DNA of 64,000 bases from a bacterium (lineage in GTDB: Bacteria > Chlamydiota > Chlamydiia > Chlamydiales > 2-12-FULL-49-11). Shown one piece after another: positions 1 through 64,000 of this stretch. The position numbers were made by a program, and so were the translations under genes. The notes below the pieces were generated by a model, which saw only the letters and a program-made list of their open reading frames with translations, did no database searches and had not been told where the DNA came from. The number at the start of each line of letters is the position of its first letter. The stretch's first letter is position 1. The DNA is taken from positions 12,177 through 76,176 of the forward strand of contig JAJZEO010000016.1 in NCBI GenBank assembly GCA_021847505.1, in the 5' to 3' direction.

Positions 1-60
1 ATCAAAATGAAGATGCACTGACTTACCGATTTACTATTTAGTTTTTACTTAAAATTTATC

Positions 61-822
61 TCAATTTTGATAAGAACTTAGGTAGTTCCTATAAAGAATC
101 AAATAAGCATCCGTTACCACTGTATGGAATTGATGCGATTCAATCACATGACGATTAAAAGTCATGTCCTCACCTAACTTAAAATCAGGCCATTGAAATT
201 GGTCAAATACAGCCCTGGTGATGACAACAACACCATTATGCACCCCATTAGAAATGGAACCATATCTATCAAAAATTGTGGAATAGTCCGACACATAACA
301 ACTATTATGAACTATATCTTGGAGAGAATAATTAGGAAAATTTCCCTCATTCAAAAACAAACGATGGATAAGAAAATCCACCTTATAGTTCTCAAAAAGA
401 TATTTTATGAATTCCATTCTTTGTGGATGAGGAAGATCATCAGCGTCTTGGCAAAGAAGAATATCCCCGGTGCTAGCTCGACATGCAGCATTTCGATTTT
501 CTCCAGGGTATTCATTTTCATCTTCAACGATTTTAACCACAAAGGGGTATTGTTTTGTCAACACGCATTCAATCAAATCAGTAGGAATGTACTTTTTTTG
601 ACTTGTTGTCAGAGAGATAATAAACTCATCAGGTCGAACATGTTGCTGGGCATAGTAATCGATCAGGTCTGGTAATAGATAAAAATGCTTGTAATGACAG
701 GGAACTATTACACTTGTCCTCATGGGTATAGGTATCTCTCGCCGCCCCAATGCAGCAATGAATGGCTGGGTCAGAAATGTAATCACAAAAGCAAGAAAAC
801 TTATTCGAACAAATTTCATCAT
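61..822 (-). CDS. GT-A/GT2-like glycosyltransferase with N-terminal signal peptide or anchor
   Basis: 253-aa ORF. 'SVIVPCH' N-terminal strand and 'QDADDLPHP' DxD motif are typical of GT2-type enzymes. Hydrophobic N-terminus MMKFVRISFLAFVITFL. Confidence 0.6.
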   Translation of the reverse strand: MMKFVRISFLAFVITFLTQPFIAALGRREIPIPMRTSVIVPCHYKHFYLLPDLIDYYAQQHVRPDEFIISLTTSQKKYIPTDLIECVLTKQYPFVVKIVEDENEYPGENRNAACRASTGDILLCQDADDLPHPQRMEFIKYLFENYKVDFLIHRLFLNEGNFPNYSLQDIVHNSCYVSDYSTIFDRYGSISNGVHNGVVVITRAVFDQFQWPDFKLGEDMTFNRHVIESHQFHTVVTDAYLILYRNYLSSYQN

Positions 823-840
823 GGACCTTATGAGTGTTAT

Positions 841-923
841 TCATTTTTCATGCTATCCTATCAGAAAAAGAAAAAATGCGCCCATGTTTTAATTTACAAA
901 GAACGATGCTAGCATGAAAATGA
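841..923. repeat. Imperfect inverted repeat in a divergent promoter region
   Basis: Arm 'tcatttttcatgcta' (841-855) matches the reverse complement of 'tagcatgaaaatga' (910-923) with one extra T. The right arm overlaps the 10-bp palindrome 'atgctagcat'. It lies between divergent GT genes. Confidence 0.3.
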
Positions 924-1030
924 TGTCCCCAAATAAAATCTATTGATTTTTCCCTAAAAACGACTAATATCTTAAACATGCTTATTTGCACAAAACTATT
1001 CTTGATATATGTTAATTTAAGGTAATTTAG

Positions 1031-1924
1031 ATGACTTTAGTGCAGTATCCCTTTAAGGGAATTCTCGTTATTGCTCTTCTCTCAAGAACTCTCTTGCTTT
1101 TCGCGGAAGAACTCTATGATCAACATCAGAAAGTAGGTTGCGTTTATCCCTTTTTAACTCCTATTGCTAACTTTATAGAACCAATAGCAACTCATAGTGA
1201 TTTATCTGGGGTAGACGAAGTAGATTGTATTTATGTAATCAATCTTGATAGACGCACTGATCGATGGCAAAGAATGGAACAAATACTCAATCAAAACTTA
1301 TTACACGCCAATCGCGTCTCAGGTTTTGATGGAAGATACCGACTTACCGAATCTGACATGGATGCAATCGTTGGTCCCTACGGCAGAAGAAATATTAAAA
1401 AGGGGCAAGTAGGTATTGTTATAACCTATTTATCGATTTTAAAACACGCGCTCGATAACAACTTCAATTGCATTTGGGTTATGGAAGATGATGTCGAATT
1501 TCACTGTTCACCCGAATCTATCTCTAAATTTTTAGTCGCTTTATCTAATTTAGACCCAGATTGGGATCTGTTTTATACAAACATAAACCATCGTTATGAA
1601 AATAATTCTCATATTTCTGACTGTCACTGGATACGTCAAGATCAGCGTCCTGATGACCCAACAATTTTGCCAGATCCTGAGTACTTTCCTTCTTTGCAAT
1701 TAGCTAGAACTTGGTTTCATTTAGGTACATCTTCTAGCATTTTCTCCAAAAAAGGAGTTAAAAAAATCTTTGATTTTTTAACACATATATATTTTTGGTC
1801 TGGACTCGATATAGACATCCATCACCTGCCTAATATTCACGAATACATATCCACAATCGATCTTGTTGGCAATTGGCCATTTAGTGATTCCGATACCTGG
1901 CCTAAAGATGATATAGGCAGGTGA
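1031..1924 (+). CDS. GT25-family glycosyltransferase (LgtB/Lic2-like), signal-anchored
   Basis: 297 aa. 'IYVINLDRRTDRWQRM', 'VSGFDG' and 'IWVMEDDVEF' match the GT25 signature. Hydrophobic N-terminal segment GILVIALLSRTLLLF. Confidence 0.75.
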   Translation: MTLVQYPFKGILVIALLSRTLLLFAEELYDQHQKVGCVYPFLTPIANFIEPIATHSDLSGVDEVDCIYVINLDRRTDRWQRMEQILNQNLLHANRVSGFDGRYRLTESDMDAIVGPYGRRNIKKGQVGIVITYLSILKHALDNNFNCIWVMEDDVEFHCSPESISKFLVALSNLDPDWDLFYTNINHRYENNSHISDCHWIRQDQRPDDPTILPDPEYFPSLQLARTWFHLGTSSSIFSKKGVKKIFDFLTHIYFWSGLDIDIHHLPNIHEYISTIDLVGNWPFSDSDTWPKDDIGR

Positions 1925-2133
1925 GAACTTCTTTTTCAAGAAAAATCTTGCAGTTAACTACAAAGCGTGTTGATAACTCTTTCTAGTAATTCAACTCTTC
2001 TTCAGGTAACCAAAATTACTTTAGAGCTTGGACAGAAAAAGATTTCTGTAATTCATAATGATACAAGAAAAGGAGCTCTTTTTAACATCGATCAAACTGT
2101 AGACCTCTTTTATTGATGCACGTGACTTTGTAA

Positions 2134-2835
2134 TTACTTCAAAAGTTCCTTTCTCACAAACACAACATTTCCATGATGTGTATGACATGTTTGTTCCTTA
2201 CAAATCATTGAAAAACCCAATGATTCTAACCAGCTCTTATACTCTTCTAATAAAACAGTCCCTTTGTAAAACTCTAACTCTGAATATTCGGTATAAATGA
2301 CTTTTACAGTGGACAAAATTCGCGGAGAAGCTCTTAACATCTGGCACTCTGCCCCTTGCATGTCAAGATATAAAAAATCCACTTTTTTAACCCCTGTCAT
2401 ATTTGCCCAATCATCCAAAGTAATTATGGGGACCTTCACAACATCACAAAATTCAATTACATCCGACCACACAAATTGATCAGTGGGGGGTAAAAGAGAA
2501 CTTTGTGCATCAAAAGGATTCTCATCTCTAGGATTTTTTTTTGCACTTAAAAAAAAATCTGCAAAACCAGTCATCTCACCTAAAGCTATTTCAAAGGTTT
2601 GAACATTCTGCAAACCAGCGACTCTAGTGCGAAGCTGTTCATACACATCGTGCCTACATTCAAAAGCATAGATTTTACCCTGAGGCCAAAATTTAGCCAT
2701 TTTGTATGTGTCACTACCATCATGCGCACCACAATCAATAATGACAGCATCGGAAGGAACAAATCGACTCGCTACATCAAAAGCATCCCCATAACAACTC
2801 CCCCAGCAAAAAAGAACAAAAATCCAATTTCTCAT
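2134..2835 (-). CDS. FkbM-family SAM-dependent methyltransferase with signal peptide
   Basis: 233 aa. 'VIIDCGAHDGSDTYKMA' and 'DFLYLDMQGAE' match the Methyltransf_21/FkbM pattern. N-terminus MRNWIFVLFCWGSCYG. Confidence 0.7.
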   Translation of the reverse strand: MRNWIFVLFCWGSCYGDAFDVASRFVPSDAVIIDCGAHDGSDTYKMAKFWPQGKIYAFECRHDVYEQLRTRVAGLQNVQTFEIALGEMTGFADFFLSAKKNPRDENPFDAQSSLLPPTDQFVWSDVIEFCDVVKVPIITLDDWANMTGVKKVDFLYLDMQGAECQMLRASPRILSTVKVIYTEYSELEFYKGTVLLEEYKSWLESLGFSMICKEQTCHTHHGNVVFVRKELLK

Positions 2836-2879
2836 GCTAACCTCTTTTTTTAATCTATCCTACTTTAACAGCTATCTCT

Positions 2880-3785
2880 CTATTTTACTACAAAGCCTCT
2901 CTTGTACTTACTAATTTCTTTTTCCCAGTAGTTAATATATAATTTTTCATAATTATATTCCCTATCCTTAAATTCGTCCCATTTTTTTTCTAAATAACTC
3001 TCATCAATGATGTTCCAATCATCGACTATCAAAACAGGTAAGTCTTTAAATAAAGGATCCAGCGAGGAACTCTTTACGACTGGGACAGCCCCCATATACA
3101 ACGCCTCCCAGGTTCTATGAGTATCTATTCCATTTCCTCGTGGTGAAATCACAAACTTTGTTCTTGCCAAGTCGGTTAAATAGGAAAAAAAATCCTTAGA
3201 GCAAGAATAAACACCCCCATTTAACTGTCTGAATAAATTATACACATAAGACCGTTCGTCGGAATAAGTTCCAATGGAGAAATTCATATAAAGCAAATGT
3301 TCTTTGTTGCAATTCTGAAAAAGCGATCTTGCTTCTTTTAGCTTTTGAACATTTCCATGTGGCCAACATCTATTGGCTATTCCAATTGGAATACCTTTAA
3401 GCTTTGGATGGGTAAAGTTTGTTATGTTCTGTGCAAACCAAATTATCACATTGTCATTATCTAAATATCCCTTATATTTATCAGTCACTGGAAGATCTCC
3501 ATTATGTGTGATAAGAATGTAGGGCTGGTTAATTCTTGAATGATAAGAAGCAATAAAATCATCTAAAAGATCTATTTTTACAAAAATGATATCACCAAAT
3601 CTGACTTTAGTTGGCATTAGCGAACGACTTTCTTCATCAAAGACGAAATTTGCAAGCGCACGAAAAGAGTCTCCTGAAATATATGGGGCACTAGAACCTC
3701 TACCGCTCTCAGCATAAATATTTGCCAAAAAACAAACACTTATTATGAAAAAAAATATTTGTTGCTTCGAGCTTACTGATGCCAT
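2880..3785 (-). CDS. Exostosin (GT47)-like glycosyltransferase with signal peptide
   Basis: 301 aa. C-terminal 'KFVISPRGNGIDTHRTWEALYMGAVPVV' matches the exostosin-family motif (pRG..D..R..EAl..G.iPV). N-terminal hydrophobic segment IFFFIISVCFLANIYA. Confidence 0.55.
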   Translation of the reverse strand: MASVSSKQQIFFFIISVCFLANIYAESGRGSSAPYISGDSFRALANFVFDEESRSLMPTKVRFGDIIFVKIDLLDDFIASYHSRINQPYILITHNGDLPVTDKYKGYLDNDNVIIWFAQNITNFTHPKLKGIPIGIANRCWPHGNVQKLKEARSLFQNCNKEHLLYMNFSIGTYSDERSYVYNLFRQLNGGVYSCSKDFFSYLTDLARTKFVISPRGNGIDTHRTWEALYMGAVPVVKSSSLDPLFKDLPVLIVDDWNIIDESYLEKKWDEFKDREYNYEKLYINYWEKEISKYKRGFVVK

Positions 3786-3798
3786 TTATAGTCTCTTT

Positions 3799-4755
3799 TC
3801 ACCTTGCTAGCTTGTAAAAGTGATTCATAGTCTCTACATTCCCTTCTTCTGTGAACACCTCTGAATAGGGCAACTGGGGAAACATTTTTAGTCTATGAGC
3901 GACAATTCCCAATGCTACTTGTTCTGGCCTAGGAGAAAGAAAGCCCTTAAGCTTCCTCATTTTCTCGAAACTATTCTCAAAAAAGAGCCTAGTCCTTTCA
4001 TTTTCCATATTTAATCCAATCAAAGAGGCTTGTATCTGGGGAATTGATGCTCTTTCGTATTCCGTTAAAGAAAATGCCTCAACAACCATGGGGGAGTCAT
4101 GAGCTGCAACTTTTGTTACATGATCAATCAGAAAGTACCCATCTTCCTCCAAATAACGTAGAATCGCATTGAACTTTTCACCAGGAATCACCGCTGAATC
4201 AATCCATATAATATTTTTATATCCCAATCGGTAGGCCTCCCTGATCATACAGAGCTTAAAACTATAGGGAACATGAATAAGAGTTAGAGATCCCCCTTCA
4301 ACGTCAGGCCACCCACCTAGACGATAAAGAAAATGCCCTGTGAAATGGCATTTTTTCAGATATTTTTTAATTCTTGAAATTTTTTCCGTATAGGATGAAT
4401 TCCAACTTCCATAACAAACAACGCAACAATCTCTATAATTTGGATCATCGTTAAACAATATTTTATGCAGTTCAAGATCAATCTCACCGTTATTTCCCAA
4501 CTTTAGATTTCTTGCTCTAAAATCATAACGTAAACCATCAGCTTTAGATGGGATATACCATTCATAGTTAAGCCATTTTAAATAGTCCCTTCTTCCGTTT
4601 AGTAAATAATCTTGAATTAATAAAAAGTCAGCATCTTTAGGAGATTGAATATCAGACACTTTAGCATAGACAACGTCCCAATCATTGATTACGCGTTCAT
4701 TACTATAACAAACATAACTCGACATCAAAATAATTACAACAAAAATGGTTTTCAT
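3799..4755 (-). CDS. Secreted putative nucleotide-diphospho-sugar transferase (GT-A-like), uncharacterised
   Basis: 318 aa with signal peptide MKTIFVVIILMSSYVCYS. 'YSFKLCMIREAYRLGYKNIIWIDSAVIP' resembles the helix plus DxD strand of Nucleotid_trans-type GT-A enzymes. It lies inside the GT cluster. Confidence 0.35.
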   Translation of the reverse strand: MKTIFVVIILMSSYVCYSNERVINDWDVVYAKVSDIQSPKDADFLLIQDYLLNGRRDYLKWLNYEWYIPSKADGLRYDFRARNLKLGNNGEIDLELHKILFNDDPNYRDCCVVCYGSWNSSYTEKISRIKKYLKKCHFTGHFLYRLGGWPDVEGGSLTLIHVPYSFKLCMIREAYRLGYKNIIWIDSAVIPGEKFNAILRYLEEDGYFLIDHVTKVAAHDSPMVVEAFSLTEYERASIPQIQASLIGLNMENERTRLFFENSFEKMRKLKGFLSPRPEQVALGIVAHRLKMFPQLPYSEVFTEEGNVETMNHFYKLAR

Positions 4756-4770
4756 AATAAATCTGCTTCA

Positions 4771-5724
4771 TTAACTACTTGTATCGCTTGTTCGATTAAC
4801 TATTGTATGTGTAATATACGGCTGTGTAAGAACATATTGTCGAATATTGGGAACTAAATGGATGGAAACATCCACATGGGTCCATAGTTCCATTGACTGA
4901 TGAAATTTAATCAGTTTTTCAAGTCCTGATTTTGATATAATCAGTGAATAGGCTCCAATTCTTACATGAATCCTTTCAAAGTCATCTCCAATAAACTCTC
5001 TCTTAAAAAAATAATCCGCGTTAGCTTTTTCCACTTTTGGGTGATGCATTGGCGGTACATGAGTTTGTCTAAGAAATGTTCCATCCCAATTTCTCGTATC
5101 TGGATCTGTATATAAAATATCCCAATCAGGATCTAATTTACTAAGCTTTTCTAATAACTCTGGGATTTTTTCTAGAGGTTGAAAAATCTCAATATCATCT
5201 TCCATTATCCAAATTCTATCGTAACCTTTAAGTATAGCATCTCTCCAAATGGAAAAATGGCTAAGTGCGCAACCAATGGCTCCTAGTGTTAATTCAGTAT
5301 CATATTTTTTTTTCCCTGTTATCTTCCAAAGATCATTTCTTAAGAGCTCCTTACCATTTACAGCTTCTACGCGTGTTGCATTAAAATGATGCTTATGCAT
5401 TAATGCTTCTATTCTCTTCTTTCTCTCGGGCCTGGTAGCAAGATTAATGTAGTAAATTTGGTCAATCCCGCTCACCCCAGAAAATTTTGGCTCATCTTCT
5501 AGAGGAATATCGACAATATGTGCGTCAATCCTAGCATTATAAAACTTAATCTCCCTCTCTTCCGCATATAGAGTTAGACAAATTAAACATGCAGCTAAAG
5601 TTACGGCTCTAGTCATATTAGTTAACATAAAAATTGTCCTCGTAGAGAAAAAAAGTTGTTCCATATTTCCCCCAGGATAGTTAGGAAAATCACTATTAAA
5701 GTCAAATAGATACTCAGAGAACAA
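4771..5724 (-). CDS. GT25-family glycosyltransferase, signal-anchored
   Basis: 317 aa. 'IYYINLATRPERKKRIEALM', 'VEAVNGKEL', 'IWIMEDDIEI' and 'DPDWDILYTD' are GT25 signatures. Hydrophobic segment AVTLAACLICLTLYA. The true start may be an internal Met. Confidence 0.75.
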   Translation of the reverse strand: MFSEYLFDFNSDFPNYPGGNMEQLFFSTRTIFMLTNMTRAVTLAACLICLTLYAEEREIKFYNARIDAHIVDIPLEDEPKFSGVSGIDQIYYINLATRPERKKRIEALMHKHHFNATRVEAVNGKELLRNDLWKITGKKKYDTELTLGAIGCALSHFSIWRDAILKGYDRIWIMEDDIEIFQPLEKIPELLEKLSKLDPDWDILYTDPDTRNWDGTFLRQTHVPPMHHPKVEKANADYFFKREFIGDDFERIHVRIGAYSLIISKSGLEKLIKFHQSMELWTHVDVSIHLVPNIRQYVLTQPYITHTIVNRTSDTSS

Positions 5725-5741
5725 CCTAAATTCTTGTTAAT

Positions 5742-6620
5742 TTAAAATTGCTCATCAATAGGACAAATCGCACTGTAATCAACCTCTTCCCATTGTTGTA
5801 ATATTGAAGGCAAACTAGATTTAAAAGGGAGAGCACGAAAAGCATCTCTCCAAAGGGACATAGCATCATTAGGAGTTTCCTTAAATGCCTCGTGCAAATC
5901 TTTTCGAACTAGAAATAGATTAATAGTAAGACAAACAGGCTCATACCCCATTCTTTTCGCCACCTCTATGTATACTTCTAATGGCTGTTGCCGATTTGCT
6001 AATGCAATTTCTTCACAGACTTCTTGCTTAATTAAAGGGTGCCAAGCTAAATTCGCTTCAATCATTATTACTTTAGGCCTACATTTCAACCCCTTGAGAA
6101 TATAGTAATCAGCCCCATCAACATCAATAGACAAAAAATCGATTTCTCTTTCTGGGAAATACCGTTGATATATTTCATCGAATAGAAGACCATTTTTGTC
6201 ATCCGCCTTATAAGTAACCGCTAACTTCAATGGCATTACCCCAGAATCTCTGGGATAGTTTAAACTAAGTTCATTGTACAAATCTGATGATGGCTCAATC
6301 ATAACTCCTTCCCAGCCACTTTCCCATAAACTTCTGGTATTAGAAATCTCAATCCCATCCATAGCTCCAAATTCTACAAAAAATCCTTTCTCAATTTGAA
6401 GTCTACGAAAAATCTCTTTAATAATTCCTTCTTCGCCATATTGAGAATATTTGCATTCTGCAAATCGATTCAAACTATTAGAAGAAAGTCTCTCAAAATT
6501 TTTTCTTAATTCAGCTTCTGTTGAATCCTTCCATAAATTTACATGTGCAAATACAGGAACACTCAATGGGAGGAAGAGCACTAGTAAATAATTTCTCACA
6601 ACACCATAATATCGATACAA
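5742..6620 (-). CDS. FkbM-like methyltransferase with signal peptide
   Basis: 292 aa. 'YSQYGEEGIIKEIF', 'FFVEFGAMDGIEISNTRSL' and 'DFLSIDVDGADYYIL' fit the family. Paralogue of 13216..14007. Confidence 0.6.
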   Translation of the reverse strand: MYRYYGVVRNYLLVLFLPLSVPVFAHVNLWKDSTEAELRKNFERLSSNSLNRFAECKYSQYGEEGIIKEIFRRLQIEKGFFVEFGAMDGIEISNTRSLWESGWEGVMIEPSSDLYNELSLNYPRDSGVMPLKLAVTYKADDKNGLLFDEIYQRYFPEREIDFLSIDVDGADYYILKGLKCRPKVIMIEANLAWHPLIKQEVCEEIALANRQQPLEVYIEVAKRMGYEPVCLTINLFLVRKDLHEAFKETPNDAMSLWRDAFRALPFKSSLPSILQQWEEVDYSAICPIDEQF

Positions 6621-6650
6621 AACAAACCTCCAATTTATGCAAACAGTTTC

Positions 6651-7517
6651 CTAATTTTCGATTATCCAAGATTTAGGGATCAAATCCTCCGTATTGTGCA
6701 TATCATAGGCTTCCCCAAACCACTTCCTTGGCGCAACTACGAGTTTATTTGGATTGCGATTGAGATAGGCCGCCCACCAGGAATAAGTTGAATTTGCAAT
6801 GATATTACTTTTACAAAGACTCATAAGATACAAATCATGGTAACGATTTTCACCTTCAATAAAAATAATATTTTCTTCTATTCCCGAGAATATGGTTTTG
6901 CACCATTCTATGTTGTTCGAGAAGACAACGAATAAGGACTCTTTAGGAAAATGCTTCATTGCGTTTATATAATATTCTCGTGTGCAATTTGGGTGATAGA
7001 TCTGTTCAGTATCTCGCCTATAGTCACGACAGTGTATGGAAACAGTGTTTGAGTTTTCCAAAATAGGCCCATATTTACTAGTCAGGTAAGAAATAATTTC
7101 CTCTGAAGGGGCAAATATATTTAATACTTTATCCTTGCAATGAATAAAATACTTTTCTGATTGAAAATACCCCCTAAGTAAAACGTTGCGGCTAGGGGGA
7201 ACTTTGCAATAGTGAAAGTATGGTTCATTATATATGCTTCTAATTCTTACGTTGGGGGCATGCCCATTCAGTCTAAAAAAAATTGCTTGAAAATTTTCAG
7301 GAATATTCCATCTTTCATCTGTCAGTAAAGCAGGAAAACAGGGCACTAAACCATTTTCCTCCGAAAACCCAATTGTTGCGGCAATGATGAACATTTGATT
7401 TCCTAGTTCCCCCTGCAACTCGCCAACAACATAATCATCTGCAAATAAAACAAATAGACTAAGTAAGGTTCCTAAAAAAACAAATCCTACTAAACTTTTC
7501 CCTTTTAAAAATTTCAT
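6651..7517 (-). CDS. GT11 alpha-1,2-fucosyltransferase-like, signal-anchored
   Basis: 288 aa. 'GELGNQMFIIAA', 'VSIHCRDYRRD' and 'NSTYSWWAAYLN' correspond to GT11 motifs I-III. Its start overlaps the stop of the downstream GT10 gene by 4 nt (ATGA). Confidence 0.75.
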   Translation of the reverse strand: MKFLKGKSLVGFVFLGTLLSLFVLFADDYVVGELQGELGNQMFIIAATIGFSEENGLVPCFPALLTDERWNIPENFQAIFFRLNGHAPNVRIRSIYNEPYFHYCKVPPSRNVLLRGYFQSEKYFIHCKDKVLNIFAPSEEIISYLTSKYGPILENSNTVSIHCRDYRRDTEQIYHPNCTREYYINAMKHFPKESLFVVFSNNIEWCKTIFSGIEENIIFIEGENRYHDLYLMSLCKSNIIANSTYSWWAAYLNRNPNKLVVAPRKWFGEAYDMHNTEDLIPKSWIIEN

Positions 7518-8524
7518 TCGAAAATTGCCTTTAAGTACGCTTTCACTAATTGTTTCGTTCTAAATCGATCTCCTTGAACGGAATTGACATATTTTTGAAT
7601 GTTATTGAGATAATTTTGCCATACTTTTTCCTCCATTGATTCAATATAGGAATGCAATTTTGAATATGTGTTAAACTCCCTGGCATCGATGAAACACCCA
7701 GCAGGAATATAGTCTGCTATATTTGTGGCTCCAAGGTAAATAGGCACTGAACCCACCATTAACGGATCAAATATTTTTTCAGTGATATAACCATCATTAT
7801 TCAAATAATTTTCGAACGCATAACAAAATCGGTAATTCTTCAACACTGCAAGCTTGTCTTCAGGCGAACAAACATAGCAGGGGTGATCCGATTTTGAAAA
7901 TCCAAATAGATCAAAGCTTAAATGAGAATTTTTTTCATAAAAATTTAGCAGCCTAATTCGCTCTGAATAAAGTTCATTTGGGTGAGAAGATGTTTTATTC
8001 CCAATTATTGTACACACGAGCTTTCGTTCTGAAAAAGAAGGCAAATTCAAAACCATACCATGGTTTACCGGATAGCCATACTTAATATAACGGCTTCCAT
8101 CAACCAAATTATCATTCCAGGTAATGATCCGATCAAATAAAGAATGCACTTTTTTTTGATGAACTTCAGGACAAACTGTAGGGGGCTCCCAAATCGTTAA
8201 AATTTTCTTGCATTTAAGTTTCTTTAATCTTGCTAAATCACTATTATTTGGAACATTGTTAAAAACAACCACATCACCATTTCCAAATTTATCGCTTTCA
8301 ACTGCAATAATATCCCATCCTCGCTCTTTTAAGCGATAACGAAGCTGTGTGTAGGGAGAACTGCTAAATACATCTTGGGGCTCGATTGGATCCTTAAAGA
8401 CCTCATCTGCAATCCCCGAACAATTCATAATAAATTCAACCAAATTGCAATGAGCAGAAATTGAAAGTTGAAAGAAACTCACGATAAGCAGATTCCAAAA
8501 GGAAATAACAAACCAATTTGCCAT
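7514..8524 (-). CDS. GT10 alpha-1,3/4-fucosyltransferase-like, signal-anchored
   Basis: 336 aa. 'YRFCYAFENYLNNDGYITEKIFDPLMVGSVPIYLG' matches the GT10 alpha-1,3-FucT motif (FENS...Y.TEK). N-terminus MANWFVISFWNLLIVSFF. Confidence 0.8.
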   Translation of the reverse strand: MANWFVISFWNLLIVSFFQLSISAHCNLVEFIMNCSGIADEVFKDPIEPQDVFSSSPYTQLRYRLKERGWDIIAVESDKFGNGDVVVFNNVPNNSDLARLKKLKCKKILTIWEPPTVCPEVHQKKVHSLFDRIITWNDNLVDGSRYIKYGYPVNHGMVLNLPSFSERKLVCTIIGNKTSSHPNELYSERIRLLNFYEKNSHLSFDLFGFSKSDHPCYVCSPEDKLAVLKNYRFCYAFENYLNNDGYITEKIFDPLMVGSVPIYLGATNIADYIPAGCFIDAREFNTYSKLHSYIESMEEKVWQNYLNNIQKYVNSVQGDRFRTKQLVKAYLKAIFE

Positions 8525-8641
8525 AAATTTTCACTATATAAACCTTCAATTGAACATTCTTTCATAAAATCAAAAAATAGTCCACTAATGTCTCTTTGTA
8601 GACCAACGTTAGCGATCATGTTGCATTTGGGACAAAGCTAT

Positions 8642-8670
8642 TTGAATATGCCGAAAATACAGATTAAATA
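8642..8670 (+). promoter_or_regulatory. Candidate sigma70-like promoter for the + strand GT operon
   Basis: TTGAAT (8642-8647), a 17-nt spacer, then TAAATA (8665-8670). It lies upstream of the ORF that starts at 8685 (or at the internal Met at 8751). Sequence match only. Confidence 0.25.
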
Positions 8671-8684
8671 TCGTTGAATGTTTA

Positions 8685-9551
8685 ATGAAAAAGTTTTATA
8701 AGCTGAACCGTCTTTGGTTAGAATTTAACACACTAACAACCGGTTACTTTATGAAGTTAGGTTTCTATTTTTGTTTTGCACTACTAGGGCTATTTGGTAA
8801 TGAAGTCTTACTAGAAGAAAAGAGAATCGTAATTGTTGTTCCTTCGTACAAAAATGAAAAATGGGTTAAACAAAACTTATCTTCCATTTTCAACCAAGAT
8901 TATGTTAATTATCGAGTGATTTATATCGATGATTACTCCCCTGATAACACAGTCCCATTAATAAAATCCCTTGTCAATGAATGGAATTTCGCAGTTAATT
9001 TTACTTTAATAGAAAATAAAGAACGAAAGGGTGCCATGAGAAATTTGTATGAGGCGATTCACAGCTGCGATGACGAAGAGATCGTTGTCACTGTTGATGG
9101 GGATGACTGGCTTGCTCATGATCAGGTCCTCAATCATCTCAATAAAGTCTATTCAAACAAAGATCGACCGGTATGGATTACACACGGAAGTTATCGTGAT
9201 TCAAAAGGAAACCCCGGAATGCAAAATCAAATTACAGATTCGATCATTGAACGAAATGCCTTTCGGGGAAAATGCCGCGTTTCTCATCTCAGAACCTTTT
9301 ATGCTTGGCTTTTTAAAAAGATCCTCATTCAAGACTTAATGTATGAAGGTAAGTTTTTTGAAATGGGCTGGGATTTAGCAATGATGTTTCCAATGCTAGA
9401 AATGGCAGGCCACAGGCAACTTTACATTCCAGAGGTACTGTATATTTATAATGTTCAAAATCCAATCAGCGATTTTGTCAAAAATCCAGATTATCAGATG
9501 AAATTGGATCGATATATTCACAAAAAAAGGAAGTATTGTCCCCTACTGTAA
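8685..9551 (+). CDS. GT2-family glycosyltransferase, signal-anchored
   Basis: 288 aa. 'VIVVPSYKNEKWVKQNLSSIFNQDY', 'YIDDYSPDNT' and 'VTVDGDDWL' are the classical GT2 N-terminal and DxD motifs. Hydrophobic segment MKLGFYFCFALLGLFG (possible true start at 8751). Confidence 0.8.
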   Translation: MKKFYKLNRLWLEFNTLTTGYFMKLGFYFCFALLGLFGNEVLLEEKRIVIVVPSYKNEKWVKQNLSSIFNQDYVNYRVIYIDDYSPDNTVPLIKSLVNEWNFAVNFTLIENKERKGAMRNLYEAIHSCDDEEIVVTVDGDDWLAHDQVLNHLNKVYSNKDRPVWITHGSYRDSKGNPGMQNQITDSIIERNAFRGKCRVSHLRTFYAWLFKKILIQDLMYEGKFFEMGWDLAMMFPMLEMAGHRQLYIPEVLYIYNVQNPISDFVKNPDYQMKLDRYIHKKRKYCPLL

Positions 9552-9591
9552 TTTTAAGGAACCCCCTTAAAATATTAGTGTTATTTTTCTT

Positions 9592-10689
9592 ATGAGATCG
9601 TTTGGCTATATTTGCTTTTTTTTGTCAAATTTAGAGAGTTGTTTCTTATTTTTTTGTCCGTTTTTTTTGTTTCATTTTACTCCCCTCCACAGCAAAACCA
9701 TTTACATATTACCCTTTCCCAGTATAAACTTTGAGACACTTTTTTTTGGGGATTACAAATATAATGACCCGAACAGCCAGGCCAGAGATGAAACTAGCAA
9801 GACTTGGATTTATTTACGAAAGGCCCTCGAAAAAAATAATTTTGCAGTCAAAGCCCCTTGTGAGGAAAGTCCAGGAGATGATGTAACCTATCTGATTTCT
9901 CTTTCAAACATTGATCAGGAAAGCTTAAAGAACTTTTCTCACATTCCAAAAAGTCATCGCTTTCTTTTAGTCTTTGAGCCACCCGTAGTCTCCCTTGAAC
10001 TACATAATCCCTCTCTCGCTGAATATTTCGGGAAAATTTTCACTTTGTTCGACGATGTAATTGATAATGAAACATATTTTAAAATGTTCTTCCCGCAACC
10101 AAGACTAAAGATGATCCAACCAATTGTTGATTGGAGTGAAAAGAAGTTTGCAACACTAATTGCAAATGATAATACCTCGGACCATCCTGATGAACTTTAT
10201 ACAGCTCGAAGAAAGACGATAGATTTTTTTGAACGGGGAAAAATCAAGGGTTTTGATTTATACGGAAATTCACCAAGCTGGGTAAGATATAAAAATTGGA
10301 AGGGCGCAATAAAAAACAAGTGGCCAATTCTTAGAAATTACAAATTTTGCTTTAGCTATGAAAATACCAGGGGCAGGTCAGGTTATATCACAGAAAAAAT
10401 ATTCGATTGTTTTGTCTCTGGGTGTGTCCCTGTATACCTTGGAGCGGATAGTGTAACCCAATACATCCCCAAAAATTGTTTTATTTCCGCAAATGATTTT
10501 TCAAATGAAAAGGAATTACACCGATTTTTAAAAACTATGGATAGAAACACTTATGACAATTATATTCGATCAATCGATGATTTTTTAAAATCAGACCAGG
10601 CCAAACTATTCTCAATTCAACACTTTATAGAAATTATCTTACCCCATGTGGGGGGTGGAGAAGTTGAAAGTGTCCCAATAGATTCCTAA
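9592..10689 (+). CDS. GT10 alpha-1,3/4-fucosyltransferase-like, signal-anchored
   Basis: 365 aa. 'YKFCFSYENTRGRSGYITEKIFDCFVSGCVPVYLG' is the GT10 motif. Paralogue of 7514..8524. Confidence 0.8.
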   Translation: MRSFGYICFFLSNLESCFLFFCPFFLFHFTPLHSKTIYILPFPSINFETLFFGDYKYNDPNSQARDETSKTWIYLRKALEKNNFAVKAPCEESPGDDVTYLISLSNIDQESLKNFSHIPKSHRFLLVFEPPVVSLELHNPSLAEYFGKIFTLFDDVIDNETYFKMFFPQPRLKMIQPIVDWSEKKFATLIANDNTSDHPDELYTARRKTIDFFERGKIKGFDLYGNSPSWVRYKNWKGAIKNKWPILRNYKFCFSYENTRGRSGYITEKIFDCFVSGCVPVYLGADSVTQYIPKNCFISANDFSNEKELHRFLKTMDRNTYDNYIRSIDDFLKSDQAKLFSIQHFIEIILPHVGGGEVESVPIDS

Positions 10690-10696
10690 GAGGAGA

Positions 10697-11692
10697 TTGC
10701 TTTCTTTGAGATTAATTCTAGTTTTTCTTTTTTGTGTGCCTCTTTCAAATCTTCAATGTCTTGAGAAAGCGCCCCACTACATTACTTATTCTTTTAGCGG
10801 TGGACGATTCGGAGATCAATTAGTTTCTTATCTACATGCCAAGTGGATTTCATATAAATTTGGCATTCCATTGTTATTAAAAGAGTTTAGCTATTCTAGT
10901 CAATTATCCTTATCCCAACTAGAGCTTCCATTTTCTTCTGATATAGCAGATCTTGAGGTTATTTACTTACCCCGCCTAGACTCTTTTGCAATCGACACTT
11001 ATATTAACGAATTTTCAAAAAGAGGTCCAGCCATTTTAGAAATTCCTTATTTCCCTCTTTCAGAATTTGAACTCACCAGTCCCCAGAACTACCCTTCATT
11101 CGTTGTTGATTGGAATGACCCAAATTTTAAAAAGGAGCTCCAAAAAAATATTTGTCTGAAAGCTGATCTTGATTTAGTGAAAATTCCTAAACAAAAACTC
11201 TCAGTTGCTATTCACGTCCGGCTTGGAAAAGAATTTGATGGGCCAAATATGGAGAAATATTATCCATTGAAGTTTCCCCCTTTAACTTACTACTTTAAAG
11301 CTTTAAACCACCTTTGTAAATTATTAGATCAAAGGGAACTCTATGTACACCTTTTTTCCGATGACTCTACTACTAACGAACTCATGGCTATTTTCAGAGA
11401 AAAATTCCCCAGAGAAAAATTCCCCATAGAATTTGGGACAAGAGTAGAAAACAATAGCCATTCAAAAAATGTACTCGAAGATTTTTTTTCTCTACAAAAA
11501 TTTGACTGTATAATTCACAGTGAATCAAATTTCTCATTTGTGGCTTCCCTTATTGGGGATTATTGCATAAAAATTCGCCCCAAAGAATTTCACTTTCAAC
11601 AAGGCCAATTAATCATTGATGAAATGCAAATTGATATTGACCACATTTTATTGGAAAAGCGACTTAGTGATCTTTGCAAATCATCGGATTAA
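10697..11692 (+). CDS. Divergent GT11-like / fucosyltransferase-superfamily protein with signal peptide
   Basis: 331 aa. 'SGGRFGDQLVSYLHAKW', 'VAIHVRLGKEFD' and 'HSESNFSFVASLIG' loosely parallel GT11 motifs I-III. The start is a TTG (10697, or in-frame 10706) after an AGGAG. Confidence 0.45.
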   Translation: MLSLRLILVFLFCVPLSNLQCLEKAPHYITYSFSGGRFGDQLVSYLHAKWISYKFGIPLLLKEFSYSSQLSLSQLELPFSSDIADLEVIYLPRLDSFAIDTYINEFSKRGPAILEIPYFPLSEFELTSPQNYPSFVVDWNDPNFKKELQKNICLKADLDLVKIPKQKLSVAIHVRLGKEFDGPNMEKYYPLKFPPLTYYFKALNHLCKLLDQRELYVHLFSDDSTTNELMAIFREKFPREKFPIEFGTRVENNSHSKNVLEDFFSLQKFDCIIHSESNFSFVASLIGDYCIKIRPKEFHFQQGQLIIDEMQIDIDHILLEKRLSDLCKSSD

Positions 11693-11818
11693 AAATGCTA
11701 AAAAGTTTTATTCTTTATTTTTTATTGCCTTATATAGCTGAATTCCCTAAGGAACGATAGTTTGTACCCACGCGAAAATTCCCGCGATTAAAATATTTGA
11801 CCCCAATCTCTTTCCTAA

Positions 11819-12100
11819 ACAAACCCATTAGTTTGGTTTGTCGAAGATGATGTTATCTTCATCTCCTCGGCAGACAAGCTCTATGAATTGGTGGAGAATT
11901 TATCTAAAATCGACCTCGATTGGGATATTCTTTATACAGATCCCAGCACAATTGATTGGGATGGCTTCTCTATAGCAAAGAAAATACTCTTCCCACCCCT
12001 CCATTTGTTGATATTATCGGTAATAACTACTTTCATAGAAGAAAAGTCATTGATGGCACCTTTAAGTCACCCTATCTGGACAAGTGTCGATAATTCACTC
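11819..12100 (+). pseudogene. Truncated and frameshifted GT25 glycosyltransferase remnant
   Basis: The in-frame translation 'VWFVEDDVIFI..LVENLSKIDLDWDILYTDPSTIDWDG' aligns with 'IWIMEDDIEIF..LEKLSKLDPDWDILYTDPDTRNWDG' of ORF 4771..5724. The N-terminal ~170 aa are absent (stop at 11816-11818). Similarity continues in another frame ('NNYFHRRKVIDGTF') after about 12010. Confidence 0.7.
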
Positions 12101-12107
12101 CACTATA

Positions 12108-13208
12108 TTACCACTGTCCTAAATAAATAGGCGAAAGGTGCCCCAAAGTATAAGGCCCTGAAATGCGAGAACTAAATGCTGCTAAATTCTTAGAATGTAC
12201 ATGTAGATTATTAATTCGGTATCCTTTTCCATTATAAATTATGTAAGGAATCCTGCGGTTCTGATCATCTAGGCGCCACTCATATTTAAATTTGCTAGCA
12301 TCAAAGATACAAGCTTCATTGATAAAGCCAGCAGGTGGCCCTCTATGCGTCCCAACTATATATTGACCTAATGCTGCAGCATCAAAGACTGATTGAAAAA
12401 GATCAAAATTACGGCAAAAATCGTATTTATCTGCAGCTTTGTGATGGTGATAACTTTCTAATTCATGCTGATTTTCAACATATTCCGATACAAGTATTGG
12501 CAGATGGTCTATAGCTTTTTGACCTTTAGCCCTCTTGAAAAAAGAGGGGAGCTGCATATCACTTCTATCTAAATGAGCGCAAGCCTCCATAAATTGTGCA
12601 TAGCAAGCCATAGCTTTTAAGTTGTGTATATACAAAAAACCGCATACACAACGTTCATCATTATCAAAAGTAGCTCCAATTCCTTTATATAACGAAGTAA
12701 ATAAGGGGAGGAGTTCTTCCAAATTTACATAAAGCAAATTATCATGTTCCATGTGAAATATGTTCTCTCGCGGCTGCCACTCTAAAAAATCATATAAATA
12801 CAAAAAACGCTCACTATAAACATTCCAATCATGAATATATAGGTGTTCTTTCCAGTTTAGGTGGGTAGGTGTCATAGGGATGTGTTCTAAGGCAACAAGA
12901 TTTACATTAATTGAGGTGTCGATAGGTGAAAATTTTTCGATGAGAGCTTGGTTGGTAAGGAGGATAATTTCACAATTTGGATTAAATAACCTAGCTTGCG
13001 ATAAGGCAATTTCAACATGTGGAGGTAAACTTTCCCCAATATGTACAAAAATAATGGAGTAATTGCTTGAAGCATATAATGTATTGAATAGAAAACATAA
13101 TACCCACCCAAGGCGAAAAGTCTTTGATTGTAAATCTAGAATGATTTTTTTCAAGCTAGTTCTAGCCTCCAATTTGATATGTGAATACAACATAGGATCT
13201 TTGCCCAA
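12108..13208 (-). CDS. Putative GT32-like glycosyltransferase, signal-anchored
   Basis: 366 aa. 'IIFVHIGESLPPHVEIALSQARLFNPNCEIILL' and 'SERFLYLYDFLEW..IFHMEHDNLLY' loosely resemble Gly_transf_sug/GT32 motifs. Hydrophobic segment LGWVLCFLFNTLYA. Weak assignment. Confidence 0.35.
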   Translation of the reverse strand: MGKDPMLYSHIKLEARTSLKKIILDLQSKTFRLGWVLCFLFNTLYASSNYSIIFVHIGESLPPHVEIALSQARLFNPNCEIILLTNQALIEKFSPIDTSINVNLVALEHIPMTPTHLNWKEHLYIHDWNVYSERFLYLYDFLEWQPRENIFHMEHDNLLYVNLEELLPLFTSLYKGIGATFDNDERCVCGFLYIHNLKAMACYAQFMEACAHLDRSDMQLPSFFKRAKGQKAIDHLPILVSEYVENQHELESYHHHKAADKYDFCRNFDLFQSVFDAAALGQYIVGTHRGPPAGFINEACIFDASKFKYEWRLDDQNRRIPYIIYNGKGYRINNLHVHSKNLAAFSSRISGPYTLGHLSPIYLGQW

Positions 13209-13215
13209 TTCATTC

Positions 13216-14007
13216 TTACTGATTTAGCAATTTCCCTGCGCTCGTATAAATTCTATCTTTTGTATCTTTATGATGTCCGCCATTTTTTTCAGCCCCATGC
13301 CCACCATAGCGTGGTTTTTTATACAAAGCGTCAACATTTCCCATGTTCTTGAACTTTAAGCCCAGGCTATCAATTAGGTCATTTCTCAAAAAAAACAAAT
13401 TTACACCATTATTTTCCATATACACTAAGGTATAGCCCTTCATTTTTCCTAGTTTGTAAAGCGCTAATACTGATGCTCCATAATAATTTCCTCCATCCCA
13501 ACGACCATTTGGATCATAGAAAACGACAAGATCCTCTTGAGGATAATGTGTTGCATTACATTCAATACAAACTACTTTTGGACGATATTTTTCAGGAAAC
13601 GCTCGCCAAACATAAAAATCATTGAAATCTATATCTATAGATACAAAATCTATATCTTCTGGAACATTATATTTAGCAAGAAGGTCCCCAATGTTTTCTG
13701 CTGTTATAAATTCTTTATACAAACCAATTCCCACATTTTCATGATCTCCATCCCATTGAACACCAGACCATTTTTTATCTCTTAAATTGGCTACGTTACT
13801 AGTAGTTATTCCATCAAAGCCACCAAATTCTAAGTAAAAATGTGAAGTAGGAGGAATAAGGTTGAATAATTCCTCTATTACCCCATCTTCTCCTTGTTGG
13901 CTATAAATTGACCGTTCATAATTGCCTAAATCAATTTCTTCCGCGGAATACACAGCGATGCTGATAAAATTAAAAATTAAGAGACAATATTTCAGTCCTT
14001 TTTCCAT
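13216..14007 (-). CDS. FkbM-like methyltransferase with signal peptide
   Basis: 263 aa. 'YSQQGEDGVIEELF', 'FYLEFGGFDGITTSNVANL' and 'DFVSIDIDFNDFYV' fit the family. Paralogue of 5742..6620. Overlaps the upstream gene by 16 nt. Confidence 0.6.
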   Translation of the reverse strand: MEKGLKYCLLIFNFISIAVYSAEEIDLGNYERSIYSQQGEDGVIEELFNLIPPTSHFYLEFGGFDGITTSNVANLRDKKWSGVQWDGDHENVGIGLYKEFITAENIGDLLAKYNVPEDIDFVSIDIDFNDFYVWRAFPEKYRPKVVCIECNATHYPQEDLVVFYDPNGRWDGGNYYGASVLALYKLGKMKGYTLVYMENNGVNLFFLRNDLIDSLGLKFKNMGNVDALYKKPRYGGHGAEKNGGHHKDTKDRIYTSAGKLLNQ

Positions 14008-15011
14008 GTAATATCCTCCATATGTAGAGACAATGTATTTTTGTTAACTTTAGCAACCCATACTTCATGATTATCTAATCCATATACAATATAGATATCC
14101 TCTCCTCTCATTAGAAGCCCCCCTGGATAAACAACTCTTGATGGCCCCCATCCCCACTTAGCGACATATATAGGCCATCTATAAAAATTGTCTCCTATAA
14201 GAGGAATTTTACTTATTTTTTTTGGCAAAAATGGGTAATGTGCAGAAAATATGAGTGCCCCCATAAAAAATTGTCGAATCTCTCCAAGCCAGGTGTTAGA
14301 ATGGAAAAAGGTTAGATATTCATCATCATTGATTAGTATAGCAGGAGTCCCTCCGCGCAGACCATTAGAGTCCGCCCATTCCCAATCAATTCTTCGGTGA
14401 TCTGTCGACATTGTTACTGTGCTATTTGTTCCTAAAAGAATTTGTAAAACACGGAAGGGCTCTGTATTATAGATACAGCAAAGTTCCCCTAAATGCTGAA
14501 ATGGAGACCAATTTTTTTCTACACGCCCCTCTCCTCGGACGAAATCATATTTGAAAAAGGGTTCTGGTTTAATGTAAAAATGTTCTCCATCAGAAGTAAT
14601 TTCACCCACATGCATTGTTCGTGGTCCACAACCCGATGGCGTTCTATCGTCATTAAAAAAAGCATACAATTTATCTCCAACAACTATCAATCTTGCATCT
14701 TCTGCTCTAGATGGAACCTGGGGATCATTAAATCTTGTTTCTAATAACTGAGGAGTTCCAATTGGATTAAAATTATCATCCAATTTAACCAGACCAATGT
14801 AACTTTCTTCCCCATTATGCTCTCGAAAACTTAATAGTAAATTTCCACTCCAATAGGCAATTGAAGGGTTAAGCGCATTTCGATAATGCGGGATTTTAAT
14901 TCTCTTTTCTTCTGTTACTAGGCGGGGCAATTCATCAATTGGTGTTGCATAACTAACATTCATCCTCAACAACAGCCCAAACAAAAGAATCTGTTTCACC
15001 TTTAATTTCAT
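13992..15011 (-). CDS. Secreted beta-propeller glycosidase/phosphorylase-like protein (DUF377/GH130-like?), uncertain
   Basis: 339 aa with signal peptide MKLKVKQILLFGLLLRMNVSYA. 'NPSIAYWSGNLLLSFRE', 'AEDARLI' and 'EKNWSPF' recur in the way beta-propeller blade motifs do. The family call is tentative. Confidence 0.3.
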   Translation of the reverse strand: MKLKVKQILLFGLLLRMNVSYATPIDELPRLVTEEKRIKIPHYRNALNPSIAYWSGNLLLSFREHNGEESYIGLVKLDDNFNPIGTPQLLETRFNDPQVPSRAEDARLIVVGDKLYAFFNDDRTPSGCGPRTMHVGEITSDGEHFYIKPEPFFKYDFVRGEGRVEKNWSPFQHLGELCCIYNTEPFRVLQILLGTNSTVTMSTDHRRIDWEWADSNGLRGGTPAILINDDEYLTFFHSNTWLGEIRQFFMGALIFSAHYPFLPKKISKIPLIGDNFYRWPIYVAKWGWGPSRVVYPGGLLMRGEDIYIVYGLDNHEVWVAKVNKNTLSLHMEDITWKKD

Positions 15012-15060
15012 TTTGTCCCACTTTTTTCTTTCTACAATCAGAACGGTTGAATTTTCTAAA

Positions 15061-15879
15061 TTACAGGGCTTTTTCTAAATAAAAGACAGGTTGAATACAA
15101 TAACCAAGAGGTGCATCGAAAAGACTTTCTGAAAAACCATAAGATTTTCCTACCTTCCAACCCTCAAATAACATCGGAAGTCTAATAGGTCCATAAATTC
15201 GATGAGCATTCCAGGCTACCGCATCTTTACCAACTGGAAAAGCAATTAACATAAATCCCTCGTCCTTTAAGAAAGATTTTTTAGCTAACTTCATAAAATC
15301 AAAGTCCCCATTGGGATTTAAGGGGTCACCATATCTGCCCAAACCATCGTGTTCAATACTAGAGATAGATAAAATGACGTCAAATTGTATGGGCTGTTTT
15401 ACATATTCCCCGAAAGTCAAAATCTCTAACCTTGGATCATCGGAGACAATTCTATTGTATTCTATAGTAAAGGGGATACCACCGAATGCAAGCACAATAG
15501 CCTCGTACCAAGGTGTGGTAGAACCTATTATCCCAACAGTTTTACCTTCGATAGAGTGTTCTCTAATTGCCGCATAAAGCCAGCTGTCTGTTTCACCATA
15601 ATAGTTTTGTTGGCCTTGTAAAACCTTGATAATATAACTATCTATAAGTTCCCTAGAGTACATTAAGGGTTCAGTAGACGAATAGGTTCCATCCATGTAA
15701 TAATCAATAACTGGGATTGCACAATTTAAAGTGTATTCATTAAAGAGGTCACTCGGGATCTCCCTTGGGGGGGCAGAATATAAATTACAGAAAAAGCAGC
15801 CTTGAAAAATGAAAAATGAACTAACCAACTTCAAAACTATTTGGGTCATAAAATATTCCTTAATAGAAATGCTTAACAC
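15061..15879 (-). CDS. DUF268-type SAM-dependent methyltransferase-like protein, signal-anchored
   Basis: 272 aa. 'GKTVGIIGSTTPWYEAIVLAFGG', 'TIEYNRI' and 'SSIEHDGLGRYGDPLNPNGDFDFM' match my recollection of the DUF268 family (nematodes plus scattered bacteria). Hydrophobic segment LVSSFFIFQGCFFCNLYSA. Confidence 0.55.
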   Translation of the reverse strand: MLSISIKEYFMTQIVLKLVSSFFIFQGCFFCNLYSAPPREIPSDLFNEYTLNCAIPVIDYYMDGTYSSTEPLMYSRELIDSYIIKVLQGQQNYYGETDSWLYAAIREHSIEGKTVGIIGSTTPWYEAIVLAFGGIPFTIEYNRIVSDDPRLEILTFGEYVKQPIQFDVILSISSIEHDGLGRYGDPLNPNGDFDFMKLAKKSFLKDEGFMLIAFPVGKDAVAWNAHRIYGPIRLPMLFEGWKVGKSYGFSESLFDAPLGYCIQPVFYLEKAL

Positions 15880-15934
15880 TATTGGATCTAGTGTATTTTC
15901 GTCTATAAATTTATTTGTTTTTCAAACCTCAACC

Positions 15935-17935
15935 TCAAAGTAACTCCATCTGTCTATACTCATTCAGCTCATCCCTTAAGCGCGCGGCATCTTCAAACCG
16001 ATATTCCTTAGCCGCTTGTCGCATCAATTTATCCAATTCCTTGATCTTCTTCTCCAGCTTGTCTTGGGTCAGCGTTTCCCCTCCTCTCCCCCTCTCTTCC
16101 CTTCTCTCCTTCTCCCCTGTTACACCGAATGTCTCAAGCAAGCTTTGTGCTTGTACACGGGTAGTACTTCTGGGAACGATCCCATGTGCACGATTGTATT
16201 CTTCTTGGGCTTTGCGGCGGTTTTGTGTAACCGTTACACAAGCGTCGATCGATTTGGTCATGTTGTCGGCGTAGAGGATGACGCGGCCATGGACGTTGCG
16301 GGCAGCGCGGCCGCATGTTTGGATGAGGGCAGTTTCGGAGCGGAGGAAGCCTTCTTTGTCGGCATCGAGGATGGCAACGAGGCTCACTTCGGGGATGTCG
16401 AGCCCTTCACGGAGAAGATTGATACCGACGAGGACGTCAAACTTGTCTTCGCGGAGCTCTTTGATGATTTGAATGCGTTCGAGGGTATCGATGTCGGAGT
16501 GGAGGTATTTGGCGCGGATGCCGATTTCTTTGAGGTAGGTGGTAAGATCTTCGGCGAGTTTCTTGGTGAGGGTGGTGACGAGGACTTTGCCGCCGCGGGC
16601 GCGTTCTTTGGTGATTTCGGCGAGGCAGTCGTCGACTTGGTATTCGGCTTTGCGGATGTCGATCTGGGGGTCGAGGAGGCCGGTGGGGCGGATAATTTGC
16701 TGGATGATCTCCCCTTGGGCTTCGGCGATTTCATATTCGGCGGGAGTGGCGGAGACGTAGATCACTTGATGGATTTTGTCGTAGAATTCGTCGAATTTGA
16801 GGGGGCGGTTATCGAAGGCGGTGGGGAGGCGGAAGCCGTAGTCAACGAGCGCGGTTTTGCGGGAGCGGTCGCCGTTGTACATGGCGCGGACTTGGGGGAT
16901 CATTTGGTGAGATTCATCGACGATGAGGAGGTAGTCTTTAGGAAAGTAGTCGATGAGGCAGTGGGGTGGATCGCCGGGGGCGCGGCTAGAAAAATGGAGG
17001 GAGTAGTTTTCGATCCCTTTGCAAAAGCCGACTTCTTTGATCAGCTCCATGTCGTAGCGGGTGCGCTGGCGGATTCGTTGTTCTTCGGCGTAGAGTTGTT
17101 TATTGTGGAAGTATTCGATGCGTAGGTTGAGTTCTTCACGGATGGTTTCAATGGCTTTGTAGCGGAGCTCTTCAGGTGTTACGTAGTGTGAACCGGGGTA
17201 AATGGAGATTTCTTGGTGATTAGATTGGGTTTTTCCGGTGAGGGGGTCGATCTGGGTGATTTTTTCGATTTCGTCACCAAAAAATTCGATGCGGTAGGCG
17301 AGTTTTTCTTCGTAGGCGGGGACAATTTCTACAATGTCGCCGCGGACACGGAAGTGGCCGCGTGAGAGGTCGAGGTCATTTCTGGTGTAGTGGAGGTGGA
17401 CGAGGTGGATGAGGACTCGGTCACGGGGAATATTGTCGCCGACTTTGAGGGTGAGAACCATTTTTTGGTAGTTTTCGGGCTCTCCGAGGCCGTAGATGCA
17501 GGAGACAGAGGCAACGATGATGACATCGCGTCTTTCCATGAGTGTGCGGGTGGCAGAGAGGCGCATGCGGTCGATCGTTTCGTTGATCGCCATGTCTTTT
17601 TCAATGTAGGTGTCGGTGCGTGCGATGTAGGCTTCTGGTTGGTAGTAGTCGTAGTAGGAGACGAAGTATTCGACGGCATTGTGGGGGAAAAATCCGGAGA
17701 ATTCTTGGTAGAGCTGAGCGGCAAGGGTTTTGTTGTGGGCAAGGATGAGTGTGGGTCGGTTGACGCGTTCAATCACGTTGGCCATAGTGAAGGTTTTTCC
17801 TGACCCGGTAATGCCGAGGAGGACTTGGCTCCGTTTCCCCTGTTTTAATCCTTTGACGAGGCGATCGATCGCCTGGGGCTGATCCCCGCAGGCTGAAAAG
17901 TCACTTTTTAATTGAAATGCCATCTTTCTTCCCAT
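15935..17935 (-). CDS. uvrB: Excinuclease ABC subunit B
   Basis: 666 aa. Walker A 'GITGSGKTFTMA', helicase motifs, and the C-terminal UVR domain 'YRFEDAARLRDEL'. The likely true start is Met5 (17923). Confidence 0.97.
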   Translation of the reverse strand: MGRKMAFQLKSDFSACGDQPQAIDRLVKGLKQGKRSQVLLGITGSGKTFTMANVIERVNRPTLILAHNKTLAAQLYQEFSGFFPHNAVEYFVSYYDYYQPEAYIARTDTYIEKDMAINETIDRMRLSATRTLMERRDVIIVASVSCIYGLGEPENYQKMVLTLKVGDNIPRDRVLIHLVHLHYTRNDLDLSRGHFRVRGDIVEIVPAYEEKLAYRIEFFGDEIEKITQIDPLTGKTQSNHQEISIYPGSHYVTPEELRYKAIETIREELNLRIEYFHNKQLYAEEQRIRQRTRYDMELIKEVGFCKGIENYSLHFSSRAPGDPPHCLIDYFPKDYLLIVDESHQMIPQVRAMYNGDRSRKTALVDYGFRLPTAFDNRPLKFDEFYDKIHQVIYVSATPAEYEIAEAQGEIIQQIIRPTGLLDPQIDIRKAEYQVDDCLAEITKERARGGKVLVTTLTKKLAEDLTTYLKEIGIRAKYLHSDIDTLERIQIIKELREDKFDVLVGINLLREGLDIPEVSLVAILDADKEGFLRSETALIQTCGRAARNVHGRVILYADNMTKSIDACVTVTQNRRKAQEEYNRAHGIVPRSTTRVQAQSLLETFGVTGEKERREERGRGGETLTQDKLEKKIKELDKLMRQAAKEYRFEDAARLRDELNEYRQMELL

Positions 17936-18014
17936 GGTTGTGTCGCAGTTTACACAAATTGGGGCAAAGTTGCATAATGTTTTCTCTTTCGCTGTTTATA
18001 GGAGGCCTAAGCGT

Positions 18015-18452
18015 ATGCCAGTTCCCGTTCCTGTCCTAAATGAAGATAATATAAGTTATTTTCTTTTCCAACATTTGTCTCAGCCTAATTTAGAGACAAC
18101 CATCGTTATGGCCGAAGAGGAACAAGCGAATTGGGGGGGACGTTGGTATGTCCACTACGAAGAGGACGCTAGTATTTTACCTATTGGGCTAATCGACATC
18201 TGTAGCCACTTGCGTGTTCGCTCAATTTTAAGCAAAGCCTTTGACTATTTAAATGTTAAAGGGAAAATTGATTGGAGTTCCTACAAAACGCTGTTGCCTG
18301 GATTGGCTCCCGCTGATCCTAGCGGGTTTGTCCCTCATAGGAAGGTCATCGAGGTCTACCACGATCAAGCGGCAGTTTTGGCGGACATCATCTACCTTGG
18401 CCCAAATTACATCTCAACCGTAACTTTTGTCATCACTACCGTCGATTCTTAA
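18015..18452 (+). CDS. Hypothetical protein
   Basis: The ORF in the track runs 17934..18452. The internal ATG at 18015 is preceded by GGAGG (18001-18005). No recognisable motif. Confidence 0.4.
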   Translation: MPVPVPVLNEDNISYFLFQHLSQPNLETTIVMAEEEQANWGGRWYVHYEEDASILPIGLIDICSHLRVRSILSKAFDYLNVKGKIDWSSYKTLLPGLAPADPSGFVPHRKVIEVYHDQAAVLADIIYLGPNYISTVTFVITTVDS

Positions 18453-18492
18453 AACCCGGTTGGCTAGCCCATGAGGCAGTAGCCAATTCGGT

Positions 18493-20640
18493 TCAAATCG
18501 CACTTCTGATGGCTTCGACTAGCCAGTTTTGGCCCTGGATAGCACATGTCGATCCTGGTTTCAGCCCTATGAGCTCTTGTGCGATCTTGGACTGTGAAGA
18601 GAGTATGTTCTTCTCAGGGTCTGCATCCCAGGGGCCAAGAAGAGTATAGCTAGTCCTATCACCATTTTCATTTTTCAGCTCGACGTGGCATCCAATATTG
18701 ACCGTTGAAGTATCAATGTCTTGCTTTGTGAGAATGCGCATCCTCTTGACTTGGTCAGAGAGGAATTTGAGCTCACCTTGCAGGCGCGCTCTCTTTTCTT
18801 TAGCAAATTTATATTCACTGTTCTCGCGAAGGTCACCAAGAGCACGGGCTTCTTCGATCTCTCGTGCATTTTCAATGATTTCGACGTTAGCAATTTGCTC
18901 TAGTCGATTTTTGATTTTCTCGAACCCTTCGGGTGTAGTCCATATGTGATCAATCTCTTCCTCTTGAATCCCCTTTTTGAGAGCGCCAATCGATGGATGG
19001 ACGACTTCTGCAAGAGAATAAAGGATGCGGACATCATGGTCGCTCAGCGTGTGGCATTTGGTTGAGAGGAGCAGAATCTCTTTGACGTGTTCTAGGCTCG
19101 AGTGTTGGAAAATGCGGCGAATGAAGACGTATCTTCCCGATTGTAGAAAGCTATGCATCCGTTTGACGAAATCGCGGCACTCTGGTTTAGACTCCATGAC
19201 GTAGAGAAGGATAAAAAAACCTTCCAAAAAGCGGTCCATCCCCTCTTGATCTGCGTAGAGGTACTTATCCGACGACATGATTTTTTGAAAATACCAGAGA
19301 AATGCACCTGGAGAGAGGTGTGGCGTTTCAAGCAACTCTTCAATAACTTGTATCAACGTGGTTTTGTCTTCTTCATGCATTAACTCATCGAGCATATAAT
19401 CGCGCAGGGTGTTTTGATCAATTCCCACCAAGAGACGTGCAAAGATCACCTTCCATTCGGGTTTTGCCTTTTTAATTTCAACGAGAATCCGTTTTTTGTA
19501 GGCAAGAATATGGACATTCTCTACCACTTTCTCGATCTCAGGAGTTTTTGAAATCAAAACCCCTAGATCTTGGGCCTTCTGATGGCCTAGATCTTGCAAG
19601 ATAAAGAGTAGTTGGATCTCTTCGCTCTCAGAGATTTCCTTGTAGTTGAGGACCTCAGTGATTTCTGAAATGAGGTGTTTTGCAAACTCGGTATTCTTAA
19701 TCGCCGTAGGAAAGTCTCTGAGAAAGCTGTAGACCATTTCGATCAACGCCTTCACCTCTGGCTTTTTGCTTAGCGATTTGATTAGCCTTTCCTCATGCGA
19801 GACTTCATTTTTCCTGAGTCTGAAGGGGTCTTTTAATTGTGTGGGGCTTTCGATGAAGGTGTCTTTTTTGAGCTTTGTTCTAGTCGATTGCCACCATTTG
19901 GCCCATTCGTCTTCAGGGATGACAAGCTCTGCTAGCTCATCTTTTATTTCAGCGGCCGTCTTTGGACCAAGGTCTTTTAGTAAGAGATGAATCGTTTCAA
20001 CCGGATGCTTTCGTGCAAAGGCTTCGAAGCTATCGGGGTCCCCAAAGCGGCGGGCTAAAAAATGATCTTTTGAAACGGGAACAAGAGTTTTAAAGGCGTT
20101 GGCAAAACTGATCTCTTTGTAGCCAGATACATAATCAAATTCAAGAGTTACTTGCTCGCGAAGCATCGATACTTCAGTGACTTCGCCGACTCCCCAGCCG
20201 CCCGTATGGATGAAAAAGTTCCCTTTCCTCATGTGGCTCAAAAGCTCAAAGTTGCTGATCGAATACTGAAAATTTCTTCTCTCTGCAAGCCCAACTAGTT
20301 TAATCTTTTTTTGAAAATGTTCTTCTTGAGGGTAGCGCGTTGTGAGATAATTGAGGGCTAAATCAGCCAGTTTGGGTTCATTGGTTGTTTGGATGTCAAA
20401 AATGAGCTTGAGCACTTCGTGTTTGAGCTCACCTTCCTTCATCATCTCCCATAATAACAATGCTTGCTCAACATAGATTCCAAAAGAGGATACGAGAGTT
20501 GAGCTTTTTATGGTTTGAAGAATTTCTTTTAGCTCTTCCCCTTCAAACTCTTCTGAGAGGCAATATTCTTGCCAAAGCGCAACAGCATTCGGCAGGTTAT
20601 TATTTTCGATGTGTCTTTGAAACTGCTTTAGATACTCCAT
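18493..20640 (-). CDS. greA: Transcription elongation factor GreA, chlamydial long form
   Basis: 715 aa. The C-terminal ~150 aa ('EARALGDLRENSEYKFAKEKRARLQGELKFL', 'LLGPWDADPEKNILS') form a GreA/GreB domain. The ~560-aa N-terminal extension is characteristic of Chlamydiae. Confidence 0.85.
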   Translation of the reverse strand: MEYLKQFQRHIENNNLPNAVALWQEYCLSEEFEGEELKEILQTIKSSTLVSSFGIYVEQALLLWEMMKEGELKHEVLKLIFDIQTTNEPKLADLALNYLTTRYPQEEHFQKKIKLVGLAERRNFQYSISNFELLSHMRKGNFFIHTGGWGVGEVTEVSMLREQVTLEFDYVSGYKEISFANAFKTLVPVSKDHFLARRFGDPDSFEAFARKHPVETIHLLLKDLGPKTAAEIKDELAELVIPEDEWAKWWQSTRTKLKKDTFIESPTQLKDPFRLRKNEVSHEERLIKSLSKKPEVKALIEMVYSFLRDFPTAIKNTEFAKHLISEITEVLNYKEISESEEIQLLFILQDLGHQKAQDLGVLISKTPEIEKVVENVHILAYKKRILVEIKKAKPEWKVIFARLLVGIDQNTLRDYMLDELMHEEDKTTLIQVIEELLETPHLSPGAFLWYFQKIMSSDKYLYADQEGMDRFLEGFFILLYVMESKPECRDFVKRMHSFLQSGRYVFIRRIFQHSSLEHVKEILLLSTKCHTLSDHDVRILYSLAEVVHPSIGALKKGIQEEEIDHIWTTPEGFEKIKNRLEQIANVEIIENAREIEEARALGDLRENSEYKFAKEKRARLQGELKFLSDQVKRMRILTKQDIDTSTVNIGCHVELKNENGDRTSYTLLGPWDADPEKNILSSQSKIAQELIGLKPGSTCAIQGQNWLVEAIRSAI

Positions 20641-20775
20641 GGACCCTTCAAAACTGATTTTTCAGATTGTTAATGGACGGAGTATAGCGTGAAAGGCCAT
20701 TATCCGTAAATGTTATAGTCTTTTAAATTAGCCTGGAGTTAGAATAACCATTCTGAATCACGAGAGGTATAGGCT

Positions 20776-22410
20776 ATGTTCGACGACTATGAGGAATTTA
20801 CTGATGGGCAAAGAAGGCTTCTTGATCGATATGTGACGAGTACGACGAGCAATGTTTTTGCCTTGAGAAATTTGCCTGAGGTCATCAAGGGGGCTCTGTT
20901 CTCCCGTTATTCTCGTTCGAGTTTAGGACTGCGGTCTCTCCTCTTAAAAGATTTTATCAAAAATGATGAGACGATGTTTTCTCTCATTTCGGGGGCCTAT
21001 ACCGAGAATGAAGAGAACGATGAACAGTTGATCGCTATTAAGAAGGCTCAAAGCTTTTATGACCGAATTTTGGATGGCTATGGGGATGATTCGATCGGAG
21101 AGCTCGGGGGAGCACATCTTGCTATCGAAAACATTTCGATGCTCGCTGCTAAAATTATCGAGGATCGAAGAATTGGGGGCTCGCCTTTGGAGAAATCGAC
21201 CCGATATATTTATTTCGATCAGAAAATCCGCGATCAATATTTGTTTTACCGTGAACCTATATTGATGACAAGCGCGCATAAAGATGCTTACTTGGACATG
21301 TGCAACCATTTATTCCAGGTCTATGGAGAATTGATCCCTCAATTAACTGAGGTGATGGAGCAGGGATTTCCCAAGGATCCCGATGTATCCCAGGTCGCTT
21401 ATACGGCCGCTTTACGAGCAAAAGTGCTCGACTGCCTGCGTGGACTCTTGCCAGCCAGCACGATGACCAACATAGGTCTCTTTGGCAATGGCCGTTTTTT
21501 CGAACATTTGCTCACCTCGCTTCACTGCGAATCACTGAGTGAGCCTAATGAACTTGCTCGACGGGGGTTTGATGAGCTTTCTAAGATCATCCCTTCTTTT
21601 GTCAGAAGAGCGTGCCCCTCTCACCGCCATTTCATTTCGCATCAAGAGTTCAAAGAGGAGATGGGGGGAGAGCTAAAACAGCTGGCTGAAGAGCATTTGG
21701 CTGCTTATTCCCCTTCATCGGGATTTAAGGTGAAGCTTGTCGATTTTGACAAGGATGGGGCAAGAACTGTTGCGGCTATGCTCCTTTATAGCCGAGGCAA
21801 TTGTCCTTTAAGCGATGTGAGGGACCATGTCAAAAAGCTCCCTCAAGAAGAACTTGAGAGAATTTTAGAAGCGGGGGCTCAAGCAAGAAAGAATCGACGA
21901 CACAAATCTCCTCGTGCGTTGGAACATGTGAATTTTACTTTTGAAATCGTCGCTGATTTTGGTATTTATCGCGATTTACAGCGGCATCGTATGCTGACTC
22001 AGGAGAGACAATTTCTTTCCTGCGATTGGGGTTATTACATTCCTAAGGAATTGGTCGGGACATCGATGGAACGGCCTTACCGCGAGGCAATGGATATGGC
22101 TAAAGGGGTCTATGACCAGATCCGCGTTGATCTGCCTGAAGAGGCTCAGTATGTCGTTCCAATGGCCTACAATATCCATTGGTATTTCCGCATCAATTTA
22201 AGAGCGTTGCAGTGGCTAACCGAGTTGAGATCGACTCCGCAAGGTCATCCTGGATATCGTTTAATTGCACAGGCTTTGGCCGCCGAAACTTTCAAAGCCG
22301 TCCCTGAGTTTAGGCGCTTTTTTAAGTTTGTTGACTTTGATGGATATGACCTTGGCAGACTCGACCAGGAAATCAAAACGGAGCTTAAAGCTAGAGGCAG
22401 CGAATCATGA
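20776..22410 (+). CDS. thyX: Flavin-dependent thymidylate synthase, long form
   Basis: 544 aa. The ThyX motif is 'YRDLQRHRMLTQERQ' (RHRxxS/T-like). The length matches the chlamydial long ThyX. Confidence 0.85.
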   Translation: MFDDYEEFTDGQRRLLDRYVTSTTSNVFALRNLPEVIKGALFSRYSRSSLGLRSLLLKDFIKNDETMFSLISGAYTENEENDEQLIAIKKAQSFYDRILDGYGDDSIGELGGAHLAIENISMLAAKIIEDRRIGGSPLEKSTRYIYFDQKIRDQYLFYREPILMTSAHKDAYLDMCNHLFQVYGELIPQLTEVMEQGFPKDPDVSQVAYTAALRAKVLDCLRGLLPASTMTNIGLFGNGRFFEHLLTSLHCESLSEPNELARRGFDELSKIIPSFVRRACPSHRHFISHQEFKEEMGGELKQLAEEHLAAYSPSSGFKVKLVDFDKDGARTVAAMLLYSRGNCPLSDVRDHVKKLPQEELERILEAGAQARKNRRHKSPRALEHVNFTFEIVADFGIYRDLQRHRMLTQERQFLSCDWGYYIPKELVGTSMERPYREAMDMAKGVYDQIRVDLPEEAQYVVPMAYNIHWYFRINLRALQWLTELRSTPQGHPGYRLIAQALAAETFKAVPEFRRFFKFVDFDGYDLGRLDQEIKTELKARGSES

Positions 22411-23660
22411 GTGTAGCAGAAAAGACGGAAAAGAAAGGTTCGGTACTTGGAGGAATGCTCCTGATCGCCGGAGGTTGCATCGGGGCCGGGATGTTGGGTC
22501 TGCCTGTGTTGACAGGAATGGCGGGGTTTCTCCCCTCTTTGGTCATGTTTTGTGTCGCCTGTTTTTTTATGACGGTCACCTCTCTTCTTTTGGTCGAGGT
22601 GGGGCAGTGGTTTGATAAGAGGACTAATTTTATCTCGATGGTCACGCGGATGTTGGGCCCGCTAGGAAGAATTGCCTGCTGGCTTTTGTATCTGTTTCTT
22701 TTTTATGCGCTCTTAGTCGCCTACATTGCAGGAAGTGGCAATCACGTCGCTTCGTTTTCCGGGGGAGCGATTCCTATTTGGTGCGGCTCCTTATTCTTCG
22801 TGATCTTATTCGGTTCAATTGCTTATTTCGGGACGAGGATCGTCGATTTGACCAATCGTTTTTTAATGGTCTTGAAGATCAGCGCCTTTTTTTTCCTTCT
22901 TGTTTTGGGTATGAGCTATCTTGAAATTTCTAAGTTAGAATACACCAATGTTAAATATTCGTTTTTTTCCTTGCCGATCTTAATCATCTCGTTTGGATTT
23001 CAGAATATGATCCCCACACTCAATGCATATCTTGGCGGTGACACAAAGCGGGTGAAACAATCGATTTTAGCAGGGGCTTCTTTCACCTTATTTATCTACT
23101 TTCTCTGGATGGTCCTTGCTCTAGGAGTCTTGCCGATTGGTGGGGAGTATGGAATTTTGAATAGCTATCTCTCGGGAATTGATGCGGCTCAAGCTTTGGC
23201 AGAAAACCTCCACAATCCTCTGATTAGGACGGCATCCACTCTCATGGCCTTCTTTGCGATCTTGACTTCTTTTCTCGTCCAGACATTAACTCTGGTCCAT
23301 TTTTTATCAGATGGCCTGAATGTACAAAGCGGACGAAGGGAGAATGTTTGGGTCTGTTTATTGACGCTGATCCCGCCACTTGTCTTTGCCATACTTGACC
23401 CGACAGTCTTCTATGCTGCTTTGGGATTTGCTGGGGGAATTTGCGCTGTGATTTTGTTTGGCATCCTGCCTGTTATGATGGTTTGGAGAGGACGGTATAG
23501 CTTTGAATACCATCATACCAGCCCTTACGAAGTGTTTGGCAAAAGGGGGCTCCTCTTTTCCCTTTTCTTCATCGCTCTATTTATTGTGTTTTACCAAATC
23601 TCTCAAATGTGTGGGTTTGATCTCTTTCCCAAACCTACAAAAGTCGAGTTTGTACAATAA
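22407..23660 (+). CDS. tyrP: Aromatic amino acid (tyrosine/tryptophan) permease, HAAAP family
   Basis: 417 aa, about 11 hydrophobic helices. The N-terminal 'GGMLLIAGGCIGAGMLGLPV' is typical of TyrP/Mtr transporters. ATGA overlap with thyX. Confidence 0.75.
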   Translation: MSVAEKTEKKGSVLGGMLLIAGGCIGAGMLGLPVLTGMAGFLPSLVMFCVACFFMTVTSLLLVEVGQWFDKRTNFISMVTRMLGPLGRIACWLLYLFLFYALLVAYIAGSGNHVASFSGGAIPIWCGSLFFVILFGSIAYFGTRIVDLTNRFLMVLKISAFFFLLVLGMSYLEISKLEYTNVKYSFFSLPILIISFGFQNMIPTLNAYLGGDTKRVKQSILAGASFTLFIYFLWMVLALGVLPIGGEYGILNSYLSGIDAAQALAENLHNPLIRTASTLMAFFAILTSFLVQTLTLVHFLSDGLNVQSGRRENVWVCLLTLIPPLVFAILDPTVFYAALGFAGGICAVILFGILPVMMVWRGRYSFEYHHTSPYEVFGKRGLLFSLFFIALFIVFYQISQMCGFDLFPKPTKVEFVQ

Positions 23661-23686
23661 ACCACCAGTGTGATAGTTTAGTTTTT

Positions 23687-24295
23687 ATGCAATTGGTACT
23701 AGCCACAAATAATCTACACAAGATTCTCGAACTAAAAGCGATTCTCAAGCCGCTTTTGAAGAAGGTCGACATCCTTTCATTGAGGGATTTTCCTGAATAC
23801 CATCCCCCCGAAGAGACGGGGACGACTTTCTTGGAGAATGCTGAAATCAAGACGTTGCATTGTGCGAGAGCGCTCAATTGTTTGGCTCTTGCTGATGATT
23901 CGGGCCTTGTGGTTCCTGCTTTAGGAGGAGCGCCTGGGGTGAGAAGCCGTCGCTATGCGGGCAATGATGCAAGTGATAAGGAAAATCGAGACTTGTTGAT
24001 TGAAAATCTGAAGCCTCTTCCTGAAAGGGAGCGATCTGGTTACTATGAATGTGCCCTATCTCTGGCCAATCCCGGGGGCATCATTAAATCTTCCTCTGGT
24101 CTTTGCGAAGGGGTTTTGATTTTAGAGGCGCGAGGGAATGGAGGTTTTGGCTACGATCCTTTGTTTATCAAGTACGACTACAGCAAAACCATGGCTGAGT
24201 TGGGAGATGATACGAAAAATCGGATTTCTCATCGAAGACGGGCCCTAGATAAACTTCTCCTTACGATAGAGGCCGAGCTATCAGCCGTTATTTGA
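23687..24295 (+). CDS. rdgB: Non-canonical purine NTP pyrophosphatase (RdgB/HAM1)
   Basis: 202 aa. Motifs 'LATNNLHKILELKAIL', 'DDSGLVVPALGGAPGV', 'FGYDPLF' and 'ISHRRRAL'. Confidence 0.9.
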   Translation: MQLVLATNNLHKILELKAILKPLLKKVDILSLRDFPEYHPPEETGTTFLENAEIKTLHCARALNCLALADDSGLVVPALGGAPGVRSRRYAGNDASDKENRDLLIENLKPLPERERSGYYECALSLANPGGIIKSSSGLCEGVLILEARGNGGFGYDPLFIKYDYSKTMAELGDDTKNRISHRRRALDKLLLTIEAELSAVI

Positions 24296-24774
24296 TCGAT
24301 GGGTATAACCTTTTCTTCCGCTTAGAAGAATTCCCCAATCCCCTACAAAATAAGAGAGAATCATTCATTGAAGCGCTCTCGATTGCTTTGCAGGAGGCGC
24401 TTTTATTTGCTACAGTGGTTTTTGATAGCAACACCAAAGAGGCGCCTATTTATCCTTCCTCATCTCACGCCTATCCCCACTTAGAAATCGTCTTCTCTCC
24501 CAAAGGGCTTTGCGCCGATCGGTACATTCTCGAATATTTGCAGGCGTTATCCAACGCTTCCCATCTTGTTTTAGTCACGGACGACAAGCGTCTCATTCTC
24601 TTTGCAAAGGAAGAAGGGGTTAAACACCTTTCTCTGGCTGATTTTCTCGCGAAACTAAGTAAAAAGCGGGCCCCTCTAAAGCAAGAGAGAAAAACGCACT
24701 CTCAATCAAAAGCAGAATTCGAGCGGCTTCTAAAAATCTTTGAGGAAAAATTTAAGCAAAACGACCGAAGCTGA
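24292..24774 (+). CDS. YacP-like NYN-domain (predicted RNase) protein
   Basis: 160 aa. 'IDGYNLFF' at the N-terminus and 'LVTDDKRL' are typical of the DUF901/YacP family. The TTG start overlaps the rdgB stop. Confidence 0.6.
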   Translation: MIDGYNLFFRLEEFPNPLQNKRESFIEALSIALQEALLFATVVFDSNTKEAPIYPSSSHAYPHLEIVFSPKGLCADRYILEYLQALSNASHLVLVTDDKRLILFAKEEGVKHLSLADFLAKLSKKRAPLKQERKTHSQSKAEFERLLKIFEEKFKQNDRS

Positions 24775-25441
24775 TCGGCTCTCCTTGGATTTCAAGCTGT
24801 CTAAGTCGGATTGACAATGGTGTTACCGTAATTCCCTGATGGAGACGAGACTCCCTAACTAAATTTGATGACAACGTGATCATCACATGTCCCGGGCTAA
24901 AGATTAGATCGAGGGGCTTTGAGGGGGCGGTGATCTCTTGGCACACTTCTCTCATGGGGCCAGTATTGCGCGGGATTGTGCCGTGTGTAACATAGTAGAT
25001 AAGACCTGAACAATCAAAACCTCTTAAATGAAGAAGCTGCCATTCCCAGGCGTGAAGCTCTCTTTGGGGAGGGAAAAGTTCGAAGATTTCGGGAACTCCT
25101 TCAGGAAAATTGCCTCCCCAAATGTAGGGGAGAAAAGGTGTCGATTCGAGTGTTTCCAACATCTTTTTCTTGGTGGGGCGCTCTCTTTCTCTTTTGGTCG
25201 GTTTCGCTTCTTCGAGAAATCGTCTGTGAGTAAACAGGGGCTCCCTTGAAGGATAATCCTCCGTTTCAACCGCAACAATCTCCCCCTCCTCTTTATATGT
25301 AACTGTTACACCTGGGTAGAGAATGGTCTCTAACGCAAGCAAAAGACCTCTTTGGTCAAGTTGAAATGGCAAAGAAAAAAGAAGCGGAAGATCATTTCTA
25401 TTGAAGAGGGGCGTGGGTCTGATTGTGGTTGCACAAAACAT
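24752..25441 (-). CDS. NlpC/P60-family peptidase
   Basis: 229 aa. 'GFDCSGLIYYV' (catalytic Cys) and 'SPGHVMITL' (His) match the NlpC/P60 core. Confidence 0.7.
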   Translation of the reverse strand: MFCATTIRPTPLFNRNDLPLLFSLPFQLDQRGLLLALETILYPGVTVTYKEEGEIVAVETEDYPSREPLFTHRRFLEEAKPTKRERERPTKKKMLETLESTPFLPYIWGGNFPEGVPEIFELFPPQRELHAWEWQLLHLRGFDCSGLIYYVTHGTIPRNTGPMREVCQEITAPSKPLDLIFSPGHVMITLSSNLVRESRLHQGITVTPLSIRLRQLEIQGEPISFGRFA

Positions 25442-25493
25442 GGTAAAAAGCTAAAGTAAAGAACTAGTTTTAGGCATATCATATAGGTGGCGA

Positions 25494-27089
25494 ATGAAAA
25501 AGACAAGCATCTCTATCCTTCTTGTGTCAATGGCTGTGATTGGCTGCTCTACTCCTGCGAAAGAAACAAAACGAAAAAGGGGAGGGACAAAACAAGAGAT
25601 CACCATCAACATCGAATCTGAACCAAGCACGATCGATCCTCGAAAGGTCCGCTCTATCAACGATATCAACCTGGTAAGAAACTTGATGGAAGGGTTGATG
25701 CGCGTCAATCAAGCGGGCATTACCGCCCCTGCTATCGCGGAGAAAGTTCAAGTTTCGGAAGACATGAAGAGTTATACCTTCAAGCTGAGAGAATCGAAAT
25801 GGACCAATGGCGATCCTCTTACGGCTCACGACTTTGTCTATGCGTGGAAAAAAATTCTCTCTCCTGATTTTCTCTCTGACTACGCATTCATGCTTTATCC
25901 GATTAAAAATGCCAAATCTGTCAAACAGGGACTATTGCCATCCACCATGCTTGGTGTCGAAGCCAAGGATGATTACACATTAAAGGTCGATCTTGAGTTT
26001 CCTGTCCCCTTCTTTTTGGAATTGGTGACATCTCCTGCCTTCTTTCCGGTCAACAAACTCGTCGATAGCGAAGATCCTAACTGGAGTCGATCCCCTGAAA
26101 CCTACGTCGGCAATGGACCTTTCCAACTTGTCGAGTGGAGACACAACGATCAAATCATTGCAGTCAGAAATCCTTCTTATTGGGAATCCGATACCGTCTC
26201 GCTTGAAAGAATCAACATGGTCATGGTCGATTGCGAAACAGGTATTCGCATGTTTGAGAATGGCGAACTTGCCTGGGAAGGGTCTCCCTTCTCGATCATT
26301 CCCCTTGATTCAATTCAAGACCTCCAAGCGAAACATTTGATTCAGACTGATCCGATGTTGGGGACATTTTGGATCCGAACAAACACCTCTCTCTTCCCCT
26401 TGCACAACCCCAAAATTCGTAGAGCCTTGGCACTTGCCATCGATCGAAAAGAGATCGTCGATCACGTCTCTTTGGGTCAGTTGCCCGCAACAGGGATCGT
26501 TCCTCTCTCTATGGGACTCCAGACAACCCCTTACTTTGAAGATGGAAGCCAACAAGAAGCTGTAGCCTTACTCGAAGTAGCCCTTGCAGAGGACCGTCTT
26601 TCTCTTGAAAAGCTTCCTGAATTAACTCTCACTTATGCAAGCGACAACCGCTGTCACCGCGTCGCACAGGCAATTCAAGACCAGTGGGTAAAAGGACTAG
26701 GAATCAGAGTTAAACTCGAGCCTCTTGAGAAGAAAGTCTATTTCAGTCGTCTTTCCAAGGGTGATTTTCAGCTCGCTTGCGGATCTTGGATTGCTGATTT
26801 TCGCGACCCCATCAACTTTCTCGAAGTATTCAAAACAAAAAGCGTTGGCACAAATAATACGTTTTGGGAATCTCTCGATTATCAGAAAGCAATCAATGAT
26901 TCTTATTTAGCCACATCAGAGACTGAAAGACTCAATGCTTTGCGACATGGTGAAGAAATCTTGATGGAAGAAATGCCTGTCATCCCTATCTTTCACTACA
27001 CGATGCTCCATGTGAAACATGAAAAGCTTTGCGATGTTGTTCTCACCGAAGGGGGACAAATCGACTTTAAGTGGGCCTATGTTAAGTAA
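25494..27089 (+). CDS. oppA: ABC transporter peptide-binding lipoprotein (SBP family 5)
   Basis: 531 aa. Lipobox 'AVIGCS'. Family-5 solute-binding architecture ('WTNGDPLTAHDFVYAWK', 'GNGPFQLVEW'). Confidence 0.85.
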   Translation: MKKTSISILLVSMAVIGCSTPAKETKRKRGGTKQEITINIESEPSTIDPRKVRSINDINLVRNLMEGLMRVNQAGITAPAIAEKVQVSEDMKSYTFKLRESKWTNGDPLTAHDFVYAWKKILSPDFLSDYAFMLYPIKNAKSVKQGLLPSTMLGVEAKDDYTLKVDLEFPVPFFLELVTSPAFFPVNKLVDSEDPNWSRSPETYVGNGPFQLVEWRHNDQIIAVRNPSYWESDTVSLERINMVMVDCETGIRMFENGELAWEGSPFSIIPLDSIQDLQAKHLIQTDPMLGTFWIRTNTSLFPLHNPKIRRALALAIDRKEIVDHVSLGQLPATGIVPLSMGLQTTPYFEDGSQQEAVALLEVALAEDRLSLEKLPELTLTYASDNRCHRVAQAIQDQWVKGLGIRVKLEPLEKKVYFSRLSKGDFQLACGSWIADFRDPINFLEVFKTKSVGTNNTFWESLDYQKAINDSYLATSETERLNALRHGEEILMEEMPVIPIFHYTMLHVKHEKLCDVVLTEGGQIDFKWAYVK

Positions 27090-27720
27090 GAGATTATTGT
27101 TAAGATTTTTTGCTATGGTGCTTCCCGGGTGCTTAAGCGCTGCCTCTTTGACTTTGATTAATGATTCTGCATTTCCCTTACGTGCTACCATTATGAATGC
27201 CATGGGTAGCAATGTAGGAAATGTGACCTTATCCCCTGGACAAAGCTATATCTGGTACGACGAAGATGGTTCTTTCCGTCCCCTTGCAGGAGCAACGACA
27301 ACTCCCTACACCGTCAGGTGGCTCTGTCCGTCAGCAAGGCCTTATGATTACAACGTAGCAAAGAGGAAAAAAGGGCAAAAAACCCCTCCCAAATACCAAA
27401 ATGAATATGGTACATGGGATGGCGTACCCTCCACAGCGACGGTGAACGCCCAAGGATGCAACAATGGACAGAAAACTTGCGTGATTAAGAAAAATCAAGT
27501 CCCGCCAAAGAAACCTCCTGTTTATGTACACGCAGCGCCCAAGAGACACCCCAACGGGAAGCCACCCAGTATCGCTTCCGATGGTTATGGCCGATTCACT
27601 AACGATGGTGGCCTCACTTGGACAAATGATGGTGGAGACCCTTTTGCTGACTTCAGCGACAGAGTGGAGGCTCCTGAAGAAGATGACGGCACACTTTCCA
27701 CTGAGCTACTCCAACAATAA
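27079..27720 (+). CDS. Secreted Pro/Lys-rich hypothetical protein
   Basis: The track ORF 27019..27720 is trimmed to the ATG at 27079, giving signal peptide MLSKRLLLRFFAMVLPGCLSAAS. Contains a 'PPKKPPVYVHAAPKRHPNGKPPS' tract. Overlaps the oppA stop by 11 nt. Confidence 0.45.
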   Translation: MLSKRLLLRFFAMVLPGCLSAASLTLINDSAFPLRATIMNAMGSNVGNVTLSPGQSYIWYDEDGSFRPLAGATTTPYTVRWLCPSARPYDYNVAKRKKGQKTPPKYQNEYGTWDGVPSTATVNAQGCNNGQKTCVIKKNQVPPKKPPVYVHAAPKRHPNGKPPSIASDGYGRFTNDGGLTWTNDGGDPFADFSDRVEAPEEDDGTLSTELLQQ

Positions 27721-27820
27721 TCCAGTTTTATAAATTCCACCTAAGCTTCAGCTTGTTATGAGAATATCCTACACTTCCATATAATTATTTATAGGCAAAC
27801 TCTCAAAAAGGAGGATATTT

Positions 27821-28042
27821 ATGGGAAAAGCCAACGGTTCATCTTGTCAAAATGCTAATTCTGATCCAGGTTGTGATTGCGCGGATTACATATTTAATTC
27901 TTGTGTTATTCGTAACTTGCTTCCATTGAACCAATTAATTGGTAAGCAGTTTACTTCTGATGACTTTGGTAGCTTGGTTGGAAATATAAATAGCTGCATC
28001 GCTAATGCCTATGAATGCTGGCCTCCTTGCAAAGGCTGTTAA
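27821..28042 (+). CDS. Small cysteine-rich protein (73 aa, 8 Cys), no signal peptide
   Basis: Strong SD AAGGAGG (27808-27814) lies 6 nt before the ATG. TATAAT at 27780-27785. A perfect terminator hairpin follows. Cys pattern: C..CxC..C....C..CxxxCxxC. Confidence 0.6.
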   Translation: MGKANGSSCQNANSDPGCDCADYIFNSCVIRNLLPLNQLIGKQFTSDDFGSLVGNINSCIANAYECWPPCKGC

Positions 28043-28060
28043 TAAAACTCATGCTTTTTA

Positions 28061-28090
28061 TCCCCTTTGATTCATCAAAGGGGACTTTTT
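28061..28090 (+). terminator. Rho-independent terminator
   Basis: Perfect 10-bp stem tcccctttga/tcaaagggga with loop ttca, followed by cttttt. It lies between convergent genes. Confidence 0.8.
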
Positions 28091-28664
28091 AGAAGATGAC
28101 TCCCACAGAGGCAATGATGGGGACTCTGAACCCATCTTGGGGATGGAAGTTATCTGATTCATAGTAGCGAATGGTTTTGAGGTCGACACTAAATCCTCTC
28201 GACTCGCCAATGTCCATACCTACGCCGAAGAAATTTTGAAAGAGGATGTTCGATTTAAATTGCATATTGGCGAAGCTATCTTTTGAGATAATAGTGGGCC
28301 CTAGAAGAGAGTATTCGAAATAGGGGTGGAAAAAAAGGAGATGGAAAACCCAGAGTCTTCCAGAAAGGAAGGCCGATCCTGTCACAAGCTGCTCTAGGCC
28401 AGATTCCCAACGACCAACATTCCCCCCAATGTGGAGAGAAACAGTCCCTAATGCATCAAGTATGGTGTATTCGTAAAGAGCCATGACGCCTCTATCGACT
28501 CCCACATCTCTACGAGAACGCATAAAATTCGGTGTTCGGGGCATTTGTGTGGTGATTCTATCATCATCATAGTAACTGAAGTGAAGCACTTGTCTTGAAG
28601 GGAAGGCTTGAATGGCCGACTGGACTGCACAAAAACATAGAGCAAGGGTTGCGATTTTTTTCAT
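28089..28664 (-). CDS. Small outer-membrane beta-barrel protein (OmpW/PagL-like?)
   Basis: 191 aa with signal peptide MKKIATLALCFCAVQSAIQA, alternating hydrophobic strands and a C-terminal '...VGVIF'. Confidence 0.4.
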   Translation of the reverse strand: MKKIATLALCFCAVQSAIQAFPSRQVLHFSYYDDDRITTQMPRTPNFMRSRRDVGVDRGVMALYEYTILDALGTVSLHIGGNVGRWESGLEQLVTGSAFLSGRLWVFHLLFFHPYFEYSLLGPTIISKDSFANMQFKSNILFQNFFGVGMDIGESRGFSVDLKTIRYYESDNFHPQDGFRVPIIASVGVIF

Positions 28665-28672
28665 TCATTCTC

Positions 28673-29233
28673 CTAAACTAAGCAAAGTTCATCCATCGGT
28701 ACATCATGTTCGGTCATGGGAAAAATCTTTGATGACAGTTGTTCCCTAAATCCAATTCCGATTTTAAAGATTGTTGGATTTGCTTGCAAGAAGCGATCGA
28801 AATGCCCAAAGCCAAAGCCGATACGATTCTTTTGGCTATCAAAAGCAACGCCGGGGATCAAAGCCACTTCACAATGTTCGGTAAAGAGATGAACATCGGG
28901 ATCGGGCTCAAGAAAGCCATGCGCTCCCTTTATCAGAGATATTTTGGGATCTTCAATCGAATAGAGCCGAATTTCATGAAATTCGATTCTAGACAAAATT
29001 AAGGCCCTTCTTAAAGCTAATTGTTCATTGACCAAACTCATATCGACTTCATCTTTGAGAGGAATATATGAAAGAACCGCTTTGTACTTTTCTAATCGCG
29101 ATTCAATGAGAGGCCAAATCATCTCTCTTGCCTCCTCGCGTCTCTGTTTGTTGATCGCCTTGCGAATCTTTAGAAAATGGCCACGTAACTCTTCTTTATC
29201 CATCATTTTTGGGAAGGCCTTCATGATAGTCAA
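28673..29233 (-). CDS. 5-formyltetrahydrofolate cyclo-ligase
   Basis: 186 aa. 'LIPGVAFDSQKNRIGFGFGHFDRFL' matches the 5-FTHF cyclo-ligase C-terminal signature. The start is probably an internal Met (about 29206). Confidence 0.8.
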   Translation of the reverse strand: MTIMKAFPKMMDKEELRGHFLKIRKAINKQRREEAREMIWPLIESRLEKYKAVLSYIPLKDEVDMSLVNEQLALRRALILSRIEFHEIRLYSIEDPKISLIKGAHGFLEPDPDVHLFTEHCEVALIPGVAFDSQKNRIGFGFGHFDRFLQANPTIFKIGIGFREQLSSKIFPMTEHDVPMDELCLV

Positions 29234-30470
29234 TTTTTCTCACGAACTTGCCGTCGGGATCAAAAATAGTCGCAACGCCAGACCCGCTGACAACGCGAGA
29301 AACAGGAACATCTTCTCCCCATTTGAGATACTTTCCATTGATCAATTTGTCATTTTCGTATTCTTCCACCATCATCAATGTTCCATCTTTATACCAGGCG
29401 AGCAGCATTCCGTTTTTTTTGTTGTTGAGGATCTCCTTTTCGCTTTCTAGTGTGCCATTTTCATACCAAGTGCGGACTGTTCCATGGATTTCATCATCAT
29501 GCCAATTGAGGTGGAGCATGGGTTGAAGCGTTTGCCCTGCATCTTGTGAATCGTAATAACACCACTCTTCCCCTTCTTTTTTCCCTTGAGAGACATGATA
29601 AACTGTTTCAAGGGTTCCATTTTCGCGGTAGAGCTTCACTTCTCCTTCTGGCATTCCACTCACAAACTCTCTTTCTTCGACCAAGCGTCCATTTTCAAAG
29701 ATCGGCCTAATTCCATTACCACCCTCGATCTCAGAAATCAGCTTGTGACTAAAATCCCAATACTTCCCACTTAAGAGCTCCCCTTTTCGAAACAACTCCT
29801 CCCTTTTTGGAACAAATTCATTCCCCTTAAACTCGCTGATACCATCTTTTTTGCCGTTAGCATAGTCAGTACGTCCGATGATTTCTCCATCAGCACTATA
29901 AACCTGCACGACTCCTTCGATCTGGTTATTCTTATAAGGGACAATCTTGGAGATAGTTCCATTGGGATGGTAATAGACTGACCTGTCATCGAGAAGCCCC
30001 TTTTTGTAATTAATTTCGGCCATAAGATGCCCCTCTCCATCCCAAACATGGCTTTTCCCATCAAAGACCCAGCTTGATTGAGCTCGTAAGGATAAATCCC
30101 CCATCCCCTCAATCACTTTAGTGTACATCCTTTTCACACCCGTAGGATACCATTCGATGTAGTCACCGCAGGCTCTGCCATTGACCGTTTCTAAGTATTG
30201 CCAAATTTGTCCGTTGTCATGATAGGTGGTGATCTTTGTTTGAGAAGTTCCATCACGGCCTTTTTCATAGGTTCTTACTACTTTTCTATAAGGCTGGGCA
30301 GTGAGAAAGTCTGTCTTCTCGTAGCTTTCTGTCCTTTCACGATTGCTAATCGTTTCTTGAACTCCATTGCGGTCATAAAGTTGAATTGCTGCAAGACCTT
30401 GCTGGGACTGGGTGTGTGACCCACAACCTACGAGCATTAGAGATGATATTATGATGGCTATCTTTTTCAT
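29196..30470 (-). CDS. MORN-repeat (YwqK-like) lipoprotein
   Basis: 424 aa. Lipobox 'LMLVGCG'. More than 10 repeats of the 'G....Y..NG.l......k.G...G' type. Confidence 0.7.
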   Translation of the reverse strand: MKKIAIIISSLMLVGCGSHTQSQQGLAAIQLYDRNGVQETISNRERTESYEKTDFLTAQPYRKVVRTYEKGRDGTSQTKITTYHDNGQIWQYLETVNGRACGDYIEWYPTGVKRMYTKVIEGMGDLSLRAQSSWVFDGKSHVWDGEGHLMAEINYKKGLLDDRSVYYHPNGTISKIVPYKNNQIEGVVQVYSADGEIIGRTDYANGKKDGISEFKGNEFVPKREELFRKGELLSGKYWDFSHKLISEIEGGNGIRPIFENGRLVEEREFVSGMPEGEVKLYRENGTLETVYHVSQGKKEGEEWCYYDSQDAGQTLQPMLHLNWHDDEIHGTVRTWYENGTLESEKEILNNKKNGMLLAWYKDGTLMMVEEYENDKLINGKYLKWGEDVPVSRVVSGSGVATIFDPDGKFVRKIDYHEGLPKNDG

Positions 30471-30474
30471 GTGT

Positions 30475-31185
30475 CTAACATCCTCGTTGTAAAATTTCCA
30501 TGTCTACTGAAAAGACTTTATTGTGGTTATCTTGCGGTTTTAAAGATAAGTCAAATTTAGTAATCACCAAAAGAGGTCGAAGGGGGTTGGGAAGGTATTT
30601 GTCGATTTTCACCCCTTCAACTCTGCCTAGAATTTTCTTAACGTCTTCGCAATTCATTTCGACGGGTCTTCGCAGTTGCCACAATTTTTCTTTGTAAAAA
30701 TCCCCTCTTTTCTCGGTCGTTTGATGAAAAATCATTTTATTGCTCTCTCCGGTAAGAAACGCGATTCTCTCATTAATCGGCTTGTATTCGGCGTATTCTT
30801 CATTGTTCGAAATCTTCTTTAAGAGCTGGATGTCCCTTGAAAGTAGCACCTCTGTTTCTATGTAATTGGCAAGAAAGCTTTCATCTGCTCCTCCAAATTC
30901 CCGCAAGAAAAAATCGCGTTCTTTCTGTGCTTTTGCTACAGCACGTGCATTGTATTCTAGTGCTCTCAACCGACTATCGAGCTCTTTTGCTCTCTCTGTC
31001 ATTGTGTGATTAAAGAAGAGAATAAACAAAAGCGGCAAAAAGCATATCCCAATAAGCACCCAAGCAAGATATGATCTAGCAACCCAAGTGGGCCCGAGCA
31101 ATAGATTACAACACCTTTGCACACTCCTCTTAATCGCCCTTCTAATATGGCTAAGAGAGAATCTTGAATGTAAAATCGGCTGCAT
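30475..31185 (-). CDS. Membrane-anchored hypothetical protein
   Basis: 236 aa with a single TM helix (YLAWVLIGICFLPLLFILFF). Overlaps the upstream gene by 35 nt, so it is probably co-transcribed. Confidence 0.4.
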   Translation of the reverse strand: MQPILHSRFSLSHIRRAIKRSVQRCCNLLLGPTWVARSYLAWVLIGICFLPLLFILFFNHTMTERAKELDSRLRALEYNARAVAKAQKERDFFLREFGGADESFLANYIETEVLLSRDIQLLKKISNNEEYAEYKPINERIAFLTGESNKMIFHQTTEKRGDFYKEKLWQLRRPVEMNCEDVKKILGRVEGVKIDKYLPNPLRPLLVITKFDLSLKPQDNHNKVFSVDMEILQRGC

Positions 31186-32713
31186 ATTCTTCTGCCTGTT
31201 TAGTCATTGTACTTGTTTCAATAAACTTTGCGCCACTCTCCAAGAGTTTATTGATAAATGTCTGAGCAACTTCCTCTGAATTTGACGTAAAAATCAACGT
31301 AAACTTCACCAGGTAGTCTCTGTCTGAGTTCTCAATAGTTGGATATGAGACCAATTCATAATGGACCTGTCTTAATTCCATCTCCTGCGATAAGTGAGGG
31401 TAAATCCACTCAAACGTTTGATAAACCTGAATGGGAGGATGAGAAAGCAAATTCTCTTTTTTAACTGTCTTTAATCCTTTGACTAATTCGTGGATCCCTT
31501 GATTGATTTCCTCCCTTCCCACAAAGGTCTTTTCTAGAAAGGGAAACTTGTCAATATCGGCGTTGGTCAACTGTACGATTCGAGCAAAACGGTCCTTCAA
31601 TCCAATTTCTCTTTTGATATGATAGGCGACAACAGCTGATAGAGCCAGGACCGAACTAAGACAGGAGAGGGCTACCACCATTGCTGCCTTCCTTTTAACT
31701 TTGGAAAAAAGCCTTGTTGGTACAAAGCTCCCTACTCGCAATTGAAGTGTCTCCTCATCCCTTTGTAAGCAATCTAGTGCAAGACCAATTTCGATAGCAT
31801 AGGCAGAAATTTCTTTAGTTTCATACTCCAAATGGGGAACTATGTCGATACACTCACCAGGAAATAGCTCCAGCCAGCCAGAAATCTTTTTGATAATTTC
31901 TGTATAACCAGTAAAGATCACTCCCTTATTCTCACCTAGGCTGCCCTGCCTCCTAAGAAATTCTATACTTCGATAGATCTGGCTTTGAACTTCAAAAAGG
32001 ATCTGCCCCACCTCAGAATCTGTCCCTTGGTTTTGTGCACATCGCTCAATTTCTAGCTCTAAAAATTCAAGGCTCACCTCTTCAGCGGTTGTTAAATTGT
32101 CTTTTAAGGCGTCGATTAGGTTTTTTAGTCCTAGGGGTATGGTGGTAGAAAACACTTCATCCCCCTGAACTACAGCCATTAAATAGGACCGTGCCCAACC
32201 AAAATGAAAGAGGACATAATTGTCCGTTTGCGCCCCGAATGTCTCCGCAAAACGTCTTAGAGCTCGGGGAACTGTCGAAACCCAGTCCGGATTAAAACCA
32301 AAGGTCTTTACATTTTGAATATGCTCATCCATCGTTTCATTCAAAAAACTATACAAATGGATTTTCGATGCTTTCGGCATTTTTTTGATCATGCACAAGG
32401 TTGTCGAATATTCTTGAGAGAAGGGCAATATCGACTCTAATTGAAAGGGAAGAGCTTTCATCACTGCCCCTTTCCTCTTCAAGGGGAGCTCTAATTGTCT
32501 CGAAAATACCTGTTCTGGTCCTAAAGCGGAGACAACCTCAAACGAAACCTCCCTATTATTTGTAACTGCGTCAATTTTTCTTTTAAGCTGATTGAGATCG
32601 GTGATCTCTTTACGAAGATCGTTGATGAATTCGATCTTCATCTTCTTTCCCTTCTGGCTCAAGAGAGCCACTTTGAAATAATCTCCATCGGGATGTATGC
32701 TGAGGATGTACAT
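31151..32713 (-). CDS. PilM/GspL-like bitopic membrane protein (uncertain)
   Basis: 520 aa. The N-terminal ~330 aa are cytoplasmic, starting 'MYILSIHPDGDYFKVALL' (actin-like/PilM-type beginning). One TM helix (AAMVVALSCLSSVLALSAVVAY) and a C-terminal periplasmic domain. Confidence 0.3.
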   Translation of the reverse strand: MYILSIHPDGDYFKVALLSQKGKKMKIEFINDLRKEITDLNQLKRKIDAVTNNREVSFEVVSALGPEQVFSRQLELPLKRKGAVMKALPFQLESILPFSQEYSTTLCMIKKMPKASKIHLYSFLNETMDEHIQNVKTFGFNPDWVSTVPRALRRFAETFGAQTDNYVLFHFGWARSYLMAVVQGDEVFSTTIPLGLKNLIDALKDNLTTAEEVSLEFLELEIERCAQNQGTDSEVGQILFEVQSQIYRSIEFLRRQGSLGENKGVIFTGYTEIIKKISGWLELFPGECIDIVPHLEYETKEISAYAIEIGLALDCLQRDEETLQLRVGSFVPTRLFSKVKRKAAMVVALSCLSSVLALSAVVAYHIKREIGLKDRFARIVQLTNADIDKFPFLEKTFVGREEINQGIHELVKGLKTVKKENLLSHPPIQVYQTFEWIYPHLSQEMELRQVHYELVSYPTIENSDRDYLVKFTLIFTSNSEEVAQTFINKLLESGAKFIETSTMTKQAEEYAADFTFKILS

Positions 32714-32764
32714 GTGCGTATTTTAATCCATGACGAAAATGATTGCCAGCGTTAAAATACCTCC

Positions 32765-33013
32765 ATGATCAAGACAATTGTGCACTCTCTCTTCGTTCTT
32801 TATACTCTGCTTCTCTTCGGGAGGATCGCTATTTCCTGGTTTCCCCAATTTCAAGGTTCCTCAGCTAATCGCTTTCTCATCCTCTATACTGAGCCTTACC
32901 TCGCTGTTTTTCGAAAAGTGATTCCCCCTATTGGAGGAATGCTAGACCTCTCTCCTCTTTTTGCCTTTTTTGCCCTACGCATCGCCGAATCACTGATCAT
33001 GAGATGCCTATGA
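32765..33013 (+). CDS. YggT-family membrane protein
   Basis: 82 aa with two hydrophobic helices. 'YTEPYLAVFRKVIPPIGGMLDLSPL' matches the YGGT motif. Confidence 0.75.
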   Translation: MIKTIVHSLFVLYTLLLFGRIAISWFPQFQGSSANRFLILYTEPYLAVFRKVIPPIGGMLDLSPLFAFFALRIAESLIMRCL

Positions 33014-33981
33014 ACTTCATCAAACCTCTCCAAATTGGCACTCTTAAATTAAAAAATAATATTGCTTTCTCCCCCCTTGCCGGTTGCACCGATCTCCCTT
33101 ACCGAAGAGTCGTTAACCTCTATCGACCAGCCCTGTTTTTCTGCGAAATGGTGAAGATGGATGCCTTGACCAGGCACGACAAAGGGACCTATCGCATCCT
33201 CAGTTACACACACGACATGCACCCCATCGGCGCTCAAATTGTCGGTAGCAAACCCAAATTAGCTAGAGAAGCTGCTAAGATCATTGAAGACCTCGGCTTT
33301 GACATCATCGACCTCAATTGCGGATGCCCCGTCGACAAAGTGACAAAAGATTGCGGAGGTTCAGGCCTCTTAAAACAGCCCAACTTGATTGGCGAAATTC
33401 TTTCTGAAATGCTTTCGGTCGTAAAAATCCCTGTTACATGCAAAATTCGGGTAGGTTGGGACGACCAAAATATCGTGGCTCCCCAGGTAACAAGGATTGC
33501 CGAAGAAGCCGGCGCAAAAGCAATTTTTGTCCATGGTCGAACCCGAGAGCAAGGCTATAAGGGATTGGCCAATAGACAACTTATTAAAGCTTGTGTTGAC
33601 GCAAGAAAAGTAATGCCCGTCTTTGGTAATGGCGACATTTTTGATACTGAGAGCGCCAAAGACATGTTTGTAACCACTGGCTGTGATGGGATTCTAATCT
33701 CAAGAGGCACCCTAGGAGCTCCTTGGATCGCCTCTCTCATAGAGGCAGAGTTGTCAGGGGGGAATTTTGCTCACCCGATCGATGATGACTTCATAAAAGA
33801 CCTGCTTGAAAAGCATTTTGCCTACTCAAAATCATTCAATGATGACCGAAAGACCCTGGTTGATATGCGTAAAGTCACTACGTGGAGCTACAAGACTCGG
33901 CCCCAAATCGCCGAATTCCGCGACCGGGTAAATGAAGCAAAAACCTTGGACCAACTGACTGCCCTCATCAACACCAGATAG
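33004..33981 (+). CDS. dusB: tRNA-dihydrouridine synthase
   Basis: 325 aa. Motifs 'SPLAGCTDLPYR', 'DLNCGCP' and 'IFVHGRTREQGYKG' are Dus-family signatures. Confidence 0.9.
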   Translation: MPMNFIKPLQIGTLKLKNNIAFSPLAGCTDLPYRRVVNLYRPALFFCEMVKMDALTRHDKGTYRILSYTHDMHPIGAQIVGSKPKLAREAAKIIEDLGFDIIDLNCGCPVDKVTKDCGGSGLLKQPNLIGEILSEMLSVVKIPVTCKIRVGWDDQNIVAPQVTRIAEEAGAKAIFVHGRTREQGYKGLANRQLIKACVDARKVMPVFGNGDIFDTESAKDMFVTTGCDGILISRGTLGAPWIASLIEAELSGGNFAHPIDDDFIKDLLEKHFAYSKSFNDDRKTLVDMRKVTTWSYKTRPQIAEFRDRVNEAKTLDQLTALINTR

Positions 33982-34006
33982 GAGCAAAGGCAAGGGCAGG
34001 GGCAAG
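33982..34006 (+). repeat. G-rich hexamer repeat copy 1 (25-mer gagcaaaggcaagggcaggggcaag)
   Basis: It occupies 25 of the 26 nt between the dusB stop (33981) and the stop of the convergent OMP gene (34008). Identical to 43771-43795. Confidence 0.9.
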
Positions 34007-34007
34007 T

Positions 34008-35144
34008 TTAATAGAGTGCTGTGAGGGAGATGGCGAAACCCTGTAACGTTACATTATTTGTGGGTCGCATGTAGCGCACTGTCGCATAAGGCTCTATTTC
34101 AAAGGCATTTGACCTGCTCGAAAAGAATTGCGCATCATAAGTAAAATCACAGGAAAGATGGGTTTTGTTTTTACAAATGTAATCGGCAACGCCTACGCCA
34201 ATTTTACAATCAATGGTAGGAGCTAAGTATTGCATTTTCTCAAAGAGATTGATGGCCGCATTCGAGTTGTTGTTTTGTGTTTCTGCATAGGAAGAACGGT
34301 TGGCAATGCACTCTAAGGAAATGTCTCCTGCCCCAAGGAAATAAAAGTTGTCGAAGATCAACCATTTCGTCACGACGCCTCCTAGAGGACCAATCCCCCA
34401 ATAGTCATTATTTTGGCGAACATTGACGAAATTATTCCCTAGTGTTGCCCCCCCTGTGTAAGAAGAGGATTGGTTGTTTTTGATCCAGGTATTTCGTAAT
34501 CCGAGAATCGCTTGTATCAATAGATTTTCGTGAAAGTGAAATTGCTTCGTGAGGCTAACGTCTAGTTCGTTGAGTGTAAAGGCTGCGGCTGAAATCGCAT
34601 TTGTTACACTCCTTCCATTTAAGGCGACGCTGCGCAATGGAATTAGGGTGCCGGCATCGTCACCAGCAACGCTTTGCGTTTGGTTGTCATTGAAATATTG
34701 ATAGGTGGCGCACACATTCCAATCATAATGATAGAATTGTGCTGCCCCGCCGACAGCAAAAGCCCACGTCCACTTTCGTGTGACCGATTCCCCCTGGCCA
34801 TTAAGAATGGGTGGTGAGACACCAGACCCATTTTTCGAGTAGGCAAAGGACTCTTCGCCACTACTTACCCTGTATAAGTGAAGCGAAAGGTAGCCCGTCC
34901 AAGGATAACATTCTGTATCCAACCAATGTATATCCGATCCCAGCGGCTCATAGAATCTCTCTTGATACCCTACTGTTTTCTCTTCCTGTAAAAGACCACC
35001 ATCATTTCCTGACAAAGGAAGAAGGGAGCAAAAAAGGGCGATGAAAACAACAACTGCGATCGCAACTACACCAGCCCACAAAGGGACCGCGCGTAACCGC
35101 AATAACCTTTTCATACCATCAACCTGTGGCAATAATAAAGGCAT
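34008..35144 (-). CDS. MOMP/porin-like outer-membrane beta-barrel protein
   Basis: 378 aa. Signal/anchor segment, alternating beta-strand pattern, C-terminal '...ISLTALY'. A paralogue is adjacent. The start may be Met11. Confidence 0.55.
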   Translation of the reverse strand: MPLLLPQVDGMKRLLRLRAVPLWAGVVAIAVVVFIALFCSLLPLSGNDGGLLQEEKTVGYQERFYEPLGSDIHWLDTECYPWTGYLSLHLYRVSSGEESFAYSKNGSGVSPPILNGQGESVTRKWTWAFAVGGAAQFYHYDWNVCATYQYFNDNQTQSVAGDDAGTLIPLRSVALNGRSVTNAISAAAFTLNELDVSLTKQFHFHENLLIQAILGLRNTWIKNNQSSSYTGGATLGNNFVNVRQNNDYWGIGPLGGVVTKWLIFDNFYFLGAGDISLECIANRSSYAETQNNNSNAAINLFEKMQYLAPTIDCKIGVGVADYICKNKTHLSCDFTYDAQFFSSRSNAFEIEPYATVRYMRPTNNVTLQGFAISLTALY

Positions 35145-35208
35145 TAACTATGCCTTTTGTTTCTCTAATAATTATGATGGGAATTAAATGAAAGGTTTAA
35201 TTGAAAAT

Positions 35209-35232
35209 AAAAAAGCTCCTCATTTGAGGAGC
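35209..35232 (-). terminator. Rho-independent terminator of the OMP gene 35264..36412
   Basis: The minus strand reads GCTCCTC-AAAT-GAGGAGC followed by TTTTTT, 32 nt downstream of the stop. Confidence 0.75.
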
Positions 35233-35263
35233 CCGGGAAACTAACCAAACAAACATAGGAAAT

Positions 35264-36412
35264 TTAGAAGTCCCAACAGACGTCAATCCTTAATCCAGTT
35301 AGAGAAAATGTGTTATTTTCTGCAGTATGGAATCTTGGGTTTGACACTCCGCTGCCTGGTTGAGCAATTTCGTTAAGTATGTAAGCATTCATGAACTGAT
35401 TAAAGTAGAATGCTGTATCCCAACCACCTTTGACTCTAAGATTTTGACATCCATAATATACGGATCTTTCATACATAATACCCAAATACATCTTGAGGGT
35501 GGGTGACATCATTGGAATTCCACTCTCGTTATAAGTCATTGTTAGACCAGATGCATTAAAATTTGACCATGAATGATCATTGATGGATGAATAACCAAGG
35601 AGAATCCCTGCTGAGTTGTCGATGAAAATACTTAGTCCCTCAGACATTCCAAACATAGCATCTATCCCTACGTCTGGACCAACTCCCCAAAAGCTATCAT
35701 TTTTCACGAGGTAGTAAACTGTTCCTGCTGGAACGTTTCCACCGGTAAGTTTCACGGTATTCTTATATCCCATCCAAGCAGCCTTTAATCCAAAGTGTGG
35801 AGTAATCGAAGAACATCCACCTAAGTAGCTGCCTCTTCCAATGACCGCATCCAACATATAATAGTTAACTTTGAGGGTCGAATTGGCATTGGTTGTATAT
35901 AAAAGGTTTGTTGTCCCATTTACAACACCATCTGATCTCAAATTGACTGGAACAAATGTTTGACCATATTCTGTATTCGTTTTAGAATTTCCTGTTGATG
36001 ATAGCCAGTCAAAGCTGAATACCAAATCCCAGTCATCATGTTGAAAGTGACGCCCAGCAGCTACAGTTAATCCCCAATCAACATTAAAACTAGGTCTTTG
36101 CCCAACTGCTGATTCGGCACTAGCGCCCTGCGCTGCGTTGTTATTAAGAAGATAACCAAACATGGTTCCTGTAACCCTGGCCTGCTCTAAAAGAAATCCA
36201 GCGTCGAAAAAGAAATCATTCGAATCAACATTTGGTCTTGTATTGCATAATGTAGGCCCTTTACAAGCATTTGGTTTCATATCCTCTTGCTGCCCACCTG
36301 CATATGCAAGTGAAATTGCTGCAAATGTTGCAACAAAAACTGGCAAGCCAATTTTGGAAGCTCCAATCATTTTATTTACCTCACGGGGGGTTTTGATTAG
36401 TTCATTTTTCAT
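35264..36412 (-). CDS. MOMP/porin-like outer-membrane beta-barrel protein
   Basis: 382 aa. Signal peptide 'MIGASKIGLPVFVATFAAISLAYA' if started at Met15 (36370, preceded by GAGGT). Gly/aromatic-rich beta-strands and C-terminal '...DVCWDF'. Confidence 0.6.
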   Translation of the reverse strand: MKNELIKTPREVNKMIGASKIGLPVFVATFAAISLAYAGGQQEDMKPNACKGPTLCNTRPNVDSNDFFFDAGFLLEQARVTGTMFGYLLNNNAAQGASAESAVGQRPSFNVDWGLTVAAGRHFQHDDWDLVFSFDWLSSTGNSKTNTEYGQTFVPVNLRSDGVVNGTTNLLYTTNANSTLKVNYYMLDAVIGRGSYLGGCSSITPHFGLKAAWMGYKNTVKLTGGNVPAGTVYYLVKNDSFWGVGPDVGIDAMFGMSEGLSIFIDNSAGILLGYSSINDHSWSNFNASGLTMTYNESGIPMMSPTLKMYLGIMYERSVYYGCQNLRVKGGWDTAFYFNQFMNAYILNEIAQPGSGVSNPRFHTAENNTFSLTGLRIDVCWDF

Positions 36413-36537
36413 TTCTTAAATTTCCTATAATCCAGTATATCGTTTTTTAAAACCATTATTTTTCATCAATTCTTTTGAATCAATCGCGCGCATAGTTGCT
36501 TGTGTTGAAAATGAGAGTGTTACAAAAAAACTACACT

Positions 36538-37659
36538 CTAATTTTTTTCTCCTAATGCCGTCCTTAAACAATAGTAGGCTGCACCTTTAAGTGCTGTGTC
36601 TTCTTCCAAAATGACATGAACTGGCACCGAGGAAAGTAATGATGTTAACCTGCCCTTATTAACAAAAGCTTTCATAAATTCCCCTTTTTTTAACTCGGGT
36701 ATGATCTTGGGAACAATCCCTCCCCCAAGAAAAATTCCCCCTGTTCCCATGATCGATAAAGCAAAATTTCCCGCTTCTGCCCCTAATAGAGAGCAAAACC
36801 AAGAGAGCAATGTTTGACAACACTCGTTTTCATTACTAATGCCCATTTCGGTAATGACTTTTGCTGGGTTCTCGTTTTTCATTCTCTCTAAAACGGCGGG
36901 TCCCGGCTTATATCTTCCCGTGTCGACGAGAAATTGATAAAGATTAACAATGCCCTGTCCGGATAAAACCCGTTCTTTGGAGACATGCCCAAATTTTCCC
37001 TTTAGATATTTGAAAAGTTCAACCTCTTGATCATTTCTTGGAGAAAAATCTGCATGGCCACCCTCTGATGCCCCAGGAATACGCTGCTTTCCATCATAGA
37101 ATAATACGGCCTCCCCTAATCCTGTTCCTGGAGAAACCATTCCTTGATTTCCGTCATTTAGAGGTGTTCCCTGATTCAATGTCATTAAATCACTTGAGGA
37201 TAACTCTCTTATTCCCCATGCATTAGCTACTAAATCATTGATCAAAAATGTGGATTCGATATTGAAATGTTTTGAGATTTTTTCCGCCGAGACCACCCAT
37301 GGTAGGTTAATCGTGTGGGAAACTCCCCCTTCTGTTGGCCCCGCAATGGCAAAACAACATCGCGATGGTGGCTTTTTCTCTTCCTTAAGAAAATCTTCGA
37401 TGATCTCTTCAAGACATTTATGTTCTCCTGAAAGATATCTCTTTCGTCGTGTTTCCTTTAGATTTCCTCCATGATAGTCGTAAAGGGCCAGCAGCGTCTT
37501 CGTCCCTCCAACATCACCCGCAAGAAAGGTCACTTCGGCCTCCCGATCATATTTCAACATAAATTGAAATATCCCTTTCTTTTTGTCCAGTGGTTTAATA
37601 TTATATCGGTTTACTTGAACATTTGAGGTGTCATATGAAACCATCGGAACAAGAAGCAA
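36538..37659 (-). CDS. glk: Glucokinase
   Basis: 373 aa in the track. '[17 protein letters not shown]' is the ATP-binding motif of bacterial Glk. The likely start is Met34 (37560). Confidence 0.85.
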
Positions 37660-38705
37660 AAAAGAAAGCCTTAGAGTCGGCCTTATCTCATATTGAAAAG
37701 CAGTTTGGGGATGGCGCTATTATGTCACTAGGAAAACACTCTTCTACACACAGCGTGCAAGTGATCCCCACCGGATCGATTACTCTCGACCTTGCTCTTG
37801 GCATCGGTGGCGTTCCTCGCGGACGTATCGTAGAAATTTACGGCCCCGAATCTTCAGGAAAATCCACCCTTGCTACCCACATCGTAGCCAATTGCCAAAA
37901 AAGAGGTGGCGTTGCCGCATATATAGATGCAGAACACGCCCTTGACCCTACTTATGCAGCAAAAATCGGCGTAAACATTAATGAACTCCTCATCTCTCAG
38001 CCAGATAGCGGAGAAGAAGCCTTGAACATTGCAGAGATGCTTGCTCGATCTAATGCTGTTGATGTGATCGTTATTGACTCTGTGGCGGCTCTTGTACCCA
38101 AAAGCGAGCTCGAAGGAGAAATTGGAGATTCTCATGTGGGTCTACAAGCCAGATTGATGTCCCAAGCTCTAAGAAAACTCACGTCCACCCTCTCTAAGTC
38201 AAACACTTGCGCAATTTTTATTAACCAAATACGAGAAAAGATCGGTGTGATGTTTGGTAGCCCAGAGACCACAACAGGGGGACGAGCTCTTAAATTTTAT
38301 GCTTCTGTTCGGTTGGACATTCGTCGCATTGCCGCCATTAAAGATAGCGAAGGGATCGATTGTGGAAATAGGGTGAAAGTGAAAGTGGTCAAAAATAAAA
38401 TGGCTCCCCCTTTCCGTTCGGCTGAATTCGATATTCTCTTTAATGAAGGGATCTCTCGTGCCGGCTCTCTAATTGACCTTGGAATCGACACTGGAATCAT
38501 CGACAAAAAAGGGACATGGCTCAGCTACAAGACTCATCGATATCAAGGTCGTGAAGCAGCAAGAAAAGAACTCAGAGAAAATCCTGTTCTTCTGGATGAG
38601 ATCGAGGGGGTCATTTTAGCCAAGTATAAAGAAAAATTTGGCGCGTCTGGCTACTCTCCTGCAAAACCAGAAGGTGAAACCGTCGAAGTTGGGGCGTCCG
38701 ATTAA
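37635..38705 (+). CDS. recA: Recombinase A
   Basis: '[16 protein letters not shown]' (Walker A), '[10 protein letters not shown]' and '[28 protein letters not shown]'. The ATG at 37635 is preceded by GAGGTG. Confidence 0.98.
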
Positions 38706-39577
38706 AGCCCCTTTTCTAGGGCTTCTAGAAGGGCCTCGAATGAGTGACTCGACAGCTTTAACTCTGTGATCTTCTCACGGAAGGTTTCTGTTTCTTTGTA
38801 GAATCGAATCAAGGCTTCCTCTTTGCCGAGCATGACAGCAAAGTTGGACAGGCACCCTCGTGTCTCGTCCTCTGAATAATCTAAAAGATCGTCGCGCACT
38901 TGAAAGGCCATCCCTAGATGATAAGCCGCCTCTCTCACTTCATTTAGTTTGGACAAGCCTCCCCCACCAAACATCCATCCAAAAACCATGGCCATTTCAA
39001 AAAACGTAATCGTCTTCAAGTAGATCAAGTTTTCCAGTGCTTCTAAGCTGTCGGGCTTTTCAAATAAGTCGAGTTCTTGCCCGAGTGTGGCCCCCTTGCA
39101 ACCAGACGCCTTGGAAGAGAGTGCAACCGCAGACTCAAGCACTTCAAAGGCTGCCTCCCCTATTTGGTCTGCCAATATCCTCCCGTTCTCAGCAAGCTTT
39201 CCATACGCAGCAGTAATCAAACCATAACTAGCTAAGATGGCTGTGGCCTGACCATACTCTATATGAACACAGCTTCTTCCCCTCCGTTTTTTTTCATCAT
39301 CCATGCAGGGTAAATCATCTGCTATGATCGATGCTGTGTGTGAAAACTCAACAGCTAAGGCGCTTGGAATTACATTTAATCCCATTCCCAGTCCCTCTGC
39401 CACCATCAAAGTAATGATTGGTCGAACTCGTTTTCCTCCCGAAAGAAGCGCATAATGCATGGCCCTTTCTAGATGATTGGCCGCTGTAAACTCCTCTTCT
39501 AGGGCAAGATCGATTCTCTCCTTATACCCTTTCAATAGCAGAAGGCTCACTGAATAATGCCCCCCACATTTTTGCAT
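38702..39577 (-). CDS. ispA: Polyprenyl (farnesyl/geranylgeranyl) diphosphate synthase
   Basis: 291 aa. First Asp-rich motif '[17 protein letters not shown]' and second 'FQVRDDLLD'. Confidence 0.85.
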
Positions 39578-40110
39578 GGCATTACGATCTTTCTTGGAAG
39601 CACAATGGTCCCTGGATTTAGAACCGCATTACAACCGATCGATGCATCGTCGCCAATAAGTGCTCCCAATTTTCTTCTCTGGGTGTTTACATTGCCTACA
39701 AAAATTTCCCCCTTATCGAAGCGCATATTCGCACAAATGCTTCCTGCCCCCATATTCACCCGCGAACCAACGATCGTGTCTCCCACGTAATTTAAATGGG
39801 GAATTTTTGCTTCGTCAAAAATGAGCGATCTGACGATCTCAACATGATGCCCTATCACACATCTCTCGCCGATGACCACCGGTCCCCGCAAACAGGCCCC
39901 CTTTCGAATTATGGTGCCCTTTCCGACAAAAACCCGACCTTCTACGAAAACATCGGGTCCCAAATCCGAAACTCCGTTTTTCTCTACAAACGCTTCTAGC
40001 TCATCCAACCAGTGCCACGGAGTTCTTTCTAAACAAAGGAGCTCTTTAAAAGAAAGCCCTTCGGTATCAAAGAGTTTTGCTGTGAGTTCTTTGTTGATTT
40101 CTAGCGTCAT
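39547..40110 (-). CDS. Left-handed beta-helix (hexapeptide-repeat) transferase
   Basis: 187 aa with repeated [LIV]-G-x-x-x-x hexads ('IGERCVIGHHVEI', 'VGDTIVGSRVNMGAGS', 'IGDDASIGCNAVL'). Confidence 0.65.
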   Translation of the reverse strand: MTLEINKELTAKLFDTEGLSFKELLCLERTPWHWLDELEAFVEKNGVSDLGPDVFVEGRVFVGKGTIIRKGACLRGPVVIGERCVIGHHVEIVRSLIFDEAKIPHLNYVGDTIVGSRVNMGAGSICANMRFDKGEIFVGNVNTQRRKLGALIGDDASIGCNAVLNPGTIVLPRKIVMPCKNVGGIIQ

Positions 40111-40366
40111 TAGATCCTCTTTTCCACACAGGGAAAGAATATGTATATAGTATTCTTATATTATATTCTTCTTCTTATTTCGTTGTGGAAATGTCGATAA
40201 TTTTTAGGGAAGAGGAATTGAATCAATGAATTTGAAGCAAAAAAAGTGTGCAAAACATGTCAGTGGGTTGTCCAAAAAGTGGGGCTTTTCAACAGGGAAA
40301 GTTTTTCAACGGATTACCGAACAATGATTGAACAGGTTATCGACAGCTTTTCCCACAGGGGTTTTC

Positions 40367-40411
40367 GGGCAAGGGCATGGGTAAGGGCAGGGGCAAGGGC
40401 AGGGGCAAGGG
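40367..40411 (+). repeat. G-rich hexamer repeat copy 2, (GGGCAR)x7.5
   Basis: GGGCAA GGGCAT GGGTAA GGGCAG GGGCAA GGGCAG GGGCAA GGG. It ends 14 nt from the 3' end of the minus-strand tRNA-Pro. Confidence 0.9.
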
Positions 40412-40425
40412 AATTTAGTAACATT

Positions 40426-40500
40426 TCAGGGTGGAGAGATTTGAACTCTCGACCTCAAGCCCCCCAGACTTGCACGCTAACCAGGCTGCGCTACACCCTG
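40426..40500 (-). tRNA. tRNA-Pro (anticodon GGG)
   Basis: Folded by hand as a 75-nt cloverleaf: acceptor CAGGGTG/CACCCTG, D-stem GCGC/GCGT, anticodon stem CAAGT/GCTTG with loop CTGGGGG (G37), T-arm GAGAG-TTCAAAT-CTCTC, discriminator A73. CCA is not encoded. Confidence 0.9.
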
Positions 40501-40553
40501 AAAACAGAATTCTTTAATAGAAAGCAATAAGATGTTAAACTCGCTTTGTGTAA

Positions 40554-41246
40554 ATGTCAAGGGCCACTATGACAATGATGTTAGAAAAAAGTTGGCGCTC
40601 ACTACTTGACGAGGAAGTCAAGAAGCCGTACATAGCCGATTTGAAGCAATATCTTGAGCAAGAAGTCAAAGAGGGGAAGGTCGTTTACCCACCGATGGAT
40701 GAAGTATTTGCCGCTTTTCGTTACGCCCCTTTTGAGAAAGTGAAGGTGGTCATCGTGGGACAGGACCCGTATCATGGTCCCAATCAAGCAGAGGGCCTCT
40801 GCTTCAGCGTAAAGCCAGGGATCAAAATACCGCCCTCTCTAAAAAACATTTACCGAGAACTTATCGAGGATGTGGGCATCACGATGCCAACACATGGTTC
40901 CTTGGTAAGCTGGGCAAAGCAGGGGGTTCTCTTGTTGAATGCGACCTTAACGGTGCGGCAAGGGGAACCAAAATCCCATTATGGACACGGTTGGGAAACG
41001 TTTACCGATAAAGTGATTGGGGAGCTCAGCAAACGAGAAGATCCCTTGGTCTTTCTTCTGTGGGGCCGATCTGCTGCAGAAAAATGCGATACGATCCTTG
41101 ATCGTTGTGAGCATCCACATGCTGTCTTTAAAGCTGCCCATCCTTCGCCTTATTCAGCTGAAAATTTTTTTGGCTGCCGCCACTTCTCGAAGGCGAACGA
41201 ATGCTTAGCAAAATGGGGCAAAGAACCGATTGACTGGCAGGTGTAA
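40554..41246 (+). CDS. ung: Uracil-DNA glycosylase (family 1)
   Basis: 230 aa. 'VVIVGQDPYHGPNQAEGLCFSV' and 'AAHPSPYSA' are family motifs. Confidence 0.95.
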   Translation: MSRATMTMMLEKSWRSLLDEEVKKPYIADLKQYLEQEVKEGKVVYPPMDEVFAAFRYAPFEKVKVVIVGQDPYHGPNQAEGLCFSVKPGIKIPPSLKNIYRELIEDVGITMPTHGSLVSWAKQGVLLLNATLTVRQGEPKSHYGHGWETFTDKVIGELSKREDPLVFLLWGRSAAEKCDTILDRCEHPHAVFKAAHPSPYSAENFFGCRHFSKANECLAKWGKEPIDWQV

Positions 41247-41249
41247 GGT

Positions 41250-42488
41250 ATGAAGAATTGGGGGAAAAAAAGATCGCTTATTGCCATCATGTTGACTTTT
41301 GCAATTGCTTCCTTAAGTGCAACGATCATATTTCCCATTTTAGCCCCGCTATTTTTGGACCCCGAGCAATCGATCATAAAAAACTCAGTGCCGGGAAATA
41401 TCCGTTCGATCTTGCTAGGCTTTTTTCTCGCCTCTTTTCCTCTAGCCCAGTTTATCTTTTCCCCATTGTGCGGTGAGTTTGCTGACCGAAAGGGGAGAAA
41501 ACCGGTATTTCTCGTGACACTGTCCATCGAAGCGGTAGGGTATGCTTTGTGTGCTTTGTCAATTTGGTGGCATCACTTGGCCCTATTTTTCTTGGGACGC
41601 TTTTTAACAGGATTGGCGGCGGGGAATATGACCGTTTGTTTGGCCACATTGGTCGATTTGGCAGGAAGTGAAAAGAAAAAGGTCCGCTATTTTAGCTATG
41701 GTTCAGCGCTCGCTGGGGTGATGTTTGTACTTGGGCCTTTTGTTGGGGGAAAATTAGCAGATAAAGAGGTTTTTTCTTTCTTTAATCCCGCCTTTCCTAT
41801 GTGGATAGGATCCATCCTTGCGGTGTGCAATTTGATCGTTATGGCCCTTCTTTACAAAGAGACGCTCCAGCAAAAGTGTAAAAAACCTTATGACATGATT
41901 GCATCAGTTCACAACGTCCAAATGGCCTTTCGAAGAGGAGCAGTACGAGAGTTATACCTCATCTATTTTTTCTTCCTATTCGGCTGGAATATGCTCTATC
42001 AGTTTATTCCTGCGATCATGGTACAGGAGTTCCGTTCAACGATTTCTATGATCGGGGACATTAGCGCCCTAGCAGGGTGTATCTGGATTTTAGGAACCAT
42101 TGTCATCCATTTCATAGCAAAGACAAGCTTTGAAACAAAATATTTAGTGTTCACTTCATTGGTGATTTTTTCTTTGACAACCATCTTTATACCGCTTCCC
42201 CACTCTATGAAAGGTTTTATTCTATTGACCGGGACATCGGTCTTTTTTGCGGGAGGGATTTGGCCCTTATTCACGGCGGCGATTTCCAATGCAGCCGATC
42301 ACCGCATTCAAGGAAAAGTTTTAGGGCTCAGCCAGTCAATTCAATCTTTATCCATGATGTTAGCCCCTTTTATGGGGGGATTTTTTCTTCAGGCTCACAG
42401 CCAGGTTCCCTTTATTGTGGCGGCCGTTTCGACCCTTTTCGCAGCAGCGCTTCTCACAAAAACCCACCGCGTCCATTTTCAAAGCTGA
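41250..42488 (+). CDS. MFS transporter (drug:H+ antiporter-like)
   Basis: 412 aa, about 12 TM helices. MFS loop motif 'GEFADRKGRKPV'. Confidence 0.8.
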   Translation: MKNWGKKRSLIAIMLTFAIASLSATIIFPILAPLFLDPEQSIIKNSVPGNIRSILLGFFLASFPLAQFIFSPLCGEFADRKGRKPVFLVTLSIEAVGYALCALSIWWHHLALFFLGRFLTGLAAGNMTVCLATLVDLAGSEKKKVRYFSYGSALAGVMFVLGPFVGGKLADKEVFSFFNPAFPMWIGSILAVCNLIVMALLYKETLQQKCKKPYDMIASVHNVQMAFRRGAVRELYLIYFFFLFGWNMLYQFIPAIMVQEFRSTISMIGDISALAGCIWILGTIVIHFIAKTSFETKYLVFTSLVIFSLTTIFIPLPHSMKGFILLTGTSVFFAGGIWPLFTAAISNAADHRIQGKVLGLSQSIQSLSMMLAPFMGGFFLQAHSQVPFIVAAVSTLFAAALLTKTHRVHFQS

Positions 42489-42531
42489 TTTGGTATTTAG
42501 CTTAATAGGGAGTGAGAGTATAATTATTGGG

Positions 42532-42897
42532 ATGGATTATCGAATTTACATCTATATCATTACTCAGCTAGCAACAAGAAAATTTGTTGTACTTCCCCTT
42601 GGGCGAGATCAAATAGTTTGTCGAATAGAAGAAGGGGAAGGAGGTTGGAGAATTTCTTTGAAATTATCCTCTCTTCAATTGACTAAATGCTCGCGCCAAA
42701 TTCAAGAATGTTTTGCCATAAGACAACGAGTCAATTTTTTCCATGGTACCGATCTCGTGATCAATCATACAGAGGGACCGGGGGTCTACCTCGTCAAAAC
42801 GACCTCTTCCATTCAACAATATTCCCCCCTCAAACAATTCATCGAAGAGATGATCGAAGAAGTTGATGACTTCAAACAGCTCTTTAGCATAACATAA
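42532..42897 (+). CDS. Hypothetical protein (121 aa)
   Basis: The track ORF 42415..42897 overlaps the MFS gene, so it is trimmed to the ATG at 42532. No motif recognised. Confidence 0.35.
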   Translation: MDYRIYIYIITQLATRKFVVLPLGRDQIVCRIEEGEGGWRISLKLSSLQLTKCSRQIQECFAIRQRVNFFHGTDLVINHTEGPGVYLVKTTSSIQQYSPLKQFIEEMIEEVDDFKQLFSIT

Positions 42898-42901
42898 CGT
42901 A

Positions 42902-43834
42902 ATGAAGTTGCAAGGAAGCATAGTTGCGCTAGTGACACCATTTACGGATGGTGGGGACGCTATCGATTATTCGGTTGCAAAGTCGCTCATTCAAATGCAG
43001 AAAGATGGGGGAACGGATGGGCTTGTGATTGGAGGGACGACAGGGGAAGGACCAACACTTTCTGATGACGAACTTGAATCCCTCGTAAACATGGCTATCG
43101 ACCTCTCAGATGATTCATTCAAGATCATTGCCACATGTGGTACCAATTGCACAAGAAAAAGCATTAAAAGGGCACAAATTGCCAAACAAGCAGGAGCCGA
43201 TGGATGTCTTGCTACGGTTCCTTATTACAACAAGCCATGCTTTAGAGGCCTTTTTAGTCATTTTTCTGCCCTTGCAGAAGTGGGACTTCCTGTTGTGATT
43301 TACCACCATCCTGGACGAACCGGTATATCATTAAACGCGGAAGAACTTGCAACGTTACATCAAATTGACGGAGTTGTAGCCATTAAAGATTGTGGGACAG
43401 ATCCAAGCTTAATCGCACGCATTTGCCGCATTATGCCCGAAGCTAGGATCTTGTCAGGAAATGACGACCTCACGCTCCCTGTGATCAAAGAGGGGGGAGT
43501 TGGGTGTATCTCTGTCATTGGCAATCTTATGCCAAGACAATGGAAAAAGATCCTTTCTTTGGCGCTAGAAGGAAAGCACGATGAGGCGCTTGACTGTTAC
43601 AAAGAGATAGAAGCGCTGATCACAGCGCTCAATCTCGAAGTTAACCCTCAGGGAATCAAATGCGCGATGACTCTCTCTGGCCTCATTGAAAACAAACTGC
43701 GCCTTCCCATGGTGCCTGTTTGCGAAGAAACCGAAAAGGCGATTGCGCTCGCCTTAAATGAATGGGGCAAGAGCAAAGGCAAGGGCAGGGGCAAGCGACT
43801 AGTCGGTGTGAACGCGTTTGAGTTCCTGAGATGA
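42902..43834 (+). CDS. dapA: 4-hydroxy-tetrahydrodipicolinate synthase with repeat-derived C-terminal extension
   Basis: 310 aa. Motifs 'GSIVALVTPF', 'GGTTGEGPTL', 'VPYYNKP' and 'VVAIKDCG' (Schiff-base Lys). The last ~22 aa ('GKSKGKGRGKRLVGVNAFEFLR') are encoded by the G-rich repeat and the antisense of the convergent gene. Confidence 0.93.
   Translation: MKLQGSIVALVTPFTDGGDAIDYSVAKSLIQMQKDGGTDGLVIGGTTGEGPTLSDDELESLVNMAIDLSDDSFKIIATCGTNCTRKSIKRAQIAKQAGADGCLATVPYYNKPCFRGLFSHFSALAEVGLPVVIYHHPGRTGISLNAEELATLHQIDGVVAIKDCGTDPSLIARICRIMPEARILSGNDDLTLPVIKEGGVGCISVIGNLMPRQWKKILSLALEGKHDEALDCYKEIEALITALNLEVNPQGIKCAMTLSGLIENKLRLPMVPVCEETEKAIALALNEWGKSKGKGRGKRLVGVNAFEFLR
43765..43795 (+). repeat. G-rich hexamer repeat copy 3 (contains the 25-mer identical to copy 1)
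   Basis: GGGCAA GAGCAA AGGCAA GGGCAG GGGCAA G. It lies inside the dapA 3' end and stops 3 nt before the stop codon of the convergent gene (43799). Confidence 0.9.
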
Positions 43835-44470
43835 TAGGGCTTGAGTGAAGGCAGGAGTCACGTCGTTTTCCTCAAAAGTGCGCGTAATTCGAGAGGCTTG
43901 GTAGTGGACAATGACTGCATCACCAGGCTCTTCCCGATCTTCTCTGGTGCGAACAATACGAATATATTTTTCTGGAAGACGCTTCATCTCAACGATGGTG
44001 GGATAGTGAAGAACGACCCTTCTTAGTGCCACTTGATCCAATACGGTGCCTTTGTAACTGGAGAGCATTCTTTCGCACTCTTTTTTCCAGAGAGTAAGAA
44101 GCTTTTTAGCAGAGGCAGTGTTGGCAACATAAAAAGTGCCAGAGAGAATCTTTGCTTCATGATTAGGTTCTACGTGGTCATTTACGTAAAAAGAACAGTC
44201 GGCATAACAGGTATCAAAAAAGTCGGGCTTCTTAACAATAACGCTATCAGCATCAGTCCAAATCAAAGGTGCTTTATGCTCTTCAAGTTTTTTCAATAAG
44301 AATTCAGGCTTGTAACAACAATTCTTGCTCCAAGACCCTCGATCTTCTATGGCACAGACATCGTGCTGAAGGCCAAATTTCTTTAATGAGGCAACTAGAT
44401 CCTGGGCCTCTTTTTCATAGAGGGTGTTTTTTGTGTAATAGCTGACAAAAATAGGTTTTTGATGAGTCAC
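43799..44470 (-). CDS. Cytoplasmic GT-A-like nucleotide-diphospho-sugar transferase (no signal peptide)
   Basis: 223 aa. 'IFVSYYTKN' and 'CCYKPEFLLKKLEEHKAPLIWTDADSVIV' (KP helix plus DxD). No N-terminal hydrophobic segment. Confidence 0.45.
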   Translation of the reverse strand: MTHQKPIFVSYYTKNTLYEKEAQDLVASLKKFGLQHDVCAIEDRGSWSKNCCYKPEFLLKKLEEHKAPLIWTDADSVIVKKPDFFDTCYADCSFYVNDHVEPNHEAKILSGTFYVANTASAKKLLTLWKKECERMLSSYKGTVLDQVALRRVVLHYPTIVEMKRLPEKYIRIVRTREDREEPGDAVIVHYQASRITRTFEENDVTPAFTQALSSQELKRVHTD

Positions 44471-44871
44471 GATTTTCTCCCTTTGCGAAAAATGTCCTCT
44501 TCATCACTGAAAAGAGTTGTTGCATAAGATACTTCTACTATCGCACTTATAACACCAAGGAATGTCATAAAGCAACCAGTAATTAATAAAATAACAATAA
44601 TATACATCAAAGAGGATGCAATTGTCGAGAGAATGATAAAAAAAGCTGCAAGAGTAAAGAGGGCGATCGATGTATATTCGCATAAAATCGCTATTTGCAG
44701 AAAACGGGCCCGCTTAAAAAAAAATGTTTCGACCTTTTCATGCGATCTAATTTCAGATGTTTTCAGTTCTCTTAATAGACGAAGCAAAGAAGAGAGGCGG
44801 TTGTTTTGTGTCAAAATCAACATACAAGTAGCGGGGATCATGACAACAGGTAACACATCTACAGAAATCAT
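44467..44871 (-). CDS. Small integral membrane protein (DUF2721-like)
   Basis: 134 aa with 3 hydrophobic helices. 'LTQNNRLSSLLRLLRELK' resembles the DUF2721 signature. 4-nt overlaps with both neighbours. Confidence 0.4.
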   Translation of the reverse strand: MISVDVLPVVMIPATCMLILTQNNRLSSLLRLLRELKTSEIRSHEKVETFFFKRARFLQIAILCEYTSIALFTLAAFFIILSTIASSLMYIIVILLITGCFMTFLGVISAIVEVSYATTLFSDEEDIFRKGRKS

Positions 44872-46790
44872 GGGGCCTCATCAAAGGGGGATTGAAGGGA
44901 TCTTGTTTGTGCTTCCTTTGTGACCGCGCTAAAGAAATGGTCCAGAGAGAGGTCTTGGTGCTTTGCCCCTAGCCTAGTCCTAAGAGAAACAGTTTTCTTC
45001 TCACACTCCTCATCGCCCAAGGTAATCATATAATTGACTTGTTCAATTTGGGCTAATCGGATCTTTTTACTTACAGACTCGTTGGTGCTGTCAATATCGC
45101 AGAGAAGGCCATGATTTTCGCATGCCTCCTTGATCACCTCCGCAAAGGGGAGATGCCTGTCGGCGACAGTAACGATTCGGATCTGCCTTGGGCTAAGCCA
45201 TAGGGGGAATCGGCCAGCAAAATGTTCGATAATGATCGCTAAAAAACGCTCCAAAGAACCATACAAAGCGCGGTGGATCATGATCGGTCGTTTTGGAGTT
45301 CCATCAGATGAGGTATATTCTAGGTTGAATCTCTCAGGAAGCGACATATCGAGTTGGATTGTTCCACATTGCCACGATCTACCAATGGTATCCCTTACGT
45401 GAATGTCGATCTTGGGTCCATAAAAAGCACCATCTCCTTCATTGATACGGTACTCTTTCCCCCAATGATCAAGAGCGGCTTTGAGAGCCTTTGTAGTCAT
45501 TTCCCAATCTTCATCGGAACCAATGGTGTTTTTCTCAGGTCTTGTGGATAATTCAAGGTTAAACTGAAGACCATAGGGAGCGTAAAGTTCGGTCACGAGA
45601 TTCAAAACTCCCAAGATTTCCGATTCAATGTCTTCGGGCTTCATGAAAATGTGGGCATCATCTTGGTGGAAACAACGAACGCGAAGGAGGCCAGAAAGAG
45701 AGCCTGACATTTCATGTCTATGCACATTGCCTACCTCTCCCACGCGCATAGGTAGATCGCGGTAGCTATGCTTATTCGAAGCAAAGAAAAGCATACATGC
45801 AGGGCAATTCATTGGCTTAATCGCATAAGTGCGTTCGTCAATCTCACTCAAGTACATGTTTTGACGATAATTGGCCCAGTGACCTGATTGTTCCCAAAGA
45901 GAGCGGTCCATCATAATGGGCGACTTAATCTCTGTGTAACCAGCCTTGCGGTGAAGCTCACGCCAAAAGTCGAGCATCTTGTTCCAAATGATCATTCCAT
46001 GCGGCTCGATTAAAGGCATACCAGGAGCCACATCAAAAAAACGGAACAAACCGAGCTTTTGGCCCAGTACACGATGATCTCGTTTTTTTGCTTCTTCGAG
46101 AAGATCAAGATATTCTTTCAGCATCTTTCTGTCAGGAAATGAAATGGCATAAACACGAGTGAGCGATTCTCTTTCCTGATCGCCGCGCCAGTAAGCAGCG
46201 GATGTTTTCATGCATTTGAATGCTTTGATTTTCCCAATGTTTGTCAAGTGGGGGCCACGACAAAGATCGAAATACTCGCCTTGCTGATATCCAGTGATGG
46301 GAGAACCCTCTTCAAATTCTTTGATCAATTCGAGTTTAAACGGATTTGCTGTAAAGGATTTCTCTGCTTCTTTCTTAGTGGCGAACTGCTTTCTTTGGGG
46401 CTTATAATTTTCTTTAATGATAGCCTGCACCTCTTTTTCAATCGCTTCGAAATCGGCCTCGCTAAGAGAGAGATTGGCAAAATCGTAGTAAAATCCTTGG
46501 TCAATAGGAGGGCCAATCGTCGGTTTTGCATCAGGGTAGAGGCGTAAAATCGCTTGAGCCAGTACGTGGGCAGACGTGTGCCAAAAAACTTCTTTTCCTT
46601 CTTTATCGGCAAATGAATGGATTTCGATAATGTCTCCCGACTTGAGAGGGGCGGAAAAATCTTTAGGTTCTCCATTGACGAAGAGGGCGCAAGCCTCCTC
46701 CGGAGCACGTAAATTTAACTTTTCTATCAAGTCGAGCCCTGACATTCCTTCAGAGACTTCGACTTCTTTTTCATTACATGTTATCATCAT
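44868..46790 (-). CDS. thrS: Threonine--tRNA ligase
   Basis: 640 aa. TGS domain at the N-terminus, 'FWHTSAHVLAQA' editing-domain motif, class II core 'FRVRCFHQDDAHIF' and 'GPKID', and a C-terminal anticodon-binding domain. Confidence 0.97.
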   Translation of the reverse strand: MMITCNEKEVEVSEGMSGLDLIEKLNLRAPEEACALFVNGEPKDFSAPLKSGDIIEIHSFADKEGKEVFWHTSAHVLAQAILRLYPDAKPTIGPPIDQGFYYDFANLSLSEADFEAIEKEVQAIIKENYKPQRKQFATKKEAEKSFTANPFKLELIKEFEEGSPITGYQQGEYFDLCRGPHLTNIGKIKAFKCMKTSAAYWRGDQERESLTRVYAISFPDRKMLKEYLDLLEEAKKRDHRVLGQKLGLFRFFDVAPGMPLIEPHGMIIWNKMLDFWRELHRKAGYTEIKSPIMMDRSLWEQSGHWANYRQNMYLSEIDERTYAIKPMNCPACMLFFASNKHSYRDLPMRVGEVGNVHRHEMSGSLSGLLRVRCFHQDDAHIFMKPEDIESEILGVLNLVTELYAPYGLQFNLELSTRPEKNTIGSDEDWEMTTKALKAALDHWGKEYRINEGDGAFYGPKIDIHVRDTIGRSWQCGTIQLDMSLPERFNLEYTSSDGTPKRPIMIHRALYGSLERFLAIIIEHFAGRFPLWLSPRQIRIVTVADRHLPFAEVIKEACENHGLLCDIDSTNESVSKKIRLAQIEQVNYMITLGDEECEKKTVSLRTRLGAKHQDLSLDHFFSAVTKEAQTRSLQSPFDEAP

Positions 46791-46818
46791 TTTAAAAGGG
46801 CAATAAAATTAAAAGTTC

Positions 46819-48987
46819 ATGGACGTTCTAAGGATATCAGAAGAGAGGATGGTTTGCAAGCAAACCATTGAAGCGGGCATTTGCGACCTAGACCAAGTCG
46901 TATGTATGAGGCGAGCGAAGCTCCTCGCCGAAGGATTAATAGATGGAAAGGGAGAGTTTGATCTTGAAACAGGCAGACATTATCAAAATACGCTAAAACT
47001 CCCAGACTCGACCTATCTTCAAACTTGGTTTTCTGCGCATGTAAAAAATGTCCTCGCACTATTTATCGAAAGCCCCCACGCAAGGCTGCGTCTTAAGCAA
47101 CTCTCATTGCCGCTTTCTAACCGCTACATAGAATCCCTTATCGAATGGACCGTAAATAAGAAGCCTGAAAAGCGGGAACTCTCCGTGGCGCTACTTATGG
47201 CCCTATTGTCCCCACTTAGGCAGAGTGTTGGTTCCTGCTTTGCAACAGCCCCCTTGATGATTGTCCAATACGAGCAGCCCTACGTCCTATTTGAAGAATT
47301 GTATAACATTGTTACACGTGGAAGTTTGAGACGGATCATCGATGGTAAAGAAGTTAGAGTGCCGCTTAGCATCAAAACGGGGCCTGGTGATACCCTTCAT
47401 TTGATGGGACCTTACAGCCACCTAGACCCCTCACTCATCGAAGCTCTTGGGAAAAAAGCCCCCCCTGCTCTTCCCGGGGAAAATGTGAAACGTTACATCT
47501 CTCGGGTGGCAGAAAATCCTCTTGTTGCCGAGGAAAAATTTAAAGGGCAAACTCAATCACTTTTGCTTAAGGCTTATGAGTTTGCTGCAGCATCCCTTTC
47601 AGACTGGAAAACCGAGTTTTCCCAGTGGAATATGTATACGTCTCTAGGTCTTGATCCCAAGCAAGAAGGGGGATTGGGGGAATTGATTGTACAATTTCTC
47701 GAAGAGCTTATCGGAGAAGTCAATCAAAAGGTCGAGCATCTTCAAGACGACTTAGCGATCACAGAGCAGCAAATCATCGATCTTGAAACCATCCTTTCGA
47801 ATGCGGATGATCCAGACAGAATCAGGCGATTGAGAGGGGAGATCCAAGTCAAGGCTCACCACCTCTATCTTAGTCAAGAAACGATTCGGGAAGAGGTGGA
47901 ACGGGGAAAAAAGATCAATGTATTTTATAATTTCCTGATGGATGAATTAATGAGGCTCATCCCCGAATATTTTCAAGAAGTGTTCGATCCTGAAATGATC
48001 TCGGATCAAGGAGAGGTGTTGCAAGACCGCCCGGCAGGTTTTCGCCTCCTCTACAAATATGGACGCAGAGAGCCCTCTCTTTGGACGATGATTTACTCAA
48101 AAGAAGAATACAGCGAGAAACTCGCTGCTTTTTTTCAAGCAATCGAGATGATGCTCATCCAAGGCAGTGATCTAGAAAGGATGGGGGAATTGATCGAAAG
48201 ACTTACCCACAAAGTCAAAGAAGATCGATTCATAGAAAAAGCGATCCTGCGCACAAAGGAGATGCACTTAAAAAGCCTCAGAGAAGGTGGAGAGCGAACT
48301 CCCTGGGCCTACGAATCAGGCGGCTCTGTAGAAGATCTCATCTCGTGTTATTTTCGTATGGTCAATCGCCCTAAAAAATATGAGATGAGACCAAAAACAC
48401 CCCACGATCTTCTCTGTCACCTACTCGAATGGACAAAGGATGCTCCCTATCCATTGACTAGCCGTTTTGATGCCGATCCCATGAGGGGAATCTTAATGAC
48501 CAGTCCCGTTCACGCGTTTCTCTTTAAACCAGGACTTAAGCAATTCCGCAAAGGATGGAATTCCAATACCAACACCTACACCTATGTCCGCGATGAAGTG
48601 GAAGGGAAATTTGAAGAGGCATATCATCAAAATCCCCTCACAGCCGAAGAGATTACACAAATTTCTCAGCTATTTGCATCTTTCGGAATGCCGAGACTTA
48701 GCCACTTCGAAGCTATGCGCGATTGGGCTAGCGAGCAATCGTTCCAAGTACAAACACTCTTTAGCGAAATCATCCTCAATCTTTTTAAAACAAAGTCACT
48801 CGAAATAGATCTTCCCTTTGGGGACACGAATTGGCAATCGGATCTATTCACCTTTGTCATGAGTCCCATTTCTAGAAAGCTAGAGCTATGGCGTAAAAAT
48901 GGACTACGCCTCCAACCGATTCCCTCATGGCAAGGCCACTTTCAAGAAAAGCCGTGGACCCTTTTCATTGAACCACTAGTAACGTAG
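46819..48987 (+). CDS. Large hypothetical protein with papain-like Cys/His/Asn pattern (putative effector)
   Basis: 722 aa with no signal peptide. 'RQSVGSCFATAP' (Cys140) resembles the clan-CA 'Q..GSC[WF]A' nucleophile motif. 'VHAF...GWNSN' places His565 and Asn581 16 residues apart, as in papain. Confidence 0.4.
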   Translation: MDVLRISEERMVCKQTIEAGICDLDQVVCMRRAKLLAEGLIDGKGEFDLETGRHYQNTLKLPDSTYLQTWFSAHVKNVLALFIESPHARLRLKQLSLPLSNRYIESLIEWTVNKKPEKRELSVALLMALLSPLRQSVGSCFATAPLMIVQYEQPYVLFEELYNIVTRGSLRRIIDGKEVRVPLSIKTGPGDTLHLMGPYSHLDPSLIEALGKKAPPALPGENVKRYISRVAENPLVAEEKFKGQTQSLLLKAYEFAAASLSDWKTEFSQWNMYTSLGLDPKQEGGLGELIVQFLEELIGEVNQKVEHLQDDLAITEQQIIDLETILSNADDPDRIRRLRGEIQVKAHHLYLSQETIREEVERGKKINVFYNFLMDELMRLIPEYFQEVFDPEMISDQGEVLQDRPAGFRLLYKYGRREPSLWTMIYSKEEYSEKLAAFFQAIEMMLIQGSDLERMGELIERLTHKVKEDRFIEKAILRTKEMHLKSLREGGERTPWAYESGGSVEDLISCYFRMVNRPKKYEMRPKTPHDLLCHLLEWTKDAPYPLTSRFDADPMRGILMTSPVHAFLFKPGLKQFRKGWNSNTNTYTYVRDEVEGKFEEAYHQNPLTAEEITQISQLFASFGMPRLSHFEAMRDWASEQSFQVQTLFSEIILNLFKTKSLEIDLPFGDTNWQSDLFTFVMSPISRKLELWRKNGLRLQPIPSWQGHFQEKPWTLFIEPLVT

Positions 48988-50199
48988 CCAAAAGCTTCTT
49001 TTGTCACCAGAGGCTTCATGGGGAGGAATGTAAGAGAAAATCTCCCCCTCTTCAGCGAGTTGTGTCATCAGATCATTGAGGAGGGTAAGAGCCATAGTGG
49101 TGAATTCTTGGCGATCGAGAGAGGGGAAATCAATCTGTTCAAGAGCATCTCGAAATGTCGTATGTTTTACGATAATGGTTCGACTAGCAACAAGTGTCGA
49201 TTTTACTGAAGTCTGATTGGTTTCTAGAAGAGAGTTGAGATATTTTTCGAAAATATCATAAATAGGTGCAGCTAGATCAGGCGAAAGATCATACTCTGAC
49301 AAAACATTTTCGATAGCCTTCAACTTTGAGGGACCAAATGAGATAAACGAATGAGTAAGGTTGACCCGAGAAATTCCTTTGGCATGAAGCCAACGAGCAA
49401 AATCGATGTACCCCATTTTTAGAAAGATTTTTCCTTTTTGCCCGGCTTCTTCAAGCGCCTCTTCATCTACATCTTTATCAAGTTTTCTAAGCTCTTCTCT
49501 GATGATATGCAAATGATAGGGAAAGACTCTCGCCAAAAGGGTAAAGGATCGAGGATTTTCACAAAAGTCAATGTCTTCTGTGTCGATAAGGCCAATGTAT
49601 GCTTTGCCATTCTGGAGATAGAAAGGGAAGTTATCATAGCGAACGAGATCTTCTACGTGGGGAATTCTCCCCAGGGGAGCTAGTGTATAGGTAACCCAAT
49701 CTGAAAAGTAGACCTTCGAGCACAATCTTGTCATTTCCCGCACAGGCTGATCAAAAAGTTGTAAGTGAGATAAATAAAGGTTCATATTGTAGTAGTCATC
49801 ATCATCAATTGGAAGTTTGGATTCAGCAATGAATTCCTGCACGACACGAGCTTGGGGAATAACCAAATGAGTAGAACCCTGAGATTGGAGGATTTCTCTC
49901 AAATAAACCATTTTTCTTAAACGCTCGCCAGCATGCCACATACCTGCTTTTTTAAAGACAATAGAACATCCCGCAGGTAGGTAAACAGGGGAACCGCCAG
50001 AGGGAGCCCGTACGACGGTTTCAAGGCCCTGGACTTTCATACTCTCCAAGATTTTCTCTAAGTGCTTTTTTTCACCTCTAGGGATAAAAGGGGAATGCTT
50101 TACAAGACGTCTTCTCCAGCGGCTTTGAATTGTTAAGGCGGCCTCATGACGGTCTATAGGAGCTTTTAAGAAAGGAGGGGAAAAAGAAATAGATGCCAT
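48976..50199 (-). CDS. Hypothetical protein with N-terminal IQ (calmodulin-binding-type) motif
   Basis: 407 aa. 'EAALTIQSRWRRRLVKH' (residues 19-35) fits the IQ consensus [ILV]QxxxRxxxx[RK]. The remainder has a loose kinase-like order (VFKK ... RYDN ... GLIDTED). Confidence 0.45.
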   Translation of the reverse strand: MASISFSPPFLKAPIDRHEAALTIQSRWRRRLVKHSPFIPRGEKKHLEKILESMKVQGLETVVRAPSGGSPVYLPAGCSIVFKKAGMWHAGERLRKMVYLREILQSQGSTHLVIPQARVVQEFIAESKLPIDDDDYYNMNLYLSHLQLFDQPVREMTRLCSKVYFSDWVTYTLAPLGRIPHVEDLVRYDNFPFYLQNGKAYIGLIDTEDIDFCENPRSFTLLARVFPYHLHIIREELRKLDKDVDEEALEEAGQKGKIFLKMGYIDFARWLHAKGISRVNLTHSFISFGPSKLKAIENVLSEYDLSPDLAAPIYDIFEKYLNSLLETNQTSVKSTLVASRTIIVKHTTFRDALEQIDFPSLDRQEFTTMALTLLNDLMTQLAEEGEIFSYIPPHEASGDKRSFWLRY

Positions 50200-50314
50200 A
50201 AATATCGAAATTTATAATTAATAAGGCCAATTATTGTAGTTGTTTCGCTAGTTTTTTGATAGGAAAAAACCTTCAACCCTTCTACAATAACCTCATCTTA
50301 AAAGGAGAGTTTTT

Positions 50315-50767
50315 ATGGATGCTTTAGGACAAAATAGGGGGCTAGGGCTTACTCTTACTGAAACTGTTCAGGAAATTGGAGACACCCTCTTTACGGAATG
50401 GCCAGAGTCCTTTCTGTATACTGCACTCTACATGATTCCTTTTGCAGGAACGGCCATTAAAGTTGTTGATTGGATAAGCCGGCTATGTAATGGCGTTTCT
50501 GGGCTTAAAAGTGAGGCCTCAAAGGGTAGGTTGTTAGAGTTTAGTAGCCAAATGGAAAAGCGGGCGCGTGTCATCACTCGAGAAAAGCAAGCCCAAGATG
50601 TGCTGTATATCGTGGCTAATCTCTTGAACCTTCTCTTCTTTTCTACTATAGTATCGCCCACATTTGAATTAGTGGCCGCGGCCTTAGCGCCCACGTTGGC
50701 GTGCGCTGTTGTAATGCTGGCTCTGGCTCAAAGGAATTACCAGCAACTGATCAAAGAAGCTCGATAG
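50315..50767 (+). CDS. Inc-like membrane protein, family member 1
   Basis: 150 aa with SD AAAGGAGAG upstream. Conserved 'LYMIPFAGTAIKV' motif and a ~45-aa bilobed hydrophobic region (VLYIVANLLNLLFFSTIVSPTFELVAAALAPTLACAVVMLALA). Confidence 0.55.
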   Translation: MDALGQNRGLGLTLTETVQEIGDTLFTEWPESFLYTALYMIPFAGTAIKVVDWISRLCNGVSGLKSEASKGRLLEFSSQMEKRARVITREKQAQDVLYIVANLLNLLFFSTIVSPTFELVAAALAPTLACAVVMLALAQRNYQQLIKEAR

Positions 50768-50852
50768 TAAAAATTTTTTGAATCAAGCAAAAGCCTTTCC
50801 TCTGGATAAATCGGCATAAATTTCTTATAATAGTTCCGAAGGACGGAGAGCT

Positions 50853-51611
50853 ATGGCCGGTTTTATTCAATTTCCCCCCATAAATGCGAATCAAGAGTGT
50901 GATCTCACCGAGCCTTACTTAGCTCAAAATTGGGCTCCTATGGAAGCCATGGAGCCTTATATTTCTCAGTGGTCAGCAAATTTAAAGACTTTGGCCCTAT
51001 ATACGGCACCTTTTGTTGGAACCCTCATTAAAATCAACGATGGAATCATCAATACTGTAAGCCTTTCGGTCCCACAAAGGACTTATTCCGTAGAAAGAAC
51101 TGTAAAGGAAAAATTTGAAGATTTGGAAGATCGTGTTGGCGAATTGAGAGTTAATGACGGGATTTTTCTTTTTTCTAGGGTCATTCATGCTGTCGCTCTC
51201 TTAATTTTAACCCCGATAAATCCAGAGATTGTCCTTGTGATTTTGTGTGCTGAGCTCTTTTTCACCGGATTGGTGTTTTTATATAGGAAGTTTGTGGCTA
51301 GAGCCGTCACCGATGAGTTATTAAAAACAGAGATGAAGGAAGATGGTCGCTGTTGTAATCTGATCTATAAATTTTCCAATGAAAACCATTTTGACACAAG
51401 ACGCGCAAAAAATCTTTTGACACTCATTAAAGACATTCTTATCAAAGAGAAAAAGCCCACTCCTGGAGGTTTTGAAACGGTATTTACACGTTTGGGTGCT
51501 CTAAAGGATGGGATGATCCCAAGATGCGAAAATTGGCCAAACTCTCATTTAAAAAAATCATTTGATTATATTGAAGCCCGTCTCCTTCAAATTCGTAATA
51601 ATGAATCTTAA
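50853..51611 (+). CDS. Inc-like membrane protein, family member 2
   Basis: 252 aa. 'LYTAPFVGTLIKI' motif and bilobed hydrophobic region (IFLFSRVIHAVALLILTPINPEIVLVILCAELFFTGLVFLY). Confidence 0.55.
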   Translation: MAGFIQFPPINANQECDLTEPYLAQNWAPMEAMEPYISQWSANLKTLALYTAPFVGTLIKINDGIINTVSLSVPQRTYSVERTVKEKFEDLEDRVGELRVNDGIFLFSRVIHAVALLILTPINPEIVLVILCAELFFTGLVFLYRKFVARAVTDELLKTEMKEDGRCCNLIYKFSNENHFDTRRAKNLLTLIKDILIKEKKPTPGGFETVFTRLGALKDGMIPRCENWPNSHLKKSFDYIEARLLQIRNNES

Positions 51612-51623
51612 TTGGTGACACAT

Positions 51624-51661
51624 TTAATTAAGATTTGATATAATAATCAAATCTTAATTAA
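51624..51661. promoter_or_regulatory. Perfect 16-6-16 inverted repeat immediately upstream of ORF 51665
   Basis: Arms ttaattaagatttgat and atcaaatcttaattaa flank the spacer ataata. TATAAT (51639-51644) spans the left arm/spacer junction. The right arm ends 3 nt before the ATG. Confidence 0.6.
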
Positions 51662-51664
51662 GGG

Positions 51665-52549
51665 ATGATCGTGGAAGTCACTTGTATACCCCCCGAGCCG
51701 AGAGAGCCACAGCAGCCTTATCCTCTGCCAAGATGTTGCACTGCCTATTCAGAGCTGAAAGAAGAGTATTCTGCCAATCGGAAAACCCACCTATTACAGT
51801 TTGCGGTCTTTCTTATTCCGATCATAGGAATGCTCTATAAAACCTATGAAGTGGTCTATTCCGCGGATAAGATTAAAGAAATTTCTGACGGCGCCATTAC
51901 CCAAGGCGAGGCTGATCTCAAAGTCAAAAAGGCGATCCGGAACCTTCAGGTGAGCGATTTCTTTTTTGGCATTGCCTCCGAAACCGAGACTTTTATAGCG
52001 GTTGGGTTTGGCTTTTTCTCTCTCCATCTACTTCCCTTTCTCATCATTTCTGTCATCATCAAGACCTGTTTGCTCTATTCTAATAAGGAAGGTCTTTACC
52101 AGGGATACTTGCAACAAATTAAGCAAGTAGAGCTCCCCGAACGCGCTGAGAAGACACAACCATCAACGGGAGAGTTGACTAATGCTGATTGGATTGATGC
52201 AGCGATTAATGGCCTAATCTATTGTATTCCCTACCTTGGCACAAAGATAAGATACGAGAATACTCTTCTTTCTAGAGCTGAGTATATCCATCCGGAGTGT
52301 TCTGGAAAGCGAAGAGAGCATTTGGAACAGATCCGAAATATTCATCGGGTGGCCTCTGTAGCTGCAAAAGCAATTTCGCTTACGATCATTTTCTCTCTTT
52401 GTAGTTTAATGATAGGACATCCTCTGGTCCTTACTGGGATCGCTGTGACTCTCATTGCTTCTGCCTATTTTTCTGGCAAGATCGACATTAAGGAAGTCTA
52501 CGCCAATGATCTCGTAGAGTGGAAGCGGCTTGCCCGTTTAAATAGTTAA
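51665..52549 (+). CDS. Inc-like membrane protein, family member 3 (two tandem modules)
   Basis: 294 aa. The motif occurs twice ('VFLIPIIGMLYKT' and 'IYCIPYLGTKIRY'), and a bilobed hydrophobic region follows each copy. Confidence 0.55.
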   Translation: MIVEVTCIPPEPREPQQPYPLPRCCTAYSELKEEYSANRKTHLLQFAVFLIPIIGMLYKTYEVVYSADKIKEISDGAITQGEADLKVKKAIRNLQVSDFFFGIASETETFIAVGFGFFSLHLLPFLIISVIIKTCLLYSNKEGLYQGYLQQIKQVELPERAEKTQPSTGELTNADWIDAAINGLIYCIPYLGTKIRYENTLLSRAEYIHPECSGKRREHLEQIRNIHRVASVAAKAISLTIIFSLCSLMIGHPLVLTGIAVTLIASAYFSGKIDIKEVYANDLVEWKRLARLNS

Positions 52550-52551
52550 GG

Positions 52552-61296: not shown

Positions 61297-63117
61297 ATGT
61301 CTAGTTCTTGCTTGGTTCACCGGGTTAAAAGAATGTCATTATCAAAGCCTTCCGGCTTTACCGGCCGACACCCGTTTGGGTTTCTCAATGTTTCGCAATT
61401 TTGTACGGCACTTAACGACAACTTGTTTAAATTTCTCACGATTTTCTTGCTCATCGATATCAAGGGGGTTGCCTCCTCTAACGACATTCTCTTTTTCATC
61501 GGGGTTGCTTTCGTACTTCCTTTCTTGATGTTTTCATCCTGTGGGGGCGTTTTAGCCGATCGATTCAGTAAGCAAAAGATGATCATCTATACCAAAATCC
61601 TCGAGGTCATGATCCTCTCTTTGGCTTTTTTTGTCTATGCCCATAAGATGGTTTTTGGCTGTTATGGCTTGGTTTTTCTCATGTCTCTTCAAAGTGCCTT
61701 GCTCGGTCCCTCTAAATATAGCATAGTCCCTGAGCTAGTCAGAAGAGAACAGATTCCTAAGGCAAATGGATTATTGACGAGTTGCACCTATTTGGCGATC
61801 ATTGCGGGGACTTTTTTGGCTACATTTTTGACCGACATCACCCACAAAAACTTTCAATTTTGCCTCACGGTTTGCTGGGTTTCTGCTATCGTTGGTTTAA
61901 TTACAGCGCTTTACATCCCGCATACTGAATCTAAAAAGACTAAGGGCAAGATTCTAAATCCCAATGTGCTTACCCAAGTCTACAACACGATGAAGTATTG
62001 CAAAAAGACCCCCCGACTTCGATTGGCCGTTTTAGGGTCGGCCTTTTTTCTCTTTATCGGAGGTTATTTGCAATTGAATATCATCCCTTATGCAATTGAG
62101 TTTCTCTCTATGACAGAGACGGGAGGGGGGTATTTATTCTTTGCAACGGCTGTGGGGATCGCCCTTGGTTCCTTAGTGGGAGGTAAGGCGTGTCGAAAAG
62201 AGGTCGACCTGGGACTTGCCTGCTTTGCCCTCTTTATTTTGTGCCTTATGATGTATGGTCTCGTCCTTTCTTCTCATCACTTGGTGTTTGCTGTAGCTTC
62301 TCTTGTAGGGCTTGGATTCTTTGGGGGGATGTTTGTGGTGCCTCTAGATTCTTACATTCAAACGTTTAGTCCCTCTGAGATTCGGGGGCAGGTAGTGGCA
62401 GCTGCAAGCTTCTTGAGCTTCTTTTGCCTACTCTTAGCTCCGTTGGCGCTCTTTGTGTTTGGGAATCTGCTTCATGTCTCCTCACGTACGGGCTTTATCT
62501 TCATTGGGGCGATCATTTTTGCTGTATTTTTGTTCCTCGTCAAACATTTAACGGCCCCTTTTGCTCATTACATTTCTAGAAGAATCGTTCAGCCCTTCTT
62601 TGACCTTCACTTTATTGGATACCCCTTTGTGGCCGGCCACCAAGAGGACAAAGTGGCGATTGTTCTCAGAAAAAACGGTTGGCTTGATCTATTGCTCCTC
62701 TTAGGTGAGAGTTCAAAGTGCCATCTTTTTGTCGTCAAGTCGCAAAAGAGGCGCATGGATAAGTTCTTAAAGCTTTTTATTTCCGTCGAATTCATTTATG
62801 CTCACGAGGGGCAAGTGGTTGATCCACAGCTCATTTCTCAAAGAAATCAAGCTCTTCGGCTATCGATCAAGCCGGTGTTCGTGTTTGCTTGTGCAAGGGC
62901 CTACCAGCAATTTGTTGAACAGCAGTTTTTCGAAATTCTTCAAAGTGAGCATGGATATTCAGTGAAGCGGTTTATTTTGAAGAACCAATCTCACTTCAAA
63001 CCCGATTGGAGCAAGCCTTTGCAATATAGACAAATGACCTTCCAGTTTGAGAATTGGGTGCCCTCTAAGAGAGAGGCCAAAACCATTTCTTCTTCCTTGT
63101 CAGAAGTTAGAACTTAA
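61297..63117 (+). CDS. lplT: Lysophospholipid transporter LplT-like MFS protein with extra ~190-aa C-terminal domain
   Basis: 606 aa. 'NVSQFCTALNDNLFKFLTIFLL' is the typical LplT N-terminus, followed by about 12 TM helices. The soluble C-terminal domain has a degenerate acyltransferase-like box 'VAGHQEDK'. Confidence 0.65.
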   Translation: MSSSCLVHRVKRMSLSKPSGFTGRHPFGFLNVSQFCTALNDNLFKFLTIFLLIDIKGVASSNDILFFIGVAFVLPFLMFSSCGGVLADRFSKQKMIIYTKILEVMILSLAFFVYAHKMVFGCYGLVFLMSLQSALLGPSKYSIVPELVRREQIPKANGLLTSCTYLAIIAGTFLATFLTDITHKNFQFCLTVCWVSAIVGLITALYIPHTESKKTKGKILNPNVLTQVYNTMKYCKKTPRLRLAVLGSAFFLFIGGYLQLNIIPYAIEFLSMTETGGGYLFFATAVGIALGSLVGGKACRKEVDLGLACFALFILCLMMYGLVLSSHHLVFAVASLVGLGFFGGMFVVPLDSYIQTFSPSEIRGQVVAAASFLSFFCLLLAPLALFVFGNLLHVSSRTGFIFIGAIIFAVFLFLVKHLTAPFAHYISRRIVQPFFDLHFIGYPFVAGHQEDKVAIVLRKNGWLDLLLLLGESSKCHLFVVKSQKRRMDKFLKLFISVEFIYAHEGQVVDPQLISQRNQALRLSIKPVFVFACARAYQQFVEQQFFEILQSEHGYSVKRFILKNQSHFKPDWSKPLQYRQMTFQFENWVPSKREAKTISSSLSEVRT

Positions 63118-63880
63118 TGCTTAGATCGGTTCCGACAGCTGTCTCAGCAAGAAGTCTTGCCTCCACATTAAATGAAAAGTATTTGTGACTTGAAATCGTC
63201 AACCCTAGAACGACCCCATTTTTTTGTGGATTGATGAATTGAACTTGCGGAGTAGGACTGAACGCAGGGGGAAGGTTAGAGAGTCTAGAGGAGTAATAGG
63301 TGTAATACCAACCGATATAAGGAATGAGAAAATTGAGGGTGTAACCGAGTTGAACGCCCCCTTGGGCTTCCCATGAGTGGAGTCTTGTATTATTGGGAAT
63401 TGGCACCCGCACCCCATTATTTTTTAAAATGCCTAGTCGGTCAACTTCAGACATACACTGTGCCCAAGTGGAGAAGGTAAAATTTTGACTATCGAAGATG
63501 ATCAATTGTCCTTCGACCACGTAGGCATATGAGTTTTTTACCTGGACATACAGGGGTTGATTTTGGATTCCTTTAAAAGAGAAACTCGTTGCGTTAGACA
63601 TGAAATAGGCATAAATATTTAAGCGGTGTCTAATGTCGAGATTTACAGAAACACCTGTTCCGTTTCGACTGTAACCGCTTACGTCACTTCCGTTAACAAC
63701 TTGTAGTTCTTTTCCATTAGTCCAGTCATCGATCAAAGCAAACTTAATGGAGACAGGGTCATCCGGAGAGGTGAGAACACCTTCCTCAATGCTTTTTGGA
63801 TCAGCGCTATTGCCCACATAAAAGGCAGCTAAGGGAAGCCAAAGAAGAGCAAAAATTAGTGCAAAAAGTCTCGTGATCAA
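63107..63880 (-). CDS. Outer-membrane beta-barrel protein
   Basis: 257 aa with signal peptide MITRLFALIFALLWLPLAAFYV, amphipathic beta-strands and C-terminal '...GTDLSIKF'. Confidence 0.5.
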   Translation of the reverse strand: MITRLFALIFALLWLPLAAFYVGNSADPKSIEEGVLTSPDDPVSIKFALIDDWTNGKELQVVNGSDVSGYSRNGTGVSVNLDIRHRLNIYAYFMSNATSFSFKGIQNQPLYVQVKNSYAYVVEGQLIIFDSQNFTFSTWAQCMSEVDRLGILKNNGVRVPIPNNTRLHSWEAQGGVQLGYTLNFLIPYIGWYYTYYSSRLSNLPPAFSPTPQVQFINPQKNGVVLGLTISSHKYFSFNVEARLLAETAVGTDLSIKF

Positions 63881-64000
63881 AATAACCCCTCAACAACCTT
63901 CTTTTTAAAAGAGTGTAATAAAATGTACAAATGTTTTATCTAAGAAAAGAAGGGAAGGAATTTTTCATGCGCACATTTAATGTCAAAATCTCTTCGGCAG

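Follow-up and report, generated by a model that had tools for sequence, protein, structure and literature searches.

Between the core genes uvrB and topA-SWIB of an environmental chlamydia lies an AT-rich, 17.5-kb glycan-enzyme locus of 17 genes, and hydropathy and charge rules predict an export-type (Sec-type) leader at the N-terminus of all 17 of its proteins. The reading we prefer, and to which we give an even chance, is that the locus is old and quick to change its content, and that its enzymes, which resemble those of eukaryotes and giant viruses, are exported and act probably in the periplasm or in the host vacuole. A multi-enzyme glycan pathway outside the cytoplasm would, if true, be unusual for bacteria.

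The window (the whole stretch of 64,000 nucleotides that was analysed) holds 16 of these genes, intact ORFs of 233-366 aa running end to end across 61-15879, plus one GT25 remnant, just as an earlier sequence-only reading had them. That reading placed the left border outside the window, and a metagenome contig (L081/L088, 99.98% identical to the window) supplies it: a GT2-GT25 fusion of 539 aa (L081 17530-19149), followed by topA-SWIB from 19165 onward. uvrB and topA are convergent, and the locus borders lie 55 bp and 15 bp from their stop codons, respectively. Chlamydiia and Parachlamydiaceae MAGs give the best matches to UvrB (64-68% identity), which supports the chlamydia-like host proposed earlier, as does the flanking topA-SWIB fusion. 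Inc-like genes are present in the window.

Gene content of the uvrB-topA slot

The features are as follows, leaders being those predicted by the rules above.

1..60, no strand: window edge; the locus runs on leftward through the GT2-GT25 fusion and ends at the topA-SWIB stop codon
61..822, minus: GT2 (a), with N-terminal leader (PF00535, 42.4 bits, cut-off 23.3; leader residues 7-26)
1031..1924, plus: GT25 (a), with leader (PF01755, 40.7 bits, cut-off 24; N-terminus hydrophobic, H15 2.43; 30% identity to GT25 (b))
2134..2835, minus: FkbM-type SAM methyltransferase 1, with leader (PF05050, 63.2 bits; TIGR01444, 82.3 bits; leader residues 3-16)
2880..3785, minus: GT114, A075L-like, inverting GT-B, with leader (match to PBCV-1 A075L, E 1.4e-35)
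3799..4755, minus: orphan glycan-enzyme family with a W-x-D-S/T motif, with leader (no Pfam hit)
4771..5724, minus: GT25 (b), with leader (PF01755, 87.3 bits)
5742..6620, minus: FkbM-type methyltransferase 2, with leader (PF05050, 37.8 bits, cut-off 22.7; leader residues 10-30)
6651..7517, minus: GT11 (alpha-1,2-fucosyltransferase family), with leader (PF01531, 97.9 bits; leader residues 8-26, then DD)
7514..8524, minus: GT10 (a) (alpha-1,3/4-fucosyltransferase family), with leader (PF00852, 63.5 bits)
8685..9551, plus: GT2 (b), with leader (PF00535, 73.1 bits; 50% identity to the GT2 domain of the fusion just left of the window)
9592..10689, plus: GT10 (b), fucosyltransferase family, with leader (PF00852, 62.6 bits; 31% identity to GT10 (a))
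10697..11692, plus: fucosyltransferase-superfamily member, FUT8/POFUT1/NodZ-like fold, with leader (Pfam-less; AF2 pLDDT 93)
11830..12110 (about), plus: GT25 remnant, a pseudogene fragment (a VWFVEDD...LDWDILYTDP block in its translation matches GT25 (b))
12108..13208, minus: GT-A glycosyltransferase, GT8-like (retaining) fold, with leader (Pfam-less; AF2 pLDDT 92)
13216..14007, minus: divergent FkbM-like methyltransferase 3, with leader (no Pfam hit; paralogue of methyltransferase 2, 29% identity, E 9e-19; leader residues 7-22, then EE)
13992..15011, minus: GH130/DUF377-like five-bladed-propeller enzyme, with leader (27/42 homologues carry PF04041)
15061..15879, minus: DUF268, with leader (PF03269, 97.3 bits, cut-off 25)
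15935..17935, minus: uvrB, the right-hand core flank (UvrB_inter, Helicase_C, UvrB and UVR domains; G+C 0.50-0.55)

The Pfam gathering score is passed by the two GT2, two GT25 and two GT10 genes, GT11, two FkbM genes and DUF268, all called so before; nearly all ORFs are placed as glycan enzymes, and the dense glycan-modifying set noticed earlier is real. With the fusion, the locus holds 12 nucleotide-sugar-dependent glycosyltransferases, four SAM-methyltransferase-type proteins and one GH130-like enzyme. At least four of the transferases are of fucosyltransferase type (GT10 twice, GT11 and one FUT8/NodZ-like), the remaining ones being three GT25-domain genes, GT2 domains, one GT114, one GT8-like GT-A and one orphan probable glycosyltransferase. 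Human proteins outrank bacterial structures for two families, namely FUT9 for GT10 ((a), 2e-12 vs 2e-6 for H. pylori FucT) and COLGALT1 for GT25 ((b), nearest solved structure, 2e-12 vs 1e-5 for a bacterial GT25). The true start of GT25 (b) is probably Met33 (about 5628), the public gene call being 285 aa long.

Some of the earlier calls were refined. ORF 2880..3785, read as exostosin/GT47-like, scores 22.8 in Pfam against a cut-off of 33.4 and belongs instead to GT114, of which A075L is the founder; its match to the A075L structures 8q8i, 8avq and 8asa spans residues 88-295, with the catalytic Asp and the PRGNGIDTHR motif kept. It is a probable xylosyltransferase acting on fucose, judging by A075L, whose function and cytosolic nature are described in PMC11571054. 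ORF 12108..13208, read as GT32-like, has by fold evidence a GT8-like GT-A instead (matches to glycogenin, XXYLT1, SetA and LARGE1; invariant H152-x-E154-x-D156). The ‘GT11-like’ ORF 10697..11692 has the fold of the fucosyltransferase superfamily: fucosyltransferases make up all top 50 PDB matches, and R37/G39/D40 and H173-x-R175-x-G177 are invariant. ORF 3799..4755, read as Nucleotid_trans-like, is left without a family (hhalign E 0.07) and is a probable GT-A, with relatives fused to GT2, GT10, GT25, GT90 and methyltransferase domains.

Among the other enzymes, two of the three proposed FkbM methyltransferases are placed by Pfam and the third by paralogy to one of them. The DUF268 protein is a putative SAM methyltransferase of the nematode Golgi-cluster family; C. 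elegans DUF268 genes sit in glyco-gene clusters, with a signal peptide in 9/11 (PMC7614267, PMC3534327). The supposed beta-propeller glycosidase, whose own Pfam match is weak (E 0.089), is by its homologues GH130/DUF377-related, of glycoside phosphorylase or hydrolase type.

Such a density of these genes was thought unexpected for Chlamydiae, against which the Pfam-less families speak: at least 522 homologues for the FucT-like ORF 10697..11692, at least 257 for the GT8-like one and 474 representative ones for the orphan, with all taxon-named matches chlamydial. The GT8-like family has in addition 106 giant-virus/viral relatives and the orphan 69 relatives in IMG/VR, giant-virus MAGs among them; no viral relatives of the FucT-like family were found. 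Nor does the locus amount to the complete toolkit once supposed, as its 17.5 kb contain no genes for nucleotide-sugar synthesis, priming transferase, flippase (wzx), polymerase (wzy), ligase (waaL) or ABC transporter (wzm/wzt). The pathway-gene search covered 64 kb of genome, and donor-synthesis, flippase and ligase genes could sit elsewhere.

N-terminal leaders and the site of action

The presence of a leader on every locus protein is the most unusual feature of the locus, and was absent from the sequence-only reading. A leader opens with positive residues, which give way to an uncharged hydrophobic stretch of 12-20 residues; an acidic residue usually comes next (in 11/15 of those passing a strict rule). 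All 16 locus proteins in the window have this single N-terminal hydrophobic segment and no second TM segment. The strict rule is passed by 15/17 locus proteins vs 12/39 other window genes (Fisher p = 1e-4). Some hydrophobic stretches, of 19-29 residues, could be uncleaved anchors. Across families the leader is conserved in presence, not in sequence, being kept in chlamydial homologues of the GT8-like (59/62), FucT-like (61/64), orphan (22/22, close homologues) and GH130-like (37/42) proteins. Elsewhere, L087 has six leader-bearing homologues in a row, and L085 has leaders in 6/9. Giant-virus homologues of the GT8-like family, on the other hand, have no leader, their first conserved strand forming the very N-terminus.

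Given a leader on every enzyme, the cytoplasm of the bacterium may not be where the pathway operates. Turning to how the enzymes would leave it, where they would act, on which donors and to make what, we infer that they would cross the inner membrane via their Sec-type leaders and act in the periplasm and/or the lumen of the host-derived vacuole, in a Golgi-like topology. Their product there, newly built or remodelled, would be an O-methylated glycan with fucose, galactose and xylose, on glycoconjugates of the bacterial surface or the vacuole, with nucleotide sugars and SAM supplied by the host. Against this, we know of no periplasmic pool of GDP-fucose, UDP-galactose, UDP-xylose or SAM in any bacterium. 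A precedent in its favour comes from C. trachomatis, where secreted GlgA makes glycogen in the vacuole lumen and host SLC35D2 imports UDP-glucose (PMC4829429). This is the only precedent, however, and its limitation to UDP-glucose and type III secretion counts against our interpretation.

That nucleotide sugars and SAM are cytoplasmic counts for a more conventional explanation, possible though doubtful to us, in which an LOS outer core, O-antigen-like chain or surface polysaccharide is built at the cytoplasmic face, the helices are merely inner-membrane tethers, and donor and export genes lie elsewhere. Haemophilus, Neisseria and Helicobacter assemble their LOS/LPS outer cores and Lewis-type O-chains with the very families matched in the locus, GT25, GT10, GT11 and GT2; O-antigen and capsule loci share with it a low G+C and a place among housekeeping genes; and the sugar-nucleotide and GT-like genes that adjoin topA or uvrB in L243 and L003 have no leader. 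However, the positive charges before and acidic ones after the hydrophobic stretch predict, by the positive-inside rule, an N-in/C-out orientation with the catalytic domain outside, and there is almost no linker between leader and first conserved strand. The occurrence of the same leader on the four methyltransferase-type proteins and on the GH130-like enzyme, the leaderless state of the cytosolic viral homologues and the lack of wzx, wzy, waaL, wzm/wzt and priming transferase within the 17.5 kb also argue against this explanation.

If the proteins are exported, they could instead be secreted effectors that leave the bacterium itself undecorated and glycosylate or methylate host molecules (glycoconjugates of the vacuole membrane or the host secretory pathway), for mimicry or trafficking control. 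This we consider unlikely, in spite of the leader on every protein, the affinities to FUT9, COLGALT1, GT8/XXYLT1/LARGE and DUF268, the fold that the GT8-like protein has in common with SetA, a Legionella effector, and the vacuolar lifestyle suggested by the Inc-like genes. Known bacterial glycosylating effectors do not use Sec leaders but signals of type III or IV; 17 stepwise enzymes suggest that a single complex glycan is assembled rather than a host molecule modified in one hit; an acceptor is not identifiable; and the explanation overlaps with the one we prefer.

Composition and age of the locus

The AT-rich block and its abrupt end at uvrB are as first described, with 1-kb bins at 0.33-0.38 G+C throughout the first 16 kb of the window, then 0.55 and 0.50, then 0.39-0.49 over the remainder. 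Positions 1-15934 thus stand at 33-38% G+C vs 40-55% beyond, and both borders are abrupt, the step at the right one being sharpened by the unusual G+C richness of uvrB (GC3 0.65). The compositional checks proposed at the time agree: GC3 is 0.30 in the island genes (range 0.24-0.35) vs 0.45 in the 39 other window genes (0.32-0.65), and by Karlin dinucleotide distance the island lies 95 from the rest, where 16-kb core chunks give 18-55.

Several families, namely GT114/A075L, the orphan and the GT8-like one, have eukaryote or giant-virus affinities, in keeping with the horizontal acquisition proposed earlier. A genomic island gained in a single recent event from a foreign AT-rich donor is nonetheless improbable. 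It would agree with the deviant composition (35% G+C vs about 44-55%, GC3 and dinucleotide distance as above), with the abrupt borders, with three families common to AT-rich giant viruses, and with the tendency of public assemblies to break within the block. Yet tRNA, integrase, transposase and flanking direct repeats are all absent; the block comprises at least five transcription units on both strands; the nearest database homologues of its Pfam-less and GH130-like ORFs are at most 60% identical; and paralogues inside it share merely 29-50% identity, which implies long residence. Small G+C-depressed clusters of the same families occupy other slots in other chlamydial genomes, so that low G+C looks like a trait of such loci rather than a sign of fresh import.

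The suggested synteny check at uvrB also goes against a recent island. In the one informative relative (L001, UvrB 68% identical), uvrB is followed by an 8.3-kb GT/MT cluster and then by topA-SWIB; this cluster differs in content from the window locus, with three homologous genes common to both, and 7/9 of its proteins bear leaders, a GNAT being without. The slot therefore appears to be old in the lineage, its content turning over by duplication, decay and exchange within a gene pool to which eukaryotes, giant viruses and further chlamydiae also seem to belong.

Likeness to known systems

Variable surface-glycan loci (enterobacterial galF-gnd O-antigen, Haemophilus/Neisseria lgt-lic2 GT25, Helicobacter pylori futA/B/C Lewis) resemble the chlamydial locus in their dense clustering of GT2, GT10, GT11 and GT25 genes, G+C below that of the genome, a fixed slot whose content differs among relatives, internal duplications and a pseudogene. 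Unlike them, the chlamydial locus is without sugar-nucleotide synthesis, priming transferase, Wzx/Wzy, ABC transporter and ligase genes, no phase-variation repeats were found in it, and every enzyme has a Sec-type leader, which to our knowledge is absent from O-antigen, LOS and capsule enzymes.

Giant viruses have the PBCV-1 A075L/A064R/A111-114R capsid N-glycan machinery and the Megavirinae fibril glycosylation clusters, likewise AT-rich, with which the locus shares GT114, the GT8-like (106 viral loci) and orphan families, GT25, and the pairing of sugar methyltransferases with transferases of fucose and xylose type. The viral enzymes are, however, cytosolic, leaderless and 25-40% identical to the chlamydial ones, whose FucT-like family has no viral counterpart and whose genes sit in a bacterial chromosome amid core genes.

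Eukaryotic ER/Golgi enzymes (FUT9, FUT8/POFUT1, COLGALT1, the GT8 enzymes XXYLT1/LARGE1/glycogenin, nematode DUF268) are of the same families or folds, have an N-terminal signal or anchor that puts the nucleotide-sugar-dependent domain outside the cytoplasm (as predicted here), and in C. elegans are clustered with methyltransferases as well. The chlamydial ones differ in being encoded by a bacterium, in having no stem region and no nucleotide-sugar transporter in the locus, and in a compartment that would be periplasm or vacuole, not Golgi. The lumenal glycogen synthesis of C. trachomatis, with its type III secretion, one homopolymer and one donor, contrasts with the Sec leaders and the multi-enzyme, multi-sugar locus described here; what the two would have in common is a Leloir-type glycosyltransferase working outside the bacterium, in the vacuole, on nucleotide sugar supplied by the host.

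Extent and composition of the uvrB-topA locus

The first 16 kb of the window carry 16 intact ORFs of 233-366 aa, tightly packed, with genes on either strand that make up five or more transcription units, and a short fragment at ~11830-12110 that encodes a GT25 core (VWFVEDD...LDWDILYTDP). In 1-kb bins, G+C content stays at 33-38% up to 16 kb, reaches 55% and 50% in the uvrB bins and is 39-49% in the remaining window, whilst GC3 is 0.30 (0.24-0.35) in the island genes against 0.45 (0.32-0.65) in 39 other window genes, and the symmetrised dinucleotide distance (x1000) of the island from the rest comes to 95, as opposed to 18-55 for 16-kb core chunks. By all these measures the island deviates from the rest of the window; this contrast, together with the ORF layout, leads us to take as real the block at 1-15934 that a sequence-only reading had delimited, as well as its G+C step near uvrB.

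A metagenome contig from ENA (L081/L088), 99.98% identical to the window, runs beyond its left edge and shows one further gene there, a leader-bearing 539-aa GT2-GT25 fusion, followed, stop codon first, by a topoisomerase I-SWIB fusion gene convergent with uvrB. The low-G+C block measures 17.5 kb in total, with sharp G+C steps on both sides, and its borders are separated from the stop codons of uvrB and topA by 55 and 15 bp, respectively. Both steps are exaggerated, since the flanking uvrB (15935-17935; GC3 0.65) and topA-SWIB (L081 19165-20867) genes have 50-57% G+C compared to ~44% in the rest of the window. The other public contigs (L081, L082, L088-L091) match the window at 99.98-100% identity and offer no polymorphism for a comparison of strains. 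In the public assemblies L089 (NCBI GCA_027365995.1, DAHXLL010000032.1) and L082, breaks fall within the island: a 111-kb MAG contig stops 1.1 kb beyond the GH130-like gene, and a contig of 16 kb contains nothing but island sequence; such breaks suggest coverage or binning trouble for the low-G+C block.

Other features of the window
28089-28664 (-): signal-peptide protein with a borderline match to the lipid A 3-O-deacylase PagL (22.6 bits, cut-off 23), a possible link to the remodelling of lipid A
34008-36412 (-): two paralogous major outer-membrane porins in tandem, each of Legionella_OMP type (PF05150; 66 and 100 bits) and with a signal peptide
43799-44470 (-): 223-aa Nucleotid_trans-like putative glycosyltransferase (PF03407, 26 bits) in a region of normal G+C, without an N-terminal leader, unlike the island enzymes
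50315-53973 (+): four consecutive ORFs of 150, 252, 294 and 473 aa with closely paired hydrophobic segments (95/115, 100/119, 228/247, 271/311), a bilobed pattern that resembles chlamydial inclusion-membrane (Inc) proteins; no confident Pfam family, the sole match being a weak, sub-threshold Abhydrolase_6 on 52552-53973
54071-61246 (-): RecD-like helicase gene (AAA_30/UvrD_C_2), then two very large ORFs (1036 aa and 938 aa), where GC skew is strongly positive; going by the domains of the first gene, probably a RecBCD/AddAB-type operon

Enzyme families in the locus

Each whole-protein score was set against the Pfam gathering threshold, which is 23-24 bits for PF00535, PF01755, PF00852 and PF01531.

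Locus genes that pass the Pfam gathering threshold
61-822 and 8685-9551: GT2 (PF00535), 42.4 and 73.1 bits
1031-1924 and 4771-5724: GT25 (PF01755), 40.7 and 87.3 bits
2134-2835 and 5742-6620: FkbM (PF05050 / TIGR01444), 63.2 and 37.8 bits against a cut-off of 22.7
6651-7517: GT11 (PF01531), 97.9 bits
7514-8524 and 9592-10689: GT10 (PF00852), 63.5 and 62.6 bits
15061-15879: DUF268

The HMM search that the sequence-only reading had proposed as a check thus upholds its two GT2, two GT25, two GT10, GT11 and DUF268 assignments, and both GT10 proteins contain the FxxxxENxxxxGYITEK block. Two of the three FkbM methyltransferases it had counted stand by Pfam score, and the divergent third (13216-14007) by paralogy only (29% identity to 5742-6620, E 9e-19). 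A search of NCBIfam added nothing except FkbM, and PDB sequence searches returned no match for the GT11, GH130-like or DUF268 proteins.

ORF 2880-3785 had been labelled exostosin/GT47-like, but its PF03016 score of 22.8 bits falls short of the 33.4-bit cut-off. It aligns instead over 208 residues (88-295) with the crystal-structure sequence of A075L from the chlorovirus PBCV-1 (E 1.4e-35), the Asp aligned to the catalytic Asp73 being conserved and the PRGNGIDTHR donor-binding block (Asn202, Gly203, Arg208) identical. By homology and key residues this is a GT114 protein, with predicted UDP-xylose:fucoside beta-xylosyltransferase activity. A075L itself, the founder of GT114 after its reassignment out of GT47, is a cytosolic beta-xylosyltransferase that adds Xyl onto Fuc in the capsid N-glycan core, and the bacterial members of the family are unstudied (PMC11571054).

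Other genes had to be placed by fold, motif or homologues. ORF 10697-11692, called GT11-like, is matched by neither GT11 nor any other Pfam model, but the top 50 fold matches of its AlphaFold model (pLDDT 93) are all fucosyltransferases (FUT8, POFUT1, AtFUT1 and NodZ; TM ~0.42-0.51), and in its family H173-x-R175-x-G177 is invariant and D181 nearly so, an HxRxxD-type donor-binding motif. Modelled fold and motif together identify it as a predicted member of the fucosyltransferase superfamily, a GT-B variant of GT11/GT23/GT37/GT65 type, with no CAZy family assigned for want of a Pfam match. The GT32-like label of ORF 12108-13208 finds no specific support: no Pfam family matches, its GT-A model (pLDDT 92) has GT8-like neighbours (glycogenin, XXYLT1, SetA and LARGE1; E 1e-6 to 1e-5, query-normalised TM only 0.31-0.40), and HxExD is invariant in the family. 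Nor could the Nucleotid_trans-like label of ORF 3799-4755 be kept, as this orphan has no Pfam match even at E up to 5, aligns weakly in hhalign with the window's own PF03407 protein (E 0.07) and has no profile-profile link to the GT8-like family; its putative glycan role comes only from relatives in which the domain is fused to GT2, GT10, GT25, GT90 and methyltransferase domains. ORF 13992-15011 scores only 12.1 bits with PF04041 (cut-off 26), and probably belongs with the GH130/DUF377 proteins through its homologues (26-45% identity), 27 of 42 of which carry PF04041.

Neighbourhood and history of the locus

The sequence-only reading interpreted the block as the horizontal acquisition of a complete glycan-decoration toolkit. 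Complete it is not, given that the full 17.5 kb holds only transferases, methyltransferases and one GH130-like gene, and among its 17 genes there are none that would synthesise nucleotide sugars and none for priming transferases, flippases, polymerases, ligases or transporters. Nor does it make up an O-antigen, LOS or capsule locus, since donor-synthesis, priming and Wzx/Wzy or ABC export genes are missing from the 17.5 kb. As for acquisition, the atypical composition agrees with it, but the hallmarks of mobility do not: the locus has no integrase, transposase or tRNA target (one tRNA-Pro lies 24 kb off) and no flanking direct repeats, and its inverted repeats are merely the paralogous GT2 genes. 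A search of the transferase genes for homopolymers and short tandem repeats found no phase-variation tracts; A/T runs of 9 and a single G7 are no more than an AT-rich region would give.

Absence from relatives, the other sign of import, is not seen either. The closest UvrB matches in the GTDB representative set are from Chlamydiia and Parachlamydiaceae MAGs (64-68%), and in the best of them (L001) uvrB and topA-SWIB also enclose a glycan cluster, 8.3 kb long and with a mild G+C dip only. Its content differs (a GNAT, three CAP59/GT2-like transferases, a methyltransferase, a GT114-like, a FucT-like and an unknown gene, and a GT2), even though three of these genes have homologues in the island (25-43% identity), and leaders are found in seven of the nine proteins. 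The families lacking a Pfam match are large, with at least 522 (FucT-like), at least 257 (GT8-like) and 474 (orphan) matches, and those named to a taxon are all chlamydial (Chlamydiia, Chlamydiales, Simkaniaceae, Rhabdochlamydiaceae, Waddliaceae and Parachlamydiaceae). In other chlamydial genomes the same leader-bearing families form smaller G+C-depressed clusters in other slots, one at rsmB-rplC and one at dnaE-hisS. A metagenome scan with a TopA alignment, whose patterns are too universal to survey the slot, yielded three chlamydial TopA loci, one with sugar-nucleotide genes adjoining topA and two with none. Two chlamydial MAG contigs have leaderless genes adjoining uvrB or topA: in L003 (2181-5291) these are a pair of large ORFs (440 and 594 aa), and L243 (6953-9179) has epimerase-like and nucleotidyltransferase-like ORFs, going by N-terminal motifs, which hints that this neighbourhood may also draw glycan genes of the conventional type.

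Family links reach beyond the phylum. In IMG/VR, relatives of the GT8-like family occur at 106 loci, many of them in giant-virus MAGs, and those of the orphan family at 69, whereas the FucT-like family has none; scans with single proteins gave no close viral relatives for DUF268 and only three for GT25, and a fold search of BFVD gave viral GT-A matches of a generic kind only. Among solved structures, human FUT9 matches the GT10 more closely than H. pylori FucT does, and human COLGALT1 matches the GT25 domains more closely than bacterial GT25. DUF268 proteins of nematodes bear signal peptides and lie in Golgi glyco-gene clusters (PMC7614267, PMC3534327). On the 145-kb IMG/VR contig L095 (4983-6809), two tandem leaderless GT8-like copies stand beside another putative transferase, showing that local duplication of this family occurs in viruses too.

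Paralogues within the locus are only 29-50% identical, which indicates long residence. The simplest account of all these findings is an old, lineage-wide class of locus, the content of which turns over by duplication, decay and exchange within a gene pool common to chlamydiae, giant viruses and eukaryotes, rather than a complete toolkit imported recently in a single event. The observation behind the earlier reading is confirmed and its interpretation partly supported, and we see more interest in the universal export leaders and the giant-virus and eukaryote family links than in horizontal acquisition itself.

Export-type leaders and the proposed place of glycan synthesis

Every protein of the locus has a single N-terminal hydrophobic segment and no further membrane segment. 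Under a strict rule, which asks for an uncharged stretch of 10 or more residues with high hydropathy that begins in the first 40 residues, a leader is present in 15 of the 17 locus proteins, compared to 12 of 39 other window proteins (Fisher p = 1e-4), and in the remaining two the stretch is broken by a single Arg. Lys/Arg precede the hydrophobic stretch and, in 11 of the 15, Asp/Glu follow it immediately, a layout expected of Sec signals with the mature domain outside. In homologues at 25-60% identity the leader is kept as a property rather than as a sequence, being present in 61 of 64 FucT-like, 59 of 62 GT8-like, 22 of 22 orphan-family and 37 of 42 GH130-like proteins, and the conserved domain starts only a few residues after it. 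GT8-like homologues from giant viruses enter the first conserved strand at once, after just 1-3 residues or MKIV(L/F)V...; together with the cytosolic A075L, this makes the leaderless viral module the counterpart of the leader-bearing chlamydial one. By heuristic rules, then, the locus proteins have the conserved positively charged n-region, hydrophobic h-region and polar or acidic c-region of predicted Sec signal peptides or signal anchors, and this conservation argues that the enzymes leave the cytoplasm.

Bacterial nucleotide-sugar-dependent glycosyltransferases are cytoplasmic as a rule, which is what makes a conserved export leader on 17 clustered enzymes and hundreds of chlamydial homologues unusual. 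The main rival reading, also possible, is conventional assembly of LOS or a surface polysaccharide at the cytoplasmic face, with the leaders serving as N-terminal tethers. Even with plain membrane tethers, this would still be a large, variable surface-glycan locus unusually rich in fucosyltransferases. Chlamydiae are a phylum thought to be glycan-poor; no account of such clusters in them turned up in full-text literature searches, and in the main chlamydial pangenome paper the terms glycosyl-, glycan and lipopolysaccharide are absent.

If export is real, enzymes of nucleotide-sugar- and SAM-dependent type would act outside the cytoplasm and would need their donors there, which is conceivable for an intracellular bacterium living in a vacuole. 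The enzyme mix (at least four of fucosyltransferase type, GT25 of galactosyltransferase type, a homologue of a Fuc-directed xylosyltransferase and four methyltransferases) suggests a fucose-rich, xylosylated and O-methylated product, perhaps chlorovirus- or invertebrate-like. We therefore put forward, tentatively and as possible rather than probable, that environmental chlamydiae perform a Golgi-like extracytoplasmic glycosylation, in which Sec-exported Leloir glycosyltransferases, sugar methyltransferases and a GH130-type enzyme, of families common to eukaryotes and giant viruses, would work in the inclusion lumen or the periplasm and draw GDP-fucose, UDP-galactose, UDP-xylose and SAM from the host to build chlorovirus- or eukaryote-like fucosylated, xylosylated and O-methylated glycans. 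The uvrB-topA locus would then rank as the largest known member of a class of gene clusters that spans the phylum and has not been described before.

Real export would mean that an intracellular bacterium builds complex glycans in a host-fed compartment; it would supply a concrete gene set for the surface or vacuolar glycans of chlamydia-like organisms and document gene families, GT114 included, common to chlamydiae, giant viruses and eukaryotes. It would also widen a single precedent, that of C. trachomatis, to a multi-sugar pathway; this species makes glycogen in the inclusion lumen through a secreted synthase and UDP-glucose brought in by a host transporter (PMC4829429), the likeness lying in the synthesis of a glycan outside the bacterium on host-imported nucleotide sugar.

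Follow-up and report, generated by a model that had tools for sequence, protein, structure and literature searches.

Gene content and setting of the island

The DNA between uvrB and topA of this environmental chlamydia is a low-GC, horizontally gained cassette, with 35.4% GC against 44.5% in the rest of the window (the whole 64,000-nucleotide stretch analyzed, so that about 64 kb of the source genome were covered). Sixteen intact ORFs lie within positions 61-15879. A 17th gene, a GT2+GT25 fusion just past the window start, also bears an N-terminal signal (MMFFSVILTAFNIHSG), and after it comes the other boundary, topA-SWIB. The cassette encodes about 17 enzymes, sugar-adding or sugar-methylating for the most part: at least nine Leloir-type glycosyltransferases (three GT2 and three GT25 domains, with the 17th gene counted in both tallies, two GT10, one GT11, and one GT8-like), two candidate transferases (one GT47-like, the other unassigned but with a motif weakly resembling GT11), four SAM-methyltransferase-like proteins (three FkbM and one DUF268), one GH130-like protein, and one family-less protein. 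The ORFs are intact and their catalytic motifs conserved. The features are as follows.

61..822, minus strand: GT2 glycosyltransferase GT2a, 253 aa (Pfam PF00535, E=9e-11); N-terminus MMKFVRISFLAFVITFLTQPFIAALG then RREIP. Its signal is the least certain of all, because RR directly follows the hydrophobic segment and codon 34 is an alternative ATG.
1031..1924, plus strand: GT25 glycosyltransferase GT25a, 297 aa (PF01755, E=3e-10); signal MTLVQYPFKGILVIALLSRTLLLFA then EE, with one Arg in the h-region; next ATG at codon 82, past the domain start at 67.
2134..2835, minus strand: FkbM-type SAM methyltransferase FkbMa, 233 aa (PF05050, E=4e-17); signal MRNWIFVLFCWGSCYG then DA.
2880..3785, minus strand: putative GT47/exostosin- or RXYLT1-like transferase, 301 aa (PF03016, 6.5e-5, and PF24785, 9e-5, both under the Pfam cut-off); signal MASVSSKQQIFFFIISVCFLANIYA then ES; orthologues signal-bearing in L029 and L078, that of L028 left unscored by the heuristic.
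3799..4755, minus strand: protein of unknown family, 318 aa, without Pfam or PDB match; signal MKTIFVVIILMSSYVCYS then NE; single-sequence AF2 model unusable (pLDDT 36); orthologues with signals in L029, L028 and L044.
4771..5724, minus strand: GT25 glycosyltransferase GT25b (PF01755, E=2e-24); true start likely internal, near 5628 or 5616, which would give MTRAVTLAACLICLTLYA then EE; counterpart in L001 called at 285 aa.
5742..6620, minus strand: FkbM-like methyltransferase FkbMb, 292 aa (PF05050, E=3e-9); signal MYRYYGVVRNYLLVLFLPLSVPVFA then HV.
6651..7517, minus strand: GT11 (alpha-1,2-fucosyltransferase family), 288 aa (PF01531, E=8e-28); signal MKFLKGKSLVGFVFLGTLLSLFVLFA then DD.
7514..8524, minus strand: GT10 (alpha-1,3/4-fucosyltransferase family) GT10a, 336 aa (PF00852, E=2.5e-17); hydrophobic N-terminus MANWFVISFWNLLIVSFFQLSISA, without a basic n-region; best PDB match human FUT9 (E=2e-12), with H. 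pylori FucT ranking behind; the FENxxxxxYxTEK region aligns with FUT9 and the nucleotide-sugar catalytic motifs are intact.
8685..9551, plus strand: GT2 glycosyltransferase GT2b, 288-aa ORF (PF00535, E=3e-20); signal read from an internal Met at codon 23, MKLGFYFCFALLGLFG then NE.
9592..10689, plus strand: GT10 family GT10b, 365 aa (PF00852, E=5e-17); N-terminus long, hydrophobic and Phe/Cys-rich, ending in FHFTPLHS then KT.
10697..11692, plus strand: unassigned 331-aa protein without Pfam or PDB match; signal MLSLRLILVFLFCVPLSNLQC then LE; HxR and a C-terminal motif weakly alignable to GT11 (hhalign against GT11 not significant); homologues in L005, L029, L055 and L060.
11888..12130, plus strand: GT25 remnant, a pseudogene fragment (80-aa ORF) whose LSKIDLDWDILYTDP resembles LSKLDPDWDILYTDP of GT25b.
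12108..13208, minus strand: GT-A-fold glycosyltransferase, retaining GT8-type-like, which models confidently (AF2 pLDDT 91) as a fold like that of UDP-sugar enzymes; Foldseek matches glycogenin, XXYLT1, LARGE1 and SetA (E~4e-7), with YeGT also among the neighbours; large uncurated family (1221 representatives) without Pfam match; hydrophobic segment LGWVLCFLFNTLYASS after a basic n-region so long that translation probably begins downstream of the longest-ORF start.
13216..14007, minus strand: FkbM-like methyltransferase paralogue FkbMc, 263 aa (BLASTP against the 5742-6620 product, E=4e-20); signal MEKGLKYCLLIFNFISIAVYS(A) then EE.
13992..15011, minus strand: GH130/DUF377-like beta-propeller protein of the mannoside phosphorylase/hydrolase superfamily, 339 aa, assigned from PF04041 precomputed on homologues, the window protein itself having no direct Pfam match; signal MKLKVKQILLFGLLLRMNVSYA then TP.
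15061..15879, minus strand: DUF268, SAM-methyltransferase-like (PF03269, E=1e-27; 1599 homologues); start likely at 15849, giving MTQIVLKLVSSFFIFQGCFFCNLYS then APPREIP; called at 262 aa in another assembly, with the conserved domain beginning right after the signal.
15935..17935, minus strand: uvrB, core-genome boundary of the island.

The families represented here (GT10, GT11, GT25, GT47-like, GT8-like, DUF268, FkbM) and, in the sister islands described below, GT17, GT92, GT23-like and GT32 are for the most part ones that the eukaryotic secretory pathway uses.

Anatomy of the N-terminal segments

A hydrophobic N-terminal segment, defined leniently as an uncharged hydrophobic 9-mer (KD>=1.8) near the N-terminus, was detected in all 16 island ORFs versus 16 of the 40 ORFs in the rest of the window (Fisher p=1.5e-5), the latter including real membrane proteins, lipoproteins and porins. 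A strict n/h/c-region heuristic returned 14/16 and 12/40, respectively (p=2e-4); both tests are our own heuristics, with about 20% false negatives and a few false positives, and each of the two island proteins missed carries one Arg inside the h-region. No further TM segments were found in the island proteins.

The n-region has a net charge of at least +1 in 14 of 16 proteins and 0 in both GT10s, the uncharged stretch measures 9-26 residues (median 16, mostly 14-20), a small-residue -3/-1 site is present in 15 of 16, and the 15 residues past the segment have a net charge of 0 or below in 14 of 16. This n/h/c anatomy and charge asymmetry (positive-inside rule) favour an N-in/C-out orientation. 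The segments resemble cleavable Sec/SPase-I signal peptides, since the stretch is mostly 14-20 residues long, small residues occupy -3/-1, and acidic residues usually come next. A Golgi-type II signal anchor, to which the preliminary description had likened them, was rejected: the catalytic domain starts a few residues on, without a stem region. The same description had placed an export-type N-terminus on every island ORF, and this is borne out by the lenient count, the positive-inside rule and conservation in chlamydial homologues; its ORFs exist, and the four N-termini that it quoted (3799-4755, 6651-7517, 13992-15011 and 13216-14007) are exact. Its general formula of a basic n-region plus 15-20 hydrophobic residues is a little too broad, as the basic n-region is missing from two proteins and the uncharged stretch of two spans just 9 residues.

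Most island genes offer no further start codon after the hydrophobic segment until the conserved domain has begun, so that the segment cannot be bypassed in them; bypass by an internal start is conceivable in GT2a (ATG codon 34) and possibly in GT10a. Three ORFs reveal a signal only from an internal start. In other assemblies of the same organism, independent gene calls begin at the same or nearly the same positions.

Conservation of the signal across relatives

Among DUF268 loci, a signal directly precedes the conserved domain in 25 of 26 labelled as chlamydia, in 2/2 from Dependentiae, and in only 5 of 35 from other phyla, where the signal-less ORFs begin at M..PPRxIP. The signal sequences diverge, yet each stops just before the invariant PPRxIP motif. 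GT10 homologues carry the signal in 53/60 cases at ranks 1-60 versus 15/60 at ranks 61-120 (p=1e-12), and a hydrophobic N-terminus is found in 37 of 43 GH130-like homologues. Hundreds of chlamydial homologues keep the character of the signal while its sequence varies; homologues from genomes with 45-54% GC share it, and the versions of these enzymes found in free-living bacteria lack it. The signal is a trait of one lineage, Chlamydiae plus Dependentiae, and we argue from these comparisons that it would be a selected, lineage-specific addition to the enzymes.

Sister islands and neighbouring loci

Many chlamydial genomes have comparable islands, in which GT10/11/17/25/92, FkbM and DUF268 genes bear signals. 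Around signal-bearing DUF268 genes, 51 of 62 neighbours homologous to island families carry one, versus 116 of 443 other ORFs at these loci (p=2e-17). The positive neighbours comprise FkbM, Methyltransf_24, GT11, GT2, GT10, GT92, GT17 and GT25, while GT4 is the sole glycosyltransferase family listed among the 143 nearest signal-negative ones. Signal-less glycosyltransferases of cytoplasmic type co-occur (GT9 and GT4 in L006 and L039; PF03407 at window positions 43799-44470), so the signal is not a generic chlamydial feature. A faint similarity to TcdA_TcdB was seen in a sister island.

In L039 and L021, two related chlamydiae, the uvrB-adjacent locus holds methyltransferases and a GT17 that bear signals, GT4, GT9, Gmd and a ManC-like protein that do not, and two Wzy_C/O-antigen-ligase-family membrane proteins. 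As Gmd and the ManC-like protein lack a signal, GDP-sugars are made in the cytoplasm, there at least. The absence of assembly and export machinery noted previously stands for the island and the window, where Pfam searches of the island and the other 48 kb turned up neither a PGT, Wzx/Wzy, ABC exporter or ligase nor a gene for NDP-sugar synthesis, but does not extend to these relatives. Because they carry such genes, a conventional pathway may exist elsewhere in the genome that bears the island, handing a glycan to the exported enzymes. In L017, L018 and L064, NDP-sugar dehydratases/reductases have apparent signal extensions, although internal starts are possible in all and the partly AT-rich DNA is able to mimic extensions; if real, they would place nucleotide sugars outside the cytoplasm.

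Proposed role and alternatives

We give an even chance to the reading that Sec-exported enzymes build and O-methylate an envelope glycan outside the cytoplasm with host donors. What is observed here are the signals and their conservation, their confinement to Chlamydiae and Dependentiae, the families to which the enzymes belong, and the features that mark the region as an island. Each enzyme would be synthesized with a cleavable Sec/SPase-I signal peptide, delivering its catalytic domain to the periplasm or cell surface, possibly on into the inclusion lumen, where the enzymes would lengthen and O-methylate a glycan containing fucose and hexose. The acceptor would most likely be the bacterium's own envelope glycan, either a LOS/O-antigen-like chain or an outer-membrane glycoprotein, consistent with the sister loci beside uvrB that pair signal-bearing methyltransferases and GT17 with Wzy_C/ligase-family proteins. 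Actual export and cleavage, compartment, donor source and acceptor are what we infer.

The donors GDP-fucose, UDP-sugars and SAM would not be produced in that compartment, nor does the island encode a source for them, which weighs against the reading. A host origin is plausible: the donors would have to be host metabolites reaching the periplasm of this obligate intracellular organism, like host nucleotides and SAM en route to the chlamydial inner-membrane importers. Chlamydiae take up host ATP/nucleotides and SAM over the inner membrane (PMC1951785, PMC3104491), so these molecules pass through the periplasm, and UDP-glucose enters the C. trachomatis inclusion (PMC4829429). The C. trachomatis precedent invoked earlier is apt insofar as enzymes act in the inclusion lumen, but their route is type 3 secretion, not Sec (PMC4829429).

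Several observations sit uneasily with this reading: the RR and internal ATG of GT2a, the lack of a basic n-region in both GT10s, and the cytoplasmic GDP-sugar synthesis in L039 and L021. Almost no Leloir glycosyltransferases are known to be active in the bacterial periplasm. A DsbA-type oxidizing periplasm predicts an even-cysteine bias, so its absence from the mature island proteins (mean 4.5 Cys; even count in 4/16) counts against that compartment.

It is possible, though rather unlikely, that Sec export is only a first step, after which type II secretion or outer-membrane vesicles carry the enzymes out of the bacterium, and that the enzymes remodel host glycoconjugates in the inclusion lumen or membrane, the host cytosol or the secretory pathway, with host nucleotide sugars as donors. 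Glycosylating toxins and effectors use host nucleotide sugars in this way, and GT10, GT11, GT17, GT92, GT23-like, GT32 and DUF268 act on eukaryotic N-/O-glycans. The window has Inc-like genes, a sign of life in an inclusion, the fold neighbours SetA (a Legionella effector) and YeGT and the faint TcdA_TcdB matches point the same way, and bacterial enzymes are known to act in the inclusion lumen (PMC4829429); the DUF268 genes of C. elegans sit in putative Golgi glycosylation gene clusters (PMC7614267, PMC3534327). Against this, at least 10 co-located glycan-extending transferases and four methyltransferases suggest the stepwise build of one complex glycan. The known glycosylating effectors work as single enzymes, each placing one sugar onto a host protein. 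The interleaving in L039/L021 of signal-bearing enzymes with O-antigen-ligase-family and GT4/GT9 genes points to a bacterial acceptor, and neither a secretion-system gene nor a host-targeting domain turned up.

Less probable still is a conventional topology, in which uncleaved anchors or tethers hold the catalytic domains on the cytoplasmic side of the inner membrane for an ordinary undecaprenyl-linked LOS/O-antigen pathway using bacterial nucleotide sugars, with the initiating, flipping and ligating genes elsewhere in the genome. No characterized bacterial member of GT2, GT10, GT11 or GT25 is known to act outside the cytoplasm, which favours this, as do the pathway genes beside uvrB in related chlamydiae (signal-less Gmd and ManC-like, GT4, GT9, Wzy_C-family), the missing even-cysteine bias, and the atypical n- or c-regions of GT2a, GT10a and GT10b. 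However, positive n-regions and acidic or neutral flanks in 14/16 indicate N-in/C-out, the stretches with their small -3/-1 sites are short for a membrane anchor, a need for tethering is hard to square with free-living homologues entirely without the segment, and bona fide cytoplasmic glycosyltransferases of the same genomes lack it. That the segments are an AT-rich by-product, wrong start calls or nonfunctional eukaryote-derived leftovers is hardly credible. The low GC of the island, with AT-rich codons favouring Phe, Ile, Leu and Lys, the GT25 pseudogene fragment, and the three ORFs requiring an internal start would fit, but the feature recurs at 45-54% GC, its physicochemical pattern is maintained while sequences diverge, the ORFs and motifs are intact, and most genes offer no alternative start; the comparative data have largely refuted it.

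We found no published description of such exported glycan-enzyme islands. Bacterial glycan enzymes are normally cytoplasmic, whereas those of the island probably lie outside the cytoplasm.

Export-type N-termini of the island proteins

All 16 intact ORFs of the low-GC island (window 61-15879) begin with a hydrophobic, export-type N-terminus. The preliminary description had claimed as much; the four N-termini that it quoted were exact, and the feature is conserved in homologues. Pfam assigned two GT2, two GT25, one GT11 and two GT10 proteins, two FkbM methyltransferases and a DUF268 protein to the island. The genes discussed below are:

61-822 (-), GT2a
2880-3785, GT47/RXYLT1-like match, sub-threshold in Pfam
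5742-6620 (-), FkbM-like protein
6651-7517 (-), GT11
7514-8524 (-), GT10a
9592-10689 (+), GT10b
11888-12130 (+), GT25 remnant, an 80-aa ORF between 10697-11692 and 12108-13208 that resembles the middle of GT25 (LSKIDLDWDILYTDP)
12108-13208 (-), GT8-like protein
13216-14007, paralogue of the FkbM-like gene (E=4e-20)
13992-15011 (-), GH130-like protein
15061-15879 (-), DUF268 protein

An uncharged hydrophobic 9-mer near the N-terminus was present in 16/16 island ORFs vs 16/40 elsewhere in the window (p=1.5e-5), a background that includes true membrane proteins, lipoproteins and porins. A stricter n/h/c-region heuristic, which flagged the porins (positive controls) and a solute-binding lipoprotein correctly and DapA and a polyprenyl synthase wrongly, retained 14 of the 16 island proteins vs 12 of the 40 others (p=2e-4). 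The uncharged stretch (h- plus c-region) spans 9-26 residues with a median of 16; the h-region of SPase-I substrates measures about 7-15 residues and is shorter than a transmembrane helix. Net charge of the n-region is at least +1 in 14 of the 16 proteins. The weaker cases are the two GT10 proteins, whose n-region is not basic (net charge 0), and GT2a, in which RR follows the segment and an ATG lies at codon 34. Candidate small-residue -3/-1 sites were recognized in 15 of the 16 proteins and, by eye, in the remaining one (VSYA↓TP). The segments end mostly in YA, FA, SA, YS or FG, often with acidic residues next (FA↓DD, YA↓EE, SA↓EE).

Conserved domains begin 0-40 residues past the segment: the DUF268 motif PPREIP starts at +1, and the GT2 domains some 11-12 residues past the cleavage site predicted. 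For most genes a later start codon is available only within or past the conserved domain, so translation has to include the hydrophobic segment. No further transmembrane segments were detected in the island proteins. Judged from sequence, the island N-termini have the profile of cleavable Sec/SPase-I signal peptides, and charge asymmetry places the catalytic domains, as a prediction, on the exoplasmic side. The mature proteins display no even-cysteine bias, cysteine parity being a proxy for an oxidising compartment, which counts against a classical oxidising periplasm.

Two other modes of targeting were considered and rejected. A type II signal anchor with a stem, that is, an uncleaved stretch of about 17-25 hydrophobic residues, does not agree with the short segments, the cleavage-type c-regions and the lack of a stem. 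Lipoprotein or Tat targeting was discarded because reading of the sequences revealed neither an L-x-x-C lipobox in the island ORFs nor RR in any n-region.

Enzyme families of the island

The GT10 and GT11 assignments are well above threshold. GT10a and GT10b match PF00852 at 63.5 and 62.6 bits (cut-off 23.9), and GT11 matches PF01531 at 97.9 bits (cut-off 23.9); a PDB sequence search with GT11 returned no solved relative. GT10a is closer to human FUT9 (E=2e-12) than to the H. pylori FucT (E=2e-6). Its conserved donor-binding region, FxxxFENxxxxxYxTEK, is represented by FCYAFENYLNNDGYITEKIFD, which aligns to FUT9 with FEN...YxTEK intact. The DUF268 protein scores 97.3 bits against PF03269 (cut-off 25), a family in which, to our knowledge, no member has a demonstrated function. 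The GH130-like protein itself has no direct Pfam match at E<=0.01; precomputed PF04041 (GH130/DUF377) matches cover about two-thirds of its listed homologues (E down to 1e-62, 36-42% identity). The ORF at 11888-12130 is a decayed third GT25 copy.

The AF2 model of the GT8-like protein revealed a GT-A domain (pLDDT 91). Its fold neighbours include glycogenin, XXYLT1 and LARGE1 at E~4e-7, with TM-scores of only 0.35-0.5 and 12-14% identity, together with SetA and YeGT. In the family alignment, E154 and D156 are nearly invariant. The family comprises 1221 representatives at 50% identity, several of which, at 570-990 aa, include a second, fused domain; none of 30 members scanned against Pfam matched a family, and a profile search identified no solved relative by sequence. 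PDB sequence searches with the five proteins without a family yielded nothing useful. For 10697-11692 the profile search was empty and the profile comparison with GT11 was not significant, though an HxR motif aligns. The single-sequence AF2 model of 3799-4755 was unusable (pLDDT 36), and this protein had no PDB match. Pfam searches of the island and the other 48 kb of the window detected no gene for an initiating transferase, flippase, polymerase, ligase, ABC exporter or sugar-nucleotide synthesis.

Genomic context

GC content is 35.4% in window 1-15.9 kb and 44.5% over the 48 kb that follow. According to other assemblies of this organism, one more island gene lies past the window start, and topA-SWIB comes next. 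The extra gene encodes a GT2+GT25 fusion, likewise with a hydrophobic N-terminus (MMFFSVILTAFNIHSG). The island thus spans about 17-18 kb from uvrB to topA, with 17 intact genes and the GT25 remnant; in the MAG GCA_027365995.1 the contig ends within it, and an identical copy of the leftmost window protein occurs on short contigs only. Neither an integrase nor a tRNA is present at the island boundary in the window, and a tblastn search for DUF268 on plasmids gave no match and no sign of plasmid carriage.

The other 48 kb are chlamydial core genome, with GreA, uvrB, thyX, recA, thrS, two Legionella_OMP-type porins and Inc-pattern ORFs. Several of these genes have features of their own:

15935-17935, uvrB, 52.7% GC vs 44% around it, GC skew +0.25 and AT skew -0.23 on the + strand, with long antisense ORFs (e.g. 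16016-17125)
18493-20640 (-), GreA, 715 aa, GreA/GreB domains confined to residues 566-704 behind a long N-terminal extension
34008-36412 (-), two Legionella_OMP-family porin genes in tandem, both with signal peptides
43799-44470 (-), signal-less PF03407 (nucleotide-diphospho-sugar transferase) gene, adjoining thrS (44471-46790)
50315-53973 (+), four consecutive ORFs of 150, 252, 294 and 473 aa without a Pfam match, each with two closely spaced hydrophobic segments
54000-58000, RecB/RecD-like genes with a skew like that of uvrB (+0.28)

The long GreA extension is consistent with a chlamydial origin of the window. The paired hydrophobic segments of the four ORFs at 50315-53973 form a pattern typical of chlamydial inclusion-membrane (Inc) proteins.

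Distribution of the signal among homologues

DUF268 has 1599 homologues, and those with a taxonomic name are nearly all from Chlamydiae MAGs, one being labelled Thermodesulfobacteriota. In 25 sampled sequences a signal-like N-terminus of variable sequence was always present, ending just before a nearly invariant PPRxIP. A scan of 185,579 species genomes identified 80 DUF268 loci. The hydrophobic segment directly precedes the motif in 25 of 26 chlamydia-labelled loci, both Dependentiae loci and three of four 'Verrucomicrobia'-labelled loci, and in 5 of the 35 loci of other phyla, where by eye only one of the five is convincing. In Planctomycetes, Omnitrophota, Desulfovibrionales, Spirochaetota and others, the ORF starts M..PPRxIP.

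A similar distribution was obtained for other families. Signals were found in 53/60 of the closest GT10 homologues vs 15/60 of more distant ones (p=1e-12), and in 37 of 43 GH130-like homologues. At loci with a signal-bearing DUF268, 51/62 neighbours of island families carry a signal vs 116/443 other ORFs (p=2e-17). When 150 signal-positive neighbours were classified by Pfam, FkbM, Methyltransf_24, GT11, GT2, GT10, GT92, GT17 and GT25 predominated; among the 143 nearest signal-negative neighbours, GT4 was the sole glycosyltransferase family listed, next to housekeeping genes. Glycosyltransferases without a signal in the same genomes belong to GT9, GT4 and PF03407 (43799-44470 in the window). 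The signal observation is real, statistically strong and evolutionarily conserved, and these comparisons indicate that the signal is a selected attribute of one glycan-enzyme class in these intracellular lineages.

Outside the chlamydiae, DUF268 and GT10 have their nearest relatives among signal-less proteins of bacteria or archaea, so the signal seems to have been added within bacteria rather than inherited from eukaryotes. On the same grounds, recent transfer from a eukaryote to chlamydiae was rejected as its origin.

Sister islands and mobility

The closest relative of the island, locus L029, consists of 12 signal-type genes in a row, several with 38-63% identity to genes of the window. This island (about 13 kb, in the region L029:36-17206; GC 39% vs 45% in the flank) has an orthologue of the PF03407 glycosyltransferase on one side and purB/thrS on the other. 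The PF03407 and thrS genes of the window are adjacent (43799-46790), and ThrRS is 62% identical between the two genomes. Since the L029 island sits beside the PF03407 orthologue, islands of this type are found at more than one place in the chromosome. Sister islands are also present in a Simkaniaceae genome (CP073763.1), in Simkania sp. (NZ_OZ244056.1) and in Ca. Acheromyda (GCA_019634675.1), all of them complete.

The DUF268 locus also adjoins uvrB in two MAGs, one from Parachlamydiales (L039) and one from Rhabdochlamydiaceae (L021); their UvrB is 67% identical to that of the window. The relevant segments are:

L039:372-19860 and L021:5616-20569, two Wzy_C/O-antigen-ligase-family membrane proteins and a 10-TM protein
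same segments, GT9, three GT4, Gmd and a ManC-like protein, all without a signal
same segments, signal-bearing FkbM, Methyltransf_24, DUF268 and GT17 interleaved among the signal-less genes

This gene mix links the exported enzymes to envelope glycan and implies that conventional cytoplasmic assembly can feed that glycan. The uvrB flank looks like a recurrent surface-glycan locus in chlamydiae. The absence of assembly machinery claimed in the preliminary description holds for the island and the whole window; it is unproven genome-wide, given the Wzy_C/ligase-family, gmd and manC-like genes of these sister loci, and the window organism may carry conventional assembly genes elsewhere in its genome. 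At one locus from a free-living bacterium (L058), DUF268 lies beside gmd and fcl.

Donor substrates

Three observations bear indirectly on the source of the donors. Host nucleotides and SAM enter chlamydiae by carriers in the inner membrane (PMC1951785, PMC5381601, PMC3104491), and these compounds must therefore cross the chlamydial periplasm. In C. trachomatis, UDP-glucose enters the inclusion, where it serves glycogen enzymes exported by type 3 secretion (PMC4829429). The gonococcal outer-membrane enzyme Lst uses host CMP-NANA (PMC4324315, PMC10827150).

Seven NDP-sugar enzymes, from two Dependentiae loci and an unclassified one, have apparent signal-like extensions of 22-37 residues before Pfam position 1; each could also be translated from an internal start as an ordinary cytoplasmic enzyme. 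The extended SDR genes (4,6-dehydratase-, RmlD-, Gmd- and Fcl-type) neighbour signal-bearing DUF268 and are located at:

L017:5653-7817 and 11973-12992
L018:11737-13676
L064:7646-9896

AT-rich DNA can imitate such extensions. Predicted signals are also common in Dependentiae generally (44% of CDS; PMC6561590). The one relative of the L018 4,6-dehydratase that a metagenome scan recovered is signal-less (53% identity). Taken together, these genes hint weakly at exported NDP-sugar enzymes.

Interpretation and alternative readings

We hypothesize, at about even odds, that the island is a mobile cassette of Sec-exported enzymes that extend and methylate glycans beyond the inner membrane, with an envelope glycan as the likely acceptor and donors that are ultimately host-derived. 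A more far-reaching version is tentative: environmental Chlamydiae, and perhaps Dependentiae, may possess a complete extracytoplasmic pathway of Leloir glycosylation and methylation, borne by mobile islands and, in function, a bacterial counterpart of the Golgi. In the periplasm or the inclusion lumen, its fucosyl-, galactosyl- and hexosyltransferases, soluble and exported by Sec, would act with SAM methyltransferases, drawing on host GDP-fucose, UDP-sugars and SAM to make eukaryote-like methylated, fucosylated glycans.

The exported enzymes could instead be secreted effectors that modify host glycans, as the presence of SetA and YeGT among the fold neighbours of the GT8-like protein might suggest; the interleaving with assembly genes in L039 and L021 points to envelope glycan, and we regard the effector reading as unlikely. 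Still less probable are membrane-tethered cytoplasmic enzymes of a conventional pathway. Such enzymes would sit well with the cysteine parity and with the assembly genes of the sister loci, and poorly with the cleavage-type c-regions and the predicted sidedness. That the signals are an artefact or a relic has hardly any probability: imitation by AT-rich DNA speaks for it, and the conservation across homologues speaks against it.

In textbook accounts all nucleotide-sugar-dependent steps in bacteria are cytoplasmic, and past the inner membrane every donor is lipid-linked. If true, phylum-wide export of Leloir transferases and SAM methyltransferases would break this rule, and host activated sugars and SAM would be supplied to the periplasm or vacuole of obligate intracellular bacteria. 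It would also provide a concrete gene set for eukaryote-like glycans on chlamydial surfaces, a long-debated matter for which a passage of PMC13254160 cites reports of N-glycans on MOMP, and would suggest variable surface or host-glycan mimicry as a shaper of symbiont-protist interactions. The data further give a likely cellular context to DUF268 and to the uncurated GT-A family of 1221 representatives. The searchable full-text literature yielded no earlier account of glycosyltransferases with signals in either Chlamydiae or Dependentiae.

Comparison with known systems

The likeness to the Golgi proposed in the preliminary description stands for the enzyme families and the predicted sidedness and fails for the anchor architecture. 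Eukaryotic Golgi/ER enzymes (type II GT10, GT11, GT17, GT23, GT92 and GT8, and the C. elegans DUF268 clusters) belong to the same protein families, and the island catalytic domains are likewise predicted to be exoplasmic; the island also groups several transferase and methyltransferase genes, a trait of the C. elegans clusters too (PMC7614267). Unlike Golgi enzymes, the island proteins have signals that look cleavable and no stem, and no nucleotide-sugar transporter gene was seen.

Wzx/Wzy- or ABC-dependent O-antigen/LOS clusters resemble the island as variable, low-GC loci with many glycosyltransferase and methyltransferase genes, a likeness reinforced by the Wzy_C/ligase-family, GT4, GT9, gmd and manC-like genes of the sister loci at uvrB. 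The island differs in having no initiator, flippase, polymerase, ligase or sugar-nucleotide gene and an export signal on every enzyme.

Lst, the LOS sialyltransferase of N. gonorrhoeae, offers a parallel to the proposed extracytoplasmic Leloir-type transferases, since it decorates the bacterium's own LOS with a host-scavenged donor (PMC4324315, PMC10827150). Lst is, however, one enzyme of a different family that adds one sugar in an extracellular pathogen, whereas the island would encode a multi-enzyme pathway that includes methyltransferases. The C. trachomatis glycogen enzymes, earlier invoked as a precedent, are also chlamydial and do act in the inclusion lumen on host UDP-glucose, imported by host SLC35D2; their route is type 3 secretion, not Sec (PMC4829429). 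They lack Sec signal peptides and are housekeeping enzymes, in contrast to the variable island with its fucosyl- and galactosyl-type transferases.

Clostridial TcdA/B, Legionella Lgt/SetA and YeGT are exported bacterial GT-A enzymes that use host UDP-sugars; SetA and YeGT are among the fold neighbours of the GT8-like protein. These toxins and effectors are single enzymes that mono-glycosylate host proteins and rely on dedicated delivery systems or uptake domains, whereas the island families are glycan-extending.

Follow-up and report, generated by a model that had tools for sequence, protein, structure and literature searches.

A variable glycosylation island with paired GT10 and GT11-type fucosyltransferase genes in an environmental chlamydia

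Background

The Lewis O-chains of Helicobacter pylori are made with the GT10 fucosyltransferases FutA and FutB, the GT11 enzyme FutC, a GT25 beta-1,4-galactosyltransferase and gmd/fcl. These Lewis enzymes are leaderless and cytoplasmic, the compartment in which bacterial Leloir transferases normally work, and their product is ligated by WaaL. In enzymes of the eukaryotic ER and Golgi, the catalytic domain comes after an N-terminal signal or anchor. The GT10 family also includes core-alpha1,3 and protein-O-fucosyltransferases. Here we analyse a 64,000-nucleotide stretch of DNA from an uncultured environmental chlamydia (the window), in which a sequence-only reading had recognized a gene set compatible with Lewis/H-type fucosylated glycans and had taken H. 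pylori as its model.

Results

The island and its two operons

Positions 4771–11692 of the window form the core of a 17.5 kb accessory glycosylation island of 35% GC, flanked by topA and uvrB (Table 1). The core encodes a GT25, an FkbM methyltransferase, a GT11, a GT10, a GT2, a second GT10 and a 331-aa GT11-like protein; of these, the FkbM and GT2 genes had gone unlisted in the sequence-only reading. The genes lie in two divergent operons, GT10-1, GT11, FkbM, GT25 and then further genes on the minus strand and GT2, GT10-2 and the GT11-like gene on the plus strand, so that the four candidate fucosyltransferase genes of the island fall into two GT10 plus GT11-type pairs, one per operon. The start of GT11 overlaps the stop of GT10-1 by ATGA, indicating translational coupling, and a promoter scan of the region between the operons gave chance-level signals only.

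Separate ENA and Logan assemblies also contain this island, flanked as here, at 99.95–100% identity; thus, it is not an assembly artefact. The only homopolymer tracts in its fucosyltransferase genes are A/T runs of 8–9 nt, which had equal lengths in 6 assemblies, these being consensus sequences in which minor variants would be missed.

Table 1 Features of the accessory glycosylation island and its flank (positions in the window)
Feature	Position	Strand	Evidence and remarks
Remainder of the accessory island (35% GC)	1–15879		Reaches 1.6 kb beyond the upstream edge of the window, where a GT2-GT25 fusion adjoins topA
GT2a	61–822		Accessory island
GT25a	1031–1924		Accessory island; PF01755 40.7 bits
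FkbM-a	2134–2835		Accessory island
GT47/RXYLT1-like	2880–3785		Accessory island
GT25b, candidate beta-Gal/Glc transferase	4771–5724	-	PF01755 87.3 bits
FkbM-type SAM methyltransferase	5742–6620	-	PF05050 37.8 bits; N-terminal leader
GT11, alpha-1,2-fucosyltransferase family	6651–7517	-	PF01531 97.9 bits; Sec-type leader MKFLKGKSLVGFVFLGTLLSLFVLFA/DD
GT10-1, alpha-1,3/4-fucosyltransferase family	7514–8524	-	PF00852 63.5 bits; N-terminal leader; first gene of minus-strand operon
Divergent intergenic region between operons	8525–8684		160 bp, 29% GC
GT2b glycosyltransferase	8685–9551	+	PF00535 73.1 bits; PDB GT2 matches; leader; first gene of plus-strand operon
GT10-2, alpha-1,3/4-fucosyltransferase family	9592–10689	+	PF00852 62.6 bits; leader
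GT11-like protein, 331 aa	10697–11692	+	Leader; predicted GDP-fucose fucosyltransferase superfamily (GT11/23/37/65/68)
Four ORFs without family assignment	within 1–15879		Accessory island
DUF268	15061–15879		Accessory island
uvrB	15935–17935		Abuts the accessory island

Fucosyltransferase genes

The two GT10 ORFs, which had been read as paralogues with an alpha-1,3/4-fucosyltransferase motif, are indeed such: both score far above the PF00852 gathering threshold of 23.9 bits, they are 29% identical to each other (old paralogues), and their motifs, AFENYLNNDGYITEK and SYENTRGRSGYITEK, are intact and fall in invariant columns. Of the family signature, an FxxxFENxxxxxY(I/V)TEK donor-binding motif with an upstream Glu and Arg, E113 (WEPP), R189, E238, N239, E249 and K250 are invariant in a 31-sequence alignment that includes both. 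In the alignment with FUT9, E113, the putative catalytic base, falls on the "ESP" segment. In sequence searches of the PDB, GT10-1 matched FUT9 (2e-12) and HpFucT (2e-6), and GT10-2 matched the same two (5e-12 and 2e-11). The AF2 model of GT10-1 (pLDDT 91.8) has a GT-B fold in agreement with solved GT10s, with HpFucT (2NZW; 1.2e-12, TM 0.59) as the best Foldseek match and FUT9 (6.9e-12), mango FUT13 and AtFUT11 among the top ones. AtFUT11 is a core-alpha1,3 enzyme.

The GT11 ORF has homologues in Chlamydiota MAGs, 45–56% identical and annotated as alpha-1,2-fucosyltransferases. It had been credited with all three GT11 motifs. The N-terminal GNQMF, FSNN...W.K and NSTYSWWAAYL were found, whereas motif I departs from the canonical HxRRGDY in being a clade variant, SIHCRDY. 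Within the alignment GNQMF, H162-x-R164, FSN and S243..S246-W-W are invariant.

The fourth ORF, proposed as a divergent relative of GT11, proved harder to place by domain models. Pfam accepted both GT10 ORFs and the GT11 ORF, as the sequence-only reading expected, but gave no match for this one or for 55 homologues, PF01531 not reaching its threshold, and NCBIfam gave no match for the ORF either. The family comprises 1,196 representatives at E<=1e-3, and its profile could be aligned with the GT11 profile across 251 columns, which kept the motifs in register (hhalign probability 94.6%, E 6.6e-8). R37, H173, R175 and D222 are invariant and S277 nearly so. The top 46 PDB matches of the AF2 model (pLDDT 93.1) in Foldseek were GDP-fucose fucosyltransferases only, with FUT8, AtFUT1, POFUT1/2 and NodZ at TM values of about 0.45–0.49. 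Profile and modelled fold together make the protein a neighbour of GT11 within the GDP-fucose fucosyltransferase superfamily, which upholds the proposed relationship.

Partner enzymes and acceptor

Of the GT25 enzymes reported alongside, three do lie in the island but only GT25b lies in the core; the other two are GT25a and the fusion just upstream of the window. Gene callers give GT25b 285–297 aa. It probably starts at M21 or M33, in which case the leader would read MTRAVTLAACLICLTLYA/EE. Its best PDB match is human COLGALT1 (2e-12, versus 1e-5 for bacterial GT25). Given the breadth of GT10 and the closeness of GT25b to collagen galactosyltransferase, a LacNAc/Lewis acceptor is not implied. 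The acceptor specificities of GT10 and GT25 cannot be read from sequence, and a Lewis identity of the product is not supported.

Leaders

All 17 island proteins have a single N-terminal hydrophobic segment, with no other, that we call a predicted Sec-type leader from hydropathy, charge and inspection. A leader threshold was passed by 14 of them, compared with 35% of the long ORFs of the genome (binomial P = 9e-5). In most, the segment is flanked by K/R on its N-terminal side and by acidic residues on its C-terminal side, so an N-in/C-out topology is predicted. The h-regions span about 12–18 residues and end in A/S/G with a small residue at -1, resembling signal peptidase I sites. Since every enzyme has such a leader, the catalytic domains are predicted to be extracytoplasmic, with the periplasm, the cell surface and the inclusion lumen as candidate sites. 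Leaders also occur in 50–80% of the GT10, GT11 and GT11-like homologues among the matches listed; for GT10 relatives the counts were 36/42 in chlamydiae, 5/6 in Dependentiae and 0/2 in archaea. As the archaeal and several other aligned GT10 relatives do without it, the segment appears unnecessary for catalysis.

Donor supply and O-antigen machinery

The genome should be able to make GDP-fucose, since two gmd-fcl pairs are encoded, with gmd at 594.7 and 590.8 bits (above the cut-off) and fcl at 457 and 469 bits (below the cut-off of 500). A capacity for fucosylation is well supported by the gene content. Both gmd and fcl are leaderless, therefore GDP-fucose would be made in the cytoplasm. The pair on contig C126 adjoins a leaderless glycosyltransferase, which could be the real client of that pair.

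Completeness of the MAG is only about 90%. A search of the genome for a eukaryote-type nucleotide-sugar transporter found none, a point against exported enzymes, to which the donor would have to be delivered. GalE was not found; because of this, a galactose acceptor would need UDP-Gal from the host, or GT25 may use UDP-Glc. Of O-antigen ligases and flippases, the search covered WaaL/Wzy (PF04932) and Wzx (PF01943), and neither had a match.

A sister genome and the spread of the families

In a sister genome (G130), GT2, GT25 and GT11 are kept beside uvrB, and the slot of GT10-1 is occupied by a GT6 ABO-type transferase with a leader, which overlaps the start of the orthologous GT11 by ATGA. It matched BoGT6a (2e-55) and human ABO transferases (1e-37). 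GT6 was not found in the genome of the window, where GT10 holds that position. The island is variable between sister genomes. GT6 enzymes of ABO type usually need a Fuc-alpha1,2-Gal acceptor. Because the ABO-type GT6 is coupled to GT11, an H-type (Fuc-alpha1,2-Gal) product of GT11 is indirectly supported, and the gene content supports a putative H-type core with swappable caps.

Each of the GT10, GT11, GT6 and GT11-like families occurs in 11–27% of the genomes of the order, so such enzymes are not rare there. Among the 62 fucosyltransferase-positive genomes of the order, 35 have no gmd, and presence of GT10/GT11 was not associated with gmd. The closest homologues of the island enzymes are chlamydial, Verrucomicrobia-labelled or from Dependentiae, and the relatives were sampled in metagenomes of groundwater, soil, lakes and the like.

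Discussion

We give about an even chance to the reading that the two-operon island makes an H/Lewis-like difucosylated, methylated cap outside the bacterial cytoplasm by means of exported enzymes. GT2 and GT25 would lay a hexosamine/hexose acceptor ending in a beta-linked galactose or glucose, and the GT11-type enzymes would then cap it with Fuc-alpha1,2, giving an H-like epitope. The GT10 enzymes would put a second fucose on the subterminal sugar, yielding a Lewis-b/y-like cap, to be O-methylated by the FkbM-type methyltransferases. The target may be a surface or secreted acceptor rather than an undecaprenyl-linked O-chain.

If the hydrophobic segments were instead uncleaved inner-membrane anchors on the cytoplasmic face, self-made GDP-fucose could feed the synthesis of a fucosylated LOS or polysaccharide, with flipping and export to follow, as in H. 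pylori. The usual site of bacterial Leloir transferases, the leaderless gmd and fcl and the lack of a detected nucleotide-sugar exporter all fit such cytoplasmic assembly; we consider it unlikely, as the charge pattern predicts N-in/C-out, the h-region ends look like signal peptidase I sites, the segment is dispensable for catalysis, and WaaL/Wzy and Wzx were not found in the roughly 90%-complete genome. Leaders on all island enzymes would also suit effectors that leave the bacterium, for example by type II secretion, and fucosylate, galactosylate or methylate host-derived glycoconjugates of the inclusion lumen with host nucleotide sugars. C. trachomatis, whose glycogen enzymes are secreted into the inclusion and which takes up UDP-glucose from its host, is a precedent; the many gmd-less lineages suggest an external donor, and GalE was not found in this genome. 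This genome, however, encodes GDP-fucose synthesis itself, and both GDP-fucose in an inclusion and export beyond the periplasm would have to be assumed, so that we regard secreted effectors as quite improbable.

Host mimicry, a possibility raised by the sequence-only reading, would in the strict sense mean genuine Lewis x/y/b or H antigens, built on LacNAc chains as copies of host glycans and weakening recognition by the host. GT10, GT11 and GT25 (with GT2) are the toolkit of H. pylori and Neisseria, one GT10 plus GT11-type pair per operon fits the need of a difucosyl Lewis b/y determinant, and the sister genome adds an ABO-type GT6. Against this, the hosts in groundwater, soil and lake habitats are likely protists, of which Lewis/LacNAc glycans are to our knowledge not typical, GalE was not found, GT25b is nearer to collagen galactosyltransferase than to bacterial GT25, and the co-located methyltransferases predict methylated sugars unlike those of mammals. 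We hold it to be very unlikely, and host mimicry by the island glycan is at present conjecture. Extracytoplasmic capping by exported enzymes, our preferred reading, has a bolder extension that we put forward tentatively and think improbable: environmental chlamydiae may make histo-blood-group-like glycans extracytoplasmically, with a conserved, exported GT2-GT25-GT11 core giving the H-type epitope and the GT11-coupled gene being swapped (GT10 here for a Lewis-type difucosyl cap, GT6 in the sister for an A/B-type one). If true, the swap would parallel the ABO/Lewis polymorphism in bacteria, and its Sec-exported Leloir enzymes would depend on nucleotide sugars being present in the periplasm or the lumen of the inclusion.

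Compared with the H. pylori Lewis system, the island has the same CAZy family combination, the genome also has the GDP-fucose synthesis genes, and HpFucT gives the best superposition of the GT10-1 model, yet at only about 18–19% identity. The assembly model taken from H. pylori did not hold: all 17 island proteins have predicted Sec-type leaders, unlike the leaderless H. pylori enzymes, and WaaL/Wzy, Wzx and GalE were not found in the genome (about 90% complete), so the analogy fails mechanistically. Phase-variable tracts like those of the H. pylori fut genes left no sign in a comparison of the consensus assemblies of the island, in which minor variants would be missed. Eukaryotic lumenal enzymes are the best PDB sequence matches of GT10-1 and GT10-2 (FUT9) and GT25b (COLGALT1); FUT8, POFUT1 and AtFUT1 (GT23/65/37) are matched by the GT11-like model, and the order of N-terminal leader and catalytic domain is that of ER/Golgi enzymes. 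The island genes are, however, bacterial, intron-less and operon-organised, with only about 15–20% identity to them. The bacterial ABH cassettes that combine GT11 with GT6 (E. coli O86, Bacteroides ovatus BoGT6a) differ from the genome of the window, which carries GT10 instead of GT6, and resemble the sister genome in its GT6-GT11 coupling; there, the alignment pairs residue 3 of the BoGT6a chain with residue 28 in the sister GT6, which has a leader.

The fucosyltransferase cluster

Comparison with Pfam models confirmed the GT10, GT11 and GT25 membership assigned by the sequence-only reading, and also matched a GT2 glycosyltransferase, an FkbM methyltransferase and a second GT25 (GT25a) beyond the range which that reading had covered. 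None of these genes matched an NCBIfam model.

Coordinates of the features in the window, on other contigs of the source genome and in the sister genome
Feature	Location	Coordinates	Strand	Score (bits)
GT25a	window	1031-1924	+	40.7
GT25b	window	4771-5724	-	87.3
FkbM methyltransferase	window	5742-6620	-	37.8
GT11	window	6651-7517	-	97.9
GT10-1	window	7514-8524	-	63.5
GT2b	window	8685-9551	+	73.1
GT10-2	window	9592-10689	+	62.6
GT11-like	window	10697-11692	+	
GT2-GT25 fusion gene	G000:C28	10545-12164		
570-aa protein	G000:C28 (L003)	6065-7777	-	
Run of ~330-aa paralogues	G000:C28 (L003)	831-6043		
Transposase-like ORF	G000:C28 (L003)	1969-2601		
gmd-fcl pair, small contig	G000:C126 (L004)	218-9998		
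gmd-fcl pair, small contig	G000:C102 (L001)	806-2861		
ManC-like gene	G000:C63	16916-17851	-	98.8
GT6 and GT11 start	sister genome, G130:C6 (L105)	281-1869		171.6 (GT6, PF03414)

The stop of GT10-1 overlaps the start of GT11 by ATGA, and on the same strand these are followed by FkbM, GT25b and three more genes at a spacing of 13–44 bp, while GT2b, GT10-2 and the GT11-like ORF are separated by gaps of 40 and 7 bp. The two operons diverge across a 160-bp spacer (29% GC) and each holds one GT10 and one GT11-type gene, a combination that we infer a difucosylated determinant would require. Promoter and terminator scans gave results at the level of shuffled sequence. Phase variation of the kind present in H. 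pylori fut genes found no support: homopolymer length was the same in all compared assemblies.

The two GT10 proteins are only 29% identical, and both kept the columns that were invariant in a 31-sequence alignment, namely E113 (WEPP), R189, E238-N239 ((F/Y)EN) and E249-K250 (ITEK). Among PDB sequences, GT10-1 was closer to human FUT9 (2e-12), a lumenal enzyme, than to H. pylori FucT (2e-6), and GT10-2 was about equally close to both. The GT10-1 model (pLDDT 91.8) superposed best on HpFucT (E 1.2e-12, TM 0.59), then on FUT9 (6.9e-12), with mango FUT13 and Arabidopsis FUT11 as the next matches. In GT25b too, a human lumenal enzyme, COLGALT1 (2e-12), ranked ahead of the bacterial structure (1e-5). 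GT11 carries GNQMF, FSN..W.K and SxxSWWAAYL, with motif I in a clade-specific version and with H162 and R164 invariant.

A divergent fourth ORF

The GT11-like ORF showed no sequence match in Pfam, NCBIfam or PDB, a sequence-profile search of its family against PDB and Pfam retrieved nothing, and a Pfam match was found in none of 56 sampled members of this family, which has 1,196 representatives at 50% clustering (433 at E<1e-30). Its relationships were visible only by profile-profile and fold comparison. Using hhalign, it aligned with the GT11 profile over 251 columns (94.6% probability, E 6.6e-8) with the motifs in register. Its AF2 model (pLDDT 93.1, pTM 0.89) had only GDP-fucose fucosyltransferases (FUT8, AtFUT1, POFUT1, NodZ and POFUT2) as its top 46 PDB fold matches, at a moderate TM of about 0.45–0.49. 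The invariant residues R37 (GGRFGD), H173-x-R175 and D222 (FTDD), and the nearly invariant S277 (SNFS), resemble the motifs common to alpha-2, alpha-6 and O-fucosyltransferases. Because of the hhalign and fold matches, the earlier description, in which this ORF is a divergent GT11 relative, is right at the superfamily level; membership of GT11 itself was not recovered by the Pfam model. The family is a large uncharacterised candidate fucosyltransferase family with no Pfam model, of possible value for glycan synthesis. Of the other genomes from the same bacterial family or genus, six in all, none has the GT11-like gene, which points to its acquisition from elsewhere in the order.

Genomic setting of the island

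The window (G000:C28:12177-76176) belongs to a MAG of 1.67 Mb that comprises 140 contigs and is 89.9% complete. The cluster lies in a low-GC block of it (35% G+C in 1–16000 of the window vs 43% for the genome). The block begins ~1.6 kb before the window, at the GT2-GT25 fusion gene adjoining topA, and ends at window position 15879, adjoining uvrB. The region of uvrB (16001–18000), with 52.7% GC and a strong positive GC skew, stands hard against the island. TopA beside the island has a C-terminal SWIB domain, a fusion typical of Chlamydiae, and among named homologues those nearest to the island genes come from Chlamydiota MAGs.

A chimeric assembly was rejected, since a separate 44-kb ENA contig has the order GreA-UvrB-island-TopA as in the source and spans both flanks (uvrB and topA-SWIB), and parts of the island recurred on a Logan contig and on further ENA contigs, one of 16 kb and others, shorter, from other samples, at 99.95–100% identity and with no indels across the separate assemblies.

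Across topA, beyond the low-GC block, lies a leader-bearing 570-aa protein whose N-terminal GT2 domain is similar to GT2b and to the GT2-GT25 fusion. Near it are four or five paralogues in a row of ~330 aa each, fragmentary copies included, into which a transposase-like ORF breaks; they have in common the C-terminal ending '...WSIQGLTLSLGYTF', typical of beta-barrel outer-membrane proteins.

Comparison with the sister genome

The most informative comparison is with G130, a genome of the same genus (UvrB 81% identical), in which an island of 31–33% GC beside uvrB holds GT25, GT2 and GT11 genes at 45–55% identity to those of the window. In G130, the slot of GT10-1 is taken by a leader-bearing GT6, which shares an ATGA overlap with the start of GT11 and matches BoGT6a (2e-55) and human ABO transferases (1e-37). 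Characterised enzymes of this GT6 group usually use Fuc-alpha1,2-Gal as acceptor. This swap of GT6 and GT10 beside a conserved GT11 argues that GT11 would make an H-type epitope. The gene coupled to GT11 would then decide the cap, Lewis-type fucose in the window genome and A/B-type Gal/GalNAc in the sister.

Donor and acceptor supply

Two gmd-fcl pairs are present in the genome, with gmd at 594.7 and 590.8 bits and fcl at 457 and 469 bits, slightly below the strict 500-bit cut-off; between the pairs, gmd is 76% and fcl 62% identical. The only candidate GDP-mannose pyrophosphorylase found in the genome is the divergent ManC-like gene, which scored below cut-off and has no ATG, GTG or TTG ahead of its GxGxRLxPL motif, so either it uses a rare start codon or it is decaying. 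Near the C126 pair we observed a leaderless Glyco_trans_1_2 glycosyltransferase (73 bits), a DltB-like MBOAT and a PgaB-like deacetylase, a neighbourhood that is possibly a separate cytoplasmic fucose-using polysaccharide pathway. In the ~90%-complete genome, no GalE above cut-off and no WaaL/Wzy or Wzx were found.

Distribution across the order

Across the order, GT10 was found in 37/150 genomes, GT11 in 41/151, the GT11-like family in 29/151, GT6 in 16/150 and gmd in 61/150. GT10 and GT11 co-occurred modestly (odds ratio 2.7, p = 0.019), and the presence of either was not associated with gmd (odds ratio 1.2, p = 0.61). Of the 62 genomes in which GT10 or GT11 is present, 35 lack gmd, a hint that many lineages depend on GDP-fucose from outside or from a salvage route. 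Tight clustering of GT10, GT11 and GT25 is rare: within 10 kb of GT10 relatives, GT11 was present in 3 and GT25 in 1 of 80 loci.

Implications for fucosylation

The capacity for fucosylation is well supported, and an H-type product is plausible, with chances that we consider about even. A true LacNAc-based Lewis antigen is unlikely and host mimicry, raised earlier as a possibility, very improbable, as nothing beyond the family names speaks for them; a bacterial GT25 matches GT25b less closely than collagen galactosyltransferase does, and the co-located methyltransferases predict non-mammalian sugars. To our knowledge, the surface glycans of chlamydiae count as minimal (Kdo-lipid A LOS), and our literature search returned nothing on chlamydial fucosyltransferases or fucosylation. 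The cluster and the distribution of GT10, GT11, GT11-like and GT6 across the order suggest that in many environmental chlamydiae some substrate is capped with fucose-rich structures of a blood-group-like kind.

Leaders and comparison with H. pylori

Each of the 17 island proteins has one hydrophobic segment, at its N terminus, and no second one, with 14 of them passing a Kyte-Doolittle threshold vs 35% of the genome's long ORFs (P = 9e-5). In most of them Lys/Arg precedes the segment, a small residue closes it and acidic residues follow, as in GT11 (MKFLKGKSLVGFVFLGTLLSLFVLFA followed by DD); judged by inspection, this is the pattern of Sec signal peptides. The leader is a trait of the clade: among GT10 relatives it was present in 36/42 chlamydial, 5/6 Dependentiae, 4/4 'Verrucomicrobia'-labelled and 0/2 archaeal proteins, and among the homologues listed in 76% of GT11 and 80% of GT11-like.

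On the other hand, gmd and fcl, all four genes, begin directly with the Rossmann fold and have no leader, so that cytoplasmic donor synthesis poses the problem of how the donor would reach exported transferases. Searching for a eukaryote-type nucleotide-sugar transporter (PF03151) gave sub-threshold DMT matches only. If the exported topology is real, these would be Leloir glycosyltransferases active outside the bacterial cytoplasm, and one would have to ask by what route nucleotide sugars reach them. The proposed analogy with the H. pylori Lewis system breaks because the island enzymes carry predicted Sec-type leaders.

Follow-up and report, generated by a model that had tools for sequence, protein, structure and literature searches.

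A 25-nt repeat between convergent genes of an environmental chlamydia is probably one arm of a dispersed, copied hexamer-array family with a PF05635-carrying form

Why should the space between two convergent genes consist almost wholly of a sequence that recurs, letter for letter, at another gene end a few kilobases away? The case arises in a 64,000-nt stretch of DNA (hereafter, the window) from a 1.67-Mb, 43% G+C, 140-contig environmental Chlamydiota MAG that is ~90% complete (the study genome, G000). Here the open reading frame of the tRNA-dihydrouridine synthase gene dus ends at 33981, and the stop codon of a minus-strand, porin-like (Legionella_OMP) gene occupies 34008-34010. ORF ends and repeat coordinates together confirm the original prediction that 25 of the 26 intervening nucleotides are a single 25-mer, GAGCAAAGGCAAGGGCAGGGGCAAG. 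Exact copies lie at 33982-34006 and, ~9.8 kb from the first, at 43771-43795; dinucleotide shuffles give an expectation of 0.00 matches. As also predicted, the second copy ends 3 nt from the stop codon (43799-43801) of a minus-strand glycosyltransferase gene. From this placement it had been proposed either that the 25-mer terminates or insulates convergent transcription, or that it marks the target preference of an inserting element. The evidence assembled below indicates that the 25-mer is probably a single arm of a dispersed, copied GGGCAA/GGGCAG repeat family that also has a form carrying a PF05635 gene.

The 25-mer is real, but it is not a unique signal. It belongs to a degenerate period-6 array, (GGGCAR)n, called by TRF at 33984-34006 at the dus/OMP junction, and the 1.67-Mb genome holds ~18 such arrays built of GGGCAA and GGGCAG units. 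TRF reports two further arrays in the window, one beside a tRNA-Pro gene (the only Rfam hit in the window) and one inside a helicase-nuclease gene, where it encodes PLPLPLPLPLP, a linker between the helicase and nuclease domains (Table 1). Arrays within open reading frames are tolerated in dapA, in mutY and in this helicase linker; given the period of 6, the frame is kept in the linker and in the MutY tail.

Table 1. Genes and arrays in the window around the two 25-mers and the two further arrays.
Feature	Position	Strand	Details
Dus, tRNA-dihydrouridine synthase gene	33004..33981	+	PF01207, E 2e-73; left of first 25-mer
Solo (GGGCAR)n arm, units GAGCAA-AGGCAA-GGGCAG-GGGCAA-G	33982..34006	+	between dus and OMP stops
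Legionella_OMP-type porin-like gene	34008..35144	-	PF05150; right of first 25-mer
7.5-unit array	40367..40411	+	outer end 13 nt beyond 3' end of minus-strand tRNA-Pro(GGG)
dapA (DHDPS), array-rewritten C-terminus ...NEWGKSKGKGRGKRLVGVNAFEFLR*	42902..43834	+	310 aa
Array GGGCAA + identical 25-mer	43765..43795	+	in dapA 3' extension; TRF period 6
Nucleotide-diphospho-sugar transferase (glycosyltransferase) gene	43799..44470	-	convergent with dapA
5.5-unit array	56067..56100	+	in frame, inside minus-strand UvrD/PD-(D/E)XK helicase-nuclease gene

Ten genomic arrays match the 25-mer with at most two mismatches, and all share the unit order GGGCAA-AGGCAA-GGGCAG-GGGCAA(G). Among them are both arms of a locus on contig C70, described below, each of which departs from the 25-mer at only 2 positions. 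The likeness extends beyond the repeat, as many arrays share an outer flank, GTTT(A/T)A.. (GTTTAAT), and a T-rich inner flank ending ..ATTTC (..AATGATTTC). A common unit order and common flanks point to copying from a master rather than independent slippage. At the dus/OMP junction the outer flank reads GTTTAATAGAG and shares bases with the stop and final codons of the OMP gene, and TTAATAGAG there is also the conserved native end of the OMP gene in relatives; at the dapA/glycosyltransferase site the outer flank is GCGACTAG, not GTTT(A/T)... Five arrays fall within 22 kb, all G-rich on the plus strand (Poisson P ~3e-4, corrected), and this clustering in one orientation favors local spread.

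Whether the 25-mer was inserted could be read from orthologous junctions in two same-genus genomes, G002 (~73-79% nucleotide identity in the flanking regions) and the more distant G001. The dus/OMP array is missing from both (loci L001 and L002, respectively), which identifies it as an insertion, one of the outcomes that the original prediction had envisaged for such an alignment. G002 shows a 44-nt gap relative to the study genome, with dus and OMP genes that overlap by 18 nt, and G001 has a 6-nt spacer (TAG-ACGTTT-TTA). Clean gaps in G002 recur at C128 (26 nt), C58 (73 nt), a doublet on C60 (~120 nt), mutY and the tRNA-Pro site, and the array at this last site (40367-40411) is absent from the orthologous position in G001 as well. 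A 17-nt probe of three consecutive GGGCAR units found no match in either congener. It is present in 3 of 31 relatives, all three of which carry a PF05635 gene or its remnant (Fisher P = 0.004); the short flank pattern GGGCARGTTTW occurs in relatives at chance level. Metagenome contigs contained no variant alleles of the dus/OMP junction, and their two exact matches to the 25-mer were unrelated, resembled Gly/Lys-rich coding sequence and were uninformative.

Not every site is so clean. At dapA/glycosyltransferase, at C112:12054 and in the helicase gene, a congener holds weakly similar sequence of similar length, and at C112:12054 a decayed array persists in G002; judging from these alignments, some arrays may be of old standing, or products of conversion at the site, instead of insertions.

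The second 25-mer is one of these sites, and it qualifies the claim that the repeat sits exactly at convergent gene ends. That description holds at dus/OMP; at the second site the repeat is no clean spacer, for the dapA ORF reads through it and shares 36 nt with the glycosyltransferase gene. In G002, the array's place is taken by TCGAGCAACGGCAATGAAACG, the ortholog has a shorter and partly similar stretch, GAGCAACGGCAATGAAACG, and the dapA stop overlaps the glycosyltransferase stop. The study genome has a net gain of 10 nt over G002 here, which shifts the dapA frame and yields the 310-aa protein, compared with 295 aa in G002. The unit GAGCAA is found at only two of the genome's arrays, dus/OMP and dapA/glycosyltransferase, and G002 retains GAGCAA-CGGCAA at dapA. 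Because this decayed sequence stands at the same place in the congener, the dapA/glycosyltransferase copy appears to be the older, and the dus/OMP copy, sharing its GAGCAA unit, appears to descend from it or from a master common to both. The younger copy could have arisen through local transposition or ectopic gene conversion.

In full, the family's non-coding form sets (YTGCCC)n, across a spacer of 40-115 nt, against an inverted (GGGCAR)n, and the pair folds as a long hairpin. The C60 doublet of the study genome (52632-52792) reaches -77 and -101 kcal/mol, with z-scores of -6 and -11. Inverted doublets occur in the study genome (C60, C70), in the chlamydial genome G003 and at many loci of G032 (Parachlamydiales), which has dozens of them, with spacers that are themselves imperfect palindromes. 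Between the two arms at C70 lies a 125-aa four-helix-bundle ORF (3283-3660) matching TIGR02436 and PF05635, the '23S rRNA-intervening sequence protein'. A ~70%-identical gene lies between the same arms in G032 (locus L088), and arms in G003 enclose a truncated PF05635 remnant, so that three chlamydial genomes show this arrangement. The cassette has no visible promoter, and the start codon at L088 lies 9 nt past the 5' arm. The PF05635 four-helix-bundle protein is related to Avd, an accessory protein of DGRs.

Neither 25-mer belongs to a visible doublet or cassette, and no PF05635/TIGR02436 ORF between arms occurs at dus/OMP or at dapA/glycosyltransferase; both are most likely solo arms. Long palindromes are unstable, and losing one arm would leave singlets. 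Solo arms could thus be half-elements left after the other arm of an unstable palindrome was lost, a proposal to which we give about an even chance. No mobilizing enzyme was identified. Y1/RAYT transposases (PF01797) gave no match in the study genome (~90% complete) or in G003, searches in which positive controls were found, and G032 has one weak, partial Y1 match ~0.8 kb from a doublet; we therefore rejected RAYT/Y1 as a general mobilizer. Nor did the study genome show a DDE-type terminal inverted repeat with target duplication.

The association of arrays with PF05635 genes is not confined to these chlamydiae. When one genome per species was searched for an array joined to the outer flank, 18 loci were returned, against ~0.5 expected by chance, at least 9 of them in other Chlamydiota; most of the chlamydial and two of the non-chlamydial loci hold inverted pairs, with spacers of 40-85 nt. 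Relatives of the C70 protein were collected with their loci from 60 places; at most of 25 representative loci, across many bacterial lineages, inverted period-6 arrays flank the gene. The flanks are (GGGCAC)n in Planctomycetota, Lentisphaeria, Deltaproteobacteria and Nannocystaceae, and are made of other hexamers in Sumerlaeia, Gemmatimonadales, Longimicrobiales and two chlamydial relatives. In one Chlamydiae MAG an IS5-like (DDE_Tnp_4) element, present in more than 25 copies, has the gene and array immediately within its 26-bp ends.

A preference for gene ends is real, and it is broader than convergent junctions. Under a crude longest-ORF call, which supplied the gene models for these statistics, convergent spacers make up 15% of background intergenic DNA, divergent ones 32% and tandem ones 53%. 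Intergenic array loci are convergent in 5 of 12 cases (P = 0.024) and divergent in none of the 12 (P = 0.010). Three of the four arrays in tandem spacers lie 2-4 nt past the upstream stop, and the doublets of G032 have the same gene-end habit. Solo arrays also separate tandem genes, follow a tRNA gene and lie within a coding region. The placement is therefore a property of the whole family and not of convergent ends only. Of the two explanations first offered, an inserting element with a target preference comes close to this evidence, in that insertion, a copied family and an excess at 3' ends are all seen, and to this extent the original interpretation is partly supported; the pattern may reflect true target choice or merely the positions that are tolerated.

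The other explanation, termination or insulation by the solo 25-mers, finds no support in the sequence features that we could inspect. The prediction that the 25-mer lacks hairpin potential was borne out: its minimum-free-energy fold has four scattered weak pairs on the plus strand (z = -1.2) and none on the minus strand at the dapA site (z = +1.7), and the z of -2.9 on the minus strand at dus/OMP comes from pairing between the flanking gene tails, an imperfect inverted repeat, not from the array. An intrinsic terminator is likewise missing at both 25-mer sites, with no stem within the array and no T-run. A G-quadruplex motif (four runs of at least 3 G, 1-7 nt apart) is present in the longer arrays at 40367 and 56067 but not in the 25-mer, which has two such runs, GGG and GGGG. 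Solo arrays without a stem, a T-run, a G-quadruplex motif in the 25-mer or conservation across species leave such a role unsupported.

A functional 3'-end element might still act through unstructured, C-rich (YUGCCC)n RNA that loads Rho or otherwise terminates or insulates convergent transcription, and we regard this as quite unlikely for the solo arrays. RNA of this kind would be made in the sense of the OMP, glycosyltransferase and tRNA-Pro genes, which the arrays follow. The C-rich strand lies 1-13 nt past a stop codon in the sense direction at 11 of 17 arrays, arrays avoid divergent spacers, and the strand of the 25-mer turned toward the OMP and glycosyltransferase transcripts is C-rich (12 C, 4 G). 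Against this, a rut site is usually cited as ~60-80 nt, C-rich, G-poor and unstructured, and the tracts measure only 18-42 nt; the base composition of the 25-mer suits Rho, but at 25 nt the tract is short, and it may have a weak loading effect. Moreover, between convergent genes either orientation would suit one of the two, the arrays are not conserved at the same junctions in congeners and also lie inside the dapA, mutY and helicase ORFs, and the arrays plainly serve elsewhere as the arms of what looks like a mobile cassette. It is very unlikely that the arrays are ordinary microsatellites, each grown at its own site as a G-rich seed slipped during replication. Unit number does range from 3 to more than 19, G003 has very long pure (GGGCAA)n at contig ends, and the weakly similar congener sequences at three sites could be proto-sequences for slippage; yet the identical degenerate unit order at many loci, together with the shared non-repeat flanks (GTTTAAT outside, ..AATGATTTC inside), largely refutes it. 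The paired inverted arrangement with its conserved palindromic spacers also speaks against it, and so do the clean insertions, 26-120 nt long, in which some non-repeat flank is included.

We also weighed strand-polar chromosomal signals, since the arrays contain overlapping GGGCAGGG octamers that fit the E. coli KOPS consensus GGGNAGGG (FtsK) and could otherwise serve as replication-tied G-quadruplex tracts. This is highly improbable, and it is just as hard to credit that the cluster of like orientation in the window would mark a replichore feature. The five arrays in 22 kb that are all G-rich on the plus strand, with a sign change of GC skew nearby, count in favor of such signals, but orientation fits local GC skew at only 11 of 17 arrays (contig skew being noisy and the assembly fragmented), doublets hold both orientations, a KOPS system would need far more copies, a canonical G-quadruplex motif is lacking in the 25-mer and the arrays are missing in congeners. 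Nothing in unit sequence or context fits telomere-like addition or CRISPR-like repeats, and both were rejected as well.

A copied family of arms and cassettes, the reading that we prefer, has partial counterparts among known systems. ORF-bearing intervening sequences (IVS) of 23S rRNA in Coxiella burnetii (PMC4990558) and Leptospira likewise place a PF05635/S23p gene in a stem-loop of terminal inverted repeats and have a selfish-looking, patchy distribution; the C. burnetii IVS has a 28-bp stem that is cut by RNase III (PMC4990558). Unlike these, the arrays occupy 3' ends of protein-coding and tRNA genes, with no copy in 23S rRNA helix 25 or 45, their arms are tandem hexamers where those of the IVS are unique sequence, and ORF-less doublets and solo arms are scattered in the genome. 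The proteobacterial REP/BIME/REPIN-RAYT systems resemble the family in being short extragenic repeats at 3' ends, found as singlets and as inverted hairpin doublets, absent from promoter-side spacers and lineage-specific. They differ in that a single array is not palindromic and its arms are microsatellite-like, and in that the genome has no Y1/RAYT, the associated gene encoding a four-helix-bundle protein and not a transposase. The family thus fails the defining tests of both, being outside rRNA, with non-palindromic units and no RAYT. MITEs, Rickettsia palindromic elements and Correia elements are similarly small, non-autonomous and tolerated inside ORFs; in the study genome the arrays showed no terminal inverted repeat with target duplication of the DDE-transposon type, IS5-like ends being seen in the one other MAG only. 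In the literature searched, no account of PF05635 genes flanked by hexamer-array arms came to light, and the repeat sequence, alone or with Chlamydiae, retrieved only primers and unrelated papers. GxxExxY in a reverse-transcriptase classification paper concerns a Cas4-like neighbor and is irrelevant to the arrays.

How the family might have come to occupy gene ends can be sketched. A promoterless cassette dependent on read-through transcription, landing behind a stop codon, would ride the transcription of the gene upstream, and selection would act against promoter-side insertions. By analogy with the related rRNA intervening sequences, the 18-48 bp stem could be an RNase III-type substrate. 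Solo arms most likely do nothing except alter neighboring gene ends, such as the DapA tail. A bolder proposal is that the PF05635 protein specifically binds or recognizes the hexamer arrays as nucleic-acid sites, array and protein forming a widespread and hitherto unrecognized self-propagating or self-processing cassette system that lands behind stop codons, is carried by read-through transcription and leaves hairpin doublets and solo arms; we consider this unlikely.

The 25-mer itself is an ordinary inserted dispersed repeat, probably a remnant of selfish DNA, and its value lies in the link to the cassette. What the link exposes is that orphan PF05635/TIGR02436 genes, familiar chiefly from intervening sequences of 23S rRNA, stand in many lineages between inverted arrays of 6-nt units, and that in environmental chlamydiae these arrays have spread to gene ends as ORF-less hairpins and solo arms, rewriting the sequences of DapA, MutY and a helicase linker. 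The association offers a handle on how the cassette moves and on what the protein binds, with period-6 arrays as the candidate target, and the hexamer-array family merits a systematic survey. If the arrays do prove to be binding sites of PF05635 proteins, a large orphan family would gain a function, and the origin of ORF-bearing 23S rRNA intervening sequences would be explained.

Five arrays, period-6 tracts of (GGGCAR)n units, lie inside 22 kb of contig C28 (window 33982-56100), a count made up of four arrays in that interval plus a fifth that is a weak, degenerate match. The G-rich strand is the + strand in all of them, and identical pairs alternate along the cluster, with a 25-mer at 33982 and 43771 and a 27-mer at 40385 and 56074. 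The sign of the GC skew switches near window 38-40 kb.

Arrays and associated features, with their coordinates
Feature	Location	Remark
Imperfect inverted repeat formed from the gene tails of dus and OMP, flanking the 25-mer	window 33962-34030	fold z -2.9 on the minus strand
Array and rewritten dapA 3' end	window 43765-43834	from comparison with the congener
Fifth array of the cluster	C28 67257, ~window 55081	weak, degenerate match
In-frame array in AddA/RecB-like helicase-nuclease gene	array 56067-56100, gene 55381-58491	minus strand
Small GxxExxY / PDDEXK_3 gene with terminal inverted repeats	contig C112 35900-36620	outside the window

At the convergent dus/OMP junction, the halves of the inverted repeat beside the 25-mer read CCCTCATCAACACC.. 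and ..GGTGCTGTGAGGG, and in the congener, a genome of the same genus, the dus and OMP tails are one common 18 bp read on opposite strands. Compared with the congener, the second 25-mer array puts dapA into another frame, the net change being +10 nt. DapA consequently ends in ..EWGKSKGKGRGKRLVGVNAFEFLR in place of ..KYRATAMKR and is 310 rather than 295 aa long, and the array produces a 36-nt overlap of dapA with the convergent glycosyltransferase gene.

Hexamer arrays also accompany other small genes. The GxxExxY / PDDEXK_3 gene on C112 is bounded by 37-bp terminal inverted repeats (TACCACCCGCTCTCTAC..), with direct duplicates of ~55-60 bp on both sides that consist of the mutY 3' end and a hexamer array. 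The combination of repeat end, mutY tail and array recurs at C60 21823-21960, and further copies of the 37-bp repeat, solo or paired, are found at C28:709-801 and on C49, C83, C84 and C108. In the Chlamydiae MAG MFD01633.bin.3.44 (loci L107-L129), an IS5-like (DDE_Tnp_4) element is present in more than 25 copies. Every copy has a PF05635 gene as passenger, and behind this gene come a (GGGCAR)4-6 array and a 26-bp end, GGAATTGAGGTTATGCAAGATGTCTA; one version (L114) has both ends and no transposase. PF05635 genes of other chlamydial genera (L168 in G025, L170 in G004 and L171 in G008) are flanked by different hexamers, (GGGCAC)n and (GGTTAC)n, partly translated as the C-terminal tail of the protein (VPVPVCVP, TVTGAVTVT).

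In the relative G003, the ends of contigs C1, C6, C21 and C28 (L027-L030) hold arrays that consist purely of (GGGCAA)n and are 80 to >110 bp long; this location indicates that the arrays broke the assembly. The L029 array lies inside an open frame that begins at the contig end and may thus be coding.

The helicase-nuclease array encodes PLPLPLPLPLP in a linker of the protein. Because the congener has PLIHSLPT, of equal length, at this position, the array was substituted here for existing sequence instead of lengthening the gene.
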